Of a stretch of DNA of 64,000 nucleotides, positions 1 to 64,000 are shown one piece after another. The notes below the pieces were generated by a model. It saw only the letters and a list, made by a program, of their open reading frames with translations. It was not told the DNA's origin and searched no databases. Origin of the DNA: Psammoneis japonica (Eukaryota); assembly GCA_008632985.1 (NCBI GenBank), contig QPGO01000232.1, forward strand, positions 1 to 64,000, written 5' to 3'. Both the position numbers and the translations under genes were made by a program. Positions within the stretch are counted from its first letter, which is position 1. The number at the start of each line of letters is the position of its first letter.

Positions 1-342
1 TCCGCGAGGGTTGCGTCGTTCATCACTGTCTTGTCGCCACCAAACTTGCAATCCACAGTCCACCACCATCAATCGGGCCTTGCAAAAAATGAATGTTTGC
101 AAAAACAGTGATGAGACAAATGTGTGTCAAGCTGACACTGTTCTTTTGCAGCACAACTCGAAACACCTGATTTCAAGGCCATGTTTTCAGCCGACGTGCA
201 AAGATTGGCAACAACACATTTGGTTCTCTTGAGGGCTGAAGAAAGAGGCTTGCTTTGTCCATGGTGCTGTGGGAATGTGAGCACAGATTAGATCTGGCCA
301 TTTGCATGCTGGACACATGGATCGAAGCGTTTGCAGAGGTCT

Positions 343-732
343 GACGCGTTCCAGCCCCAGGTGGGACTCCGTGTGACATTGGGCCCGTAGAATTCTACGT
401 GCGAGCTCCGTAGTACGAGAATTTAATTAATGGATATATTCATCTTTAACATCAAATAAACGGCCAAGTTTGTGGTGCAATTATGCCTCTTACCACTCGA
501 CGTTTTTGCAAATGCACCTGCCCTACGCGATTCTTAAGACATTATAGAATCGCGCTGTAACAAAAAATGTCAAAAGTTGTTGGACGGATCGCTCAATAAG
601 TGTACCGTAAAATGACACAAAATATCAAAAAAATCACGTAGAAATCTACGTGCGCGACATACGACGTGATTCAAAAAACTATCGATGTCACAGTTCAGCA
701 GTGCGAGGTCCCACCTAGACCTGGAACGCGTC
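343..732. mobile_element. ~390-bp MITE (family A), relatively unmutated copy
   Basis: ~25-bp TIRs GACGCGTTCCAG..AGGTGGGAC / GTCCCACCT..CTGGAACGCGTC; 4-bp TSD GTCT (339-342, 733-736); interior retains many TA. Confidence 0.9.
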
Positions 733-895
733 GTCTGGCGCATTTGTCGAGATGTGTGGACAGGTTTTTTTTAATGGTGCTCTTTCTCAAGAAGGAAAAC
801 TGGCTGATGCCAATGCTCAGCAATTGCAGACAGTGCTTCACAGACTGCCATTGCAAGAGCAGGGGCAATCTTGCTGAGGCTGCTCAAAATCACCC

Positions 896-1294
896 GACAT
901 GTTGCGTGTGCAGCTGGGAATCCGTGTGACGACACATTGGGCCCGCAGAATTCCACGTGCAAGCTCAGCAGTGAGGTTGTTGAGCAATGAATGTGTCATT
1001 GATGACCAATGGAAAAAGAGGCAATTTGCAAATGTGCAAACTTGCCCACGACAATTGAAGCACAGCACAGCTTGCTCAGCCGGGTGGGCTCTTTTCAGAT
1101 TTTGAAGAGTGCAGCACCTGGTGCCGCATTGTTGTTCCCAAAAATTTGTTCTCAAACAAAATGTCTGGGGCTTTGCAAAGTGGCAAGTTTGGAACATTTC
1201 TGTGAGAGAGCATTTGCAGAAATGCACATGTGAAGCCAACGATCACTTCTCTGCAGCCCAACACTGTGTGGGCAATCAGATCACACAGCATGTC
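896..1294. mobile_element. Degraded family A MITE
   Basis: Shares CATTGGGCCCGCAGAATTC..CGTGCAAGCTC and GAAAAAGAGGCAATTT with the other copies; 399 bp between GACATG..CATGTC ends; no matching TSD. Confidence 0.55.
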
Positions 1295-1828
1295 AGTGAG
1301 CGGGACAGACTGCCAGAAGTTGTGCTGCCAGGAGGGGGGGACTTTTCAAAAACCGAGCAAGTGGGTCATGGCTCACCCAAAAATCAATGAACCCACAGAA
1401 AGAAATGATGATGATCAAACCCCATCTTGGGTGCATCATCATTTTTCAGAAGAAGGGGACAAGAGCTGAAGGATTCCACTGCCGACTTGGAGGACACACA
1501 TCAGTGTTCAAGTTTGATTTAAGTCACCAGCTGCACCAAGGACCTGTTCCATTGAAACTGGAAAACCGATGGCTGCATTTTGGCCATGCAGCATCCTGTG
1601 CCGGGGCCCTGTCTCGACAAGTTAACCAACAGAGATGCTCCTTGACATCAAGTCGAGTGTGTCAGTTCAAAACCCTTCAGATGCCGGCATGGAGCATCTC
1701 TCCGAGGCGTCTTGCAACCAGCTGGCAAAAAGCCCGTAGAGGGCTGGGACTAACTGGCAATTGTTGAGTTGGTTGATTGATTGCAAGAACGGGGGCAACT
1801 TAAATGTAAAACATTGCAACTGAGAAAC

Positions 1829-4200
1829 TCAATGTGTGTTTGCTCCAAATAAATGTGCGGATCCTGAAGACCTGCCATTGACATCATGATGCTGCGCACC
1901 AACCCCAAGGACACTTCCATCTGCCGAGACAGACACGGAACATCCAAAATTGTCAAATTGAGATTCACCATTCAAAGGATCACCAACCTGCAGCCATTTG
2001 GTGGTGTTGGCGTCGCACTGAAAGATTCTGACTTGACCCTTGTTGCTTGTTCCATTTACGTCATTCTCTTTGCTTCCAACAGCCAAAATGTTTCCATTGC
2101 CACTCAACGACACCGAGGAACCAAACTCATCCCCTGGCTGAAATGAAAATGGAGTTTGACCATGTTGATTCCATGCGGACGAAGCACGGTCAAACTCACA
2201 AACAAGCACTTGGAAACTCAAGGGTGCTCCAACTGCGAGCACCAAACCACTGTCATCAAGAGACACTGACCCACCAAAATGACCGTTCTCGAATTGGCCT
2301 TCAATTGGATCGCCCAATGGATTCCACCTTGACGACACAGAACTGCATTCAAACAATGAAACCTGGCCAGCGTCTCTTTCGCCTGCATCATTGCGAATAG
2401 ATCCAACTCCAACTGTGGTTCCCGAACCACTTGGGGAGACCGAGAAACCAAAATCATCTCGAGCACCCTCACCTGTCAGCGTCTGTCCAAGTTGGCTCCA
2501 GAATTGCACGTCACTGTTGTGCCGAAACATTCGAACCAATCCTGAATCAACTTGATTTAAGCCGTCCGTGTCACCACACCACGTTCCGACTGCAAGAGTG
2601 TCCCCCACATCTGAGAGATCCACAGAATGCCCAAAACGACCTCCCGCTGCTTGTCCTTCAATGTCAACCCCCAGTTGAATCCAACGGTCAGTGGTGGAGT
2701 TGTGTTCAAAAACTCGAACACAACCAGGATCATCTTCGGCATCATTGTCACAGGCTCCGACCGCCAACACCGTGCCGTCGCCATTCAACAACACGGACTT
2801 GCCAAAGTTTTCCCCGGCAGCCTGCCCAACCAATTCTTGACCCACGCTCGTCCATTCTTGTGCATCTTGATTGCATTGATGGATGGACACATGTCCAGGA
2901 TTGGAAGTGAATTCTTGAGACGCTCCCACTGCCATGATGGCACCATCTCGAGACAAGGAGACGGAATCAGCAAACACATCAAATGCAGCTTTGCCATGCA
3001 GCACTTCACCTGACCTTGAAATGCAACGTTTGGTGGAAACGCAATGAAAGGAGTGGGAGAAGGAGTGCTGAGCGTGGGAGGTAGAGCAGGCGTTCGCGTT
3101 GACAGGCTTGTGACATTGCCCAGTTGCACTCCAGTCAACCCATCAAAAATGTCGTTCCCTGCGGTTAGACCCGCCTCTTGAAGGTCACTTGCGCACTTCG
3201 ATCGTAAAGCGGACGTCTTGAATGGCTCTGTCACCAACCTTTTGATCGAAACATCGGTGTCCTGAAAAGTGCATGAAATGAATTGGCTGCACGTAACGAG
3301 CAAAGACAACTCAGCGCTGTTGTCACCAATTTGCATGAGATTTGCATCTGACACCTCCAATGTAGTTTGGACATTGCGGATCTCGATGACTTGCAAAGAT
3401 CGCAACAAGCATCGGCGGCGACTGTCATAGAAACTCTCGATGCATTTCTTGGTGGCAAACGACCATAGTTCAGCATCAGCTGCTTCGAAGCCTCTGTCTA
3501 AGCCGTCCATGCTCAGGGCCAATCCGGTTGCTTCTTTGGCAGACAATTCGTCCCCACCGTCTCCGCCACCGCCACCACCCCCGAACGTCACCCCAGCTGC
3601 AATTCCCAAAACTGATGCCAAAAGCCCAACGCCCCATGTTACGAATCGCTTGCGACGGGAAATCGTTTGATTGGAGCCATCTGCAGCGCTCGACTTTGTC
3701 TCTTCAGCTTGGGTTCTGTCATTTGGTGCGGGTTCAGCGACTTGCGCCTGAGCCAGAGGAACCGACTGCCGAAGAAGTCGGTTTTCTTCTTGGAGTCGAG
3801 CCGCTTCCTCGTCTGTCACTTGAGCGACCTGAGCATGAATGAGCAAGGCGCTTTGTTGATCGCGAGTGGGAGCTGGAAGAGTGGTGTTGGATCCAGACGA
3901 CGTCTCAGACATGAGACTGACACTGTTGGCATTGTCATTTGGTCCTGCTCTCGGGACAACTCCGTCGCAATTTACGGCATGAGCACCAGCAACTGGCGTT
4001 GTTGGGTTTGGTGCAGGCTGAGCAGCATCTGCAATGTCTTCCTTTGCGTCTGGTGTAGATTCTTCCCCATGCGTTTCAACCTCATGTTTTTCCTCTTCGT
4101 CTTGTTCGTTGTTGTTGTTGTTGCTGCTGCGGTGATGGCCTCGCCTTCTATCCGTGGTGCCGTGCCACTTGGTCGGAAGCTTGGTTTTGGAACGGTTCAT
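1829..4200 (-). pseudogene. Hypermutated FG-GAP beta-propeller type II membrane protein paralog
   Basis: Colinear with 7174-9731 (AGAxAV motif, TM helix, FGxSVSLS repeats); frameshift near 3010; Tyr replaced by Cys/His (LLVTCSQFISCTF vs LLVTYTQSFAYTF; PGHV vs PGYV; IFQCD vs IFQYD). Confidence 0.85.
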
Positions 4201-4822
4201 GACTGAGAGATGATGACAAAACAGCCCGTGATGCAAAAATGTGGAGTCAAGAGTCAATGAACGCAGCTTTTGGACTCTTTTGGGACTCCTGTAAGAATCA
4301 GGCGTGACTGAGAGATCACGAACGGGAACGCGACAAGTGTCATGCTTCATCGCGCGAGCCGTTGCTGCAATTCATCAACGCCGGCATTTCATGATGAGGG
4401 TTGACACGCCCCAAAACGATTTGTGGTGAAAGCTGCAAAACGGGGCTGTGCTGTTACTGCTCCTTCTCGTCGGTTGTTTTAGTCATGGTGCTGAATCGTG
4501 CTGATGAGTGTGTGTTGTGGAGGGAGTTTTCACGCATTTCGAAAATTCCGCCAAACGATCTTTACGCGCTTCGTGCGCGACAAAACTTCAACATCTGGCC
4601 GTCAGTCGTCTTCCCGCGCTTTTTTGTGTTGGATGGTTTCGCGCGGGCGGCGCGCGTCATCGCTCATCGCTCATCCATCTCACAAAACCAAAACATCATC
4701 ATCCATCAGCCATCATCACTTTGCGCTTCATTATACTCTGCTTGTTATACCCCTCCTTCTATTATCACACCACACTTATTGCAATCCTCATATAATACAA
4801 GGCCGTCTTTATTGCATGTCGA

Positions 4823-6654
4823 ATGAACAAGTTTCGAGCATCACGTGGTTGTTGGATACTTTTACTTTTTGTATTATTGAATTGCCGATTGATTGAATCA
4901 TCCTCTTTACCCATCATCAACAACAACAAGCATCACTCGACAAAAAGAAGAGCAACATCATTTCTAACGAGAAATCAACTACTAAAGAACAAGAAAACTA
5001 CAACCATGACGACAACTGACTTGCGTGGTGGTGGTGGTGAACAACAGCCGAGTAGTAGTAGTCGTTTGGTTCGTATTCGACAGACGGTGTTTCCGATTTA
5101 TGGGAAACAAGAAGTGATTAAATTTCTCTTGATTGGCTCTATAAAGTTTTTCATAATCATGGCCTTGACTCTGACACGAGATACCAAGGATACCTTGGTC
5201 GTGACGCAATGTGGAGCCGAAGCCATTGCGTTTTTAAAGGTGAGAGGCGTACATGCTGATTGAAGCATGATATGAAGCATACACACGGCATGCTGGTATG
5301 TTTTGCTTATTCTCAATCGCTCACCAGGTATATGCTACCTTTTGTGTCAATATATAGATTTACGGAGTTCTTCCTGCTGCTACTGCCTTTATTGCACTCT
5401 ACTCGAAAATGGCATCCGTCATGAGCAAGCCGACGCTCTTTTACTCGACATGTATTCCTTTCTTTCTCTTTTTCTTACTGTTTGATGTATGGATTTATCC
5501 CAATTCCAGCCTACTGCACCCATCCTTAGAAACGGTCCAATCATGGTTGCCCCATTCAGAAGGAGCATGGAGTGTCTTGGCCAAAATCTGTAGTCATTGG
5601 ACGTATTGTTTGTTTTATGTAGTGGCAGAAATCTACTCGTCCGTCTCGGTCGGACTCTTGTTTTGGCAATTTGCCAATGACGTGGTGCCCGTCGAACAAG
5701 CGAAACGGTTTTATCCACTCTTTGCACAAATGAGTGGATTGGCACCCGTCGTGGCGGGACAATATGTGGTGCGGTATGCCAGTCAATCGAAATCGTTTCA
5801 AGTGAGTTTGCACCGACTCACGGCCGCTGTGAGTTTTGCGGGAATCATGATTTGTGTCTTTTATCACGCGAGTCGAATGTATATAAAACAACAAGAACAA
5901 GAAGAACAAGCTTTGTTATCGAATACTAACAAAAAGACGACATCAGCATCCAAATCAAAGAAACCAAAAATGAGCATGGGGGAATCGGCAAAGTTTTTGG
6001 CATCCTCGCAGTATCTGAGACTGATTGCCGCATTGGTGTTGGGATACGGATTGTCTATTAATTTTACAGAAATCATGTGGAAATCACTCGTCAAGAAACA
6101 ATATCCCGACCCACTTGATTATCAACGATTCATGGGTAACTTTTCGTCGGCCGTGGGACTGTCCACGTGTATTGTCATTTTCTTTGGTGTGCACGTGATT
6201 CGAATCTTGGGATGGAGGGTGGGTGCCATGGCGACACCGGGAATCATGGCTGTACTTGCATTACCCTTCTTTGCTTGTATCTTGTTGGGTCTCGATGTAG
6301 CCCCACGCGTCTATCGACCGCGGTTGTCTTTGGAACGGTCCAATCCTTACTGAGCAAAACTTCCAATATGCACTCTTTGATCCCACAACACAAGTGGCCT
6401 GCATTCCACTCGACAAGGAATCCAAAGTCAAGGGCAAGCTGCAATTGATGTATTGGGATCTCGGATTGGCAAGAGCGGTGGCTCGCTCATTCAACAGGGG
6501 TTGGTCATGGTGTTTGGAAACATTATTAATGCTGCACCCGTGGTTGCCGTAATTTTACTATACCGTCTTGTTGGGGTGGATGGGTGCGGCTCATCGATTG
6601 AGTAGTTTGTTTCATGCCAAGACGGAAATGAACAAGGCTGAAAAGTATCAGTAA
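4823..6654 (+). CDS. NTT: Nucleotide transporter (TLC/NTT ATP/ADP translocase family), probably plastid-targeted
   Basis: Motifs LTRDTKDTLVVT, GAEAIAFLK|IYGVLP, LFWQFAND, AKRFYPLF, KGKxAIDVLGSRIGKSGG; GT-AG intron 5240-5357; N-terminal signal peptide; a few 1-bp frameshifts after ~6300, probably assembly errors. Confidence 0.9.
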
Positions 6655-6789
6655 GACTACAGTGTGGAACAAAAGTACCTTATTCATTATTAAAAGGGAA
6701 TACCGCATTTTGAGGTGCCAATGTTATTCTGAGGAATGAGCTGCGTCTCTCTGCACGACGGTCTCGTATAGGCTAGCACATGATGTTTA

Positions 6790-6910
6790 CCATTTTCTGT
6801 GTCATCCCAATACGCTTCCACAGCAAGAATATCTCCGGCCTCCGATGGCGACATGGAAGAACCAAATCGATAACAAAACTCTCTCCAAAAATGTTGCTGC
6901 CGAGTTTGTT
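6790..6910 (-). pseudogene. Short FG-GAP paralog remnant, TA-retaining
   Basis: Translates YRFGSSMSPSEAGDILAVEAYWDDTENG, matching LFGSSVSLSDAGDILAVGAHWDNAENG of the neighbouring gene. Confidence 0.7.
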
Positions 6911-7173
6911 CCAACGATGCGAAGCAGGGAGCTGTATTTACAATCACTTTGTTCGTTATACCGGCATTTGGTTCGCCATACTGCCCACCTTTTAACGATA
7001 CAGCCCAACCAATTCGTGGACACTACGACTCCACGGTTGGTTAGCGGGATTGCATCGATAGTAACAATATAACATGGCCGATCGGATCAAAATCGTCCCT
7101 TGCTGCTATTTGCGATACAAAACTACATCTGCAGCATTATTGACACCAATGCATGAAATACAAAAATACAGTT

Positions 7174-9731
7174 CTAATTGTTGTTTACCGTAAATGCATA
7201 TGCGGATCCGGACTTGTCGCCATTGACGTCAGCATTCCGTGCACCAACTCCAACGAAGCTTCCGTCGGCCGACAAGGACACGGAATGTCCAACCAATCAC
7301 GTTCAGCCTCGCCATTTAAAGCATCTCCAACTTGCTTCCATTCGTCTGCATTGACGTCATACTGAAAGATTCGAACTTGACCCGCTCGATACATTCCATT
7401 GACGTCATGCAAACCACTTCCGACCGCCAAGACGTTTCCATTGCCACTCAATGACACTGAGTAACCAAACTCATCATCAGACTGTTGTGTCAAGAGAGTT
7501 TGGCCACGTGGATTCCATGTCAAAGTCGAGCGGTCGTACGAATGAACCAAAACCTTCTCGTCGTTGGTTCCAGGTGCATCCGCGGCCACGATCAAACCGC
7601 TGTCGTCAAGAGAAACAGAATATCCAAATTTACCATATTCGACTTGGCCATTGATTGGGTCACCCAACAGATCCCATCTTGACAAGGCAGAATTGTATTC
7701 GTACACTGACACTTGACCAGCATTGTTTCCACCCGAATCATTTCTATATGCTCCAACGCCAACAATGGTTCCCTGCGCATTCAACGAAACAGAAATACCA
7801 AAACGATCATCAGCGGCTTGGCCAATGAGGGTTTCTCCGAGTTGGTTCCAGGACGAAGAGCCGCGGTCGTATTGAAACAATTGCACCGATCCAGAATCAG
7901 AGCCATTTTCCGCGTTGTCCCAATGCGCTCCCACGGCAAGAATGTCTCCAGCGTCTGAGAGCGACACGGAAGAACCAAATAAATCACCAGCGTCTTGTCC
8001 AAGAATGTCGCTGCCGCGTTGGACCCAATGATCCGATGCCGAGTTGTATTCAAACACCCGAACGTGACCGGCATTCGATCCGCCACTGTCATTCCATGGA
8101 GCTCCAATGGCAAGAATCGTGCCATCGCCATTTAACGAAACAGACTCTGCATAATCGTCGCCGCCAGCTTGTCCAGTCAATTCTTGGCCAATTTGTATCC
8201 ATTGTTGGGTGCTTGGATTGTATCGATTGACCTCAACGTAGCCGGGATTGGAAGAAGATTGTTGTTGATCTGCTCCAATCGCCATAACACTTCCATCACG
8301 AGACAAGGAGACGGAATCGCCAAAATTGTCATCTCCCGCTTTGCCGTGCAAGATTTGACCGACGGGACTCCACGTCCCATTTAGCGGCAAACCACCACCA
8401 CTGGTAGAATTGGGTGTTGGAGCTTGAGTTGTGGGACGTGGAGTAGGATTGAGCGTTGGCGGAGGCGTTGGCGGAAAACTAGATGGAGTGGTGGGGGCTG
8501 TTGTGGAAGGTTGGGTAGGTCTTGAAGCGGTAGGAGCCACAGTAGGTGGAGGAGTCGGGTTGACCGTGGGAGATGGCGTTGGCTCTTTTGTGGAAGACGG
8601 AGTCGGCGTGGGTGTCGGAGCTAATGTCGATGGAGGCAACGTCGGATCTTGTGTCGGTGAGTCTGTCGGAGATGGAGAGGAAGGATTTGGTGTATTTGAT
8701 TCCATGCTAACGTCAGTCAAGTTGTCGAAAACGTCCTCGCCTTGAGCCATACCCGCGTCCTGTAGGCCGCCTGCATATGCCATTCTTCTGGCAGACGTTC
8801 TGAATGGTTCACTCACCATGTGATCAATAGAAACGTCCTTGTCTTCGAATGTATACGCGAATGATTGGGTGTACGTAACAAGTAAAGAGGGACGAGTGCC
8901 ATTGTTGCCACCTCTTACGACGTTTGTGTCGGTTACACCCAGTTCAGTTTTGACATTGTAGATGTTGGCGGTCGCTAAAGAGCGATGCAAGCGGCGTCGG
9001 CGACTGCTGTAAAAGTCCTCAACGTATTCCTTGGTCACGGCAGCCCATAAATCTGAGTCGTTCGCATCAAACACTGCGTCCAAACCAATCAAACTCATGA
9101 CCAATCCGGTAGCTTGTTTGATCGATTGCTCGCCGCTTGCTCCGCCATCGTCCCAGGGCTTCACTCCTACAATAACACCGACAATCGCAGCAATAACTAA
9201 AACAACAACTCCTCCTCCGATGATGTAACGTTGGCAACGTCTCTTCTTTTCCCCATCAATGGGATCGTCACCTTTCGTGTTGATCGACGCAGTTGGGTCG
9301 GGGCGGTGTTCGGCATCATCAGAAGCCATGAGGACAGGTTCCGCAACCTGGGCTTGAGCCAAAGGAACGGATCGGCGAAGAAGAATGTTTTCTTCTTGGA
9401 GTCGAGCCACTTCTTCATCCGTCACTTGAGCAAGCTGAGCTTGGGCAAGTAAATCGCTTGGATTGCGAGTGCTGGGCGCTGGAACAGAGGGATCAACACT
9501 CTCGGGCTCCGACATGAGTGTGACACTGTCAGGATTCCTTCCAGCTCTCGGTACCACGCCATCACGATTGACTGCATATGCTCCAGCTGCAGGAGCTTCT
9601 TCCGTGTCTTGATTTACCTCTTGATCTTCTTGAACCGTCTCTTGTTTCTCCTCCACCACACTTCTACTGTTCCCACGGCTTTCATAGGTGTCATCCCAAA
9701 TCGTGGTCGGCGGCTTGTTGGAACGGTCCAT
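7174..9731 (-). CDS. Type II membrane protein: acidic N-terminal region, TM helix, P/T-rich stalk, C-terminal FG-GAP beta-propeller
   Basis: 848-aa ORF; ~7 FGxSVSLSxxGxxLAVGA repeats; TM IIGGGVVVLVIAAIVGVIVGV; restoring one T near 7292 gives C-terminus ..GSAYAFTVNNN* (TAG 7174-7176). Confidence 0.85.
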
Positions 9732-12700
9732 GTTTGCTTTTAATTGGGAGGAGCGAGAACGAGAAATTATTGAGAGTCAAAGGAAAAGAATGTCGTCTGT
9801 GAACAAGTGTCGCGTTTTTCTCACATGAAACAAATGAGAACGCCTTTAGGCGCGGTCTTGACGTCAGCGGTGTCATGTAGGCTTCGCATCGCATCATCAC
9901 ACGCACATTATTGCAACTGCCGGTATTGCTCACGTCACATCAACCGCTATTATGGTATGAGCAGAGTATTACTCTGTAGTATGACTTTGACAAGTTCATT
10001 CTGCTTTGCCTCTATCTTGTAATTGCGGCAGTTACACCCTTTTGTGCCAAAATGCGCGAAAAGCCCAGACTCAACAACTGCGTAGGAGGACTTATAGATG
10101 CGTACGTAAAGGTAAAGGACTACAGACGGAAAGAATGATGTGTAGGTTAGGGCAGTGTGTGGTGACACCAAACAATTCCCCTTCAACCATTACTCACGTT
10201 GGAAAGAAGCTGCACGATACGGATCCAACATAATTACAACATGATGTAGACGACCGCAGCGCAATCGCGCATAGCCCAAGTAGCATTCCGGCCTGAGAGC
10301 AATTGTAAGAGGCTCCAAGATGACAACAAGTGAGATTCAAAATTTGTCTTACCACTCGTCTGATTCATAGAATATTAGACGGAAGAGAAAGCAAGCTTGT
10401 TGCCATGTATCTTTGCATCGTTGCGGAACGCCGGATTGTCCATAACAACGAGGATGATTATTGCCGAGTCGTTCTTGGTGCTTAACAACCATGGCACTCT
10501 TCACCCAAGAGAACTTATGAAACAAGGTGCGAAAGGCCAAGCTGGAAGCAACATATAATTTAGCACCGGAACGTCTTTGCAGGATATGCAATCAAGCTGC
10601 AACTAACCGGGCGGAGAAAGCATGGATCTTGTCAAATCCTTCTCGTTGGAGCTTAAACCCATCTTATTCTGCAACCTGCAACACCAGCACCTTCGCACCA
10701 TTCAATAATAGGAACGTATACAAGACACCATGATATTCCTGTATGGCGGTAAAGGATGAATGGGACACACAACATTCGTATAAGAGAATAAAGCGCGTCC
10801 GATCGCCAAATAGGTCTGAAAACATCAAACATTAGCTCTGCTTACTCTTGGTGCTTCAGTCGTCATATTTTTCCATACTGACGCCCATGCATCATTCAAT
10901 GCCAACGTATGAGACATGCCATGCCGTTCCTGTCTGGCGGTAACGCAGAAACAGGACACAAGAACGTGACAACAACCGCCATTTTTTCTCGTGCTTTTTC
11001 TGTACCGGTGTACGGTATGATGATGTTCGTGTTAAAAAGGAAGGGGTTCTGAGCCCAACACACATCATGTTCGCGAGCCCGCAACCATGATGATGCGTGA
11101 TGCGAATTGCGATCTTTATTTCCATCGCTCTTGCTCTGCTAGGTCCTAGAGCTGTGACGCCCAACCACGTGCTTCCACGTGTAATCAGACAACCCTTGGC
11201 TTTTTTCCAGAAGGCGTTTCCACCCGCGACACACACCATCACGAGGTTCCCGACAACTCCAGCAGCAAAATTCATCCCTCACACTTTCCCGTGTAAAAAA
11301 GGTGATGCTCCGTGAAAACCTGGCTCCATCATTTTCAAACACCTGGTGCCATCATGAACAACGCACGCCCCAGCCGCACATTCTCAACATGTTGGTGCTG
11401 GCGGGGGCCAAAGTCTGGCCAATCATTCCAAAAATTTTGAGTCGAGTCGGTCGTGTGTGGGATTCAAGACCCACATGACACTGGGGGGTGCAATGAAGGA
11501 AAATTGTTTCTCTTTCTCAATGCCAGTGCAGCCTGCAACATCAGCGTGAAACACCCAGCTTGTGATTCTGCAACAAATCGAGAGATTTTGCAAGCAATGA
11601 AGAGTTTCTGTTTGCTGAAATTTTTTTCTTCTGCAAGACAGCATCATCAATGTGTGCAATTTTGTCAGTGTTGTTTTCAACTGCTTGTTTTTTTAACATC
11701 GCGCCAGCTTCGTTCTTTTTTTTTTCACTCCAAAATTTGCCCCACACCCCACCCTCATCAAAATCTTGAAAAACGTTCATCATGTCAGTGGCACTGCTCA
11801 AACAGGTTTGACAAAATGATGATGACATTGCATTTGTCAATGTGCTTGCATGCAACAACTGACTGTGTGAGCTGGCTGTGACAGCGTTGCAGCAGCTGAG
11901 TGAGACAACAAGGGGCGAGACTTTGAAACATTGACAGCACCATTTTGATCACCCACTTGCTTGCCTTTTTACAAACACCAGCTTTGGCTCAGCAGGTGCC
12001 AAAAATCCAATGTGTGGATGGTGGGTGCAGAGCTGTCATGTGACATGTTGCCACAAATGACTGGGTCAGCACTTTTCAAACAATCTCAACAGAAAGCCAG
12101 TCTCTGGTTGGAAAATTGCATGTGTGCATTGACGGGCATCTGGCGGAGCTGCGCCCTTGCATTGGTCCAAGAAATGACAAATGTTCAGATGCTTTGTCTG
12201 CTGCATCAGTGTCATCATTGACTCTGGTGGGTTTTTGTCAATTTTCCCATGTTTCCACTGCAGCGATGGTCTGTGTTCTTGTTTGGAGTTGTTTGAGACC
12301 TGGGTCTCACAACTGTGAGCAGAAAGAAAATGTGCTGGCGGGAAGCAGGGTTCTCATTGCAAGAAAGACTTGCATTTTTCCCATGACAGTGTGCAGTCTC
12401 TTGCCCGTGAGGTCACTCCATCACATGCTGCACTGGCAGATCCACACAGACGCTGGCACCTTTCTTTTTGTGTGCGCTGTGAAGAGGTGCTGTGTGACAC
12501 AAGAACAGCTGATGAGAGAAAGGTGCCAACACAGGCGCGAGGGTTCAGAAAGCTTCCTGCAGCTCAAAATCATTGCAGTGTCAAGCAGCAATGAGGTGGG
12601 GAGTCCATTGCTCTGTCTCGTGGGGGTTGCATTCTTGCTGTGGCTTGAGCATTGTCATGACCACGGAGGCTTTGATGTGCCATGCCGGTGCCTGTCTGTC

Positions 12701-13316
12701 ATTCAAAAACATCAAGATGGAATGAATGAATCATCTGAATGTCAAAGGTGACATCATTCACATGTGCAGTGAGCTTTCACTTGACTTCATGGTCGTCCAC
12801 CAAAGTCAATGGAAAAATTTTAGACCTTTTCTGTCTTCAACTCTAGAGAGATTTGACACTCCAAAAAGATTTGCCACCGCCGCACCGTCAAAATGTTAAA
12901 ATCACACTGTGCTGCCGGCACACAGGTTTTGTTCTGCACTGTTCAAGCAGGTTTTAGATGACAAAAGCAGTGTGTCATTTGCACCAGGATTGCACTCCTG
13001 CAGTCATTTGGGGCTCCTGACCTGCGTGCCCTGAAACAGAGAGGGGCTGCACAAGCACAAGAGGTCGAAGCTTTGCAACAGGACACATGCAACCGCTGTG
13101 TCATCATGAGATTCCTTCCTCCTGCTCTTGTTGCATTGGTGCCACTGGCTGAGGTGGATCCCCTTGAGGCCATGAAGTGCACAAGTCTGTGGAAAGGCCC
13201 AGAAGCAGTGCAAGAGCTGACAGAGGAGAGTGCCACTGCAAAAGACCACAAGGGCAGCAAAAGCAGCAAACATGGCAAGAGCACAAAAAGCCATTCTTGT
13301 GGCAGCAAAAGTTGTT

Positions 13317-13319
<3 letters not shown>

Positions 13320-13363
<44 letters not shown>
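13320..13363. repeat. (AGC)n microsatellite
   Basis: ~14-15 pure AGC units; the intact paralog has only AGCAGCAGCAGTAGT. Confidence 0.9.
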
Positions 13364-13366
<3 letters not shown>

Positions 13367-13740
13367 GAATGCAGCAAGCCCTTTTTGGAGCCACCCAAGG
13401 ATGTTTGCATTGCTCCCAAAGAGCCGGCAGCACCCACCATTGTTTCATGTGGAGGTGAAATTGTTGGCCAAGTGGTGACCCTCAAGTCAGGGTTGGCATG
13501 TCCAACTCCCAATGCATGCCAACGAGGCTGCAATCACAGTGAACGGCCCACGAGCTGTCTTGCATTGTGCAGGAGACAGATGACCCAATCATCAACCGAC
13601 CTTTGTTTTGGCAACATTTTGGAATCCGGGTCCATTGGTGTTTTGTTGTTGAACGGAGCCACCATGAAGAATTGTTTTGTCCAAGGATTCAGCACTGGTG
13701 TTGTCACGAGAGGTGATGGAAACAACAAAATTGTTGGCTC

Positions 13741-14140
13741 GACGGGTTCCAGTCCTGGCAGGTGGGACTCCGTTTGACATTGGGCCCGCAGAATTCTGCG
13801 TGCAAGCTCCGTAGTGACTTTGTGCTGCAATGAAAATGTGCATGATCGCCAACAGAAAAAGAGGCAATTTTACGAACGCATCTCCTCCTTCACACTTGGA
13901 GCACATCATTGACAGTTTGCCCGGGTGTGTTCTTCAGACATTAAAGAACACACCCAGTGCATTTTCATTCTCACAAATGTTGAAAATGGAAAGCCTTTGG
14001 CTTCGCAAAACAGGGAGTGTAAAACAATTTCGTAGAATGTCACATGTAGAAATGTGCGTGCGCGACATGCGACGTGATCCAAAAAACCATTGATGTCACA
14101 GTTCAGCAGTGCGAGGTCCCACCTAGAGCTGGAACGCGTC
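13741..14140. mobile_element. Family A MITE
   Basis: TIRs as at 343-732; TSD GCTC; the empty site is visible in the paralog (GTTGGATCAACCATC at ~32561). Confidence 0.92.
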
Positions 14141-15200
14141 GCTCAACCATCTTCAACAACCAAGTTGGTGTCATGACGGACATGGCTGGAGCCGGCCAAA
14201 GCAGCGACCGCATTTGCTCAGTCAAGCGCAGCATGACAACGAGCCCATCTGGCTTGGACACAGTCAGAGTTTTGGCACAGCATGGCGGTGCCATGATCAC
14301 AAGCAATGCTGACATTTTGGGTGTGCAATCTGCAGCGGGAGTTCATTTGCATCCATTCAGTGACAACGCACCATCTGCGAACATGGAGGGTGTCAATGTT
14401 TTTTGTAGAGAGCAGGGCATTGTTGTTGGTGATGATTTGACCAACTGTGGGAAGGTTGTGCCAGAGACCTCTTTGGTTGCAACAAGTTCATTGGCAACCA
14501 AGGCAAAAGCATTTTGGCAAAGAAAAACACCAATGAAGGTGGCAGCATCACGGCCTTTGGAGACCCAACAGCAGAATGCAAGGGCATGGATGCAGCTGAG
14601 GTGATGGACGCTGATGCTGCATTTGTTTTGAAAAATGAATCTTGTTCCGACATTGTCAACACAGCAAGAACAAACACAGATGCTGCCCAGGCTTGCAGAG
14701 GTGTCAACATTCCACAGAGCAGTTCCCTTGCAAACTCCATTTTGAAATGGCCCATCAAAGAGCACTGGAGTGAGCCAATCCTGATTGGCTTTTGGATCTT
14801 TTTTCACACATTTCTCACTCTGTTGAAGAGCGGATGTTCACGCATGCTCATTCTTGCACTCTCCAAGACTCAATGCCTTCTGCCAGAAGTTTGGTGTTGT
14901 TCTTGAAAGTCATTCCCACAGTTGTTCCCGCATTCCCAGGCTTGCACAAAGCAGGTTTCAGCACCATCCTGTGGGGCTGTTGACAGTCTGAAATGTTCAT
15001 GCCAAGACGTTTGCCGAATCCATGCCTTCGACCAGGAGACAAACCATGGTGCATGGCATGACTTCCGTTTCACATTCATTCATCTCCCACATCATTGTCT
15101 GATTTGCATGGGATTCAATGGCAAAAGTCATGCAACATGAAGCCATGCAGCAGGCCACAATGTGGTTGGGGTCATGCAACTTTCTCTTGCAGAGGAATTT

Positions 15201-16240
15201 TCACAGGGCATCAAACTCTTCACTCAGTGGCAGCATGTTTCTTCCAGCTTTTTGACCCATCTCTTGGGCACACCAAAGTTCAGCTTGGAAACAAGTGCAC
15301 CCACTTGAGATCTTCAAATCCATCAACACCAAAGGGATCCGAGAGCAATTTCAAAAGCACCAGCAATCTGTGGAAAAAGAATGTCATGAGTCTGGCAAGC
15401 AGTGCCAACAGGCTGGCCAAACATCTGAGCAGAGTGCGAAGGGCGCCACCCACACAAGAGAATCAATCAAGACTTTTGAGCAAGTTGGGCACAGGCAAGT
15501 GGCTTGAGCCTGGCTTGTCAATCATCAGCGTCAAACATGCAGGCACACAAATGTGTCAATTGATCTAACACATTGGCTTCAAACTCTGAGCCACCACAGA
15601 GGGTTCCTTGTTGAAAGCCCTCTGTCATGTGCATGCCCGCCCATGTGAGGAGGGCATGTGCACATTGTGACGGTGGCAACCAGGGCTCCATCAAGGTGGG
15701 TGCTTCCTTTTTTGAAGCTGTCCTGACCCCACCAAGGATTGCAAGCCAAACAGGCTGAGCAACAAGGCTCCAATGTGTTGTTTGTCCAACAGAAGAGGAC
15801 AACTTTCTGCGTCCTTCATGAATTTTTTGCTGTCAGTCAATTGGCAAGGAGAGATGCATTTTCAATGACAAAAAAGATGAAAACCATCCCCGCCATTGGC
15901 TTGTCCAACCAAATCTTAGCCGGCGTGACACCATGGTCAGACAGCGGGGCTGCATCAATTGGCAACATGACATGGCCTGCTGGAAAAAATTTTTCCCTTT
16001 TTGTTGCTGCTGCAGCAACACTGTTTGTGATGTGATGAAGAATGAAGCTGCAAACACAGTGTGAATCATGCAAAAGCCTGAAATGCAAAACTGCAGCTCC
16101 AGCTGTTGTTTGCCACAAATGCACACACGGATCCAGAAGACTCTCCATTGACATCAGTCAAAGAAGTGCCAACTCCAATGACTGTCCCATCTGCCAACAC
16201 AGACACTCCAAATCAATCATTTTTGACCCCCAAAACAGCC
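15201..16240 (-). pseudogene. Hypermutated, 5'-truncated duplicate of the bestrophin gene at 33551-34915
   Basis: LPPSQCAHALLTWAGMHMTEGFQQGTLCGGSEFEANVLDQLTHLCACMFDADD vs LPPSQYAYILLTWVGMHVTEGIQQGTLRGGSGFETNVLDQLTRLRASMFDIDD; same order and orientation relative to the beta-helix gene. Confidence 0.9.
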
Positions 16241-16289
16241 AAGCATTTGTGATTTCGATGCTGACAATGACTCTTGTTGCCCCTCTCTT

Positions 16290-16307
16290 CATTGTTGTGC
16301 TGTTGTT

Positions 16308-16338
<31 letters not shown>

Positions 16339-16352
16339 TTGTTGTTGTTGTT
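16290..16352. repeat. (TGT)n microsatellite
   Basis: Long GTT/GCT run. Confidence 0.85.
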
Positions 16353-16996
16353 CTTGTCCACAGTCATTTCCTCATTGCCCACAGACTCTGTGCTCTGCTC
16401 TTCCTCATTGGAAGCCACTGAAACAACCTGAGCAACCTCTGCTTGTCGTGTGGTGGGAACCAATTGTTGAATGCACACTGTTTGTTGCTGCAAGACTTCT
16501 TGCCGGCGCACCATTCCTTGCTTCATTTGAGCCATTTGCACCTGCAAGCCCTCCACATCTTTGCTCGGTTCAGCCAAATGCACTTCAGCAAGCCCAGGAG
16601 GCTCATCAGCATTGGCAGGCTGCAGTGGTTGAGGTGTCAGGTGTCAGCGATGCCATTTTGGGTGAAGTCATGAGGAGGCAATGTCATCAGCATCCCTTCC
16701 TCATTGAACTTCCTGCCCTCCTTTGCTGGCGGCAAAAGCTCCAGCGATTGCATCAGCTCTTGGAGCCATTTCCAGTGCTTGTTCTCATTGTTGCTGTTGA
16801 TGGCAATGGCCAACATGGTGGGGAGCCACACTCATTTCTGTGCTGTGCGTGGCTTCCTTGTTGTCACGACAAGCAAATTCATGAAATTGCTCAATCTTGC
16901 ATTTTGTTTCTTCATCTTGATCATCCTTCAAGTTGCTGCAACTGGCACTGCTGCATCTTTCCCACATCATCTTTTGCACATGTTGCCGTTGTCATT

Positions 16997-17396
16997 GATG
17001 GGTTCCAGCCCCAGGTGGGGCTCCGCGTGACATTGGGCCCACAGAATTCTGCGTGCAAGCTCTGCAGCAAATTTGTCAAGCAACCAAAACACAAATGATT
17101 GCCAACAGAAAAAGAGGCAATTTTGCAAATGCATCTCCTCCTTCACACTTGCAGTGCATGATTGACAGTTTGCCCGGGCATGTTCTCTGCAGACATTGAA
17201 GAATGAACCCAGAGCATTTTCATTCTCACAAATGTTGAAAATGCGGAAAGCCTTTGGCCTTGCAAAATGGGGAGCATGAAACAATTTAACATGACATCAC
17301 AAGCAGAAATCTGCATGCACGACATGCGATGTGATCCAAAATCTCTTGATGTCACAGTGCAGCAGTGCAAGGTCTCACCTGGAGCTGGAGTGCGTC
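16997..17396. mobile_element. Family A MITE
   Basis: TIRs; TSD CATT on both sides; 400 bp. Confidence 0.9.
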
Positions 17397-17505
17397 CATT
17401 GCTGAGCTTGTGGGGAGTTGCTTTCTTGTTCACAACGTCAATGAATGTTGTTGTTGTTGTTCTGGCAAAGAAGCAAAAAATTGTGCGAAGGAGATGAAAA
17501 GTGGA

Positions 17506-17902
17506 GACGGGTTCCAGCCCCAGGTGGGGCTCCATGTGACATTGGGCCCACAGAATTCTGCGTGCAAGCTCCGCAGCAAGTTCACCAAGCAATGAAAACA
17601 CAAATGATCGCCAACAGAAAAAGAGGCAATTTTGTGAATGCATCTCCTCCTGCACACTTGTGGCACATCATCAACAGCTTGCCCGGGTGCATTCTGCAGA
17701 CATTGAAGAATGCAACCAGAGCATTTTCATTCTCACAAATGTTGAAAATGGAAAGCCTTTGGCTTCACAAAATGGGGAGCATGAAACAATTTTGTAGAAT
17801 GTCGTGCGCAGAAATCTGCGTGCGCGACATGCCACGTGATCCAAAAAACTCTTGATGTCACAATGCAGCAGCACGAGGTCCCACCCAGAGCTGAAATGCA
17901 TC
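17506..17902. mobile_element. Family A MITE
   Basis: TIRs; TSD TGGA on both sides; 397 bp. Confidence 0.9.
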
Positions 17903-19167
17903 TGGACTGAGTTGTTTTTGCGATGCTCAGTCATGCCATGTTGACACCTTGTGGAACATTTGTGACAGCTCCTGTGCAAAAAAAAGATGGGAAGTGGGGT
18001 TCTCACAGCCTGAGTGACACCTCTGTTGTGTTTCTCTTCTTGCATGGAGAAAAAAGCTTGAGTGAGTGATGAGAATGGCTCTGACACTGTTGGCGTCAGC
18101 GCCAACATGAGAATTTGGGTGACCATCTGCCTGTCACTCAAAAATTTGTGACAAAATTTTGCGACCCAGATGCGGGCCGCAAAATCACACGTTAAGCATC
18201 TGATGCGATTGGCGCTAAAATCCTTCAAGACTTGACAACTTTTTATTTTAAGGTGTGCGCACAATGAGCGCACAGCAGCGCAATGTCAGCCAGACGACTG
18301 TCGTGCATTTTTTGTGATTTGCGCAACAAATTGCCGTCAACGCCGACGATGACGATGACAATTTTCAGACGCTGACAGAGGATGACTTTGCAACAGGCAC
18401 TTAACACATCAATCAATTGCACTGCACAGAACACACATGTGCAAAGAAAGTCCCCCGGATGAACTCCCAATCGTTCGACAATCGAATGCATTGAAACGAT
18501 GGTCAAAAAACAGAGCTCCTCATTGGCGCGACGTTTTGCTTTTGAACAGAGGTTGCTCACGGGGACTTCCATGACTGAATGCGTTTGTAAACTCAACAAA
18601 CTGAATGTCTGCAATGACAAAAGACTCTGGGACATGTCGCTGTCATCGCTGTCATTGCGACAATGCACCACCGTCACGTCGCGCTGACCCCCGGCTGACC
18701 CGGGGCTGACACCGCGTGCAATCCCACGGCGCACGGTGCCACACATCAGCAGTGTGGAAAAAACGACCGTGCACTCCACGCGGACCGCGAGCTCCGGCGC
18801 GCGTGACGTCGCCCGAGCGCATCACTCAAATTCTGACGTCCGCGAACACCGGAGCGAACCCCAAAGTTCCGACCGTTCGCTTGCTTCTCCTCCTCCTCCT
18901 CCTCCTCCACACACACACACACAAAGACGCAACCAACCAAATGCAAACACCACATCGCATCGCATCCGGACGGCCTGCAACGACTGCCGTCAACATGCCC
19001 CACCCAACTCAATGAGCAAATCTCAAAGATGGTGGAGGTGAGTTGTTGCCATGAACCGTGGCTTCCTTCCTCTTTGGAAACAGGAGGTTTGTTGTTTTGT
19101 CTTTGCTTCTCAGCTGTGCTGCTGCACGTGCGCGACACACTGCTGGTGGTTTTTGGGGTTGGTTTCC

Positions 19168-19290
19168 ACTCAGCTGAGCCCCATTCTCCAGCTCAGCCCA
19201 CCCACTCAGCTGAGCGCAATGATCCCTCATCGGCTCAGCTGAGCCTTTTGTTGAATTTTTTCTCAGCTGAGGGATTTCACTCACCTGAGA
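19168..19290. repeat. Cluster of CTCAGCTGAG palindromes
   Basis: 4 perfect copies plus variants; similar clusters at 20212-20318, 27507-27549 and 28533-28678. Confidence 0.8.
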
Positions 19291-20511
19291 TTCTTTCTTC
19301 CTTTGATTGCAGACCCATCTCCGCCCTCACCAGGCTGCTGCTTTGGTGTCTCAGCAGAGGACTGCTGAGATTGCCAGTGCTGGGAGACGTGTTGCCAGAG
19401 CTCCTCCTCCTGGTGGTGCCTCCACAGCTGCAGCTGTTGGCGGCGGTGGTGCTGGTGCCAGCGCCACTGGATCCCATGGCAAGGGCAAGCACAAGGGTGC
19501 CAAGGGCCAGAGCCAGTCCAAGAGGCGCAAGGGTGTACACCAGGCAGCATCTGCTCGTGCTTCTTCTGTAGAACCTGGCATCATTCCCTTGCCTCAGGGC
19601 GAAAAGCAGCTGTTGCAGCACCTCATTGCTTGCCACAAGGAAATTATGGGTCTGAAGGTTCCGCCCACTGTTGGGGAAGGCATGACGCGCGGCAACCCCA
19701 AGGCTGCTCACAAAAGTTTTGCTGAAAATTTGGCTGCTGTTTTTGCCTTCAAGGCAGTGTTTGGATCTGGCCAGAAGGTCCCTGGCAAGGTTTTTGCCAA
19801 CATGCATGGAACAAACTGTCTGCCTGACCATGTCAACAGGATTCATTCTGAGGACACTGAGGCCAATCGCAAACATCTCTGTGCCAAGCATTTCAATGTT
19901 TTAGACAAGCACTTTCCCTGGGAAACACCACGGGTTTTGGGGCATGGTGGGGGCGACTTCAAACCACAATCAAGGAGGACAAATTTTGGGCCCCCGGTGT
20001 TCATGGCTGCAATGCACCTGGAAAGGGTTTGCTGTGTCGCAGATTCCTCGTCATTCTTCTCAAGCACCAAGTGGTGAAGGACTGTCAGCGCTGGTTGGAG
20101 CTGGCTGCAAAACTCCAGGTTGCAGGCTGCAAAATTGGTTCATGAAAAACCGTCGTGTTAATGCACTGAAATTAGATCTGCACAAGACTCCACAGCGCTG
20201 CATTTTCGTTGCTCAGCTGAGAAAATGCCACTCAACCGAGCGGCTCAGCTGAGAAAATGCTGCTCAACCGAGTGGCTCAGCTGAGAAAACACTGCTCAAC
20301 TGAGCGGCTCAGCTGAGACACTGGCACTCTGCCAAGGCACCACATCAAGTCCTGCGCCTCTTGCTGCCACTTTGATTCTGCACATCCTGCATGTCAAATG
20401 GCTGGTTCTCAGGAATTGGAGCTGGAAGATCAAAGCGGAAACGAAAAAATCCAAATGGCGTTGGAAACGAAAAAATCCAAATGGCGTGAATCCATCATGT
20501 TGTTTGATTGA

Positions 20512-23500
20512 TTGTTTGTGCTCCTCTTCTTGTCTCTAATTCTTCTGTTCTTCTTGCCACCTCTTTGGCCGCCTCCCTTTTGCTCCTCAAGCCCCAGTGT
20601 CAAAAACCCAAAAGATGGTGAACCTTCTGATGTTTCTCAGAACGAATTGCTGATTCTCCAAGATGTGCCGACTCTCAAGGAACAATTTGAATGTTCCCGA
20701 ACAAAGTGGCCGACCCTCGGTGCAACTCATCAGTCGCCTCCTCCTCCGCCAGACAATTTCACAAAAGAAGAGCTTGCGAAAGTGTTTCCTGAACCATCTC
20801 CGTTTGCGATTCCGGGTGAGGTGAAGTCACAACATTCTCACCTTGTCGTCTTTGAGGAAACCCCCATTTCCGGTTCCTTTGGGGGGAACTGTGTCAAGCA
20901 CCAGTTGTTCCACAGCATCTCCGATTTCTACTTGGTGAATCACCTCCGCAAGTTCATGCATGGATTTGAAAACGGCACAGCTCCCAATGATCTGACGCAA
21001 GAATCGATGGTTGCGATTGCTTGCCCGACCCAGTCAACCTCTCATTTTTCCAACGTGGTCACTCATTTGTGACACACTGACAAGATGCATCAGAGGTGCT
21101 TTTTTGGTTGCGATTCAGTGTGTCGTTGACACTCCGTGCAGTGTTGGAACATGGCAAGCCAAACGAAAAAAGGGATGGACCAGAATGCAAGTTGCGCTGT
21201 CGGATCTGTTTTGGTTGTTGTGGCCAGAATTACGAAGTCGCGGATGGTGAGTTAGCTGAAGTGGGACCTGCTCACAAGCCTGGTGCTGTTTTTGGCAGGG
21301 ATGAGTGGGAGAAGCTTCCAAAGGATGTGCAGGCAATGATGGCCTCAATCTTGGACGCCGCGCAACTCTGCGAGGACGAAATTAATCTTGTTGCTTTGAA
21401 AGAAATGCATTCCTTCCATGACCCACACCGTGACAGTCTTTTCGCGGCTGAGCTCCGCAAGATGGTTGGAGCCAAGCACATCAGAAGGGAAGGCGTGGAA
21501 ATTCAAGTTAAGTGCATCTCGTCATCCGGCAAAAAATCCGTTAATTCGAAAACCGAGCCACACATTGACAAAGAGGATTGTGACATGGATGGGTGCACCA
21601 AGACTGGTGCTCTTTGCTCGTCACTGCGAGACGCTGTTGGTCGCTCTTGGTCATTGAAGGTTGTCACTGCATCCAAAGGCAATGCTGGAAACCACGTCAG
21701 TTCGGCACATGGGTGTGCCGAGTTCCGATCGCGTGTGCATGGTCATTTCGCAAAACTTGATCTGTCGTGTGCTGCAGAAATGATGAGATGCCGTGGCCCT
21801 TGTCGTCCTCCGTCGGGCAAGCCAACCCACAGAAACATCAAAGATTTTTTCCTTGACCCTCACTCTGTGTGGGTGGAAGAGGAAATTGGCAAGCCAAATC
21901 TTCTGTCCGACACAGTCAAGTGTCCCGTTGTTGTCATGCCAAGGAAACGTCTTCTGTTTGCCATCGTGAAGGACTTTAATTTCTCGTGCAGTTGTTCGGC
22001 AATCATCGACAACCTTGATGAGGTTGGTGCATGCGATTGCTTTTGTTGCACCATTGTGGCTGGGCATCAAACCGGATTTCCCGTTTTTGCTGCTTGTTGT
22101 GCAACACAGATGCTGTGAAGCATCCTTTCGTGTCTGGCGATTGTGTCCTTCATTGCTTCAGAGAAGCTGCAAGGCCACTCGGCAGCATTGCGGGGGATCG
22201 CAACAACCAACGCATGCAGAGCCCGGGACTTGATTTTGAGGAGGTTCATGTGGCAGAGTGCGGGACAAAACTCAACGGTTTGATGGACTTGCTTGTTGGT
22301 GGACTGGTTGTTGTCATCGACTGGATCAATGACAATGTTGGCAAGCCAACGTTCAACCACAAGGCGATCGAGGGTGTGTTTAAAACCGTGGTCCAAACAT
22401 GGGATCATGCAGGTGCTGATTGTGGAGAGTTCAGATGCATGAACTCTGTGCAGATGTTGATGCTGTGTGGCATGGGGATCCATCCTCACCCTGACCTTCG
22501 TAATCTTGTCCATCCGGTGGCCAAGTTGGGAGCAGCAAAGCAAATGGAGGAAATGAAGGTCCTGGTGGAGGAGCGCAATTTACTCTTGGAACGGACAGAG
22601 GGTGATTTTGATTTGGAAGACTGTGGAAAGAATGGCCCAGAGTCTTTGCCATGTGACCTGAGTGCAGCTCATGAAAAGATGGGAATCTGCGATGTCTTTT
22701 GTTGCGGACAGCATCTGTTGCTCTTGTTCTCTGATGGGCAATCAATGATCAAGTGGTTTGGAAGGCATGAATGGGAGCCAGTCCCATTCATGTCGATTGA
22801 TGAAGTTTGAGCCAAACTGGAACGGCAAAGAGAGGTTGCTTTTTCATGGCAATCACATTTGTTTTTTGTCTGATTGTGCTGACATTGTCACATTGAATTC
22901 TCATTCTAACAGGAAGAAGGCCGCCGGTGATTTGTTGTCATTCGCAATGAACAAAAGTGACGATTGTGAGGAGGAGTCAATTGACGAGAAAACAAGCGAA
23001 CTTCCAACTGCTTGCATGGGTGAAGAGGACAAAAGCAAAGAGCCCATTGACGATGAGCACAACCAAGTTGCACATTGCTCTGAGGGTGAAGAGGACCACA
23101 GCGACCCAGGAGATTGTTTTGCAAGTGACGAAACCAACGGGGAAACACACAATGTGCTGTGGTTGGGGATGACCCGTCCGCTCAATGCAAGGCATCTATC
23201 TTCTCAAGAATTGTGCTCTGAGAAGGGGGTGGCCTCAGTGTCGTCCGACCAACACAGGCGAGACGAGGCCCGCGCAATGGCACTTGAGGAAACTGACAAA
23301 ACAGTCACAAACGTCGTTCCAACAGTTTCTCTCCAAGACTGCCATCCTGATCTGCACTTAAATTGCAATGTGAAAGCAAGAGATTTCGTCAAGAGAGTCA
23401 AGCAGCAGTTTCAGAAACTTGTTGATTTCGAAAATCATGGGTTCGACCAAATCATGTTGGACTGCTGCTGGATGCCAGATGGAGAGTGGTGCGATGGTTG

Positions 23501-23906
23501 TTTTGGGATGACTCAATTTTTCCAGAATCTAATTGATCTTCGGGCCTTGCTCTCCAAAAACGAAGAAGGGGGGGACACAGTGATTCCCTTTGCTCTTGCA
23601 ACCTTCTTCCAGGTTGTCAAACAATGGAAGAAATTGTCAGCTGTGTTCGACATGTGCACAATGGACAATGATGCTGCAAAGAGCCGTGCGAGCACATTCT
23701 TTGCAAGCAACCTTGTGACCCAAGAACAACGAGAATGGTGGTTGGGAAAGCCTTCCGATCAGGAAGAAGCTTGTCTTGGAGTTTCCAAAGAAGACATCAG
23801 AACAAAAGCAATGGAAGGTGCTTGCACCGCACTGCTTCACGTGTGCCACAATGACTTCACCAATTCTGAAAGGATCAAATTCATCATGTTTGCAAGAAAG
23901 AGTTAG
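20512..23906 (+). pseudogene. Decayed large multidomain ORF (transposon cargo); possible HxD dioxygenase-like and methyltransferase-like domains
   Basis: Chain of four long + strand ORFs almost devoid of Tyr; EPHIDKED motif; C-terminal NVLWLGM...FDQIMLD(CC=YY)WMP...FF.NL..L..LL...G...IPF pattern. Confidence 0.4.
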
Positions 23907-23944
23907 GAAATCACTGTGAGTGAATGACAGATTGATGCGCACAC

Positions 23945-24250
23945 CCTGTTTTAGAAACAAATCTGACCAACACTTCCTTCTGTCCTGTGCAGCCCAAACA
24001 AATGGGGCCTTTTCTTGTGCTTCTGCTGCTCCTGGACATTCTTCATAAACCAAAACATTGTCCCCAATTGCTTTGACAGGGACAACCCGCAACTCAGGTG
24101 AGCACTGAGTCTTCTCAGGCATTGAAAGCCAGTTGTTTCGTTTGTGATCAAGTTGCCAGCGACTGACCAAGTCTGCATGCTGATGCCATTGCCTCATGGT
24201 TCTCTGGTCAATGTTGACAGGGCCTTCATCTAGACTCACACTCGTTGTCC
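23945..24250 (-). mobile_element. Possible C-terminal fragment of a Plavaka-like DNA transposase
   Basis: RWQLD..PELRVVPVKAIGDNVLVYEECPG..VWAAQDRRKCWSDLF resembles, from memory, the C-terminus of algal Plavaka-like transposases; unverified. Confidence 0.3.
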
Positions 24251-24650
24251 TTGTCTTGTGGATGAGAAGGGAAAAGAAGAACAACACACAAAAAATGGCG
24301 GGAAAATGGCAAACATCACATCATCTTCCAGATTTGGATGATTCTTGCAGGCATGATGTGTCTGCATTTTGATTTTTCATCTGGCATTTGCAGTGAACAT
24401 TGTTCTTTTTTATTTGCTGTCAAAATGCAGGATGTTGTCCCCATTGAAACGCAATGACAGCCATGTCAAAAAGCAAGTTGGACTGTTCATTGTCACACAC
24501 AAACACATTTTCAAATTTCAATGTCGCTGACAACAATTTGTGCAATGTCACAGAGAAAAACAGAGTGGCTGGCTGTCTCAACATGACCCAGACAACGGTT
24601 GCACTGTTGAACAGTGACGCTCCTCTCATTGTTGCCGTGCAAAGATCAAG

Positions 24651-25972
24651 ATGTCGTCTGCAGCACCACCGGCAAAGAAGAGAAAGAAAAATGAGACTGT
24701 CAAGCCAATGAGCCCGAGACTTCAGGCAGTGTTGAAGAGAACAGGTGTGCAGGCAGCGCATGGTGCATTGAAATCAGAAGTGGAGAAGGTGGCTGGAAAT
24801 GATCTCTTTCCACAGGTGAAGTTTCTCAATCCGTCAGAATTGGCAAGCAATGGGAGCGTCTCAATGTTTGTGAAGAAAGAGATTGCTGGGGGCAACATGG
24901 ACACTTCAAATTGGTCAGGAACTTGGGAGGAATGGGCAAAAAAGGCGGCAAAAAGGCAAGTTGACAATCGCAGAAAAACACTGTGTGTTCGGCTGTTGGG
25001 GCGGAGGCAATGGCCCGTAAGTCAAATGACCAATGTGTGTGATTCGAGAGTTGCGCGCATCTCACAAGAAGATGACGGTGATGCTTTGTCTGTGTGGGTG
25101 TTGTCACTGAGAAAGAGGGAAAGGAAAAAGAAAAGAAACTCAAGGCGGCAGTCAGGAGGAAAAAGCAAAGCAGGAAAAAGTCAAGCCGTGACAAGAATGA
25201 AGAGAATGATGTCCCGTTTGTGCCGACATGGGATCCGTTCAGCCTGGACACTGTCACCGGCGGCAAACGAAGGAACAAGCAGGCATGCAAGTGGTTCTGT
25301 GATCACATCCTACCTCAAACCAAGCAAAAGCAGGCATGGAGTGGCGCCATCAAAACTGGGAACGCACAGGTCTTACAGTTGTTTATGGTGGGTGACGAAG
25401 CTTTGGCGCTGTCAGCTGTGGAGAATTGTTGGGAGGTGTGGGCATGCAGGAACAAGGAGGAGGTGGTGGAAGAATTGGGTGAGGAAATGGAGCCCGAAGA
25501 AACAAGGCCTGCCCCTCAGCACACAAAGCCAAAGAAACAACGAGTGTCTTGGGGAGATGATGGAATCATTCGGTTCAACGATTTGCACAAAGAGGTGACG
25601 AAAGACAGAGACTCCAAGGAGGGCAAGGAGTTTGAAAAGTGGTGTGCGGAGATCAAGAAAAGTGAGCACGAGAAGTCCGGAGAAGCAAAAAAGAAGAAGA
25701 AGACAGCACCGACCGGTGATGCGGAGAAGGTGAAGGCAATGAACAGCCCAATGGTGGAGAGCAGCAGGGATGACAATGGTGATGACGATGAGCAGGAGGA
25801 AGGTGCAAAAGGCAAAACGAACGACGGAGGAGACGAGTCCGATGGAGACGAGTCCGATGGAGACAAGTCTGATGATGATTGTCAGCTTAGTTTGAGAGAG
25901 TTGCAGCAGGAAAATGTGTGCACAGTCAACACAGCACTCGGTCATTGCACTGCAGATGTGACAAGGGATTGA
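24651..25972 (+). pseudogene. Decayed transposon-associated accessory ORF
   Basis: LFPQVKFL; KWFCDHILP; DEALAL..ENCWEVW; WGDDGIIRFNDL..EV..DR pattern recalled from diatom DNA-transposon accessory proteins; no Tyr. Confidence 0.45.
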
Positions 25973-26002
25973 CTCAGCCGATGAAATGCTTTTCTTGTTC
26001 AA

Positions 26003-26526
26003 CACCGGATCCATGGGTGCACCCGGGAATTGCGGGATGAAAGGGGGAAGGGGCAAATGGGAATGGTGGGAAAGTGAGGGGCCATCATTGTGCCTTGAGG
26101 GTCCCTTTAGTGAGCCGAACACGCACATTTCTCATCTGACCATCACAGGCCCGTCTTGTGGGGGGTGTCAAAATGTTGTGACGGGACGCTTCTTGAGGAT
26201 TGATCGCCACACAATGTGTGTGGCTATGAAGGTTATATAAAGTTGAAAATTCACTTTTTTATGTGTGTCGTTTTCAGATTTATGTGACATTGATGGTCCA
26301 ACAAAATGCACAAAATCATTTCTAGAGACCGCGTCTGCTCTCACAATTTGACGACCCTCGAAAGGACGGACCCACAAGGGTCAAATCGGCAACAAGCGTG
26401 TTTGGCTGACTAAAGGGTCCCTCTGGGTAAAATGACAGCATGTCACTTTTCCACCATTCACATTTGCCCCTTTCCCCTTTCATCCCGCATTTCGCAGATT
26501 CCCCTGGTGCATCCGCGGATCCTGTG
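26003..26526. mobile_element. TTAA-targeting (piggyBac-like) MITE with ~190-bp imperfect inverted arms
   Basis: 26003-26190 is an inverted match to 26330-26526; termini CAC..GTG; flanks TCAA (mutated TTAA) and TTAA; a related partial copy starts ~28973 after TTGA. Confidence 0.8.
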
Positions 26527-27149
26527 TTAAAATGATGTTTGCGAAAATTAACAAACCAAGGTTTGTGTGGCAATGCAATCACGCATTGGCATGTGGCAAC
26601 AAGGTGGAGGCAGAAATGGTGATGTGGACACAGTGAAAACAGCACACATGATTCTCAACAAGTTGTTGCAACATTGGCGCACCAAACTTGCAACCAGAGG
26701 TTGGCCTGTCACCATGTGACAGTGATGTGTTCCAACATTTTAATGAATTGTCATCATGTGGATCTACACATTTTTAACATTTCGTGCACTCTGATGTTTG
26801 CATTGATGAACAAGAAAAAAGAATGCTCTCAACCTTCTCTGACTCTGTCACAATGTCGCTCATCAAGGGAGGGAAGCCACCAAATGTTTTTCCATCATGG
26901 ATGGTGACCGTCCAGCCAGCCAGTGCCTTGCCACACTCCCTGTCCATCCTCTCTGTTCCCTGCACATGATCAAACAAGCTGTGCAAATTTCTCAAGTCCC
27001 AACCTGATCGAAAGATCTGTGGCATTCCAGCAGCAGATGGCAAGTGGGCCATTGCCTCCTCAGAGTCCTTCTTCCTGCAATGAGAATGAAGCCAGGCATT
27101 GAGCGTGCCAAGAATGGAGTGTGTGGCAGGGCCAGGTCTGTGCAGCCCC

Positions 27150-28431
27150 TCCTCCTGTCCACCATCTTCATCATCCTCATCTTCTTCCTCGTCTCCATCA
27201 TCATCGTCAAGGGTTGCAAGTTCAGTGCACTCCTCGTGGAGCTGGGCCAACTTGGAGCAGGATGCTGACCACAGCTGTGACACCTTGCTGGACTCTTCTT
27301 CTTTGTCATCAGCACAGGGAGTCTTGGCCGCCTCTCCAAACCTGGGAAACAACAAGTCAGAGTTGCTGCGCTCAGCTGGAATTGTCACAAGAAACATGGC
27401 AAGGGCAACGCAGCAGTCAAGCTTCCAGTTGTCCTGGCATCATGGGAGAGGGAGGGGAATGCATGGGTCAGAGGTGGCAGCATTTGGGGTTGAGTCAGTC
27501 AAAATGCTCAGCTGAACAAATCGGCTCATCCACAGAAACTCAGCTGAGATCCGTCACTCACCCGGTGAGGGTGCATTTTCAAATTCTGGTGCTTGTCGGT
27601 CTTGTGCCTCATGAGGCTGTGGACAATGACTGGGCAATCCATCGTTTCTTCATGCTGCATCACAACAGAAATTTTCTGCTTGCCTCCAATGGCCACTTCA
27701 GTTCCTCTGCCAGAAGCCTGGAACAAGCAAACATCCAAGAAGTGAAACTCAAATGACTCAGAGTCACCCACCCAAATGACAATGAATGCCGCAGCCTCCC
27801 TGTCTTGTTGTGTTGATGCCTCCCAAGGGTTCACCACTGCCATCCCTTCTTTTCTGTGCCTGTCAACAATGGTTGTTTTCATGTCTGACAGCAGCTTGGA
27901 CCACCTTTCAGCAGCAAGCACTGCAGGACTTTGCTTGTCGGGGTGCCTCCGGATCAGGCAAACTTTTGTTGCACTGGTGCACCCAGTTGCAGACCCAAGC
28001 AACAGGCTCTGTGCATTGGGCGCCTTGCTGCAACGGCACTTTGCATCATTGGCCAGATGGACCAGAAACCCCTCCATCAGGTTGGTGTTGATGTCTTGGT
28101 GCCTGAGATCTTCAACACGAACGTTGGAGTGCCTGCAGTGCTTGAGGTGGTGACAGAAGTGTTTGAGAGCCTTCTTCTGCTTTTTCTCTCTCTCTCTTTG
28201 CTTCTTTCTGTTTTCACGACAAGGAGCAAGGACCAAGCTGGAGGTGGAGGAGTTGGCAGGGACTGAAGCTGCTGCATCAGGTGGGTTGGCTGCTGCTGGG
28301 TGTGGGGCTTGGCCAGCCAAAGTGGGGCGCACTGGCGTCTCATCCAAACGGAGGGTGAGACCTTGGTCATTCCATCTGGCGGCATCTTCCAAGCCTTCTC
28401 TCAACTGCTGTTTCCTCCACCTCCTCTTCAA
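27150..28431 (-). mobile_element. Decayed tyrosine-recombinase (Crypton-like) ORF
   Basis: Helical N-terminal region followed by SGRGTEV (R-x-x-E box I) and RHKT (catalytic Lys-like); continues as LLFPRF..SKVSQLW; no HxxR or Tyr box visible. Confidence 0.45.
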
Positions 28432-29637
28432 GTCTCACCAGGCCACGCTGCATGCCATTCATCCTTCTTTGGCCTGAAATGATGTGAACAAACAACAACG
28501 TTGTCAGCAGAGTGCAGTGGATGACAGGGTGTCTCAGCTGAGCTGCCACGATCTCAGCTGAGGGACATCAGATGAGACATTTCTCAGCTGAGACATTCAA
28601 ACCAGCTGAGAAAAACAAGCAACAACATTCTCAGCTGAGCATGTGAGATCCCAGTTGAGCACAAGGCATCAGCTGAGAACAACAAACACAACCACGTGCA
28701 GAATGTGACAAGACGGCAACAACACACCACACCGCACCACACCCCAAAAAGCAAGCCACAAGAAGAGCAAGAGAAACTCACACAAAAGGCAACAGAGCAA
28801 AATGGCAGAGCCTCCACAGAGGGTCAAAGAATGAAAAAGGTGTTCCACAGAGCCAGCCTGGGTTGAGGGGTTGATTGGTGATGGCTGGGGCCTTGTTGCG
28901 GCGCTGTTGTGTTTTGTGTTTTTTGGAGTGGGGCGAGTTGATTGGAAACAGCGCAGCACCACACAAATTTGACACTGCATCCACGGACTCACCAGGCAAC
29001 ACTTGGGCATGGCAAAAAGTGTGCATTTGGTCAAAATCAATTGTTGAGTGCAAACAAATGGTGGTGTCTTTAGGGTGCCTTCAGTGAGCCGAACACGCAC
29101 ATTTCTCATCTGACCATCACAGGTCATCTCACGGGGGGTGTCAAAATGTCGTGCTTTAATGTGTGAATTTTCAATTTCATGTGACCTTGACAGCTGCATG
29201 CATGGAAAGCCACCACGTTGCAGCGCCTTCAGCACAAGGTCACTGTCCATCCACATGCATGGCAACCCAGCTGGAAAAGCGGTCATGAGAAGCCTTGCGG
29301 CCTTGGTGATCTTCGTGGTTGGTTTGCTGTTTTTGTGATGGAAAAAATGTCATGGAGCTGTCGCGGAGCTGAAGCAGCCACGGGTGATGCACAGACTTAC
29401 GGGGGGTCCCCGTCAATGCGTGGCATTGCAACGAGTCAATTGCGTGGAATTGTGCTAAGACAATGACCTCCTGCAGTCAGGTCAGCACACAGAGCTGTCA
29501 TGCACTTTGTGCAGGCCTGGTGTGTTTTTGTGCAGGAGGGCACTGTGTGCCCAACCATGGAGCTGCCCTCCAACCACGAGTTCTGACCTCCTGCACCAAC
29601 AGCACCAGGCGCGCGCACGTAGAATGAAAAAAAAAAG

Positions 29638-31580
29638 ACCAGGCCTGTGGGGAGCATTGACCACTTGTCTTTCTTTGTGGGTGTGGGAGCATGTGTGCCG
29701 TTGCATGCTGCATTGCCTGTACGCACGCAGGGCCCTGCCACCGGGGCCGGCATTGTGGCGGCTGAGTGGCGTGGCCACCACACCGGTGACGCGGATGACC
29801 ATTGCATTTGATGTCTCATGCCCCATTTTTGGGGCTGCAGCGAGGTGCACGGACACTCTTTTTTTTCCAATTTATCGCCACAACAGCACATCACACAAAC
29901 TCACTCATTGTTCGACATGTTTTCCCCAATGTGACTTTTTTGTGTAGAATTCACGACAAATTGTCTTTGCACACAACTGAACACATTTTTGAACATGCCA
30001 CACCGGCAATCCCAATTTTTCAGAACTTTCGAGCTCTCCTGAAAAACCGTGCCACACACCCGTTGTAGGGAATTTGTCGATTTTTTAGGATGTCCCCACA
30101 ACCTCTCATGTCCTCCATGATCATTCTGCGAATCCGAAGAATTCATCTGCACCAAACAACCCATGCCCTTTCAAAATCCAAGGGACACATTTTCAAATTC
30201 AGACGGACAACCCGACTGCCCGACTGCCCCACTGCCCCACTGCCCGACTGCCCCACTGCCCGACCCCCCGACTGCCCGACCCCCCGACTGCCGGGCCGAC
30301 ACGAACCAGGCCTGCGGGGAGCATTGACCACTTGTCTTTCTTTGTGGGTGTGGGTGCATGTGTGCCGTTGCATGCTGCATTGCCTGCATGCACGCAGGGC
30401 CCTGCCACCGGGGCCGGCATTGTGGCGGCTGAGTGGCGTGGCCACCACACCGGTGACGCGGATGACCGTCACATTTGATGTCTCATGCCATTTTTGGGGC
30501 TGCAGCGAGGTGCACGGACACTCTTTTTTTTTCCAATTTATCGCCACAACAGCGCATCGCACAAACTCGCTCATTGTTCGACATGTTTTCCCCAACATGA
30601 CTTTTTCGTGTAGAGTTCACGACAAATCATCTTTGTGTGCAACTGAGCACATTTTTGAACATGCCACGCCGGCAATCCCAATTTTTCAGAACTTTCGAGC
30701 TCTCCTGAAAAACCGTGCCACACACCCGTCGCAGGGAATTTGTCGATTTTTTAGGATGTCCCCACAACCTCTCATGTCCTCAATGATCATTCCACGAATC
30801 TGAAGAATTCATCTGCACCAAACAACCCATGCCGTTCCAAAATCCGAGGGACACACTTTCAAATTCAGATGGACAACCCGACTGCCCGACCCCCCGACTG
30901 CCCGACTGCCGGACCGACACGAAACCAGGCCTGCGGGGAGCATTGACCACTTGTCTTTCTTTGTGGGTGTGGGTGTGTGTGTGCCGTTGCGTGCTGCATT
31001 GCCTGTGCGTGCGCAGGGCCCTGCCGCAGGGGCCGGCATTGTGGTGGCTGAGTGGCGTGGCCACCGCACCGGTGACACAGATGACCGTCACATTTGATGT
31101 CTCGTGCAATTTTTGGGGCTGCAGCGAGGTGCACGGACACTCTTTTTTTCCAATTTATCGCCATGACAGCGCATCGCACAAACTCACTTGTTGTTCGACA
31201 TGTTTTCCCCAGTGTGACTTTTTCATGTAGAATTCACGACAAATTATCTTTGCACACAACTGAGTGCATTTTTGAACATGCCACGCCGGCAATCCCAATT
31301 TTTCAGAACTTTCGAGCTCTCCTGAAAAACCGTGCCACGCACCCGTCGCAGGGAATTTGTCGATTTTTTAGGATGTCCCCACGACCTCTCATGTCCTCAA
31401 TGATCATTCTGCGAATCCGAAGAATTCATCTGCACTAAACAACCCATGCCGTTCCAAAATCCGAGGGACACACTTTCAAATTCAGACGGACAACCCGACT
31501 GCCCGACCCCCCGACTGCCCGACTGCCCGACTGCCCGACCCCCCGACTGCCCGACTGCCCGACTGCCGGACCGACACGAA
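29638..31580. repeat. Three tandem ~620-670-bp units, each ending in a (CCCGACTG)n minisatellite
   Basis: Units start ACCAGGCCTG at 29638, 30305 and 30924; followed by a 2x ~37-bp direct repeat at ~31580-31653. Confidence 0.9.
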
Positions 31581-31960
31581 AAAGTCTGCAATCACCAACC
31601 ACTGAGTGGTCAATGAAAAGTCTGCAATCACCAACCACTGAGTGGTCAATGAAATGACCTCCCTGTGAAGGTCAGTGCACAGTGGGGACAGTGCTGTACC
31701 CCTTCGTTCTGCGAATGCCTTAAAAATGTATAAAAAATTAAAAAATGCAACGGACAAAACTCGTTATGTTCTATCTACAAAGATTTATACGGAATTGACA
31801 AATGATTTGCCGCCAACCCACCGTCAAAATTTCAAAATCGTGCGCATAATCAAATCCATCGCCAAACGACAACGTGCGTTGCGTACCACGTCGAAACTTG
31901 GAGAGGAGACAATAGAGGCTTCACAACAGTACACAACGGCTGTGCTGTGTGTTTGTCACC

Positions 31961-33136
31961 ATGAGATTCCTTCCTCTTGTTCTCGTCGCATGGGTGCTGC
32001 TGGCCGCGGTGGATCCCCTCGAGGCTTTGAAACGCGCAAGTCTGCGGGAAGGCCCATCAGAGGCAGCACGAAAGCTGACAGCAAAGGACAGTGCCCAAGA
32101 CCACAAGGGCAGCAAAAGTAGCAGCAGTAGTAAAGGCAAGAACAGACAAAGTCGTTCTCAAAGCAAAAGTCATTCTCGAAGCAGCAGCAGTAGTGAAAGC
32201 AACAACGAACCCTGTTTGGAACCCACACCCAAGGACGTTTGCGTTGCCCCCGAAGAGCCGGTAGCACCCACCGTCGTGTCGTGTGGAGTTGAAATTGTTG
32301 ACCAAGTAGTGACCCTCAAGTCGGGTCTGGCATGTCCGACTCCCAATACCAACGAGGCTGTCATTACAGTGAATGGTCCACAAGCTGTCTTGGATTGTGC
32401 TGGAGACGGCGATAACATGATTGTCGACCGAACGTTCGGCAACATTTTTGAATCCGGGTCCATTGGTGTTGTGCTATTGAACGGAGCCACCATGAAGAAT
32501 TGTTTTGTCCAAGGATTTGGAACGGGTGTTGTCATGAGAGGTGATGGAAACAACAGAATTGTTGGATCAACCATCTTGGGTAACCAAGTTGGGGTCATGA
32601 GTGACATGACTGGATCCGGCCAAAGTGGCGATCGTGCTTACTCGGTCGAGGGCAGCACGATCATGAGCCCATCTGGCTCGGATACAGCCGGAGTTTTGAC
32701 ACAGCATGACGGCTCCATGACTATAAGCAATACCGACATTTTGGGAGGGCAATCTACGGTGGGGGTGCATGCGGTTCCCATGAGTGGTAACGGACTGAAT
32801 TTAGCAATGGAGGATGTCAACATTTTTCGTGGAGAGCAGGGCGTTGTTGTAGGCGATGATTCCACCGATTACGGGCAGGTTGTGCTAGATCTTTTTGGCC
32901 GCAACAAGTTAATTGGGAACCAAGGCAAAAGCATTTTGGTAAAGGAAAACACCAACGAAGGTGGGAGCATCACGGTTTTTGGAGACCTAATCGTAGAATA
33001 CGCGGGCGATGACCCAATTGAGGTGATGGATGCTGATGCTACGTTTGTTTTGGAAGCTGAATCTCGTTCCGAAATCATCAATACAGCAACAAACTCAGAC
33101 CAAGCTCAGGCTTGCAGAGGTGTCGACGTTCCGTAG
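31961..33136 (+). CDS. Secreted right-handed beta-helix (pectin-lyase-fold) protein
   Basis: Signal peptide MRFLPLVLVAWVLL; S/K-rich linker; VTLKSGLAC..AVITV.GPQAVLDC.G and repeated beta-helix-like strands; normal TA content. Confidence 0.7.
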   Translation: MRFLPLVLVAWVLLAAVDPLEALKRASLREGPSEAARKLTAKDSAQDHKGSKSSSSSKGKNRQSRSQSKSHSRSSSSSESNNEPCLEPTPKDVCVAPEEPVAPTVVSCGVEIVDQVVTLKSGLACPTPNTNEAVITVNGPQAVLDCAGDGDNMIVDRTFGNIFESGSIGVVLLNGATMKNCFVQGFGTGVVMRGDGNNRIVGSTILGNQVGVMSDMTGSGQSGDRAYSVEGSTIMSPSGSDTAGVLTQHDGSMTISNTDILGGQSTVGVHAVPMSGNGLNLAMEDVNIFRGEQGVVVGDDSTDYGQVVLDLFGRNKLIGNQGKSILVKENTNEGGSITVFGDLIVEYAGDDPIEVMDADATFVLEAESRSEIINTATNSDQAQACRGVDVP

Positions 33137-33550
33137 AGTAGGCCCTTGCAAACTCCATTTTGAAATGGTCCATCAAAATGCGCTAGAGTGTACCGATCCT
33201 AAAAAAAAGACTTACAGGTCTGCTGAAGAGTAAATATTCACGCATGCTTATTCTTGCACTCCAAGACGAAACGCCTTCCACCAGGATCTCGGTGTTGTTC
33301 TTGAAATTCGTCCACAATATGGTTTACGCATTCTTTTGTAGGTTTCAGCGCTATCCTATGATAATAGGCTTGCGTCAATTTAAAATTTGCATGCTAAATC
33401 ATGACGCATGGCGTGACTTCGGTTTCACATTTATTCCTCTCGCGCATCTTTTTGACTTGTACAGGATTAAATAGGCAATGTCATGCGCTATGAAGTTATG
33501 CTAGTCATAATCTGGATGGGGTTCTGCGACTTACTCTTACAGGAGATTTT

Positions 33551-34915
33551 TCATTGATCATCCGACTCTTCACTTGGTGGCGGTATGTTCCTTCCAGCCT
33601 TGATCCATCTCTCGGACGCACCAAAATTCAGTTCGGAAACAAGCGTATCGACTCGAATATTTTGATCTTCAAATCCATCCACACCAAAGGGATCCAAAAA
33701 TGATTTCGACAGTACCAGCAATCCACGGAAGAAAAACGTCATGAGCCCGACAAGCGGTGTCGATAGACTACCCAAATCCGAATAGAGCGCAAAGGGTGCT
33801 ACCCATATAAGAGAATCAATCAAGACTTGAACGAGTTGGACATAGGCAAGTGGCATGCGTCCGGCTCGTAAATCATCAATATCAAACATACTAGCACGCA
33901 ATCGTGTCAATTGATCCAAGACATTGGTTTCAAATCCCGAACCACCACGGAGGGTTCCTTGTTGAATGCCTTCGGTCACGTGCATGCCCACCCACGTCAA
34001 GAGGATATACGCGTATTGCGACGGCGGCAATCGGGATTGCATCAAGGCGGGTGCTTCCTTTTTTTGAAGTTGTCCCGATTCGACCAAGGCTTGCAATCCA
34101 AACGGACTCAGCAACAACGGTCCAATGTGCTGTTCATCAAAGGGCAATGGACAATTTTCCGTATCCTCCATGAATTCTTCACTATCAATCAATCCGTTGG
34201 ATGCCGTTTTGGTGGCGGCCCAAAAGAAAATGTGACTCATGCGTATCAACCGACAACAGCGTTTTACCAATTGTTCCGATTGTTTGTCGTAACCTCCGCC
34301 TTGTTTGTTGCGTTTGGCTGCCATGGTTATTAATATGCATAAATCATTGGCACGTCCTTGAATGGCGCGTGTCGTAAAGTAGACTTTTTGCCAGTATTCA
34401 AAACTCTGCGAAAGGAAAAAGGCCAAGACAAACGTGGCAATCGTCAATTGGTATTCCCACATTTTCTTCAATCCAATCAATCCCTTGATAAGTGGTTCAT
34501 CCGGACTGGGTATGGATAAAAACGCACGGTTCCTTCCTGCAACTCCGACATCAAACGCCACACAGGCGGCAATGGCCACCAACACGGATCGCCACGTGAG
34601 TTGCAACACGGTTCCCGTCCATTTGCGCCACAGCCACACGCCACGGGGTTGGTACTCGTCGATAATGGGACGATTGGGTTGTCGTGATTCGGCCCAATCC
34701 GTTAAACGGTCCAAACGACCACTCTGCCAACCGAGATTGGTCGGTGAACCCTTGCCTCGTAAGACGTGTCTGACAATTAATGTACAACGACGTGATGGTT
34801 TTGGTTTGAAAAGGTAGTTGGGATTGAGAATGTGAAACGCGTTGGAAGAGCTGTTGAGCAAGATGAAAAGTAAAACTCGTAAAGTCACTGTGTATCGGTT
34901 GAGACTAAATGGCAT
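33551..34915 (-). CDS. Bestrophin-like channel, probably plastid-targeted
   Basis: FVLAFFL..S..YW, MPLAYVQLVQVL, FFFRGLL.LSK.FLDPFG; signal peptide followed by SNAF motif; intact ORF. Confidence 0.85.
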   Translation of the reverse strand: MPFSLNRYTVTLRVLLFILLNSSSNAFHILNPNYLFKPKPSRRCTLIVRHVLRGKGSPTNLGWQSGRLDRLTDWAESRQPNRPIIDEYQPRGVWLWRKWTGTVLQLTWRSVLVAIAACVAFDVGVAGRNRAFLSIPSPDEPLIKGLIGLKKMWEYQLTIATFVLAFFLSQSFEYWQKVYFTTRAIQGRANDLCILITMAAKRNKQGGGYDKQSEQLVKRCCRLIRMSHIFFWAATKTASNGLIDSEEFMEDTENCPLPFDEQHIGPLLLSPFGLQALVESGQLQKKEAPALMQSRLPPSQYAYILLTWVGMHVTEGIQQGTLRGGSGFETNVLDQLTRLRASMFDIDDLRAGRMPLAYVQLVQVLIDSLIWVAPFALYSDLGSLSTPLVGLMTFFFRGLLVLSKSFLDPFGVDGFEDQNIRVDTLVSELNFGASERWIKAGRNIPPPSEESDDQ

Positions 34916-35319
34916 GATGTTGTTTTTGATCTGCTCTACCATTTCACAATTAATGTTGCAGAACAACAATAAGCACCGGACTTCTCATGCACAAGAAGTG
35001 ATCGTGATGGGTGATGGTGGCGTCAAAAAAAAACGCGGGAAAAAGCGTTGGACTAAATTTTTCGATCTTTTGCGGATGACCTACAGACACTTCAAGCATG
35101 TCCGGTCCGTCCGTTCGTCCCATCTCTACAAAGCGACCAAACTCGCAGTCTCATCTTGATAGGGCTCTCTCTCTCTACTAGAGGGCTAAAGCCCTATCCT
35201 GTAGCTAAAGGCACTATATCCAAAGACCACACGACGCTTAAAACGTATCCCAATATGAAACCCAAATAAAGGACACAAATAGCCGAATAGTCTAATCGAG
35301 GGACTTCCGCATGGCAAAA

Positions 35320-36630
35320 TCATATCAACTTATTTCTGTTCCCCACTCGTTCCGCCACTCGTAGCGTCGCGCTTCGTGCACGAGAATTCAATTGAATCTC
35401 CTCCTCGGTTGCTTTCTGCGGTTTCCCCACGTCTTCCAGGGTCGCGGAGTGCCAATGTAATTGCCGTACAAATCTCGTTCGTCCTTGGGACGCGCACCCG
35501 TCGTACCATGTCGCATGACACGCTTGGTGCTCGGTCTTCCATGGAATGATAACTCAACACTACCAAGCGTCCTCCGGGTCGTACAAGTGCCGGACACATT
35601 TCCTCGAGAGCTTTGTTGAGTACTTCGTCTTCGCGATTCACGACAATGCGCAAACTTTGAAAGACTCGTGCCAGCGTTGCCGTCCTTCCTCGTCGGCGGC
35701 TCTGTTTGGCAAAGGCGGGAACGACGGTGGCAACCGCGTCCACCAAGTCTTTGTGGTTTGGAGCGGTCGTGATGGACCATGGCTTGCGCAATGGCTCTGG
35801 CCCGCGGTCTCGCCGTACTGCTTCAAGATGCGTTTGAGTTCGTCCAGAGAAAACTCATTGCAAACGTCCGCGGCACTGATGCCTGCAGAGCCCGACATGC
35901 GCATATCCAAAGGACCGTCCTTCATGAATGCAAATCCTCGTTCGGGAGTATCAATTTGATAGGAGGATACTCCAAGATCCAAAAGAATTCCGTCCACTCC
36001 ATTATGATGGCTGCGGTCCAGTATTGCTCGTTGGTGTGTGGATGTCGAATCTCGGGTATCGTTGTAGCTAAATCACAGAAATTAGACTGGACCGACACAA
36101 AAGTGGCTTTGTTGTACCATCATGATTGATAAACTCCTGTAAGCGTTTCGACGTTGTCGAAATGGCATCCGGATCCACATCACACCCAAAACAATATCTC
36201 CAGGCCGCAATCTCTCCAGCAGCGCCAATGAATGACCTCCGCCACCCAGCGTCCCGTCCACAAAAATGAGATTTTTTTCGTCGGAAGACCGTTGACATTC
36301 AAGCAATGCATCGATGCACTCTTTGCACATGACGGGTGCATGATAGTCGGTGGCAAAATCTGTCACGTGGTTGGAAGCTACAACATCATCATGAGAAGAA
36401 CGCTGCTGTTGGTGCCTCTGTCGCTTTGCCCGGCACAGAGTCGAATGACACTGTCGTTGATGAGGACGAATATACTGTACTTCTACCCTCGATACAGAAA
36501 AGGCATTTGTCGTAATGCCACGCCACGAAAAGGAAGCCGCTGCAACCATGGATGGCAAGGCGATACAACAGGAATAAGGTGTCCGATATCTCATTAAGAA
36601 TTGTTGTTTCGCGAATGCTCGTCCTATCAT
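35320..36630 (-). CDS. rsmH: Organellar 16S rRNA m4C1402 methyltransferase RsmH/MraW
   Basis: [78 protein letters not shown]; several 1-bp frameshifts. Confidence 0.9.
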
Positions 36631-36998
36631 ATATAAAAAGTACTGTTCCGTATGTTGTTCAGTAGAGAACTGGTCTGCCTTGAGGGTGGGTTACGAAGAG
36701 ATCGTTCTTGCGGTCTATTGAGCAAGCGCCGATGGTGACAGATTATGCACAGGATGCATCAAAAATTTCAAAGATCGCAACGGAAAAAACAAAAAACGCT
36801 GAAAAGCGCGGGAAAGCGATGGATCTAAATTTTTCGATCTTTTTGGGATGACGTACGGACTATTCCGATAGTTAGCGAACAGGATAGCTCCACGTGGAAG
36901 TGATACTGATGATACACATTCTCGCGCCTGACGTCACTCTCATTTTTTCTTTCTCTGATTTCGGTGACACGACCACAATTTCCCAACAAAACACGACC

Positions 36999-37858
36999 AT
37001 GAAGCTATTCGCTGCTGCCTCTTCTCTAGTGTGCATGGCCACTACGGCCGGAGCCTTTGCTCCCCTTGTCGGACGCTCTGCTGCTACTTCTTCAGCCCTC
37101 AACATTGCTGTGGGCGACTCGATTCCATCCGTCGAGCTCATGCAGGGATTTCCCGATGTCGAGAAGATCAATGTTGCCGATTACGCCAAGGGCAAGAAAT
37201 GATTGTCGTGGTCTTCCCGGCGCATTCACCCCCACGTGATCCGCAACCCAGGTCCCCGGGTACCTCAAGGCCGAAGGTACGAGAACCGAATATAGGAGTT
37301 ATCGTCGTTTCATTTATGTTTTGCTGTGGTATTGTGTGCGTGCATGAGAACTCGAAACATCATTCTCACCTCGCTCTTTTGCTCCACATCTAATCAATAC
37401 GATGTACAACAGACGACTTGAAAGCCGCGGGAATCGACGAAGTACTCGTGTACTGCATCAATGACCCAGCCGTTATGCAGGCTTGGGCCATGGATCAAAA
37501 GACTGGTATCTCCATGATCACCATGATGGGTGATCCCGCCGGAGAATTCACCAAGGCTCTTGATGTGAGTATATTCTGTTTGTAGCATGATGGTATGATT
37601 GTTATTTTGCTTACATCTCACTCTATACCACTTGTATTACCGCTCAAATTATCGCAGCTTGAAATGACCGACGAGGGTCCTCCTTCGGTTGGAATCATTG
37701 GACGCAGCAAGCGTTTTGCCTTGTACGTGGATGATGGTGAGGTCAAGTACGTTGCCGTCAGTGAGGCCGAGGGTGATCCCGCCGGTGACGCTGATCCGTC
37801 TGCCTCGTGCGCTCCCGCCATGCTGGAAGCTATCCAAGAACAAACCGCCGCTGTTTAA
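36999..37858 (+). CDS. Plastid-targeted type II (Prx5-like) peroxiredoxin with selenocysteine
   Basis: GAFAP bipartite motif; GLPGAFTPT-TGA-S (TGA 37237-37239) at the peroxidatic Cys; NDPAVMQAW, GRSKRFAL; introns 37277-37412 and 37565-37657; two 1-bp deletions near 37200-37211. Confidence 0.85.
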
Positions 37859-37891
37859 AAGTACACTCTCTAACGAGTGTGTGGATTGACG

Positions 37892-37976
37892 TGTTTGAGA
37901 AACGTAATGACGTTGCCGAGTGTTATGCTCTACCCAAGAATGGGCGTAACCTTGGTGACTGACACTGTTTCGAGCA
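37892..37976 (+). promoter_or_regulatory. SECIS-like element 1
   Basis: ATGAC-GTTGCCGAG ... CTTGGTGAC-TGAC (GA quartet plus helix II); lower helix TGTTTG..GAAAC / GTTTCGAGCA. Confidence 0.7.
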
Positions 37977-38035
37977 TTTCAAACGCACACAAGTTGGTGT
38001 GATACTCTTGGATATATTTTTGAAGAAGTCGCTTA

Positions 38036-38112
38036 TCGACTTGAATGCTTGAATGACGTTCCTTCATTGGATACTTGTATGCCGTGAAGAGACTGACCAT
38101 AGCACTTGTCGA
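38036..38112 (+). promoter_or_regulatory. SECIS-like element 2
   Basis: ATGAC-GTTCCTTCAT ... GTGAAGAGAC-TGAC; lower pairing TCGAC..TGCT / AGCA..GTCGA. Confidence 0.6.
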
Positions 38113-38374
38113 CTGATGTTTCTTTACTCCAGCATTTAATTTTAAATTGGATTTATAAAAATGCCAATACTACCGAAAGCAAATCTATTTTATTTTGGGG
38201 CGTGAGCGAGCACAAGGCAAATGTTTTTTTGTTGCCGCATGACGTATCGATCGAGAGTGTGTCTCTTCTGAAACGAAAAAAGCAATTATTTGCTATGTTA
38301 GAGAGCTCTAGTAATAGCATTCACACTAGTGTGCCGCCATGAACCGCAAATGCTACGCCCACACAGAGATACAA

Positions 38375-38596
38375 CTACTCTTGTTGCGCTACACGCAGCA
38401 TGCGACGATCACCGCCGTCAAGCTCCTCATCAAGATCACCAACAACGCCAAGCATGCAAATACGTCCCATGTTGATGTGTCGCCCAAACATCTTGCACAT
38501 GAACTTGCGCATAAACAACGGAATCGTAGCATCCGTAGGCTGAATCATCCCAGCAAGGACCAAAAGCGGGAAAAGAAAGGAAGCAATTTTCATCAT
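38375..38596 (-). CDS. Putative small secreted protein (~73 aa)
   Basis: Signal peptide MMKIASFLFPLLVLAGMIQPTDA; acidic stretch followed by RRMLR; (GA)n tract upstream at 38625-38671. Confidence 0.4.
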   Translation of the reverse strand: MMKIASFLFPLLVLAGMIQPTDATIPLFMRKFMCKMFGRHINMGRICMLGVVGDLDEELDGGDRRMLRVAQQE

Positions 38597-39272
38597 GCGC
38601 AAATCTGCAGTGTGCACAGATACTGAGAGAGGGAGAGAGAGAGAGGGGAGAGAGAGAGAGAGAGAGAGAGAAGCCAATGAGCACATGCGAGGAGGAGTTC
38701 ACAGCAAAGAGTATCTCGCCAAGGACAAGAACGACGCAAAATGCACAGCGACAACTTACCGTTTTGCTCTTTCAATAAAGGCAGTTGGTAGAATTCGTCT
38801 TTTTCCCTTTCGAGTGGGAACGACAGTGTGAGAAGTGCACTGTGAGTTGAATTATTTCAATTTTTAAACCCCATCTTCGGTCCTATATACCATAGTCCGT
38901 TGTGTTAACCGCCATCCGTTGAAATAACTGTTAAAAGAGTTAGTTGTATCATATGTATTCGGAAGGGATGTCCGCCTGTGTCTCCCACCTGATGACCTGC
39001 GTGCGATCATAGAGGGAGGATTAGGAATGGCGCTACGAGAGCCAATCAGAATTCAGCATTTGGGATTTCTACTTAGGGGAGACCCTCGGAAAGTCGAGGA
39101 CTTTCCGACTAATTAATTAACACTTTTTTGGAAAATCTGACGCAATCACTTGGGGACGAGGAGGTTGAGACAACTCTCCAAAAGCAGACACAAGAATCAG
39201 AATGATGCGGAGACCGACTGTCATCTTCCTTTCGTGCCACGGAAAATCACAACAACACAGACTTCTCACGCG

Positions 39273-42200
39273 ATGAGAAAAATTCTCTCACAAAAAAAAC
39301 CCACGAGAGAGAAAAGCACAATCTCCACTGGTGCTTCGATGATGACGGACGCAACGGAAGAATCTGCTCCAACAAAAGAGGCCGAAGAGCGGCAGCTGCA
39401 TCCTTTCTTTAGAAACATGGGCACTCAATCCCAGAAACGCAAAGGCTCCGTCAAAACGAGCAAAAGCCAAGCGCACACACGCCAGAAGCGGACGCATCAG
39501 AGCGATTTTAGTGGGCGCAAGGTGGCAAGAGTAGACGACGGAACGAAGAAATGCAAGAGATGTGAGAGAGGTCCTACATGTCATCATGGCCATGATCCCA
39601 CATGTGAATTTTCAAAAAGGCACTCGCAAGTGAACGTCACCAAAGCTGCCATGGATGCAGAGCGACGCGACAAAGAGCTGCACGAAGCGAACAACACGAT
39701 TCCGGCTGCCCCAGTTGAGGGAGTTTCGACCACACGAGACCATTTTGGAACACAGAGACCTGAAGCTCGCGTCATGTTGCCTCCTCCAGGTGTTTCCAAT
39801 GTTTGCAAGCCGGTGAATTCGGGGGTGGCTGGTGCTGCAGGCCCCGTGGAGTACACTGGTGACACTTGCAAGGCGGCCGCCATTACAAAATTTTTGGTTG
39901 AGACTTTGAAACAAGAGATTCGAGCAAGAGTAAAAAAATGCGAGAACTCCGAGGAGAGGACGAAGTGCCCGGCTGCAGCAAGTGCTCTCATCAGCTGTCT
40001 GTTGGACTCTGTCAAGCCCAGATTCGAGCACGGCAGCAACAAGTGTCCTGTGGCTACAGCAAAAAGCATTGAGCTCAACGAGATGCTGGAGCTCAAGGAT
40101 GAAACTTTTCCTCCTGGCACAATGTCATTTGAAGTTCCAAAGGATGACTGCACATTGCCACCTGATTGTTGCTGCCATCAGCTGCAAGGTGTGACAATGC
40201 ACATTGTTTGTTGGGAGCTGAATTGTCCCAACATCTACATCCCCTGCATTGACGGAGAGTGCGACGGTGAAATGACTCATGACCGCATGGACTTTGCTTG
40301 ATGCGGTGGGGCGACGCCAACATGTTGCATCAGCAGGAAGACGCACATGGCGGTGTCAATGTGGTGCGAATGCAATCAATGCAAAATTCGATGCAAGGGC
40401 AACGACGGTCGACTGCTGCACAAGCTGCCAAAAAGCCTGCAGTCAGCACATCCAACGTTGCCCAAGCATGCCAGTGCAACCAACAAGTGGCATCTCACCA
40501 AGGAAACTACAAGACTCCTTGAGTCCATTGTTGTCACGTACGCAGGCGGGGACAAGTTCTCGCACATGCTGCGCCAAATGCGAGCAGACCACTTCAAGGA
40601 CCTCCAGAAAGAATGATGCGACCGAGCCATGGACAAAACCGAAGACTGGGTGTCTTTTGAGGATTGGATGGGCGGGCACAGTCCATCAGGCTCTGCACTT
40701 CTCGATCTTCATGACGAAAGCGGCAAATCAAAATTGACAGCTCTGGCCACGTCCTCGCATGACAGGTGCACGAGATTGACACAGATGGTTGGAGCCGCCG
40801 TGAGTGTCGCATCCGATCACACTTTTCAGATTCTCAAAAACTGCTCAAAGAAAGCAGGTGGAGCAGCTGGCCTGTTCACCATGTGCAATGAAAAGGGGCA
40901 GGCAGGAACCGCTTGCCTGGCCCCAACATTGGAAGCAAAAGATTTTGCTCACGCGGCAGAACAGTTTGCCAGGCGAAAAAACGTATGACCGAAAATCCAC
41001 TGCAGTGACACCTGGCCGCACAAGTCGCAGCTGTGGAAGACACTCTAAACAACAAAAAGCATTCTGACGAGGAGACACAAGATGTCATCCACTCTTCAAG
41101 GTGGAAGCACTGCCAGGAACACATTCATCTCTGGAGGCACCCGCTGGAGAAAAGGCTCACTTTGCTTGAGGATTGGTTTGCTCGACACAAGTGCACTGCC
41201 TCCGACGGAGCCCCCGCTGCCGGAGGACGGCTAGATCCAGACAGTGGACTAACACTGTTTGCAACCGACACAAAGGATGCAATTTTGAATGCAAAAGAAA
41301 CCTCTGAGGGATTGGACACTCCAGTGCCGAAGTCGGAGCAGCACTGGCCAGTGGCGCCGTCCCTGCGGTCGAAAGCAAAACTGGCAAAGTGGCGAACGCT
41401 GCTAGGACCAGAATCCAAATTGGAGAAGGCACAAGATTCACTGGCACATTGTGGAAATTGCGGAATGAGACATTCATTGATGGACTTGCTTGCGTTGGAA
41501 GGATTAGCTTTGCACAATGAAACAATCGAAGAGAAGGAGCAAATCGAGAAAATGGATGCAACGGTGCGAGCCAAGATTCCGTGCGACTTTCGGGGCGTGG
41601 TCACTCATCGGAATGTGCTTGATCTAATTGAAATCAATGACCTTGCAACAAAAATGGGGAAGAAAGCGCCATGTCCGAATGCAAGGGAACTTGAGGAGGA
41701 CACCGGCGAGCGTTTCTTGTCCAAGCACCTGCTGGAGCAGAATGCAAGAAATGAAACGATTGCTCCACACCCCGAGACAGATCGATGCATGTGCAATCTC
41801 TGTGGGACGAAACCGGTGCAAAATCCACACAAGCGAACAACAAGATCAGAAGTTGGAAACCGTGACGATGGGGAAACTGCAGCAGCACCAACCGTTGAAC
41901 CAACAAGCGGCATTGTCGAAATTGCGATGGCTCCCGAGGTGACGGTTGAACCTGTGTGCATGGATGCCACTCCATTGCCCAATGCAGCCCAATGCAGCTC
42001 ACGTTCAAGTCGAGGAGCAGTTCAACATGTTGCAAGCCATGAGAAGCACCCTCTCGCAACAGCTTGCTTTTGCATCGAGCATGAGTGCAGCCCTCCCATC
42101 TGTTCCACATCAAGTGCAACCGGCTCTTTCAACTCTTAATGATCCAATGCGAGATCAAAGGAAGCGAGACATTGATCCGCACTGTTGTCCTGCTTTCCTA

Positions 42201-42335
42201 CAATGCAAGCTGCAGCAAAGCTACAGCGTGACGGGGTGCCGACCAAGAGGTCGACCAGCGCATTCTAAGGATTGCCCAAAGAGACAGCAGTCAAGAAGGC
42301 AGATGTCATCATTGCCAGGTACATTTTGTGCATGA
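39273..42335 (+). mobile_element. Decayed DNA transposase, Zisupton/KDZ (DUF6729)-like
   Basis: Cys/His clusters, then VASDHTFQILKN, LFTMCNEKGQ, IHCSDTWP, ESKLEK; in-frame TGA stops; Tyr largely lost. Confidence 0.5.
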
Positions 42336-45300
42336 GTTTTTGATTCACTATTTCATTTCAACGCTGCCGATTCCTGCACTCCAACAGTGTCAACAACCTT
42401 TGTTTTTAGCCGGGTTCGCAAGAGTTGCAGCAGTCGCAACAACAGCAGCAGTCACAAGAGTTGCAGCAGTGGTCGTAAGAGCTGAAGCAGCCGTCGTTCT
42501 TGCGTGCCCTGTGGAACACGCTGTCAATGACTGAAGTCAGAAACAATGCCACAGAGATGAGCTCTAGGACAAAAGCAACATTTGCAGTGCAACAGAACCA
42601 CGACCAGCTGCTCCAACACCGTAGACTCCCATGCTCCTGCACAACTGATCCAGTGCCACCTGCTCCCTGTGCCACCCAGCTGCAAAACTTCAACAATCCA
42701 AACCACCTTTGAGGGCAGGTGAACCCTGTCGCAACGGAGATTCGGGTCTGTGGCGATTGAAGGCACTCCCGTCCTTGGAAGTGCCAGTCAACGCCTTGCC
42801 GGGGAGCAACCCCTTGGCTCTCGTCAGCCGTCTCAATGTTCAGAGGTGGGGCCACATGAATGTCATTGCAGAAAAAAATTGCCGAGGCGCTGCTGCAGTC
42901 AGCAACCTCAGCAGTGGCCCGTGTTGTTTAAAGACGAGGGCAACCTCGTCTGCCGCTCACGCGCGGACTTTTCCAGCCAAAGTGGTAGATTGTAGATAAA
43001 AAAACGACACAAACCGCACCCACAATCAATGTGTGGCCATCAATCTCTTCAAGCAGCGTGTCAATGGCACCTGAGGCAGCGCCGCAAGCAGCGACACTGC
43101 AAAAATCCTGAAACGCCACCCCGATGACCAGCAAACCCTCATTGACGACTGGAGAAGAGTCGACTGGAACCACAACGATTGCAATGCAAAACATCAGCGC
43201 ACGAGACGCCATCAATGCTCAACACTGAAAGGAGGGCTCTTCAATCTGTCAAGAACAAACAGAAATTGCAACGCAAGAGTGAGAGACGAGTTCTAAAAAT
43301 GGCAAAAGTGCCAACGCATTTCTTGTCCATTTTTCACGTTTTTCACACCTCTCTTTTCGTGTGTTCGTTTGTCAGAGAGAGTTTTGGTGCGTGCTTTGTT
43401 GTCACGGCAGCATCACAAGTGACGGCGACAATTTGAACTGCCGGCTCTTGCAGCTGTCATGGTCGATTCTTTGTTTGGTGTCGGAGGGAAACTCCTGAAT
43501 TGCGTAGATTTCTACATAAAATTCACACTAGAGACACTTCAACACTGCAATGTCTCATCGGTGTGACCACGCCAAATTGCTTCAACATGCGAGCACCCGG
43601 AGATCTGACACATCGGGTGGTGAAAAGGGAGAAAGAAGTGAGGATCGCTCTTCAAACCACTTCCGCAATTTAGATCAAGCTCGCTGCCCTCGCAACCCCT
43701 TCCTCTCTCCTTCCTTTCTCTCCGCTTCCTCCTTCTTTCTCCTCTCCCCTCCCCCCCTCTCGTGGAGTCACTGACCCCCCCAAAATCAGCGTTGGAGGAG
43801 GCCTGAGATGAAGCGGGGGGGCTGAGTGCGCGAAAGCCGAAGCCACACTTTTTTCTTTTCTTTTTGAATCTCCTCATCTCTGTGACATGCACTGGACAGG
43901 TTGCAGCTTGGTTGTCACCACTGTGGCTCTTGTCAAGTGCACCGAGCACATGCCTCAAAGCACAGCTGGCAAAGGAGTTCATGCTGGCTGGCACAGCATG
44001 AATGATGTGTTCCAGCCGTGCATGAACAAAAAAGTGCAAAACAGAGTTTGCATGGTTGCCAACTTGGGGAATGAACTTGCAAACCCAAAACATTGTTTCA
44101 TTCACTCGCGAATGTTTGGGCACACTGACAAAACCCACTGGAGTGCAAACAAAAGAGCGGCTGCTCTTCATTTCCCATTTTCATTTTGCACTGAAATCAT
44201 CGCAACACAAAGGGTCATTGATCTGGAATTGGAATTTGCACTTGTCCTCATGATTGAACAAGTGCATAAAAACCCACTTTGAGATGACACATGCTCACTT
44301 TGAATCTGCATCTTCACAAATCTGACAGCTGTTTGAAAATGCCAGCAAGTTTGAAAGTGCAAATTGCTTGACGGATTGAACTGCCACAGAATTCTGCATG
44401 GAGCAACACTGGTTTTTTTGCACAACTTGCCATGGCAGTGTGTGGTGTGTGCTCATCTTTTGACAACTTCTTCCAACTTGAAGTGGACACCACATGTGTC
44501 ATGAAGGAAGTGACGAATTGTGGTTTCTTTCATGGCACAAAACAGACCTGTTGCATTCACAAGATTTTGAACACTTTTTTGCATCAAAAAAAGTTGACAC
44601 ACAAGGTTGCTAAAATGAATTTGCAATGCACAGAAATGACCCTGCAAGCTGATTTGTGTGTGGCTGATGCAATTGTGTTGTTTTCACATGCTGAAAACTT
44701 TGTGAGCAGGGGGCGAACTGGCCTGAGAAGAGGGTGCACAAACTTTGCAGTTGAAAGTTGCTGAAATCTCTGTGAGCCTGCAGCAATGAGAAGAGAAATA
44801 GAGCCTGCTAACTGGTTGAAATGTGGCAGCTCTGATGGCATTGTTTTTGTTGCCACAAGGAGAAAGCAGCTGGCTGACATTCATTGTCGTGTGGGCGTCG
44901 CTTTTCCGAGTTTGCTTTTTGTTGAGAAAACAGCTCCTTTGAGTGTGCTTTGCACACAAGCCTGGCTGCTTGCACACCCGTGCTGTCACAATTGGCTGCA
45001 TTGCTTTCTTGTTTTCTCAGCAGCTGCGTGTTGCCACACTTTTTTCCGGGGTGGCAGCCGCAAATGCCTTGCACAAGAAGGTGAGCTTTTGTTGCACTCC
45101 CGGCCCTGGCACAATTTCTGCACTTTGCCCAAAAAGCTGACAAGAGACAAGGTGCTCTGAAAGCTTCATGGAGACATCTGCCAAGCTGGACAATCCAGCA
45201 TTTGTCTTAAACAAAAATGACAAATTTCCAGCCTGGTTGGCTGCACTTCTGCTTCACAGCATGAAGTTGGCCTGGGCACACGTGTGTGCGCCAGCGCTTT

Positions 45301-45856
45301 CTGAAGCAAATTTTTGCTGTTTTCAATCACATCACCATTGGTGAATTGTTCCTTCTCTTGTAAGGCCATTGTCCATTTCACCACGAGGAAAGACTGCAAA
45401 GCGAAAGCTGCAATGTTGTCATGGGGAGACAACGAAACATCATTCACCTTCGCTCAAAACGCGCAACATTTTAACTTCTATTTTGTATCGGCTTTATTAC
45501 CTAAGTAATTCATGTATGATATCATACGAGTACAAATAAGAAATCATATTGTTTGAGCGGTAACCGTTACATTTTTGAAAAATATGACCTTCGGGATGGC
45601 AGACAAACAACTATTTTCGCGCCTTTTTTCGCAGAATTTTTCTGGTCGAAGTTTCGCACCATCTTATTCTCTCGCACAATCTTGCCTCATTTTTTCTTGA
45701 TGCTTTTGCTTCAAGGTTTCCGGTAGTTAGTAGAATCCAACAGGTGCGTGTCTCAGTCAGAACAAACATTCGAAACGTCCCTTTTGTTTAGTCTCACTTT
45801 CTGATCGTCTCTGCAACTTCTTCTCCTGTTTCATCGCGGCAGACAAGACTATCGAG

Positions 45857-46948
45857 ATGAAGCTCTTCACCCTCCTCGCAATCTTTGTTCCTACCGTTGT
45901 TGTTGGCTGGACACCTGATGGATGGGTTTGTGAAAGGAGGGAGCGGGAACTTGGTCTTTTCGATCAACTTGACGGGGATGAACTCGAACGTGTGAAAGAG
46001 TATGAGGAGAACAGGTACCAATTCCGCGCCTTGACAGAGTTGGACTATTGCGGGAGATTGGATCAGGAAGATACTACATTCAAGTGCTGCTGTAAGACTG
46101 ACAAACCTGATTGCTCTCCCGGCCCCTTTACTAAGATTTGGCTCTGGCTGAAGAAGGCCTGGGGCACATTGTTCAACAAAATGTCCAAGAGTGAGCGTCG
46201 CCGATACCTTCGTAAGTTGTTCTTTTACGAAGAGCCCGATAGATACATGAAGGGATCCTTTCGGCGTGAGTTACGCGCCAGGCCTCATGACGAGCCCAAC
46301 CTTGAAGGCTTGGAAACTACGGGCGAGTTGATTGCTGCAGATCCCGGGATCTGGTCAATTCCCAATTTTTTCGGTGAAGAGAATACAACGAGGCTGGAGA
46401 AGCTCGTGAACAAGTACGGAAATGACTTGGGCGCCTTCCGTCCATGTGAGTCCTTTCGCCACTCAGAACCACTGGAGGGCCAGACAGAGAAGAAGTGCTT
46501 TCACATGACTCCCGAGATCACCGTGAATCGCGAAGACAGGGATTTCATTACAAACATTATGGAAAAGATCAAGTCTGTATGGCCCGATCAGCACGGCTCT
46601 GATTACTTCGCGATCCAGCGAACCAATGGCGGATTTGGTCCCATGAGAGCCCACTTTGATGGATATGACGGCAAGTTTGTCTATGCTACTTTCTTGATTT
46701 ATCTTACGGACGGGGGAGCCGGCACGGTCTTTCCGCGCTTGGACCCAATGCGAATCATTACTCCCACAAAAGGAACTGCCGTCACGTGGCTCAACAGGCA
46801 CGAAACTGGCGTCATCAACCACTATGCCATCCATGGTGCACAAGCTTGTCCCTCTGGCTCAGGTGAACGTACCATCATGAACTTTCATTTCACGGACAGC
46901 GCTGAGGAATCAGTACCCACTGTTTGTGGGAGTAGGATAGTGTCATGA
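45857..46948 (+). CDS. Secreted prolyl-4-hydroxylase-like 2OG-Fe(II) oxygenase
   Basis: Signal peptide; HFD, ATFLIYL, GAGTVFP, PTKGTAVTW, AIHGA..C..G.R; intact 363-aa ORF. Confidence 0.8.
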   Translation: MKLFTLLAIFVPTVVVGWTPDGWVCERRERELGLFDQLDGDELERVKEYEENRYQFRALTELDYCGRLDQEDTTFKCCCKTDKPDCSPGPFTKIWLWLKKAWGTLFNKMSKSERRRYLRKLFFYEEPDRYMKGSFRRELRARPHDEPNLEGLETTGELIAADPGIWSIPNFFGEENTTRLEKLVNKYGNDLGAFRPCESFRHSEPLEGQTEKKCFHMTPEITVNREDRDFITNIMEKIKSVWPDQHGSDYFAIQRTNGGFGPMRAHFDGYDGKFVYATFLIYLTDGGAGTVFPRLDPMRIITPTKGTAVTWLNRHETGVINHYAIHGAQACPSGSGERTIMNFHFTDSAEESVPTVCGSRIVS

Positions 46949-47237
46949 AATGGTGTCGCATTTCAAGGATATATCAGCGACCTTTTAAAGAAGCGATGTT
47001 CACAACGATGTTTGGGGATTTATGCTGTTGTAGGCGGCTGCAGCAAATTCACGACATTGAAGTGCCTTCTAATTAGTAGCACATACTTTACATGTCTCCT
47101 TTTGCACAAGTACGCTCTTAACAACATGAGTTCCAATGCCTGATCGTATGGAGTGCAACAATTACAAGTTTACAGATACATCGATGGCAAGGACGAGGCA
47201 TAAAGAGGAAACGCTAGCGTTGAAAAAAAAGCACTCT

Positions 47238-48710
47238 CTAGTTGTTCAAAGCGAATACGTAGGCGGAACCAGAACTTTCTCCATTGACATCACGTAAACG
47301 CGCTCCAACTCCAACGACACGTCCGTCTGCCGATAGGGACACGGACCATCCAAAATAATCCCATTGATTCTTACCATGCAACGCATTTCCCACTGGATTC
47401 CATTCTGAAGAGTTGGTGTCGTACTGAAACATTGTCACTTGACCGGCTGCAGTTAACCGGTTGAATGCGAACAGGGCCCACAAATCGAAGAGCCAGGTGG
47501 GAAGGAGCACATCAAAGGTGAGAGGTCGACAGTTTGGAGGCAGTTGCTGCAAAATGTTCCTTGAAACAGATGACAAGAAGGACACAGACACTCAAGCCCA
47601 TCTTTGCAGGTTTTGCAAATGTTGTTGTATCCACTGCAAGTGTTCCCAAATTGGGGCCAACGACTTGCATCGGAGCTGCACTCAAACGCTTGCACATGAC
47701 CTGCACTGACTTTGCTGCTGTCATGCCGTTGCAACCCAGGGCAACAGACTTGCCAAATTCATCACCGCCACCACCTCCTGCCAGTTCTTGACCAATGTGG
47801 TTGCATTCTGGAGTGAATTCACTGAATCGACTCACTGGCACATGGCCAGGATTGGAAGACGAAGCCTGCTCTGCTCCCACTGCAACGAATGTTCCATCAT
47901 GAGATGAGGAAATGGAAGTTCCAAAATGATTGTCTGAAGCTTTGCCATGCAAGACCTGCCTGACAGCTTGCCAACTCCCTGGAATGACCTGCAGCGTTGG
48001 GGCAAATGTCGGCAAGTCAGCAGCACTGGGTCAGACCTTGTGTTTGTGGATGCAAGTGCCGCAGGAATGGCAATGGCAGCAACAATTGTCAGCAACACAC
48101 ATCCAAGTAAAACAGGGCAATTGTGACAAATCTTCCTTTCCTCTTCTTTGTGGTTGCTGGTTGTGTTGGAAACTTGTTGTGGGTCTTCTTCCCCTCGTCG
48201 ACATGGGCAAGGTTGGTTTTGTGCAAGCAGAGCGGCGCTTTGGTGCACTGCAATTTCTTGTCCAAATCCAGCTGTGTGCTTGTCCCCATTTTCTGTGGAT
48301 TCAGCCAATTGAGCTTCCACAAGAGGGGAGCTTGCATCATGGTTGAGTGGTTGTGTTGTCACCAGGGATCATCCAAGTGTGTTGCAGCAGTCTCCCAGTT
48401 GGACGAAACTGTCATGCTGGCATCATCGACACCACCCACTCATCCACAACGCACCATGCCTTGTTCATTTGCTGCACAAGCACCGGCTTGCATGGAGGAT
48501 GGCAGAGGATCTCCTTCAACTTGTTGTTGTTCAACCTTCTCTTCTTGTTGCTTTTCCTTGTTGTCTTGATGAGAGGCATTGATGGAATCAACAAGTGCGT
48601 CATTGTTCTTTGATTGTGCTTGTTCTTGTTGCATCTGTTCCAAGTCTCCTTCTTCTTCATTGCCAGCGATTTCCTTTGTGCGGCATTGCTGCCAGGGGGC
48701 AACTCATCTC
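47238..48710 (-). pseudogene. Rearranged FG-GAP paralog: 3' tip unmutated, remainder hypermutated
   Basis: 47238-47450 keeps Tyr (MFQYD, WDYFG, GSAYVF); 47620-48710 has LHGKASDNHFG, PGHV, AGACA and almost no TA or CG; internal deletion plus foreign insert. Confidence 0.8.
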
Positions 48711-50659
48711 ATGTTTCTTTTCAATGTGTCTGTGACTGATGATTCCAGATTGACAAGAACATCGCCATCATCATCTTCCACGCTTCCCCACACAGTGGAG
48801 GTAGACAGCACATTCAGACATGGTGCAATTGTGAATGCTGCACCCAAGAAATCTTTGGAAAGGCAAGAGGGCAGCTGGTGGTGATGTCAGCAACTGTCTG
48901 TCCATGTGCGATGATCCCTTGTTCTTCACCATGAGAATGAATGACCACCCAAATCTGTGAGGAGAATTGGACAAAGTGCAACAATGGTGCATTGTGTGAG
49001 GGAGAAAAACACTCAACTGTTGCATGACAGGTGCTTTTGCAATGACTCACCAAAATCAGAAATGGTTTGACCAGAACTGCAACGAAGTCCATCACATGCC
49101 CTTCAAAGCCATGTGACAAATGTGCCAAGCCAGGGAAAAAAGACATCCCAAGAACAAGTTCCAACACAATTAAAGGGAGGATTTGTGCACAAATGTGCTG
49201 GACACACATGCTTCTTCCAAGCCCACAAAGCACACCTTCATGATTGTGGCAGTTGGGTGCAGTCAAATTTAGTCAGCGTGTCCATTGCACAACAAAAGTC
49301 TGCACGTTCACCTCCAACTGCACTTGCACACTTGCTGCGCTGTTTTGTTGCTTGCAGCGCTGTTGCATCGCACATCATTTTCCACACAGTTGATTGTCAA
49401 ATCCATTTTCCAGGAAAGAATCTTCCAATTTTCTAGACATTCTCAACCAGTTCCCAGAACAATCAACCAGCTTCTTCAGCTTCTTCACTTGCCTGTGTTT
49501 TGTGCAGCACAAAACTGACATTTCAGCAGCATCAGAGTGCAACATGATGAGCCACTGTCTTGGATGACATTCCATGCCACCTGCAAATGATGCCAAATCA
49601 CACCACACAGAAGCTGTCAGAATGGATGTGGCTTCACTGCACATGTGACAGCAAAATGACAACAACAACAGCCGCAATGTGCTGTGATTCAGCTGGCCAG
49701 TTTTTGTCTCATTCTGCAAGTCACGTGGCACTCACACATGTGAAACCAAAACATGCACATGATGTGACCACATGGAGACAAAAACATGACTGAATTGTTC
49801 AATGTGAGGACTCTGATGACATGCAGCAAACAACGCAAATGACGGGTGCAGCTCATGGCCAAAACAAAAATTGTGAGTTTTCTGCACTCAAAAAATGCAC
49901 CGGAATCATGCGCAGTTTCCCCTGGTGCAAAGTTGCCACACTTGCATGGCATGACCAAACATTGTGCAAATGAGGTTTAGGCCTTTGGACACTGCGGGGC
50001 AATTTTTGGAAATGAGATGGGGCCCAGCACTCCACACATGTGCGCATGAACGATTGCATGCTTGGGCCAGGGGTGCACATGCTGCATCCTGCACAGAGTC
50101 TGCATGTTCTTGAATTGATCTCTGCCAAGCAAAAAATCAACTCCAAGAGTTTGGCCAAAGCCAAGCTGGTGAACAACAGCTGGCTTCTTTGAGTGCTCAT
50201 GACCATGAAGACATGCAAGCATGAAAATTGTTCTTCATCAAAACTTGAGCATTGACAACAAGAGGACAACTGCAACATCACGTGCAATGGAGGCATGTGC
50301 CCAAACCCATTTCATGGTGACAGGGAGCCATTGCAACACTCAATCTAGTCAATGATGTTTGCCAAATGCTCCACAGTGCACAAAACAATGTGAAAAATTG
50401 CAGAGATCAACAGAAAACATGTGATGCAAAAAATTGTTTGTGCTGTCATGTTCCCAACCCACTGCACGCAGCTGGCTCCAGGCACCCCATCAAACAATGG
50501 CCACTTTTGTGATTGGCGCAACAAACTCTGTCAGTCTTCAATTTTTCCAAAATCAATGTGTGGTTGTGCACAAAATGGTTGGGAAAGCAGAAAACATTCA
50601 AATCAGAAGCACCAAAGCTCACAACCTTACAAAGTGAAGAGCAGATGAACACATGACAG

Positions 50660-51300
50660 CATCGTCAATCACAAGCTGAGAAGAATTGAACAATCGCCAT
50701 TGTTGCAGTGGCCACATTTTGCATTGCACGACAAGGACATCACTTTCTGACCTGAAAAATGGTCAAAAAGAAGTTTGGTGACAGACGAGCCACACTTTGG
50801 GATGACACAAATGTGCCATGTGTGGACTCATTGGATGCCAATGTGGGTCATGCATTGTTTTCCCACTGCTGCAATGTTTGCATTGTGAAGGGTGCTGTCT
50901 TTCTTCAAACTTGTGGGTGGAAGGGGAACTGGGAGCTTTGGGGTGATGTCTGACTCTTGCTGTCAAGAGAATGCAGGGATGCTTGATCATCAAGAAGATT
51001 TTGTAAAAAAAAATGCACTGGTGCTCCAGATGCAGTGGTTTTGAATGTGCCAGACAAAGCATGCCAGACAACAATGGCGGCTTGGCATGAAGGCTGACAA
51101 ATGACAACGCAGCCTGATTTTGCAAGGAGTGGCTGGCGGCTCACTTCTCAACAAGTCAAGTGAGTTGGCACTGTTGCACCAACTTGATCCAGCAATGAAC
51201 ACACAGTTCATGTTTCCAAGCAGAGCAACCACACTGCACGTAGCCTCAGAAAGCATCAAAGTCCCACTCGATCAACAGGTGCATGACTTTTGCGTGGGGG
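50660..51300 (+). mobile_element. Decayed PIF/Harbinger-type DDE transposase
   Basis: WPHFA..D..W, WDDTNVP, KGAVFLQTCGW..WELW..VSDS, DKAC (DKGY-like), QPDFA, NEH(R)TV. Confidence 0.65.
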
Positions 51301-52645
51301 TTTCAAGCAAACTTCATGTGCAAGCCCATCCTTTAAAAATGACACTGGTGCCTAAAAGCATGGCAACCAAATGGTTCTTTACATGCTTTGCAAGATGATT
51401 GCAGCATGCTTTGGCTGGCCAGTGTCTTGCTGCAGGGCTCAACAAACTTCGTGTGCAAGCCTGTTCAACAAAAACAACACACCACAAAAACAATGCAAAA
51501 AGGCTCTCTGTGCTGCACTGTGGATGATTGCAACCATGCTTTAGCCAGCTTCATGCCAGCCAAGACATCTTTGGCACAGCGGCGCTGAGCACAATGCCTG
51601 CTTTGATTGTTTGCTCAGAGAGTGTTGCTGGTTCAGGGGGAAACCACAGCACTTGCTTTGCTTTCTTTGCCATGCTTCAAATGAGCTGTCTGGCTGTGCC
51701 TGCAGAGCACACTTTTTGCTTTCTGCAGGAATGGCACAAATCTGCCCCAAGTGCATGCATTTGCACTTGCCACCAAAACTGGTGAAGTTGCACCACCCAT
51801 GTGTGGAGCCATGTGGCACACTGCAACAATGCTGGCTCCCTGCAGTTAACTGCAAAACAGACAGAAGTGGGCAAGGCATGCAATGGTGCACTCAAGCCCC
51901 TTTCGTGATGACTCCAGTCAATTGATTGTGACACTGTTCAATGCAGTGAGTGGCATTGATTGTTGTTGACAGTGCACAAAATGGCTGAAACAAACACAGT
52001 GGATCAATGGGGCCATGATTGTTCTTCCCTTTCACTGATCTGATGGGCAAAGTGCAGTGGGTTGTTTGCCACACAAAAATTGTTCTTGTGTCACAGTGCC
52101 ACACATGACCAGAACCAACATTGCAGATTTAATGACAAAATTCATTTTTTCCCTTTTTTCTGTCACAAGGGGCCACTTTGAGTTCATGTGTCAGCATGTC
52201 AGCAGGTGTGGTCATTGCTCACATGGTGGATTTGCACATGGCCACTTTTTTCTGAGCATTTCATGAGCTTGCCTCTTGCAATGAAATTAAAACCTTTGTG
52301 TGTGCAAGGGTGTGCAAAAAGTGCACATTTTGCATCTTCATTGGAATGATGAATGCTCGCCAAAAGCTGAGAAACATGAGCTCTGGCAGGCAATGATGAA
52401 AAAATTGTTTGGCACTCAAAATGCATGGACAACCATGCTCTTCTGTTGTTTTCACCTGGAGCTGGAGCCATCCAGGCCACAAGGTGCCCGGACCAAAGCC
52501 CAGGGCAAAAGATAAAATGCATGCAGCCAAAGCAAGTGTGACACAAATTTGGCATGACAGACTCCATGTGTGAAGATGCGGCAAACCCCGTTGCGGGGGT
52601 GCCCCGCAGTGTCCAAAGGCCTGCTCGTCAAACAATGACAACAAA

Positions 52646-54650
52646 ATGACACAAGTCATTGTCCCTTTCTTGTCGTTTCAGATGAAGAAAATTGTGGCGC
52701 GTGAAATCCTCTCCCGATTTCCCAACTTCTCTCAACCTTTCAAGATCTGTCCGGATGCGAGTGACTGTCAACTTGGTGCAGTGATTGCTCAAGATTTTGA
52801 TGATGGCGGATGGCCAATTGCACCCTGCAGTCGAAAATTGTCCCTGGCGCAACAAAACTGCATGACAATGGAAAAAGAGCTGCTGTCGCTTGTCGAAACG
52901 ACCAAAAATTTCAAAAGCATCCTTTTTGGCCATCGATGCTGCCTTTTTGCCGATCACAAGAACCTCACATTTGACAGATTCAAGTCAGAGCGCGTCAAAC
53001 GCTGGCGTTTGCTTCTCGAGGAATGCGATTGCTCTTTCGAGTGTTTGCCAGGCCATGAGAATGTTGTGGCTGATTTTTTGAGTTGCCATCCCATCGTCCA
53101 AGTTGACACGGGTTCCAGTCCCAGGCGGGACTTTTTGTGACATTTGGCCCGTAGAATTTTACGTGCGAGCTCGGCATTGCGAGAATTTAATTGGTGGATG
53201 TTTTCATCTTCAACATCAAATGAACGACCAAGTTTGTGGCACAATTGTGACCATTGCCGCTTGACGTTTTCGGCAATCCGCCTGCCCTGCGCCATTCTTA
53301 AGACATTTGCAAATGGCGCAGAAGAAAAAATGTCAAAACTTGTTGGACGGATCGCTCAATGAGTGCACCACAAAATGACACAAAAATTTCAGAAAAGTCA
53401 CGTACCTTTCTACATGCGCGACACACGGTGCGATCCAAAAAACTGTCGATGTCACAGTTCAGCAGCACGAGGTCCCACCTGGAGCTGGAGCGCGTCTTGA
53501 TCAAAGCAACTGCGAGGAAATGACTTCATTGGAAATTGATCCTTCGACATTCCCCGTCACTTTCGACATTGTCGCCAACCATCAGAAAAAAGATTCTGCT
53601 CTCCAGCAGTGACTCGACAAGTCCGAATCCTGCTCGGCCAAATCATTCAACAAAAAACAGATGATCCTTTGCAAGGACAAGATCGTCCTTCCTCCAACAC
53701 TTTTTCCTGCAGTCCTGCATTGGTGTCATGAAACTCTCTGCCATCCTGGTGCCAACCGCACCTGTCAAACCTTGGCTTCACATTTTTACATCTGCGACAT
53801 GCAGACGAAAGTCCGCACTTTTGTCCGTCAGTGCCGTGTGTGTTCCAAATCCAAGCACACTGCAGCAAACTGCGGTGAATTGCCTCTCCCGGATGCTGTC
53901 TACAAGCCTTGGCAAGCAACTCAAGTCAATCTTTTTGGTCCCTGGACATGCACCGACAAGAATGGCATCAATCGCAAAATCAGAGCCGTTTTGATTGTTG
54001 ACATTGCAACCCGTTGGATTGAACTCGCGAGCTGCAAGTCCAAAACGTCTGAAGACATTTCACTTGTCGTTGATCGCAAGTGGTTTTGTCGCAATGGCTC
54101 CGAACTCACTTCCAAGTTTGCAGACCTTCTCTGCAGTTGTGGCGTTAAACCAAAGCCTGCAACGATCAAGAATCCTCAAGCCAATGCGTTCGTTGAACGC
54201 ACTCATCAAGTTGTCGCCGATTCTCTCCGTGCGATGGATCTCCCTTCTCGCGATTGTGATGAAGACACGATTCATGGAATTTTGCAATCCATTGCATGGG
54301 CCTTGCGCAGTGCCTGCCATGCTGCCCTCATGTCGTCTCCCGGACAAATTGTCTTCGGTTGAGACATGGTCATTTCTGCTGCTCATCTTGCGAACTGGAA
54401 AATGATCAATGCCCGTCGCAAGCGCGATGTCCTGCGCAACAATCTCCGCAAAAAAGCAAAACGTCTTGCCTGCAACTACAACATCGGTGATCAAGTCTTT
54501 GTCATGACCAAAGACATCCAACGCAAACTCAACACCAAAGATGGTCCCTTCCGCATCGCACGTGTCCACACCAATGGAACCGTCACCATCCCGCGCTCGC
54601 CTCGCATCACCGAATGCATCAACATCTGCCGTCTTCACCCTGTCTTCTAA
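52646..54650 (+). mobile_element. Ty3/Gypsy pol relic (RNase H, integrase)
   Basis: DASDCQLGAVI, SRKL..AQQNC..MEKELL, DHKNL; HHCC finger; NPQANAFVER; GPF module; RNase H precedes integrase; PPT GGGGAAGCAAG at 54661-54671. Confidence 0.92.
53107..53496. mobile_element. Family A MITE nested in the Gypsy pol
   Basis: TIRs; TSD TTGA; same subfamily as 343-732. Confidence 0.9.
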
Positions 54651-54671
54651 TGTCTCAATTGGGGAAGCAAG

Positions 54672-55377
54672 TGCCAAGTGTCACGGTCATCTACATTCAT
54701 TCGTGTGTTCATTCGTGGATGTCAGCCTGATGCCAAAAGTGTCAAAAGGATGTCAACGATGACACTTTCTAGAAACCTCTTCTCTTTTCTCGACACATCT
54801 CGATGCCTCTCGAAAGATTGTTTCTTTGCATTTCTGCATGGTTTCTCAGCATTAATTCTGTGAGATTTTGGAGCAGCCAAATCTCTTTCATTTCTTTTCA
54901 CAATGTTGGCAACAGTCAACATTGCAACGCTGTTTTACACTGTTGCTTGGCACCACTTGGCATGCCGACGTTGGGCTGCACACACTGTGCCACACACAAG
55001 TCATGTCCAGAGACGTCGTTTTTGCATGGCACTCTCTCTCTCTTGACGACACACGGTCGAATCAGTGAGCATGTGGCCAAGACCAACAAAAAAAACGTTC
55101 CATCATTCACACCGCTGCGGTCTGACGACTCTCCCACTTGCTCTACACACAGAGACTCCAAACCACAAATCCCCTCTAGAATTGCACTCTCCACTTGACC
55201 AACATTCGTTTGTCGTTTCCACCCAAAATCATCATTCGAATTTGCTCCAACGCCAACATAGACCGGTTCCCTGCCCTCTTTGTGTAAGTAAACGCAAATG
55301 CCAACACATCAATCTCCACTCAATGTGCATCTTCACCAATCAGAGACACTCTGTTTGAGCGACAGTTGGTTCCAACA
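54672..55377 (+). repeat. Probable 3' LTR of the Gypsy element
   Basis: Starts TG immediately after the PPT; right end (..CCAACA) inferred from where TA content recovers. Confidence 0.5.
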
Positions 55378-56478
55378 TGTTGTTATGAGGAGCCACAATA
55401 GTCGAATGGAAACTTTTTTTTAAGAAGTCTTCTCCTCGAACAAGACAATCAAAGGCTATGCCTGCTAGTGTCGTTTTCCAATACACTCGCTCGCTCCACT
55501 GTGAGTCCACAGAGTGATGAGACACTCCAACAATTGCATTCTCTCTGTGTGCATGTTGTTGTTGTTTATTTGCATCCATAGCAAATCTCGTGCATTGACA
55601 ATTTGGTTGCGTCAATGTTTATTCTGCACTCCAATTTGGTCGGGTTGTCATTGTGTTGTTCTAGTCATTGAACACCGTCGTCATGGTGAACGGCGGCTCG
55701 CTCTACTCTGATGTCTGATGATTTGTGCGATCCAGATCACATGATATTTTATTTCAATTTCTGAATAAAAACAATACGATTCATTCTGACTGCGCACTGT
55801 CCGTCGCTCGTCACTCGATAGCGATCGTCTGTTACTGCTAGTTTTGCGTCGCTCGTCGTGCCTAGCACTTTATTTGTACTTGTACTCTAGCTAGAGTAGC
55901 TACTAGCTAGTAGAGGGAGCCTCTAAGCAAGAGGGCACATTAATGCAAATGCTTCTAGCTAGGCCGCCATGTCGACTAAAAGAAGATGCATTTGGGGTTG
56001 ACCAGGGCAGAAGGATATCTCATTGCCACAGAGTACGTGTTTGGTGGGTAATACTCTCTCTAGAAGTAGAGAGAATCAGAATGTAGCCTGTTTCTTAATG
56101 AAAAAGTTGAATCTGCAAAATGCTGGCTCGCTCCACTCTAGAGTTAGATTGTGTTGGACGTATTTGTACTACAGGACAACACCACTGTTTTGTTTCGTTT
56201 GAAAAACCAAAACGAGAGAAAAACCAGAAGAGTTGACGAGGAGTCTTGCAAGCGCATTCGTAAGCGTAGTGTTTCGATTTTTGTCAAACGCGGCAATGAA
56301 ACTTCAACAAGAAAGCATTTCCAAAAGGTTCATAATACCATGGGAACTACAATACTGACTTTTTTTTAACCTGTTTCACGCCGTTCCTTTTCGATTCTTC
56401 ACACCACCACAACAAACAACTACTACTAAAATACCACAATCGTCTCGAAACTCATACCAACTCGTTCGCACCTTTTTT

Positions 56479-57687
56479 CTACTTTTTCATTGGCTTTTGA
56501 CAAACAATCTGATAACTCGTCGTGGCGATACGCAACTCATCGGCCGAACAAAAGGCATCGGCATCCTCCTTGAGACGCAACAACATGCGTTTGAAACGTT
56601 GCGGTAAAAAGTACTTGGCAAAGGTACGAATCCAAGCGTACGTGTTGCGTTCGGAATTAATGAGATTCAACTGATGGCCATTGATGCTGGCGTCGTCACT
56701 GAGCAAAACCTTGAAACCGGCCTTTTTCATGGCGTTTTCAAATTCGGAATAATGAACCGTGTCGACGGCTCCAATAAAGGGCTGTGTTTTAATAACGTGG
56801 TATGAATGTGTGAGTTACAGAATTGATTTTAGACAATAAAAAAATACAACTCAATTCATGCGAAACAATGCAATACACAACAAGCATTATACATACCATG
56901 GTCCGCTTGACGTAATCCACATGCTCGGAATTCTTGGGATCGTAATTATCCAAGAGCATCCAATCCAACATGGAAAACTTGGCACCCGGCTTGAGGACAC
57001 GGTAAATCTCCCGAAACAACTCCTCCTTGTCTTTGGAATAGGTAAAGGCTTGGATTTCATAGGCGGCATCCATGGACTCATCGTCAAAGGGAAGTGGTTC
57101 GTTGAGACTGCGAACTTGAAAATCCGTTTGATTCGCAAGACGGATGCGTTTGCTGTAACGCTTGGCATTGGCCACTTGAGAGGGATCAATGTTGATACCC
57201 GACACGTGCGTACCGGTCGCCTTGGCCACGTGCATGGCAACACGGCCACGGCCACAACCAATATCCATAACCTTCTTTTCGGTAGTTCATGCTTGGATCC
57301 GTCCGTGCGAGCGTCGAGACCAATGTCTTGCATCATTTTGAGTTCGTACAACTCTTGATTACGAAGAATCCCCTCCTTTTCATCACGCAACGGAGGAATG
57401 TACATTTTCTCCACATTGCCCAAGGCGCACAAGTGATTAATCACGTGGTAGTAATCGACGATGTGGTCTTCGGATTTGCCATTCTTGTTGGACCAATCGC
57501 CATCAAAGAGAATGTACGACCCCATGTAGGCGTCAATATCCTTTTCACTCAGCGTGGCGAGCGAATAGAGAGCGTGGACCTTGGTACCAATGCGGTAAAA
57601 GTCAATCGGAAGCACCGCCGTGACTGTGTCAAAGGTCGTCACCAAGACATCGACAAGGCCGCCGTAGGTCTTCTTGACGAGGCTCAT
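56479..57687 (-). CDS. SAM-dependent methyltransferase, sterol C24-methyltransferase-like
   Basis: MDIGCGRGRVA, GINID, LPFDDESMDAAY, EIYRVLKPG; intron 56782-56896; one A missing near 57278. Confidence 0.8.
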
Positions 57688-59517
57688 TGCGGTTTATGGC
57701 GTGGTTGCTTTGCTGTATTGTTGGAGCTCTTTTGTAAAGCACTGCTGCAGTAACCTTTGGGCGATTAACTCTTTGGAGTTAATTGAAGGTTGCTCTTGGA
57801 GCGAGAAGAACGTGAAAAGTGTTGCGTGAACGTGAAAAGTGTTGCGTGGCTTTTCGAGTGGTCCAAAAAATGAGGAGACGAATGCACACGTATCTTTCTA
57901 CGTAGAATTCTACAGAACGTGGCGGGAAAGGATATTCCTTGAATAATAATATATAAGAATACGAATGTTCTATAGAACGCAAAATTTTCGAAAGATCCAA
58001 GATCCTTCGTACACAGCTGTAGAAATCTACACAGAAGATCTTTTGGCTGACTCACCGTTGAATTTTTATCCAGAGCTACAGCAATGAATGTTAAGAATGA
58101 AACACAGACAGACACAAGCGGTCAGTCGGGCACAGCAGAGCGCACACCATGATGTCACACTCTCACGCCACACAGCGAGAACGCAACCTCCAAGAGGCAG
58201 AGCAAAAATGGACTCACTTCCATTGTTCTGACATGATGTTACAAGTTTGAGTGAAATGAGGCCCATCCGAACCCTCGAGTCAGTGCTGACACGTCAACTG
58301 CGCAACAACAACGCCTTTTGCTCATCACTCACCCCCGTTTCTCGGACACAAACACACACCAGAATTGTGCACCGGCAGATTCCACCTGCGGCACAGTACG
58401 ACAGAGAAAACGAGAACCCTACTTTCCTGCCATTTTTTCTTTACGAGAACTGGTCCATGGAATCCCATTGGTCAAGTCTTGCACGGCAAAGGTGCAAGTG
58501 ATTCGTTTGGCCAAGCCGTCTCCTTGTCTCGCAGTGGCAGCGTCATGGCTGTTGGAGCGAATCAAGAATGGTCGTCTTCCAAGCTTGGCCATGTTGTTGT
58601 GCAGCAATGCAATTCAAGCACCCAACAATGGGAAAAAATTGGGCAAGAATTGATTGGACAAGCCGCCAGTGACAAATTTGGACAATCGGTTTCGTCAAAC
58701 GGCGACGGCACCATTCTACAGCTGTTGGAGCCGATGAGAATGACAGTGGAGGAATGAGTGCCGGTCACGTTAGTGTGTTTGAATGCAACTCTGTAAAGAA
58801 TTGTTGGGTTCAACTTGGCAGCGACATTCTTGGACAAGACGCTGGTGATCGATTTGGTTGTTCCGTGTCGCTCTCGGACGCGGGTGACATTCTTGCTGTG
58901 GGAGCTCATTTGGATGACACGGAAAATGGCTTGAATTCTCGATCGGTTCGGTTGCATCAATGCGACCGTGGCTCCTCATCCTGGAGTCAACTTGGACAAA
59001 CGCTCATTGGACAAGCCGTCAATGATTGTTTTGGGTTTTCCGTTTCCTTGAATGCACCGGGAACCATTGTGGGCGTTGGAGCACATTGGAATGATTTGGG
59101 TGGAAGGGATGCAGGTGAAATTTTGGTGTGTGAATGCAACACCACATCCTCAAGGTGGGATCTGTTGGGCAGTCCTGTCAATGGCCAAGTCGTTCATGGT
59201 TGGTTTGGACATTCTGTTTCTCTTGATGACAGCGGTTTGATCGTGGCCGCGGGTGCTCCTCGAGATGACGAGAGGGTTTTGGCACATTCGTGCGACCGCT
59301 CGATGTTGCAATGGAGCCAATGTGGCAAAACCTTTTTGACACAACAGCCTGGTGATGGTTTTGGTTGGTCAGTGTCGTTGAGTGGCAATGGAGACGTCTT
59401 GGCAGTCGGAAGTCGTTGGCATGACATCAGTGGGTTGGTCCATGTGGGTCAAGTTCGAATCTTTCAGCATGACCGCAATGCAGATGAATGGAAGCATGTT
59501 GGAAATCCTTTGAATGG

Positions 59518-62500
59518 TGTCAGAAATTGAAGGCAAATGGCAAGAATTCAAACAACAACTCCTTGCTGCTGTCTAAACAGCAGATGAGTCTCCGCTCAGA
59601 GACCGTTGCAGGAGCCGAAAGACGTGCAAGTCGGCACAATCGGGCCACTGTTGTCATTCTTGTGAGCCTTGTGGCTCGAAAGCAAACTACATCGCACACG
59701 AACGCGCGGAACTAAAGCACACAAAACTGTGCACAGCAAACTAAACAGCGCACGATGTTTTGCGCGCACCCAAATCCTGTTCAAATCCTGTCACTCCCCA
59801 GTTTGCTTGAGGAGTCACAGAAACAGATTCGACTTCGGATTGACCAAAGAACTTTGGAGTCAAAGCACCAAAACATGAGGAGACAAGAAAGGATCAAGAT
59901 CCAAGAGCAACGTTGCATTCTCCAAGTGGGTCATCTTGAGATGAGCTGCATCTCCCCAGTTGCAGATGCCGTTGTGCTTTTCAAAGCTCAAGGCACACTT
60001 GGGATCTTGTGGGATTCCACATCCACACTTGCAATGGAAGGAGCAAAGCTTGGTCTGGTTGACAATGTTGAACGGCAGGGCAACATTGCAGGACAATGCA
60101 AACAAGTTGACATTGCCTTCACTTCCTGAGCGAAGGTCATAAAGACTGATGTCCGTCTGTTGGTTCTTGGGACAGTTGCCACACTGGGCTGCTGCTAGAA
60201 AAACAGAGCAGTGCTCGTGCAGGGTGGCATGGCGTTTGCACGACTCGGGGAACAGAGCAAGCATGAGTTCAAAGGCACAAGCGGTGGTCTTGTGTTCCAC
60301 CAATCCGATTGCAAGCTCAGCTGCATCTCCTGAGAGACTGATCCAATTGGAGAAACGAGTCTCAAGGTGCAAGCCTTCGGGGATCGGATTGGAGCAAGAC
60401 ATCTTGTGGTGCAAGGCTGCAGATGTCTGATTGGGGCAACCAGTCCCATGCTGCAAGACTTCTGGGATCCAAAAGGACTTGCCAGTCTTGTGACACGAGT
60501 CTTCGGGGATCCAATCAGGAGGCCAAGTCTTGAGGTGCGAGACTTGGGGGATCCAATCAGGAGGCCGAGTCTCGTGGCACAAGACTTGAGGGATCCAATC
60601 CGGAGGCCGAGTCTTGAGGTGTGAGATGTGGAGGATCCAATTGGGAGGCCCGGTCTTGAGGCACGAGACGTGGAGAGTCCAGTTGGGAGGCCTGGTCTCA
60701 AGGCACGAGACTTGGGGCATCCGATCAGGAGGCCCAGTCTCGATGTACGACACTTGGGGCATCCAATCAGGAGGCCCAGTCTCAAGGCACGAGACTTGAG
60801 GCATCCAATCAGGAGGCCCAGTCTCGAGGTGCGAGACTTGGGACATCCAATCAGGAGACCTGGTCTCGAGGTACGAGACTTGGGGCATCCAATCAGGAGG
60901 CCCAGTCTCGAGGTACGAGACTTGGGGGATCCAACCAGGAGGCCCAGTCTCAAGGCACGAGACTTGAGGCATCCAATCAGGAGGCCTGGTCTCGAGGTAC
61001 GAGACTTGAGGCATCCAATCAGGAGGCCTGGTCTCGAGGTGCGAGACTTGGAGCATCCAGTCAGGAGGCCTGGTCTCAAGGCACGAGACTTGAGGCATCC
61101 AATCAGGAGGCCCAGTCTCGAGGTACGAGACTTGAGGCATCCAATCAGGAGGCCTGGTCTCAAGGTACGAGACTTGGAGCATCCGGTCAGGAGGCCTGGT
61201 CTCAAGGCACGAGACTTGAGGCATCCAATCAGGAGGCCCAGTCTCGAGGCACGAGACTTGAGGCATCCAATCAGGAGGCCTGGTCTCGAGGTACGAGACT
61301 TGGAGCATCCGGTCAGGAGGCCTGGTCTCATGGTGCAATGCTTGGAGGATCCGAAGACAACAAAGCTGCTTGGATGTCCTGAACTCCCCATCTGATGAAC
61401 CGGTTGAACTGTTGTGAACAGATTCAATGACGGGAAAAGGAGGCTCCCCATCAGGAGATGCAAGAAGCAAGTTGTCATCTCCATCACTTCCCAAACGAAG
61501 ACTGTGAAGGGTGACAGCGGTTGACACGTGGAGGTTGGCAGCAAGTGGTTTGCGGGGTGCAAAGGCTGTAGCTTTGGAAGCCATGGGTGGAGTGTCCCAA
61601 CTGGTCTCGAAGTGCGGGTCTGTGCAAGGGCTGCAATCCTGCACTGGGCCGAGGTTGCTTGCAGGCGGGTTGGTCAAGACATGCGGGGCGCAACTGACAC
61701 CACTTCTAGGGGACACCTGAGTGGTGGCACAGTGCAAGGCTGGCGTCAAAATGGCACTGGGTTCACCTGGTTTGGATGGCAAGGGACTCGGCACAGGTGC
61801 GGAGGGTGCTGCGCCAGTGGCTAGAGAGGTCAAGCAGTCCGGACCAAGGCGGCAGTTGCGAAATTCCTTGGGTGTGAGCAACTGGGGTTCATTGGTCACA
61901 TCATCACCATTGCAAACTTTGACAAAGTAGAAGCTGATCAAAGCTGCTAGGAGGTTTCTGTGGGTCCATGGCAAAGGCACTACATTGGCGCCGTCTCTGC
62001 AAGTGAGGGCGTCAATTTGGGTGGGTGAGAACGTGAACAATTCCTCGCATGATTCAATCCCGTTGATGGACAGGGCAGAACGAAGAGGGCTGTCATTGTC
62101 TTGATTGAGCACAGTGCCTAGAATGCATTTGAAGCTTTCGGTTTGTTGCTGTCGCGTGAGAACCATGACGGAGGACGGTGCAGCAGAAACAAAAGACAAG
62201 ATCCAATCTAGAGCGCGATCTTGACTCGGAGTTTTGACTTGGAACTTGGCTTGAAAAAGACTTGACTTGAGCTAGACTTGACTTGAAATCTTGGACTGTC
62301 TTAAAATCAGAAGTTGCCGGGTTGTGCCATCCCGTTCGTTGTCAAGTGCCAAACTTCCTGTCCGGTCCGTAGAGTTGTGCCGGCACGTCCGAACCCGTGC
62401 AGCTGGTGGCGCTTTGGGTTGCTTACGAGCGGAGCAGCGGGTTGTAAACCCCTGCAGGTGAGCTGACCAGAGGTGGACAAGACCCCCGAACCGTTCTTAT

Positions 62501-63398
62501 TTTATGTCGGTTGGATTTCCCGATCAGGCTGGCCAGTTGACGCAGGCGTCAGGCACTGTGGACGAACGAACAAACGCGGGAAAAACACCCTCGCCCCAAC
62601 GCAGGCTGCAATCACGGCTGCTTGCTCTCACAGTCGTCCTCGTGGACCTGGTGGAACTGCAGAGCACCAGTGGTCCGGGGTGGATCAGGTGCAATGGACT
62701 CGGTGTGCTTGTAGAGTGGTGGCAAAACCGCAATCCGAAGAGTGGGTGCAAGTTCTTGGCCGTGAAGACATGCACACATGCATGTCTTCAGCGACGAAGG
62801 TCCTTGAACATGTGGGGCTCTTGACTGTTAACCGATGAATGGGCACATCAAGGGATGAGGATCAAGGGTGGACTTGGACATGACCGTTGAATGTGTGTCT
62901 TCAGCGATCAAAGGCAGTGTGATCAATCCAGATGTCCAGCGACAAGGAGACTTGACGGTGACGTTAAATTCCTGCCGATGCCTGGTGTTGAACGCGCGTA
63001 GACTTGCCGATGCATGTAGAACACACACGGAGGTCCACGCAGAATTGAGGTGGCGTCGTCGGTAAATCAACGACAACGATGGCGGTTGCTCAATGGGTTG
63101 ACAATGAGCAAGACTGTCAATCTGTCAGAAATTGAAGGCAAATGGCAAGAATTCAAACAATGACTCCTTGCTGCTGTCTAAATGGCAGATGAGTCTCCGC
63201 TCAGAGACCGTTGCAGGAGCCGAAAGACGTGTGAGTCGGCATGATCGGGCTGCTGTTGTTGTTCTTGTGAGCCTTGTGGCTCGAAAGCAAACTGCATCGC
63301 GCGCGAACGTGCGGAACTAAAGCACACAAAACTGTGCGCGGCAAACTGGACAGTGCGCGATGTTTCGCGCGCACCTGAATCCTGTTCAAATCCTGTCA
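59518..63398 (-). mobile_element. Non-autonomous LTR retrotransposon with Copia (diatom CoDi-like) gag N-terminus
   Basis: 276-bp TG..CA LTRs (59518-59793, 63123-63398); 5-bp TSD AATGG; minus-strand PPT at 59794; ORF MVLTRQ..ILGTVL.Q..DSPLR.AL..; no RT or integrase. Confidence 0.88.
60490..61329 (-). repeat. 42-bp in-frame tandem repeat, ~20 units (ETRPPDWMPQVSYL)
   Basis: Unit CTCGAGGTACGAGACTTGAGGCATCCAATCAGGAGGCCTGGT; degenerate units continue to ~60360. Confidence 0.95.
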
Positions 63399-64000
63399 AA
63401 TGGCGAGAGGCTGAAGACAATGGTTTTGGATGTTCTGTGTCCTTGTCGTCCGATGGAAGCATCGTTGGAGTTGGTGCACGGGGGGCTGACGTCAATGGCG
63501 ACAAGTCTGGATCCGTGCATGCATTCACGGCAAACAACAACCAGAGGTGCATTTTGCATTTCATCCATTTGCATTGCTTGCGTCATTGCAATGTTGCATT
63601 TCAAACGACTGATGGTGTCGCAAGTGCTGCAGCAACAAAATGAAACCGTTGATTTGCAATGAGCAGGTCAGTCAGCTCTCCAGTCCTTTTGGTGGCATGC
63701 TGCAAGACATTTGCTGCATCAGTCCATCACATGAGGAGAGACGCAGCTCGGTGTCTAGAGTTGCATTGGCACCTGCCGCTGGCTAGAAATGCTGCTTGCA
63801 GCTGACAAGATTCCTGAGCTTTTGGCATTGCAGGTCGAAGTGACAATTTGTTTGTAGACGTGGCATTCGTTCTAAGAAAACCAATGCTTTTGTCCAAACT
63901 GTTGTCTTGCAGATGCTTTTCAGCCTTGTTCATTTCTGTCTTGGCATGAAACAACCTGCTCAATCAAAAATCCGCGCCCATCCACCCCAACAAAATGGCA

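Follow-up and report, generated by a model that had tools for sequence, protein, structure and literature searches.

Evidence for TpA-to-TpG/CpA hypermutation of repeat-bearing domains in a diatom genome

Introduction

The closest described system is that of Bigelowiella natans, whose integrated viral DNA undergoes de novo hypermutation of TpA to TpG or CpA (Mettrop et al., April 2026, bioRxiv 10.64898/2026.01.13.699255). As reported in that preprint, 231 of 302 mutations in mutation-accumulation lines fell within two integrated viral regions, and 230 of these 231 were A>G or T>C, all at TpA, at ~1000x background and with no G:C→A:T excess; the preprint proposes an adenine-deaminase defence. 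A preliminary description of the diatom DNA studied here held that no characterised system of this kind existed, a statement that the B. natans report makes outdated.

Other known processes share part of the pattern. RIP in ascomycete fungi is likewise a transition-only, in-place decay of repeats after duplication, with sharp-bordered dinucleotide skews and destroyed ORFs. However, RIP changes C:G to T:A, mainly as CpA→TpA, and raises TpA, whereas here A:T→G:C changes remove it; RIP mutates both duplication partners, whereas intact gene partners here are untouched; and the cytosine-methyltransferase-like enzyme that RIP needs offers no explanation for changes at A:T pairs. According to PMC9998398, the DNMT4 enzymes of diatoms are possible relatives of the RIP factor RID, and transposons are the methylated compartment in a model diatom. 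Animal APOBEC3 (G>A) and ADAR (A>G hyperediting) also leave clustered transitions with a neighbour preference and inactivate invading elements. They act on cDNA or dsRNA during element replication, leaving strand-specific marks, whereas the changes described here affect resident chromosomal DNA on both strands, including DNA-transposon-like and tandemly duplicated sequence.

Results

Dinucleotide composition

The window, that is, the whole 64-kb stretch analysed, is diatom nuclear DNA with best protein matches in raphid pennate diatoms, and gene islands alternate in it with blocks made up of transposons, MITEs, tandem repeats and dead host-gene copies. Over its full length it contains 1044 TA dinucleotides (observed/expected, o/e, 0.25), with CA at 1.48, TG at 1.51 and CG at 0.70. 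Five depleted blocks (43,204 bp pooled) hold 237 TA (o/e 0.09; CG 0.55; TG and CA 1.62 each) vs 763 TA (o/e 0.57; CG 1.04) in four gene islands (19,004 bp pooled), which confirms the near-absence of TpA from repeats and duplicates and its abundance in gene islands that had been noticed earlier. The by-eye estimate for 11.4-24.4 kb, about 50 TA, is borne out as well, with 49 counted vs 849 expected from base composition.

At 1-kb resolution TA o/e is 0.00-0.12 in most windows of 1-4, 12-31, 40-45, 48-55 and 59-64 kb and 0.44-0.72 at 5-11, 32-39, 46-47 and 55-58 kb. Block borders are abrupt in 250-bp bins, TA falling from 8 to 1 near ~11.25, 39.25 and 47.5 kb. TpG/CpA o/e reaches 1.6-2.0 in the depleted blocks and the summed YpR dinucleotides are roughly constant, as expected for transitions within YpR. 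Plus-strand counts of TG and CA are almost equal in every block: the loss of TpA acts on both strands. CpG o/e drops to 0.17-0.5 in parts of the blocks, other parts having no CpG depletion; TpA is lost more completely than CpG, and also where CpG o/e is still 0.7-1.1.

Depleted blocks and gene islands

Block A (751-4300; 24 TA, 339 TG, 340 CA; TA o/e 0.05-0.18; CpG near-normal) holds a degraded FG-GAP copy (~1800-4400; FG-GAP_2 Pfam matches in ORFs 1829-3142 and 2785-4371) and, unmutated, a MITE-like element of ~400 bp with terminal inverted repeats (343-732, + strand). Gene island 1 (4400-11250; normal TA, o/e 0.44-0.72) carries a TLC ATP/ADP transporter (4796-6353, + strand; Pfam TLC 2.2e-81), most similar to proteins of other diatoms (70-77% identity), together with an intact FG-GAP gene (7185-9776, − strand; Pfam FG-GAP_2 1e-27).

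Block B (11300-31500; 88 TA vs 2073 TG and 2092 CA, with several 1-kb windows at 0-2 TA) is built from nested repeats together with a degraded gene duplicate and is mostly CpG-depleted too. The duplicate (13099-15841, + strand; blastn 73-76% identity) is a segmental copy of ORF 31916-33133 and part of the bestrophin gene, collinear with 31954-34193. The block also contains a mutated MITE-like copy (13741-14140, + strand; 7 TA), two adjoining ones (16997-17396 and 17506-17902, + strand; 1 TA each), three tandem copies of a ~640-bp unit, 92-93% identical (29638-31580, + strand), and a TA-depleted high-copy repeat (20342-25000; summed contig depth 4,100-18,200; TA o/e 0.04-0.10) whose ORFs gave no Pfam match and no recognised domain. 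Gene island 2 (31750-39150; normal TA, o/e 0.45-0.67; Pfam matches) bears ORF 31916-33133 (+ strand), a bestrophin-like gene (33551-34984, − strand) and an MraW/RsmH-like methyltransferase (35333-36690, − strand).

Block C (39250-45250; 43 TA, 547 TG, 609 CA) has mostly normal CpG up to 43.5 kb and depleted CpG at 44-45 kb, and returned no Pfam matches or recognised domain. It is followed by gene island 3 (45500-47450; TA o/e 0.34-0.56), with a prolyl-4-hydroxylase-like 2OG-Fe(II) oxygenase ORF (45734-46945, + strand; PF13640, E 0.0013; PDB 7zsc prolyl 4-hydroxylase, 2.8e-05). Block D (47500-55200; 36 TA, 824 TG, 880 CA) includes an FG-GAP fragment (47241-48030, − strand), an unclassified CpG-poor repeat (48-52.5 kb), a fragment of a Gypsy element comprising RNase H (52574-53137, + strand; Pfam RT_RNaseH 8.6e-21) and integrase (53613-54359, + strand; Pfam Integrase_H2C2 3.5e-12) and, between these two, a MITE-like copy (53108-53496). 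Gene island 4 (55300-58100; TA o/e 0.52-0.60) contains a class I methyltransferase gene (56792-57693, − strand; Pfam Methyltransf_11 4.6e-19). Block E (58250-64000; 46 TA, 552 TG, 502 CA; CpG near-normal) comprises a degraded FG-GAP copy (58458-59517, − strand), a young duplicate pair (59518-59793 and 63123-63398) and a 42-bp tandem array (60495-61329).

The targets comprise gene duplicates as well as transposons, MITEs and tandem repeats, but the term "repeat-associated" in the preliminary description is only partly borne out: degraded stretches that are single-copy are depleted too, and intact duplicate partners are untouched. On both counts targeting looks domain- or element-based rather than dependent on RIP-like homology pairing.

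Direction of change

Alignment of the segmental copy with its intact counterpart shows 76 TA represented by 36 CA and 22 TG, with none retained, and 121 CG by 45 TG and 43 CA, with 15 retained; the latter is the change that 5-methylcytosine decay produces, but such deamination is unable to remove TpA. The block A FG-GAP copy has 17 CA, 8 TG and 3 retained TA for 61 TA of the intact gene, and its block E counterpart 8 CA, 7 TG and none retained for 27. Where the intact genes (ORF 31916, bestrophin, FG-GAP) have Tyr codons in the alignments, 44 in all, the degraded copies read Cys (TGY) 19 times, His (CAY) 10 times, Tyr once and other residues 14 times, and the TAG stop of ORF 31916-33133 is aligned with CAG. 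Among the 145 matched residues of the Gypsy RNase H ORF there are 10 Cys but no Tyr, whereas 144 homologues have medians of 1 and 7, respectively; its Cys columns are Tyr in 94%, 70%, 56%, 42% and 38% of the homologues. Earlier readings of Tyr turning into Cys or His in all three families, and of a TAG stop turning into CAG, therefore stand. Since the constrained intact paralogues carry TA, and Tyr columns of the homologues are Cys here, the aligned sequences establish the direction as TA to TG/CA, i.e. A:T→G:C.

Timing of the changes

Young copies show when the changes arose. The block E pair differs at 25 positions, comprising 25 transitions and 0 transversions, and 24 of the 25 lie at TA/CG-derived sites; the ~640-bp tandem units differ at 43-50 positions per pair, 28-37 of them at TA/CG-derived YR sites. 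Other differences number 1 in 276 bp in the youngest pair and 10-16 in ~620-660 bp in the tandem copies. Adjacent CA↔TG doubles, one copy reading CA where the other reads TG, number 7, 6, 10, 7 and 12 in five young pairs: 7 vs 0.39 expected in the block E pair, 6-10 vs 0.36-0.52 per pair of tandem units and 12 vs 1.23 in the two adjoining MITE copies. Random placement (2000 trials) gave means of 0.36-1.23 and maxima of 4-6, so each copy lost TA independently and the process acts after duplication. From these duplicates we estimate that TpA mutates tens to hundreds of times faster than background.

The MITE family is high-copy, as judged from a 31-mer depth bin of up to 74,245 in copy 13741-14140 vs ~30 in unique flanks. 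The copy at 343-732 has 26 TA and 28 CG, the other four 6, 7, 1 and 1 TA; bins 251-750 hold 27 TA and the neighbouring bins 0-1. In copy 53108-53496 those 26 TA correspond to 15 TG/CA, 6 retained and 5 otherwise altered sites. Since an unmutated MITE lies within a depleted block, location in such a domain is insufficient alone.

Flanking context

Loss depends on the neighbouring bases: RTAY is erased and YTAR partly spared. Retained TA density in a 22.1-kb core relative to the islands is 0.006 for ATAC, 0.012 for ATAG and 0.016 for GTAC, rising to 0.165 for CTAG, 0.316 for CTAA and 0.398 for TTAA; ATAT occurs 0 times in the core vs 57 in the islands. As to which base pair of TpA is altered relative to the strong flank, TAY became TGY in 32 cases vs CAY in 20 (P = 0.13), and a manual reading of the MITE pair alignment gave 6 vs 2.

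Reads and public records

Logan contigs built from a public run (X1; depth ~30; probably the same sample as the assembly, platform not on record) reproduce depleted DNA over 5,316 bp without a single difference or gap, a stretch with 14 TA vs 353 expected; exact matches in block B span 10931-13309, 14115-16285, 16364-17050 and 17838-18285. This agreement of read-derived contigs with the assembly excludes consensus error, though not a bias at the level of the chemistry. At least seven Gypsy pol fragments with 0-0.5% Tyr occur in other NCBI and ENA records (P0157, P0175, P0199, P0218, P0246, P0400 and P0143), and an eighth (P0179) has 1.1%. In P0218 all 32 Tyr of the closest relative are replaced, by 16 His, 12 Cys, 3 Phe and 1 Val. 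These Tyr-free relatives are located on short contigs. TA is ordinary (o/e 0.39-1.08) in 78 metagenome contigs that carry related Gypsy elements, and the process is therefore not general among relatives of these elements.

Discussion

We favour, at a probability of roughly 0.78, a real, DNA-level, domain-targeted TpA→TpG/CpA hypermutation of diatom repeats, of the same kind as in B. natans. The region-targeted A:T→G:C mutator suggested by the preliminary description draws support from the direction seen between paralogues, the timing in duplicates and the exact match of read contigs. A:T→G:C transitions turn TpA into TpG or CpA equally on both strands and, relative to local background, deplete TpA at several times the rate of CpG. 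They act in situ following insertion or duplication, mutating every copy independently and leaving neighbouring genes and intact duplicate partners untouched. The flank preference behaves as two independent half-sites, 5'-TAY-3' (equivalently 5'-RTA-3'), so that RTAY is the first to be lost and YTAR the last. In the same domains CpG decays to TpG/CpA at a slower pace, with 5-methylcytosine deamination as its simplest source. As for the enzyme, our leading guess, at slightly less than even odds, is one that deaminates adenine to hypoxanthine in DNA, TadA/ADAT2-like or another deaminase preferring a 5' T.

The best of the alternatives, improbable in our view, dispenses with a dedicated mutator: biased replication or repair in heterochromatin would let TpA and CpG drift slowly to a TG/CA equilibrium, the source being either repair geared to 5mC damage (a T:G-mismatch glycosylase or a very-short-patch-like system) or a WA-preferring error-prone polymerase. 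By analogy, depletion of CTAG in E. coli has been attributed to VSP repair. Such a bias would account for TpA and CpG falling in common domains and both ending as TG/CA, and for depletion that extends over entire domains, even where the sequence is single-copy at the 31-mer level. However, TA is almost gone from the youngest pair at 1 other difference per 276 bp, and the estimated rate exceeds the supply from rare mismatches. TA loss also runs ahead of CpG loss and is present where CpG is normal, and the B. natans process, as its preprint describes it, is episodic (11 of 15 lines) and ~1000-fold over background.

RNA-level A-to-I editing of repeat transcripts by ADAR- or ADAT-like enzymes, carried into DNA by reverse transcription, is very unlikely. 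One target is a Gypsy element, and adenosine deaminases, ADAR-type enzymes among them, typically favour a 5' U (bioRxiv 10.64898/2026.01.13.699255). Yet the strands are equally affected, tandem copies diverged in situ, and the targets include ones without a cDNA stage, namely the TIR-bearing MITE-like element, in-place tandem duplicates and the 2.7-kb segmental copy, which spans two oppositely oriented genes and their spacer.

Less likely still is that modified bases of silenced DNA caused an artefact during sequencing, base calling or polishing: the "missing" dinucleotides are both palindromic YpR, the usual targets of symmetric modification, and neither the assembly nor X1 has its platform on record, but the X1 k-mer contigs agree with the assembly, Tyr-free relatives occur in other records, TA-rich and TA-poor copies of one MITE family coexist in a single assembly, and many transversions (at ~7% of sites for the bestrophin copy) mark the degraded copies as old, true paralogues of the intact ones. 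Equally implausible is selection, by which elements would avoid UpA/CpG as many RNA viruses and retroelements do or derive from TA-free masters: low UpA and CpG with high UpG/CpA is the classical RNA-virus composition, dinucleotide biases of this type being treated under CpG/UpA selection in RNA viruses (PMC3829696, PMC8420353), and high-copy families here are TA-poor, but dead host-gene copies changed relative to intact partners, TG vs CA outcomes are independent within families, one copy is unmutated, and related Gypsy elements elsewhere have ordinary TA.

The TpA hypermutation that we favour is like that of B. natans in being almost exclusively A>G/T>C, confined to TpA with TpG or CpA resulting by strand, and in hitting discrete silenced or foreign regions while the remaining genome stays ordinary. 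The long-term footprint reported for B. natans is also similar: TpA depletion with CpA+TpG enrichment, both in clusters and in CDS among which reverse transcriptase and DDE endonuclease domains are overrepresented (bioRxiv 10.64898/2026.01.13.699255). In B. natans, however, de novo mutations were measured, whereas the diatom evidence consists of fixed differences in one 64-kb window, with no de novo mutation among them. The best-studied B. natans targets, NCLDV and a virophage insert, are described as TA-rich or mildly depleted (Rho TpA 0.45; virophage region above the genome mean), whereas transposons, MITEs, tandem repeats and host-gene duplicates in the diatom are near saturation (o/e 0.03-0.1). 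The RTAY preference and co-located CpG decay belong to the diatom; the abstract, Results and Discussion of the B. natans preprint mention neither flanking context, nor CpG, nor diatoms. Given the lack of a G:C→A:T excess reported there, CpG decay in the diatom may have nothing to do with the process. B. natans and diatoms are both members of the SAR supergroup.

The net effect is to destroy all Tyr codons and TAA/TAG stops and to drive repeat copies apart, so that the process would work like RIP-type genome defence with the opposite chemistry; the nature of the targets suggests such a role. Since its signature is seen de novo in B. natans, an unrelated alga and the only one for which it had been reported, we class the diatom case as a further lineage with a process of this kind, in which the footprint is far closer to saturation.

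TpA depletion and the content of the depleted blocks

Over the whole window, TpA occurs 1044 times (observed/expected, o/e, 0.25), while CpA and TpG are in excess (o/e 1.48 and 1.51, respectively). The shortage is distributed very unevenly: five depleted blocks (A, 751..4300; B, 11300..31500; C, 39250..45250; D, 47500..55200; E, 58250..64000), pooled over 43,204 bp, hold 237 TA (o/e 0.09, with CpA/TpG at o/e 1.62), against 763 TA (o/e 0.57) in the 19,004 bp of four gene islands (4400..11250, 31750..39150, 45500..47450 and 55300..58100). Borders between blocks and islands are sharp at the scale of 250-bp bins. Some 1-kb windows contain only 0-2 TA with a TG+CA o/e of 1.7-2.0, the value of 2.0 being reached where TA o/e is 0.0-0.05. 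The preliminary description had estimated by eye about 50 TA in 11.4-24.4 kb; the exact count is 49, compared with 849 expected from base composition. This depletion is far outside chance and the observation is confirmed. The analysis draws on the 64 kb of the window, one public sequencing run, and public libraries of proteins and contigs. Across the window, o/e values of the four YpR dinucleotides add up to ~4, which fits transitions within YpR steps. CpG, missed by the preliminary description, is depleted too (o/e 0.17-0.5), in part of the blocks only; near-normal CpG accompanies the shortage of TA at 2-4.7, 18.2-19, 40-43.5, 52.5-55 and 58-64 kb. Somewhat more TA is kept (15 in 26-27 kb) around a palindromic repeat at 25998-26531, 534 bp long with a 68% match to its own reverse complement.

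Long ORFs outside the depleted blocks encode ordinary host proteins: a TLC ATP/ADP transporter (Pfam, 2.2e-81), an FG-GAP repeat protein, a bestrophin-like channel, a class I methyltransferase and a prolyl-hydroxylase-like oxygenase. Best matches of the TLC transporter are diatom proteins with 70-77% identity, the named ones mostly from raphid pennates (Amphora, Seminavis, Nitzschia, Cylindrotheca, Fistulifera). An MraW/RsmH-like (rRNA m4C) methyltransferase gene at 35333-36690 on the minus strand, located in a normal-TA island, is spread over three ORFs, presumably split by introns, and has no evident connection to TA depletion. We also considered the 2OG-Fe(II) oxygenase ORF located between two blocks as a thymine or 5mC oxidase, a candidate rejected as prolyl-4-hydroxylase-like.

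Within the blocks, recognizable targets comprise one Gypsy fragment, one MITE-like family, tandem repeats and copies of the FG-GAP and bestrophin genes. Pfam searches on ORFs found no viral domains in the depleted blocks, most of whose DNA has no Pfam match at all, and no additional Gypsy domains in 56 short plus-strand ORFs of 48-55.3 kb. Overlapping long ORFs of up to 803 aa without any domain match occur on both strands at 59863-62271 (-), 60198-61673 (-) and 60625-61392 (+), and many similar ones in 11-31 kb. Given that TAA and TAG are gone and only TGA stops a frame, the long ORFs of the depleted blocks are most likely spurious and apt to misdirect gene prediction. Block E contains a tandem array of 42-bp units (60495-61329; 19.9 copies, 85% match), in which most differences between units are CG/CA/TG choices at two columns. 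A column reading TG in 8 units and CA in 7 was discarded as evidence for TA loss because one unit carries CG and the ancestor is ambiguous.

Support from reads and footprint in other records

A consensus artefact was evaluated using Logan contigs, assembled from the reads of public sequencing runs. One run, X1, contains 84% of sampled words from 9-19 kb and is possibly the assembly's own sample. Its contigs reproduce 10931-13309, 14115-16285, 16364-17050 and 17838-18285 without a single difference or gap, at a depth of 30-37, and the depleted portion of these stretches (5,316 bp) has 14 TA versus 353 expected. Exact contigs of at least 2 kb at such depth indicate accurate reads, ruling out consensus or polishing error, though not every chemistry-level bias, as the platform is unrecorded. 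Two other runs, X2 and X3, have little or no coverage of the depleted part. X1 contigs break at both of two microsatellites in block B, (GCA)15 at 13320-13365 and (TTG)22 at 16292-16357. The depth of unique X1 contigs over depleted 10931-18285 is about half of that in the gene island at 5001-10900 (50-67); possible explanations are a hemizygous block or two haplotypes so diverged that they share no 31-mers.

The TA-erasing footprint also appears to be present outside this assembly, as judged from protein records whose source may be the same species. Of 150 listed RNase H matches, 144 were usable, and seven of these show no more than one Tyr in the matched region; one further protein is Tyr-poor. 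These Gypsy pol fragments (P0218, P0143, P0157, P0175, P0179, P0199, P0246 and P0400 in public protein libraries) have 162-699 aa, 0-1% Tyr and raised Cys/His; their NCBI and ENA records lie on contigs of 2.3-30 kb. In the longest, P0218 (699 aa without any Tyr), the 32 Tyr positions of its closest relative among the matches listed are occupied by 16 His, 12 Cys, 3 Phe and 1 Val. Using an alignment of the Tyr-free fragments as query, related Gypsy elements were found at 78 loci of metagenome contigs, all with TA o/e of 0.39-1.08 and none being the source of the Tyr-free proteins. That scan covered the best 80 of 528 relatives, and so shows only that depleted copies are not common there. The ordinary TA content of these 78 loci indicates that TA-poor composition is not a trait of the family.

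Direction of change

Direction was established by comparing intact genes of the window, taken as reference, with degraded copies of the same genes. Between the bestrophin segment at 31.9-34.3 kb and its copy at 13.05-15.9 kb, 76 TA became 36 CA, 22 TG and 18 other dinucleotides, with 0 TA left, and 121 CG became 45 TG and 43 CA, with 15 CG kept. For the FG-GAP gene, 27 TA correspond to 8 CA, 7 TG and 0 TA in the copy at 58.4-59.6 kb, and 61 TA to 17 CA, 8 TG and 3 TA in the copy at 1.8-4.4 kb. Fractions of intact-gene TA now read as TG/CA are thus 58/76, 15/27 and 25/61. TA is normal in the intact FG-GAP, ORF 31916 and bestrophin genes, and its loss is saturated in their copies. That TA is ancestral is indicated both by the coding constraint on intact genes and by conservation within the family.

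The same direction is seen in codons, where three specific claims of the preliminary description held up. It had proposed that Tyr turns into Cys or His: the 44 aligned Tyr codons of intact genes read as 19 Cys, 10 His, 1 Tyr and 14 others in the copies. It had proposed that TAG stops turn into CAG, and the stop of ORF 31916-33133 does read CAG in its copy. Its claim for Gypsy RNase H is matched by an ORF with 0 Tyr and 10 Cys, compared with medians of 7 Tyr and 1 Cys in 144 homologues; its Cys residues stand in Tyr columns of these homologues (among the matches listed).

Timing and rate

Young duplicates allow the process to be followed within the window. In the pair 59518-59793/63123-63398, 276 sites include 25 differences, every one a transition; 24 of them fall where one copy has TA or CG, or where CA faces TG. 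The same pattern is found in three tandem units of ~640 bp at 29.6-31.6 kb and in two adjacent MITE copies. Adjacent double differences of the CA<->TG type, expected when the two copies of an ancestral TA (or CG) took different routes, one to TG and one to CA, number 6, 10, 7, 7 and 12 in five pairs, compared with 0.36-1.23 expected from random placement of an equal number of transitions (maxima of 4-6 in 2000 trials). In the tandem pair b/c, CpG sites shared or singly changed predict only ~1 double from CpG, which argues that most doubles mark former TA and, in turn, that each unit carried ~20 TA, a normal density, when it was duplicated. Differences of any other kind amount to 1-16 per young pair, and nearly all TA is gone.

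Judged from these sequence comparisons, hypermutation appears to act after duplication, on each copy separately, and fast. We estimate, with wide error, that per base TpA may be lost at tens to hundreds of times the background rate, and CpG at some ten to sixty times that rate. Hypermutation also seems to be ongoing over time: the old bestrophin copy has 2 TA against 523 TG+CA sites at ~16% transition divergence, and a process that had stopped would have let dozens of TA regenerate.

Five copies of a MITE-like element (~400 bp, terminal inverted repeats, two subfamilies) represent different stages of decay. The copy at 343-732, although within a depleted block, keeps 26 TA and 28 CG, whereas the copy at 53108-53496, which interrupts the Gypsy fragment between its RNase H and integrase parts, retains 6 TA, and those at 13741-14140, 16997-17396 and 17506-17902 keep 7, 1 and 1, respectively. 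At the 26 TA of the first copy, the 53108-53496 copy has 15 TG/CA, 6 TA and 5 other changes. Summed contig depth over the element is up to 17,000-74,000, versus ~30 at unique flanks, so it probably exists in very many copies. An order of decay in which TA would be lost first and CpG later fits these data as well as the blocks with TA gone and CpG intact and those with both gone, providing an internal age series that starts from the unmutated copy. Since that copy lies inside a depleted block, position in such a domain is not sufficient, and hypermutation is either episodic or dependent on a mark absent from the copy at 343-732.

Flanking context of surviving TpA

Within a 22.1-kb core, 74 TA survive: TTAA 19, CTAA/TTAG 18, GTAA/TTAC 13, CTAC/GTAG 10, ATAA/TTAT 6, CTAG 5, one each of GTAC, ATAG/CTAT and ATAC/GTAT, and 0 ATAT. 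Expressed as retained density, i.e., context density in the core relative to the gene islands, RTAY contexts (ATAT, ATAC, GTAC) keep 0-1.6%, ATAG 1.2%, ATAA 4.5%, CTAC 8%, GTAA 10.6%, CTAG 16.5%, CTAA 31.6% and TTAA 39.8%. A fit shows log retained densities to be near-additive across the two flanks, with half-site weights for the base 3' of TA of ~3.0 for T, ~2.1 for C, ~0.9 for G and ~0.5 for A, which is consistent with two independent strand events at 5'-TAY-3' (5'-RTA-3' on the other strand). That the changed base pair would be the one adjoining the strong flank is only suggested by our counts (TAY->TGY 32 versus 20, P = 0.13, not significant; 6 versus 2 in the MITE pair).

Mechanism

Taken together, the changes are in-place, two-strand, TpA-specific A:T->G:C transitions at the DNA level, with a preference for TAY half-sites and confined to domains. 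The core proposal of the preliminary description, a region-confined A:T->G:C mutator acting at TpA, is supported by the direction seen between paralogues and by the differences between young duplicates. A candidate enzyme would deaminate adenine to hypoxanthine in chromosomal DNA, the reading we favor since it is the simplest chemistry for an A->G change that requires a 5' T. CpG loss would most simply come from 5mC deamination in methylated transposons. A role in genome defence is suggested by the targets and by the effect, as every Tyr codon and every TAA/TAG stop disappears and copies are driven apart.

Other chemistries are possible, either a thymine modification that mispairs or a repair or polymerase bias. 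RNA editing by ADAR/ADAT followed by reverse transcription into retroelements is unlikely, since it predicts A>G on the transcribed strand only and is limited to sequences that pass through RNA, whereas TG and CA are nearly equal on the plus strand (339/340, 2073/2092, 547/609, 824/880 and 552/502 in blocks A-E), indicating that both strands are equally affected, both His and Cys replace Tyr, and DNA without a cDNA stage is also changed.

Relation to known systems

The preliminary description knew of no characterized system of this kind, a claim contradicted by a preprint on the chlorarachniophyte Bigelowiella natans (Mettrop et al., bioRxiv 10.64898/2026.01.13.699255), the only report of a TpA-removing process aimed at repeats that we found in the full-text literature, in diatoms or elsewhere; the SPLASH/NOMAD paper mentions "diatom" and "hypermutation" in unconnected places. 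According to the main text of the preprint, 231 of 302 nuclear point mutations in mutation-accumulation lines fell in two integrated viral regions, 230 of these 231 were A>G or T>C, every one on TpA, and the rate was ~6e-7 per site per generation, 1000x background, with TpA mutations seen in only 11 of 15 lines. It also reports 324 TpA-poor CDS, in which domains of reverse transcriptase and DDE endonuclease are enriched, as well as 124 clusters of windows poor in TpA and rich in CpA+TpG; an ADAT2-like enzyme that deaminates adenine in DNA is the explanation its authors put forward. Diatoms, CpG and flanking context are unmentioned in that main text, and a context analysis may be found in its supplements.

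As in B. natans, degraded copies in the window have an excess of A>G/T>C at TpA yielding TpG/CpA, changes are limited to discrete regions with the neighboring genome unaffected, and the long-term footprint is TpA depletion with CpA+TpG enrichment. The window is far closer to saturation than the viral regions of B. natans, for which the preprint's main text gives a Rho TpA of 0.45, and its recognizable targets are transposons, MITEs, tandem repeats and duplicates of host genes; with respect to that main text, it adds an extended motif and an accompanying CpG decay. As far as composition and substitutions indicate, the signature of B. natans recurs here in a second lineage, a diatom.

Fungal RIP changes C:G to T:A, chiefly CpA->TpA, so that TpA rises; here the direction is opposite. 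RIP mutates all copies, and the tandem and MITE copies of the window are each mutated, whereas the intact partners of its gene duplicates are undamaged, though selection could hide mutated alleles. The fall of TpA to o/e 0.09 in the blocks, the TA -> TG/CA direction fixed by paralogues and the untouched partners show that this is not fungal RIP. RIP operates before meiosis and depends on RID/DIM-2; among 60 diatom species, PMC9998398 describes DNMT4 enzymes, possibly related to RID, for 8 pennates and 23 centrics. The fate of the bestrophin CG sites (88 of 121 now TG/CA, 15 kept) and the low CG o/e in parts of the blocks resemble 5mC-driven decay, which accounts for the CpG component only.

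Significance

We found one prior report of natural A:T->G:C editing of chromosomal DNA, the 2026 chlorarachniophyte preprint, which lowers the novelty of the present case; the kind of process is very recently described. New in the window are saturation on ordinary transposons and gene duplicates and a measurable RTAY flank preference, with the signature now seen in a diatom, from a group that dominates ecologically and is tractable in experiments. This opens comparative genomics for the enzyme, between diatoms with and without the footprint, and provides a basis for dating and classifying repeats in genomes of this type, being of interest for genome defence, mutation spectra and diatom genomics. 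It is also a warning for annotation: where TA is absent, both strands fill with long spurious ORFs, and true elements, having lost all Tyr, are missed by domain searches. Should the enzyme turn out to be a DNA adenine deaminase, engineered adenine base editors would have a natural counterpart.

We speculate, at a probability of about one in four, that diatoms have a DNA-editing defence triggered by duplication or silencing, in which a core enzyme would deaminate chromosomal adenine at 5'-TAY-3', alongside or identical with the machinery of CpG loss, both converting self-complementary YpR steps into TpG/CpA. If true, this would, along with Bigelowiella, point to an ancient DNA-editing immunity, either SAR-wide or repeatedly acquired, distinct from fungal RIP and from animal APOBEC/ADAR.

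Follow-up and report, generated by a model that had tools for sequence, protein, structure and literature searches.

Fungal RIP converts CpA into TpA and thereby raises TpA, and both members of a duplication are mutated. Deaminases of the TadA/ADAT type change A to I, which is read as G, and their natural substrates are RNA loops. The preference of TadA is given as U33-A34-C35-G36, i.e. U(-1)A(0)C(+1)G(+2), in the cited parts of two sources (PMC10586758, PMC10027721). For a TpA-erasing signature we found only one precedent in the literature, namely work on Bigelowiella natans posted as a preprint in 2026 (Mettrop et al., bioRxiv 10.64898/2026.01.13.699255). As described there, 230 of 231 mutations in mutation-accumulation lines were A to G or T to C, all at TpA, and they were located in two integrated viral regions of giant-virus and virophage DNA, at a rate about 1000-fold above background in living lines. 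The long-term footprint consists of depressed TpA together with elevated CpA+TpG in clusters of windows, and reverse transcriptase and DDE domains are over-represented among TpA-poor coding sequences. The authors propose, but do not show, an adenine deaminase of the ADAT2-like type, and the main text of the preprint contains none of the terms trinucleotide, flanking, context, CpG and diatom (bioRxiv 10.64898/2026.01.13.699255).

In this study, we analyzed a window of diatom nuclear DNA, i.e. one whole stretch of 64 kb. Division of the window by TA density yielded sharply bounded segments, six of them depleted and five normal, which are listed in the table together with their features. The loss of TA is confined to the depleted domains, which consist of repeat and pseudogene sequence and occupy 44,810 nt, about 70% of the window. 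TA observed/expected is 0.04-0.14 in these 44.8 kb versus 0.57-0.59 in the gene islands; the dinucleotide table gives 1.66-1.68 versus 1.21 for CA and TG, and 1.29 for AA in depleted DNA. Most of the depleted DNA has no recognisable origin. No Pfam family was matched by the ORFs of the domain 39119..45471, and no ORF for a CDA-fold deaminase (HxE, PCxxC) was found within the 64-kb window. TA-poor windows were absent from the 277 kb of 53 other diatom-like metagenome contigs, which are short and gene-rich and have a lowest observed/expected of 0.25.

Segments and features of the 64-kb window, in order of position
Feature	Position	Strand	TA observed/expected	CG	Remarks
Short TA-depleted stretch	1..387				window edge; 1 TA
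Unmutated MITE-like copy	344..732	+			~400-bp element with inverted ends; 26 TA in 385 nt; small normal island within depleted DNA, probably a young insertion
TA-depleted domain	773..4731		0.11	0.74	
Tyr-free FG-GAP paralogue	1832-3142	-			in domain 773..4731
Normal island	4732..11182		0.59	1.01	
TLC ATP/ADP transporter ORF	5358-6350	+			in island 4732..11182
FG-GAP gene	7188-9776	-			in island 4732..11182; used as ancestral-like reference
Largest TA-depleted domain, 20.5 kb	11183..31696		0.07	0.50	contains 11400-24420; duplicated host gene fragments, MITE-like copies, high-copy repeat, tandem repeats
Depleted DNA-level duplicate	13099..15841	+			of normal 31954-34193; two genes of opposite orientation
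Depleted MITE-like copy	13741..14140	+			TA kept 5/25
Depleted MITE-like copy	16997-17396				TA kept 1/24
Depleted MITE-like copy	17506-17902				TA kept 0/24
Tandem repeat within depleted DNA	29638..31580	+			93-94% identity
Normal island	31697..39118				from the segmentation
ORF	31916-33133	+			in island 31697..39118
Bestrophin-like ORF	33554-34984	-			in island 31697..39118
TA-depleted domain	39119..45471		0.11	0.65	
Normal island	45472..47454				ORF 45734-46945 (+)
TA-depleted domain	47455..55143		0.06	0.46	
FG-GAP fragment	47515-48030	-			in domain 47455..55143
Ty3/Gypsy-type remnant, RT_RNaseH	52574-53137	+			in domain 47455..55143
Depleted MITE-like copy	53108-53496				TA kept 6/25
Ty3/Gypsy-type remnant, Integrase_H2C2	53613-54359	+			in domain 47455..55143
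Normal island	55144..58092				ORF 56890-57693 (-)
TA-depleted domain	58093..64000		0.14	0.67	
Tyr-free FG-GAP paralogue (58458-59527)	58458..59517 (aligned)	-			depleted counterpart of normal 7312-8372
Tandem repeats	60440-61354				in domain 58093..64000

The interval 11400-24420 contains exactly 50 TA in the tetramer count, with an observed/expected of 0.06. A preliminary description had tallied their contexts by eye, and the tally proved exact: 30 are YTAR (TTAA 14, TTAG 8, CTAA 5, CTAG 3), 19 have TAY on one strand (GTAG 6, TTAC 4, GTAA 3, TTAT 3, CTAC 1, CTAT 1, ATAA 1) and one is RTAY (GTAC). Given the NT and AN dinucleotides of the interval itself, a split of 15.7/24.6/9.7 would be expected (chi-square p=1.5e-5). 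The 241 TA of all depleted segments are distributed 109/115/17, where the expectation is 73.0/119.3/48.7 (p=4.5e-9), and the depleted DNA outside 11400-24420 has 190 TA, split 79/95/16 (p=1.5e-5). The gradient YTAR > mixed > RTAY thus persists after correction for base composition. It was also suggested in that description to compare NTAN counts between depleted and normal domains, and these differ strongly, as the 793 TA of the normal segments (19,190 nt) are split 121/416/256 (p=8.8e-27). Isolated survivors, with no second TA within 150 bp, show a split of 25/18/1 (n=44). If the survivors were fresh TA sites derived from CA or TG, the CA/TG contexts in depleted DNA would predict 23/53/24% (p=1.7e-18 versus survivors).

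The per-base densities of tetramers in depleted relative to normal DNA are highest for CTAA/TTAG (0.455), TTAA (0.36) and CTAG (0.31), although these YTAR ratios are inflated by the largely coding nature of the normal reference, since coding frames avoid TAA and TAG. Lower values were found for CTAC/GTAG (0.18), GTAA/TTAC (0.15), GTAC (0.107), ATAA/TTAT (0.076), ATAG/CTAT (0.045), ATAT (0.007) and ATAC/GTAT (0.006). By these densities, erasure is most thorough at TA sites within ATA/TAT. The composition-based context tests are independent of the mostly coding reference.

Direct comparison of depleted copies with normal paralogues gives the direction of mutation, which is from TA to CA and from TA to TG. 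The numbers of TA kept in seven alignments are 0/73, 0/22, 6/25, 5/25, 1/24, 0/24 and 0/23; these counts are not fully independent since some alignments reuse one normal reference, and for this reason three pairs that do not share a reference were also counted separately. The duplicate at 13099..15841 is 79% identical to 31954-34193 over 2207 aligned bases and keeps 0/73 TA and 15/115 CG, and the fates of its 71 scored TA sites include 35 CA, 21 TG and 4 CG. The FG-GAP copy at 58458..59517 is 80% identical to 7312-8372 over 1057 aligned bases with 0/22 TA kept, and its protein is 70% identical to the normal paralogue, with Tyr replaced by Cys or His. Such replacements of Tyr occur at aligned positions of the depleted and normal FG-GAP proteins, and the depleted copies of 437 and 285 aa have no Tyr versus 23 in the normal 863-aa gene. 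Transversions and indels are also present in depleted copies relative to their normal paralogues.

At the 120 TA sites of three aligned pairs, the fraction kept is 0.05, with 0.41 changed from T to C and 0.32 from A to G. The reverse changes are rare, with 0.003 for CA to TA and 0.008 for TG to TA. Transitions at other non-CpG dinucleotides do not exceed 0.20, and the highest of them (AC, AT and GT) overlap TA sites. The change from AA to AG reaches only 0.076 versus 0.32-0.41 per base at TA, and the reverse change is at least as high. AA is thus not a target, and the process differs from the Pol eta WA signature and is narrower, as had been supposed in the preliminary description from the persistence of A-runs.

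Which of the two outcomes is found depends on the flanks of the site. Ancestral YTAY sites gave TG in 22 cases and CA in 9, and RTAR sites gave TG in 6 and CA in 26 (Fisher p=4e-5), a bias which indicates that the A that changes is followed by a pyrimidine. C is responsible for this effect. In within-site contests, A with C at +1 was changed in 60/77 (p=9e-7), and in 40/53 (p=3e-4) when the three pairs with distinct references were used. No polarity was found for A with T at +1 (28/66), and A with G at +1 is disfavoured (13/49). The polarity of outcomes accordingly lends independent support to the 5'-TAY target motif proposed earlier, mainly in the form of TAC, and the observation that TAC is hit holds as well. 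In the three pairs with 120 TA sites, all changes are confined to A preceded by T. With regard to G at +2, TACG wins 31/37 contests versus 25/37 for other TACN (p=0.17), and its survival of 0.14, versus 0.04-0.17 for other TACN, is no worse than that of TACC or TACT. Both strands are hit, as CA and TG alternate among the outcomes without forming runs (the probability of an equal or smaller number of runs is 0.24-0.88); the best pair, 13099-15841, has 30 runs among 57 events (P=0.79).

The repeats date the conversion relative to duplication. Copies of the tandem repeat 29638..31580 have CA opposite TG at most of their differences, or else CG opposite CA/TG, and this pattern places the conversion after the duplication. 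Among young depleted duplicates, CA/TG exchanges account for 16/20, 7/9 and 7/8 of the adjacent double differences, and 62/75, 34/48 and 24/25 mismatched bases (71-96%) lie within {CA,TG,TA,CG}. The remaining mismatches affect 13/1225, 14/657 and 1/276 bases (0.4-2.1%). The prevalence of CA versus TG among the differences of these duplicates means that the conversion happens in place and that it greatly outpaces background mutation. One duplicate stays normal and an unmutated MITE-like copy lies within depleted DNA, so that homology alone is not the trigger; the conversion process may be episodic or extinct.

The depleted domains have also lost CpG. The change from CG to TG/CA shows no flank polarity, and it is best read as ordinary decay of methylated cytosine, by which the domains can be recognised as silenced. 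In many eukaryotes, methylated repeats likewise decay from CG to TG/CA without flank polarity, but this decay is unable to remove TpA and accounts only for the CpG part here. The patch 18501-19000 has 48 CG and 1 TA, and being CG-rich yet TA-poor it indicates that TA loss is not always coupled to CpG loss.

We propose, with a probability of roughly 0.7, that a local process converting TpA to TpG/CpA operates in domains of silent repeats, that it is likely an adenine deaminase, and that it leads to RIP-like inactivation. In this picture, gene islands of ordinary composition stand amid multi-kb domains that are made up of repeats, remnants of transposons and pieces of duplicated genes. Nearly all TpA in these domains has been converted site-specifically into TpG or CpA through A:T to G:C transitions, which hit either strand and proceed site by site. 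The DNA is converted at its chromosomal place, after duplication and far above the speed of background mutation. An A before C is preferred, 5' A or 3' T flanks give the most complete erasure, and YTAR sites dominate the survivors because they are converted slowest. The agent is most likely an enzyme of the TadA/ADAT2 kind that would turn adenine into hypoxanthine at 5'-T-A-(C>T>R) of DNA, and it may be directed to silent or repeated chromatin. Tyr codons are lost and TAA and TAG become impossible. While direction, dinucleotide specificity, flank polarity, involvement of both strands, restriction to domains and timing after duplication are observed here, the deaminase, the identity of the altered base, the signal for targeting and a role in defence are inferred. 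A more specific version is tentative: a RIP-like defence of diatoms with reversed chemistry, in which a nuclear deaminase of TadA/ADAT ancestry might act on silenced, repeated or unpaired (hemizygous) DNA, also in chlorarachniophytes. Such a defence would erase TpA until no Tyr, TAA or TAG codon survives, the preference for T-A-C and the sparing of YTAR would be its enzymatic fingerprint, and its sharing with chlorarachniophytes would make it old and widespread in the SAR supergroup.

The same domain-limited conversion of TpA could also start from an altered thymine. If thymine were modified at R-T*-A, by a TET/JBP-like oxygenase or in some other way, the product would be a base such as 5-formyluracil, which mispairs with G and would lead from T to C. 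The sequence evidence fits this equally well, as T-A*-Y is R-T*-A on the opposite strand, and 5-hydroxymethyluracil of dinoflagellates is enriched at TpA and TpC. We regard it as rather unlikely, since nothing in this analysis points to modified thymine in diatoms, T-A-C is similar to the order that a known adenine deaminase prefers (PMC10586758, PMC10027721), and adenine deamination, also unproven, is what the preprint on B. natans proposes (bioRxiv 10.64898/2026.01.13.699255). The preliminary description had named error-prone repair as its own alternative, i.e. a polymerase on silent chromatin which misincorporates opposite T at TpA as a narrower relative of the Pol eta WA type. It would explain A:T to G:C transitions at A preceded by T, but the sparing of AA makes it improbable, as does the near-erasure of TA where other sites of young duplicates are about 1% diverged, which would require patch synthesis that errs only at TA.

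An artefact in which heavily modified bases cause base calling or polishing to read TA and CG as TG/CA is very improbable, although some long-read chemistries make systematic miscalls at modified motifs. Contigs from the reads of run X1, which is possibly the same sample as the assembly and whose platform is without record, are identical to the depleted DNA over 2379, 2171 and 687 bases at a word depth of 30-34. The transversions and indels in depleted copies and the dependence of the CA or TG outcome on flanks also argue against it, and near-complete miscalling of TA on both strands is to our knowledge not an error mode. RNA could alternatively have been edited from A to I by an ADAR-kind enzyme and then reverse transcribed and integrated, or TA-poor foreign or viral DNA could have been imported, as suggested by the retrotransposon remnant in one depleted domain and by the integrated viral DNA of the precedent. 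This explanation is largely refuted and has hardly any probability left. The duplicate at 13099-15841 arose at the DNA level because it copies two genes of opposite orientation plus the spacer, A to G and T to C changes are interleaved on one strand, and tandem copies diverged by CA versus TG after duplication. ADAR favours G at +1, which is disfavoured here, and no viral hallmark family was found among 125 ORFs scanned in depleted DNA.

The proposed adenine deamination, if real, would be a natural adenine-to-guanine editor of DNA on chromatin, of interest for base editing. The flank rule and the site-by-site action on both strands in place are new beyond the main text of the preprint; they narrow the enzyme search and provide a direct read-out for an assay. 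Because the hits are on transposon remnants and duplicated host genes, not on viral inserts, the window argues for a general mechanism of repeat inactivation in this part of the eukaryotic tree, which would be a counterpart of fungal RIP with opposite chemistry. With regard to annotation, the persistence of TGA as the only stop lets long spurious ORFs arise in such domains, which also yield Tyr-free pseudo-proteins.

Compared with the systems described before, the signature is the same as in B. natans, where A to G and T to C transitions at TpA also give TpG/CpA in confined regions while the rest is normal. B. natans is a chlorarachniophyte (rhizarian), whereas the host here belongs to the diatoms (stramenopiles), which are distant from it and ecologically dominant. 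Depletion is near saturation, as the values given above for 70% of the window contrast with 0.45 reported for the viral region of B. natans, and the targets seen are a Gypsy remnant, MITE-like copies and duplicated host genes, with no viral hallmark among the 125 ORFs scanned. CpG decay alongside and a measurable flank rule are features here which the main text of the preprint does not mention. As in ADAR hyperediting and APOBEC hypermutation of retroelements, which are driven by deaminases, transitions are clustered in selfish elements. Those enzymes attack one strand, of RNA or of single-stranded DNA, so that their clusters are strand-uniform. Here the outcomes alternate, the hits include DNA-level duplicates, and G is disfavoured at +1. 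The resemblance to TadA seen in the preliminary description holds for the order T(-1)A(0)C(+1), since TadA/ADAT2-ADAT3 and the TadA-derived adenine base editors likewise require T(U) at -1 and favour C at +1, to judge from the cited parts of the literature. The resemblance is incomplete: G at +2 has no clear effect (p=0.17), chromosomal DNA is the target on both strands, and TAT/ATA sites, which do not correspond to a TadA motif, are the most depleted. With fungal RIP, the depleted domains share a regional, transition-only hypermutation that ruins repeats, leaves a dinucleotide footprint and lies in silenced, cytosine-methylated DNA. In contrast to RIP, TpA is removed and CpA/TpG increased (TA 0.06, CA/TG 1.66-1.68, CA to TA 0.003), and one copy of the duplication stays normal.

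We read the window as diatom nuclear DNA from a species without an entry in the protein collection. Its compositionally normal parts contain open reading frames with matches to FG-GAP repeat proteins, to a bestrophin and to a TLC ATP/ADP transporter. The last is a fragment whose 55 best-scoring matches share 59-76% identity with it, and the source-named diatoms among these are Ditylum, Attheya, Nitzschia, Mayamaea, Thalassiosira and Discostella. Scans of the window for tRNA genes and Rfam families gave no matches. TA density along the window is bimodal, and two-state segmentation by this density assigned 44,810 of the 64,000 bases to six depleted segments, with observed/expected ratios of 0.04-0.14 for TA and 0.46-0.74 for CG. 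The five normal segments have ratios of 0.57-0.59 and 0.95-1.07, respectively, except for one small island. Many long ORFs are found in every frame of the depleted DNA, since TAA and TAG are impossible there. Depleted DNA also holds a (TTG)n microsatellite at 16290-16350. A kilobase of strong purine skew (25001-26000; GC skew 0.29, AT skew 0.30) is followed by a stretch with 68% identity to its own reverse complement (25998-26531).

Coordinates of segments, paralogous copies and repeats in the window
Feature	Position	Details
Depleted segments	1-387, 773-4731, 11183-31696, 39119-45471, 47455-55143, 58093-64000	two-state segmentation
Small normal island	388-772	385 nt; observed/expected TA 0.79, CG 1.64
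Best pair, normal copy	31954-34193	self-comparison
Best pair, depleted duplicate	13099-15841	self-comparison
FG-GAP gene, normal	7188-9776	self-comparison
FG-GAP paralogues, depleted	58458-59517, 1847-3000	self-comparison
MITE-like element, normal copy	344-732	~400 bp, long inverted ends, variable middle
MITE-like element, depleted copies	13741-14140, 16997-17396, 17506-17902, 53108-53496	
ORFs of high-copy repeat	21081-22115, 22022-22807, 22749-23903	

The direction of change was read from pairs of related copies obtained by self-comparison of the window, with the normal copy serving as proxy for the ancestor. TA sites kept in seven normal-versus-depleted alignments number 0/73, 0/22, 6/25, 5/25, 1/24, 0/24 and 0/23. 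Among the 71 TA sites scored in the best pair, 35 became CA, 21 TG and 4 CG. Over three pairs, only 0.05 of 120 TA sites are retained, with T to C changes at 0.41 and A to G changes at 0.32, and 0.31 of 213 CG sites are retained; AA to AG reaches only 0.076, and the reverse changes CA to TA and TG to TA amount to 0.003 and 0.008. Tyrosine, of which the normal FG-GAP gene has 23, is absent from the depleted copies, where Cys or His occupies the aligned positions. The fates of TA, the rarity of reverse changes and the replacement of tyrosine indicate that the depleted state is derived, through TpA to TpG or CpA and CpG to TpG or CpA changes.

The depleted copy of the best pair carries two oppositely oriented genes together with their spacer, which identifies it as a duplicate made at the DNA level rather than a retrocopy. 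The CA and TG outcomes are interleaved in each alignment, so both strands were hit site by site without a single-strand sweep; processive single-strand action, sought as runs of either outcome, was not detected (probability of no more runs than observed, 0.24-0.88). Where both of two closely related copies are depleted, their differences lie chiefly at former target sites. In three such comparisons, adjacent double differences are CA versus TG in 16/20, 7/9 and 7/8 cases, and mismatched bases fall within CA, TG, TA or CG in 62/75, 34/48 and 24/25, with other mismatches at 13/1225, 14/657 and 1/276 aligned bases. Conversion was thus independent and in place, after duplication and far quicker than ordinary divergence. 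The base on the 5' side does not influence CpG decay (A 53/96, C 26/64, G 28/61, T 48/89), as expected from spontaneous deamination of methylated cytosine; this decay would represent a second, ordinary process that marks the domains as methylated and silent. A CpG-rich patch at 18501-19000 has 48 CG per 500 bases and yet a single TA, and the loss of TA there is not coupled to that of CpG.

The preliminary description had counted by eye about 50 surviving TA sites in 11400-24420, sorted by whether TAY occurs on neither strand (YTAR), on one (mixed) or on both (RTAY). The region has exactly 50, its counts of 30, 19 and 1 proved exact, and the survival order it proposed exceeds what composition predicts (15.7/24.6/9.7 from the neighbour frequencies of the region; p=1.5e-5). 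The order recurs among 190 TA sites in depleted DNA outside this region (79/95/16; p=1.5e-5) and is reversed in the normal islands of the window, where the 793 sites divide into 121/416/256 (depleted versus normal, p=9e-27). It is also kept by the 44 isolated survivors (25/18/1). Fresh TA sites arising from CA or TG do not explain this, because their contexts predict 23/53/24% (p=2e-18). Depleted-to-normal density ratios are 0.31-0.46 for CTAA/TTAG, TTAA and CTAG, a group somewhat inflated by the mostly coding normal reference, 0.11-0.18 for sites containing TAC/GTA, and lowest, 0.006-0.076, for those containing TAT/ATA. Survivors are further enriched in A at +2 and T at -3 (0.50 vs 0.28).

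Survivor counts are blind to which base of a TA site was attacked, and outcomes were therefore used for the flank rule. Ancestral YTAY sites became TG in 22 cases and CA in 9, and RTAR sites in 6 and 26 (Fisher p=4e-5). Written as an A to G change, the altered adenine thus has a 3' pyrimidine. This independent test supports the earlier proposal of a 5'-TAY target and refines it, as only C of the two pyrimidines is polar. When the two adenines of a converted TA site are treated as contestants and the changed one as winner, the adenine with C at +1 wins 60/77 contests (p=9e-7), including 40/53 in three pairs with distinct references and 26/33 in the best pair; the corresponding wins are 28/66 for T, 15/40 for A and 13/49 for G. 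Polarity is thus set by C at +1, with the two pyrimidines behaving unlike each other. An A:T pair adjoining the site (ATA/TAT) speeds loss and has no clear polarity, because such sites are the most completely erased. No significant effect of G at +2, as in UACG, was found (TACG 31/37 vs other TACN 25/37; p=0.17), and survival of TACG is no poorer than that of TACC or TACT.

Depleted DNA includes a Ty3/Gypsy-type remnant (RT_RNaseH 74.5 bits, Integrase_H2C2 46.7 bits), FG-GAP fragments, MITE-like copies, tandem repeats and a high-copy repeat at about 20-24 kb; viral hallmark families were absent from the 125 ORFs scanned there. The MITE-like element is very abundant in the genome, judged from a word depth of ~35,000-40,000, summed over two copies, in a public sequencing run that matches the window (X1). 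Its normal copy is unmutated with depleted DNA all around. This copy probably inserted recently, and so suggests a process that is episodic or has stopped at this locality. The high-copy repeat (20008-23999) has a summed word depth of ~2,000-5,500 in the same run. Its ORFs match no Pfam family and have a single unnamed homologue at 54% identity, and its atlas hits score only 0.84, under the level that counts. A tandem repeat at 60440-61354, with self-match offsets in multiples of 42 bases (126, 168, 252, 294, 378, 420), lies within long ORFs on both strands, such as 59863-62271 on the minus strand (803 aa).

The normal islands consist of intact-looking genes plus a flank of a few hundred to 1500 bases. 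TA is plentiful in these flanks (25-28 per 500 bases in 10001-11000, for instance), so that the pattern is one of regional protection or regional targeting rather than codon selection. Homology is insufficient as a trigger, since one duplicate copy was left normal. An FG-GAP-like paralogue at 47241-48030 seems to span a normal/depleted border near 47455, between ~200 bases with 9 TA and ~800 bases with 2 TA; at ~60% identity in an internally repetitive gene, the alignment gives only a hint of this border.

An artefactual origin of the depletion was weighed against sequencing run X1, whose platform is off record and which may share the sample of the window. Contigs built from its reads reproduce depleted DNA with zero differences over 10931-13309, 14115-16285 and 16364-17050, at word depths of 30-34. 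An artefact of assembly or polishing is therefore ruled out, and some base-calling artefacts are still conceivable; the dependence of outcomes on the flanks, and divergence that is real in that it includes transversions and indels, argue strongly against an artefact. Variant letters of X1 in depleted DNA, among those listed, are mostly CG versus CA/TG from related copies and contribute little. Its contig word depth is 30-37 over depleted DNA (10931-18285) and 50-67 over a normal island (4000-8761); this block may exist on a single haplotype only, or its alleles may have diverged too far to have 31-letter words in common. Biased gene conversion is rejected, as it would lift G+C at all A:T sites and the change is TpA-specific. 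Selection against TA is rejected because it disagrees with depletion in pseudogenes and transposon remnants and with the sparing of expressed-looking genes and their flanks. Known mutators each fail a tested defining feature: fungal RIP runs in the opposite direction, CpA to TpA; ADAR or APOBEC hypermutation should leave strand-uniform clusters; and a Pol eta WA signature should extend to AA. We put the probability that a domain-limited TpA to TpG/CpA hypermutation process is real at roughly 0.9. Given such a process, adenine deamination is the slightly favoured chemistry, and a deaminase and a paired-thymine chemistry would be indistinguishable by sequence alone.

The preference of TadA is for U(-1)A(0)C(+1)G(+2) (PMC10586758, PMC10027721), and the base favoured at +1 in ADAT-dependent editing of fungal mRNA is A or G (PMC10027721); the T-A-C polarity in the window accordingly lies nearer the TadA type, with an incomplete match. 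Around TLC transporter genes, 53 diatom-like metagenome loci (277 kb) contain no TA-poor 1-kb window (minimum observed/expected 0.25), which is weak evidence on such domains in other diatoms as these contigs are short and gene-rich. A literature search for such hypermutation in diatoms gave one relevant paper, a preprint on Bigelowiella natans (bioRxiv 10.64898/2026.01.13.699255), in whose main text the words trinucleotide, flanking, context, CpG and diatom are absent. As described there, two integrated viral regions mutate ~1000-fold above the rest of the genome in mutation-accumulation lines; 230 of 231 changes are A to G or T to C, all at TpA and in some lines only; the genome contains clustered windows poor in TpA and rich in CpA+TpG; and an ADAT2-like deaminase was suggested without a test. 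To the extent of that account, the window is alike in signature and regional confinement and differs in lineage, in the observed targets and in degree, with depletion close to saturation. The diatom case thus joins a kind so far known from this one recent preprint.

Follow-up and report, generated by a model that had tools for sequence, protein, structure and literature searches.

Transition-only divergence between the LTRs of an element inserted into a diatom FG-GAP gene, set against the dinucleotide decay of the surrounding DNA

The transition-only pattern that separates the two long terminal repeats (LTRs) of an element inserted into diatom DNA is not specific to these LTRs, but is common to silent DNA across the window, i.e., the whole 64-kb stretch (64,000 nucleotides) that we analysed, where CpG and TpA are both lost to CpA/TpG. 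A sequence-only reading had singled out the LTR pair for transitions polarised by strand, and had attributed them to processive mutation of opposite strands in the two copies. The polarity proved unusual indeed (16 of 17 outcomes, see below). Processive mutation is at most a candidate mechanism: the pattern is seen in one pair, strand runs are absent elsewhere in the window and the flanks differ.

The element and its insertion site

The LTRs constitute a gap-free direct repeat of 276 nt, delimited by repeat search and MAFFT alignment, whose first letters are TGTCAG and last letters CTGTCA. The left copy (59518..59793, − strand, TG..CA ends) carries CA-type states and the right copy (63123..63398, − strand) TG-type states, and together they bound an element of ~3.9 kb with an interior of 3.3 kb. 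Read from the sequence, a 5-bp target site duplication (TSD), AATGG, lies immediately outside them (59513..59517 and 63399..63403). The interrupted gene is of the FG-GAP_2 type (Pfam PF14312), with its upstream part at 58365..59517 (+ strand, E 2.9e-22) and its downstream part at 63404..63643 (+ strand, E 1.8e-6). An intact FG-GAP paralogue in the same window (7148..8372, − strand) provided both an uninterrupted site for comparison and an outgroup for the flanks: its segment 7312-8372 is 79% identical to the upstream part, its segment 7148-7317 matches the downstream part, and 7258-7372(−) holds one AATGG where the element interrupts its copy. The 3.9-kb element is a real insertion into a diatom FG-GAP gene, as its TG..CA termini, the duplicated 5 bp and the uninterrupted paralogue show. 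The upstream part of this gene is decayed, with an observed/expected ratio (o/e) for TpA of 0.08, and keeps 0 of the 22 TA of its paralogue. No further copies of the element were found within the window.

A long ORF occupies 59860..62166 on the − strand, with 779 aa counted from a TTG at 62199; its relatives start at the ATG at 62166. It is laid out as a conserved N-terminal domain, a region of 14-aa repeats and a Cys-rich tail, and includes a 42-bp tandem array of 19.9 copies (60495..61329), the units of which differ at the same columns as CG, CA, TG or TA. A scan of 10 interior ORFs returned no reverse transcriptase, RNase H, integrase, protease or gag family, and the long ORF had no Pfam match. 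For its residues 12-149, 36 distant relatives reach E ≤ 1e-3 (best 2e-13), the fold predicted for its domain (pLDDT 86.8) had no Foldseek match at E ≤ 0.001, and the top rows from VIA-align were SAM domains at Z 5.5-6.7, a middling score only. We rejected the possibility that loss of stop codons had created the long ORF artefactually, as TGA goes up while TAA and TAG fall (stop density 0.027 vs 0.035 per position). The − strand ORF, together with a G-rich purine run adjoining the left LTR, suggests that the left LTR is probably the 3′ LTR and the right LTR the 5′ LTR. This run (59794..59804), which reads AAACTGGGGAG on the − strand, is a candidate polypurine tract. No TGG-type tRNA primer-binding site was seen in the sequence beside either LTR, and the 64-kb window contains no tRNA genes for comparison.

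Read contigs gave a summed depth of ~3e5 over the LTRs, vs 36-43 for the single-copy flank contigs, with both LTRs drawing comparable depth, and family members diverge from the element just inside the LTRs (read loose ends). As part of the explanation favoured below, we hold with moderate confidence that the element is a short non-autonomous LTR retroelement from a very abundant family. A degenerate 32-nt LTR pattern found no match in metagenome contigs, and a 21-nt LTR-end pattern hit two loci over 21-26 nt only, which are chance matches. The LTR open frame searched as a peptide had no match, the N-terminus of the long ORF had none at near length, and a protein atlas search for relatives of the element gave scores of 0.84 or less only.

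Decay of CpG and TpA in the silent DNA of the window

In a 1-kb profile, TpA o/e was bimodal, ranging from 0.44 to 0.72 in genic blocks and from 0.00 to 0.12 elsewhere, with 0 TA in 27001-29000. The pooled values were 0.09 for decayed and 0.54 for intact DNA, these compartments being drawn from the TpA profile itself. For CpG, o/e was 0.2-0.6 in decayed blocks vs about 1 in genes, and the blocks 18001-19000 and 53001-55000 have lost TpA and retained CpG. The window also carries a TLC transporter ORF, whose best named matches are in Ditylum (72%), Pseudo-nitzschia (71%) and Fistulifera (71%), other ochrophytes reaching ≤48%, which identifies the host as a diatom.

Retention was polarised with intact paralogues within the window as the reference. 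Decayed copies kept 6 of 143 TA (0/63, 0/10, 0/22, 0/23 and 6/25), the products being mostly CA and TG, and 81 of 293 CG (10/87, 5/29, 31/70, 16/79 and 19/28). Of CA and TG themselves, at least about three quarters were kept, with ≤1% going to TA. The decayed copy at 14143-15841 had undergone 80 T>C, 66 A>G, 64 C>T and 51 G>A changes. Since both CpG decay and A>G occur in this genome, the ambiguity between them that had been pointed out for some LTR sites is real. Where the intact FG-GAP gene has TA and two decayed copies have CA or TG, the product was the same in 5 cases and different in 4, as expected of independent decay from TA. Adjacent outcomes were alike about half the time (71/134 in the 14143-15841 copy, 35/60 and 40/74), without strand runs, and other repeats of the window had no strand preference (e.g., T 42, B 36); the LTR pair gave 1:12 and 9:0. 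In window repeats the C/T difference rate was 0.32 at CpG, 0.074 at CpA and 0.048-0.099 at CpC and CpT. Tetranucleotide survival differed between words, with ATAC, GTAT and ATAT nearly gone while TTAA, CTAG and CTAA were merely halved.

Three further candidates were set aside. A Neurospora-like preference for CpA is hinted at by CA>TA/TG>TA in 17 of the 40 family rows listed, but the repeats within the window disagree (CpA 0.074). A 5′-purine rule for TpA decay, suggested by the tetranucleotide survival, was weakly borne out by the polarised products (33 vs 18 on the purine side, 17 vs 27 on the A side). A second LTR-like family, at 16997/17506, was taken as a possible further LTR pair; it proved mixed (11 vs 13) and does not clearly form a single element.

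Over 59400-59550 and 63371-63498, contigs from run X1 with single-copy depth show 0 differences from the window, and relative to the paralogue these two segments contain 2 TA>CA/TG and 7 CG>CA/TG changes. As these exact flank contigs include decayed sites, the decay is not merely an error of the assembly consensus. We found no description of TpA decay in the literature searched.

The counts reported for the LTRs were reproduced by a gap-free alignment with a scripted list of differences: 25 of the 276 positions differ, all 25 by transitions and with 0 indels. Seven adjacent doublets read CA in the left LTR and TG in the right (LTR positions 39/40, 61/62, 110/111, 120/121, 129/130, 138/139 and 254/255), a TA/TG site at position 172 and a TAA/TGG site at 226-227 are both present, and the left copy has C/A against T/G in the right at 24 of the 25 sites, the sole exception being position 244 (59761 T / 63366 C). 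As had been argued from the sequence, the LTRs have not diverged in a clock-like manner: 24 of the 25 differences fall in CG, TA or CA/TG dinucleotides, as opposed to 1 in the 210 positions elsewhere. With nearly all differences confined to decaying dinucleotides, LTR dating (raw K2P 0.100) is inflated roughly 20-fold, which upholds the earlier warning on this point.

The explanation that we favour, and to which we give somewhat better than even credence, combines an abundant non-autonomous LTR element with decay of CG and TA after its insertion. The element would have entered the FG-GAP gene first, and its LTRs would then have changed almost wholly through the dinucleotide-specific decay that acts on all silent DNA of the window. 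CpG would become TpG or CpA, presumably by deamination of 5-methylcytosine, given that diatom transposons carry CpG methylation, and T>C or A>G would turn TpA into CpA or TpG, with CA/TG as the stable end state. A CA-vs-TG doublet would then arise where the same hot CG or TA decayed in both LTRs with opposite products. Such decay at hot CG and TA would account for the doublets and the TA/TG sites as well as for the restriction to transitions and the absence of indels, and would render LTR divergence useless as a clock here. Unless CG and TA sites are masked, repeat ages estimated from LTRs or from divergence would be wrong by an order of magnitude in this diatom. That silent domains have lost nearly all TpA, along with CpG, suggests a process of mutation or repair that acts on T:A pairs in TpA. 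The decay model nevertheless leaves unexplained that the products are CA in 12 of 13 cases in the left LTR and TG in 11 of 11 in the right, and in its polarity the pair stands apart from the decay on which the model relies.

Strand polarity between the LTRs and its possible origins

To quantify the polarity, each visible change was counted once, in favour either of left-to-CA/right-to-TG or of the reverse. Sixteen of 17 outcomes had the form left CA / right TG (two-sided binomial p = 2.7e-4), and CpG-type sites alone gave 14 of 15 (p = 9.8e-4). The LTR pair was the most extreme of 12 duplicate pairs in the window, with p ~0.003 after a correction that covers these 12 pairs only, the pair itself having been picked from a very large scan; the eleven other pairs were mixed (p 0.052 to 1). 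From 29 inferred CpG, the left LTR had lost 13, of which 12 as CA, and the right LTR 9, all as TG, with 2 TA sites also reading TG. Seven losses were common to both copies, above independence (P = 0.023), and in LTR positions 1-160 all 7 CpG losses coincide in both copies. This excess of shared losses calls for very hot sites or for another origin. The flanks were mixed, with CA 17 and TG 25 on the left (CA 4 and TG 8 within 300 bp) and TG 3 and CA 6 on the right. On balance, we lean towards the polarity being a real strand-coherent effect confined to the LTRs.

Chance is a serious contender that we nevertheless place below even: decay would be unpolarised here as elsewhere, and the LTR pair would be an extreme draw selected, after the data had been seen, from a very large scan over an unknown number of LTR pairs. 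The mixed outcomes of the eleven other pairs and of the flanks agree with this, as does the finding that about half of adjacent outcomes are alike. The 16 of 17 outcomes sit poorly with it, even at ~0.003 after the 12-pair correction, as does the direction that CG-derived and TA-derived changes share in the right LTR.

A RIP-like, strand-coherent editing or deamination of fresh duplicates, which we judge unlikely though worth weighing, would act in one or a few passes on one strand per LTR, giving C>T and A>G on the − strand in the left copy and on the + strand in the right. The polarity is limited to the only young, once-identical repeat pair and the same sites are affected in both of its copies; strand-exclusive clusters are documented in Neurospora (PMC7296669), and diatom DNMT4 is related to RID (PMC9998398). 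Yet TpA falls rather than rises and T>C/A>G stand beside C>T, C/T differences at CpA are not enriched (0.074) and older repeats lack strand patches. Other duplicates decay in one copy only, with an intact paralogue, and homology is thus not a general trigger. Moreover, although repetition in the genome extends over the full 3.9 kb of the element, private interior changes near the right LTR are mixed (62826 C>T, 62942 and 63075 G>A).

If one LTR, in whole or in part, had been converted from another copy of the family, or the element had been chimeric at birth, the doublets would be old differences between two sub-family haplotypes, an origin that we think quite unlikely. The family is certainly huge, with thousands of copies and comparable depth on both LTRs, and six of the seven doublets cluster in LTR positions 39-139. 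At LTR positions 239-240 the family is split into about 55% CA and 41% TG, with almost no CG. At six of the seven doublets no high-support alternative letter appears among the variant rows listed; the doublet at 59646 has T in 63% of depth, with no change at 59647 among those rows, which suggests a family state of TA or CA rather than CG there, family evidence thus covering 1 of 7 doublets among the 40 of 267 variant rows listed. The same rows polarise six single LTR sites, with derived states in both copies: in the left LTR, three sites have gone G>A (59735 and 59752, where G makes up 99-100% of the family, and 59733, where it makes up 68%) and 59761 has gone C>T; in the right LTR, 63310 has gone C>T and 63349 A>G. 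The intact TSD rules out a crossover between elements, though not conversion. The 25 LTR differences include 0 transversions and 0 indels, as against 30 of 266 transversions (about 11%; the other 236 being transitions) and common indels at the family's variant places, and two donor lineages would merely move the polarity problem back.

A broader form of the editing idea, speculative and very unlikely by our estimate, is a two-way editing of this diatom's silent chromatin, of a kind that we did not find described in the literature searched, that would take both YR palindromes, CG and TA, to CA/TG, acting coherently on newly duplicated DNA with one strand per copy; it would be a RIP-like genome defence with other chemistry, in which the RID-related DNMT4 or an enzyme that modifies thymine or adenine might have a part. 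Should the strand coherence of the LTRs recur genome-wide, a RIP-like process would for the first time be traced in sequence beyond the fungi, and diatom DNMT4 would gain a candidate function.

An excess of C>T and A>G on the non-template strand or the lagging-strand template is a known asymmetry in other organisms. Regional asymmetry of this kind, from an origin inside the element or from outward transcription, would leave the − strand exposed at the left LTR and the + strand at the right one, with C>T and A>G accumulating on whichever strand is exposed. The geometry fits, as the outward-pointing strands bear C>T and A>G in both LTRs, but the flanks differ from this expectation (left CA 17/TG 25, right TG 3/CA 6), the interior beside the right LTR is mixed, and the element's own transcript would presumably give R-U5 of the right LTR the opposite polarity, so that we regard this origin as highly unlikely.

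An artefact of assembly or polishing in a high-copy repeat, such as miscalls at modified bases or reads from other copies, appears scarcely probable. The best read run contained 0.55 of the sampled 31-mers, copy-specific letters inside the repeat are not independently confirmed, and no contig has the window's letter at 60025, 60448, 62733 or 63349, although contigs drop rare variants. Against this, exact flank contigs include decayed sites, family reads independently show the same kinds of variant, and private letters of the left LTR occur in reads (depth 398/124186 at 59735 and 1037/77712 at 59752).

The least credible origin is that the LTRs were unequal at integration through editing or misincorporation in the reverse-transcription steps that build one LTR only: this would confine the polarity to the LTRs, and, reasoning from the standard strand-transfer model, G.T-type misincorporation in the last-made strand would give the observed direction, but late single-strand deamination predicts C>T in the 5′ LTR and G>A in the 3′ LTR in sense, the opposite of the upstream G>A and downstream C>T observed in either orientation of the element, errors made in plus-strand strong-stop DNA would become completely fixed and would again run in the opposite direction, a 9% error load would be required, and the changes lie in exactly the dinucleotides that decay in window DNA which was never retrotransposed.

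Comparison with known systems

CpG methylation of diatom transposable elements is maintained by DNMT5. Such methylation of diatom elements has been described (PMC2806351 and PMC9998398), and in line with methyl-CpG decay, changes to TpG/CpA dominate at CpG, the C/T rate is 0.32 at CpG vs 0.05-0.10 elsewhere, and silent DNA is depleted in CpG. In contrast to methyl-CpG decay, TpA is also lost here, and more completely (6/143 TA vs 81/293 CG kept), and the LTR pair is polarised by strand, which passive deamination does not predict.

Fungal RIP resembles the present case in its transition-only hypermutation of repeats, with both LTRs affected and strand exclusivity within this LTR pair (12/13 and 11/11). 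In Neurospora, 91.9% of RIP clusters consist of C>T alone or of G>A alone (PMC7296669), a CpG-containing target is found in basidiomycetes as the TpCpG variant of Pucciniomycotina (PMC3318451), and DNMT4 enzymes, related to the RIP enzyme RID, are widely encoded in diatoms, their function being given as unknown in PMC9998398. Unlike RIP, which is C>T only and raises TpA, the decay seen here includes T>C/A>G and has nearly eliminated TpA, the intact paralogue is spared in 4 pairs whose other copy lost all TA, and strand clusters are absent in 11 other duplicate pairs. The decay of the LTRs and of the window is not RIP as defined, given that it lowers TpA, where RIP would raise it, and spares intact duplicates.

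APOBEC-type G>A hypermutation at reverse transcription produces strand-specific transitions and can make LTRs unequal and upset their dating. Its predicted direction is however opposite to that of the LTR pair, the changes here fall in a CpG/TpA context, and they are also seen in pseudogenes and flanks that were never reverse-transcribed.

Two further systems offer precedents for a process on T in a TpA context; to our knowledge neither is known in diatoms, and we know of no demonstration that the second causes TpA loss. As a side effect of very-short-patch repair in E. coli, CTAG is lost via T:G-to-C:G correction, so that a TA-containing word is depleted by T>C. In dinoflagellates, the thymine modification 5hmU has a preference for TA and TC and is concentrated on repeats (PMC11572971), so that silent repeats are marked by it.

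Composition and direction of the LTR differences

The repeat search and alignment recovered a gap-free direct repeat of 276 nt at 59518–59793 and 63123–63398, the two LTRs of a 3.9-kb element, and a position-by-position count gave 25 differences between them, all of which are transitions (25/25), with no indels. Seven of the differences form adjacent doublets that read CA in the left LTR and TG in the right, and the left LTR carries C/A and the right T/G at 24 of the 25 sites (sole exception: LTR position 244), so that the sequence-only reading had described the pair correctly in every detail. CG, TA or doublet dinucleotides hold 24 of the 25 differences, leaving one in the remaining 210 positions, and the raw divergence of 9.1% (K2P 0.100) falls to 0.5% outside these dinucleotides. 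By the latter figure the element is young, and an age taken from its LTRs would be overstated ~20-fold, which bears out the earlier suspicion that the divergence is not clock-like and that dates drawn from it would be too old.

The direction of change was read at six single LTR sites from the family, i.e., the other copies of the element in contigs of a public read set from the same organism. The left LTR carries a derived A at 59735 and 59752 (family G 99–100%) and at 59733 (family G 68%), as well as a derived T at 59761 (family C 96%), and the right LTR a derived T at 63310 (family C 99%) and a derived G at 63349 (family A, 33/33 contigs). Both LTRs were thus altered after insertion, and these post-insertion changes are C>T/G>A at CpG, plus A>G in the right LTR. 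Among the variant rows listed, 59646 was the sole informative doublet site, with T in 63% of family depth, and 59647 showed no change among the 40 of 267 rows listed, which points to TA and CA as common forms of this doublet in the family. Because of the decay rates seen across the window, TA would be at least as likely as CG to be the doublet ancestor.

The element and its host gene

The LTRs start with TGTCAG, finish with CTGTCA and have AATGG on either side, and the gene split by the element is an FG-GAP_2 repeat gene. Its inverted paralogue (7148–8372) spans the insertion point uninterrupted with one AATGG only, against two around the element, which shows the latter to be a genuine insertion that duplicated 5 bp of its target site. 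FG-GAP_2 genes form a local family (1847–3000, 7185–9731, 47241–47961 and 58365–59517 + 63404–63643), where the copy at 7185–9731 is intact (848-aa ORF), and those at 1847–3000 and 58365–63643, the latter split by the element, are TpA-depleted.

A Pfam scan of ORFs in the 3.3-kb interior found no reverse transcriptase, integrase, protease or known gag. The interior has one long minus-strand ORF with a 42-bp (14-aa) tandem array, of which residues 12–149 (61729–62166, minus strand) have 36 distant, otherwise unannotated relatives (E ≤ 1 × 10⁻³, best E 2 × 10⁻¹³) among 1.84 billion representatives. The predicted fold of this N-terminal domain is confident (pLDDT 86.8); Foldseek returned nothing at E ≤ 0.001, and exhaustive structure alignment placed SAM domains nearest with middling scores (Z 5.5–6.7). 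In a diatom retroelement protein, this N-terminus may mediate self-association. A G-rich purine run adjoins the left LTR, and together with the ORF it points to the minus strand as the sense strand of the element, which would make the right LTR the 5′ one. Summed contig depth over the LTRs was ~3 × 10⁵ versus 36–43 at single-copy flanks, which marks the family as very abundant. In many members the sequence departs from that of the element immediately internal to the LTRs, which is what a non-autonomous derivative should show.

Decay of CG and TA across the window

All other duplicated sequences of the window showed CA/TG doublets and like differences, and dinucleotide ratios divided it into two compartments with a bimodal landscape. 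The genic blocks (roughly 4–11, 32–39, 45–48 and 55–58 kb) had TpA observed/expected ratios of 0.44–0.72, with CpG ~1 and TpG+CpA ~1.2, while the rest of the window had TpA at 0.00–0.12, CpG mostly at 0.2–0.9 and TpG+CpA at 1.5–2.0. TA was absent from 27001–29000 and 16001–17000. Examples of TpA-poor DNA are 12001–31000 and 48001–53000, in contrast to the genic 4001–11000 and 32001–39000; 18001–19000 and 53001–55000 lack TpA but retain CpG.

Five pairs of an intact gene and a decayed copy gave the direction of decay. None of the 63 TA of intact 32567–34193 was kept in 14143–15841 (31 became CA, 17 TG and 4 CG), and the four further pairs kept 0/10, 0/22, 0/23 and 6/25 (6/143 overall). CG was kept at 81 of 293 sites in the five decayed copies, in which CA and TG were stable. 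Where a three-way comparison found TA in the intact FG-GAP gene and CA/TG in both decayed copies, the products were the same five times and different four times, a split in keeping with independent decay from TA and at odds with the intact copy having gained TA. Two contigs of single-copy depth matched 59400–59550 and 63371–63498 with 0 differences across sites that are decayed relative to the paralogue (2 TA>CA/TG and 7 CG>CA/TG), so the decayed letters are not just assembly consensus. In the duplicated sequences of the window, C/T differences occurred at a rate of 0.32 at CpG and showed no enrichment at CpA (0.074) over CpC or CpT (0.048 and 0.099). Judged from these sequence comparisons, two-compartment decay of CG plus TA would explain the kinds of change seen between the LTRs, and we consider it the most useful outcome of the analysis.

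The bestrophin-like region 31954–34193 has a decayed pseudogene copy at 13099–15841 (73–76% identity) that kept 0 of 73 intact-copy TA and turned most CG into CA/TG; the intact copy is untouched (ORF 33551–34969, Pfam Bestrophin). A second repeat family of ~400 bp occurs at 13741–14140, 16997–17396 and 17506–17902, with fragments at 343–733, 910–1027 and 53108–53496. Its copy at 13741–14140, probably a solo LTR, is an insertion in the pseudogene with a 5–6-bp duplication (CTCGAC/CTCAAC, one transition apart), compared with uninterrupted 32531–32611. At 29637–31580, a 620–670-bp unit forms three tandem copies, each with a terminal 8-bp microsatellite (GACTGCCC-like), that differ mainly in CG/CA/TG states; CA is favoured in copies 1 and 2 (8:20 and 5:18, hand count), although copies 2 and 3 group together at non-CpG sites. 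An imperfect palindrome at 25998–26531 (arms ~270 bp, 68% complementary) has CA/TG doublets at 6:1 between its arms.

Decayed DNA holds 15 of the 22 ORFs of at least 250 aa (e.g., 16274–25972), and a Pfam scan of five of these found no family. TAA/TAG numbered 177/143 per 41 kb of decayed DNA (both strands) versus 345/272 per 20 kb of intact DNA, and TGA, unlike TAA and TAG, is frequent in the former; ORF-based gene calling in the Psammoneis japonica genome needs care. The TLC nucleotide-transporter ORF at 5409–6353 is 65–72% identical to proteins of Ditylum, Pseudo-nitzschia, Fistulifera, Mayamaea and Thalassiosira, and at most 48% to those of other ochrophytes, which places the host among the diatoms.

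LTR polarity and known systems

With each visible change counted once by its outcome, 12 of 13 changes in the left LTR went to CA and 11 of 11 in the right to TG; as independent outcomes (7 doublets, 6 left singles and 4 right singles) this amounts to 16 of 17 (p = 2.7 × 10⁻⁴). Eleven other duplicate pairs in the window gave p from 0.052 to 1, with about half of adjacent outcomes alike (71/134, 35/60 and 40/74). Against the paralogue, the left flank had 17 CA and 25 TG and the right flank 3 TG and 6 CA, and private CpG changes of the element's interior close to the right LTR were C>T at 62826 and G>A at 62942 and 63075. The polarity thus belongs to the LTRs alone and sets them apart from the general decay. 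Since G>A/T>C upstream and C>T/A>G downstream reads identically on either strand, it is independent of element orientation. The polarity first noticed in the sequence is real as a statistic; the processive mutagenesis of opposite strands proposed to account for it was not demonstrated.

Passive deamination of 5mC accounts for the CpG changes in the LTR pattern and leaves both the polarity and the TpA loss unexplained. Chance is a serious option for the polarity, as the pair was selected out of a very large scan. Gene conversion by another copy of the family is possible, since there are thousands of copies and the family itself is polymorphic for CA/TG (e.g., ~55% CA and 41% TG at LTR positions 239–240); however, the 25 differences include 0 transversions and 0 indels, against transversions at 30 of 266 family variant places. 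A regional asymmetry of replication or transcription agrees with the geometry but is absent from the flanks, and we regard it as unlikely. Slightly less probable still is an assembly artefact within the repeat, although the best run contains only 55% of sampled words. That the LTRs were unequal from birth, through editing or misincorporation during reverse transcription, is very improbable: errors in the last-made strands would have the right direction, but fully fixed errors of opposite sense should outnumber them, and nothing would restrict them to CG and TA. Had reverse-transcription intermediates been deaminated, the changes should run in the opposite direction.

The one-sidedness of the LTRs resembles RIP of fungi, which is likewise transition-only and strikes both copies, with strand-exclusive changes like those of this one LTR pair (PMC7296669), and RID-related DNMT4 genes of unknown function occur in diatoms (PMC9998398). 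The case nevertheless falls outside RIP, as TpA drops rather than increases, T>C/A>G changes are also present, intact paralogues escape decay and older repeats lack strand patches. By analogy, we infer that the CpG half of the decay is ordinary methylation-linked decay; for the TpA half, a full-text literature search returned no description. Its nearest nameable precedents would be the loss of CTAG in E. coli, which proceeds through very-short-patch repair, and 5-hydroxymethyluracil in dinoflagellates. The latter base occurs preferentially at TA and TC and is a mark of repeats (PMC11572971).
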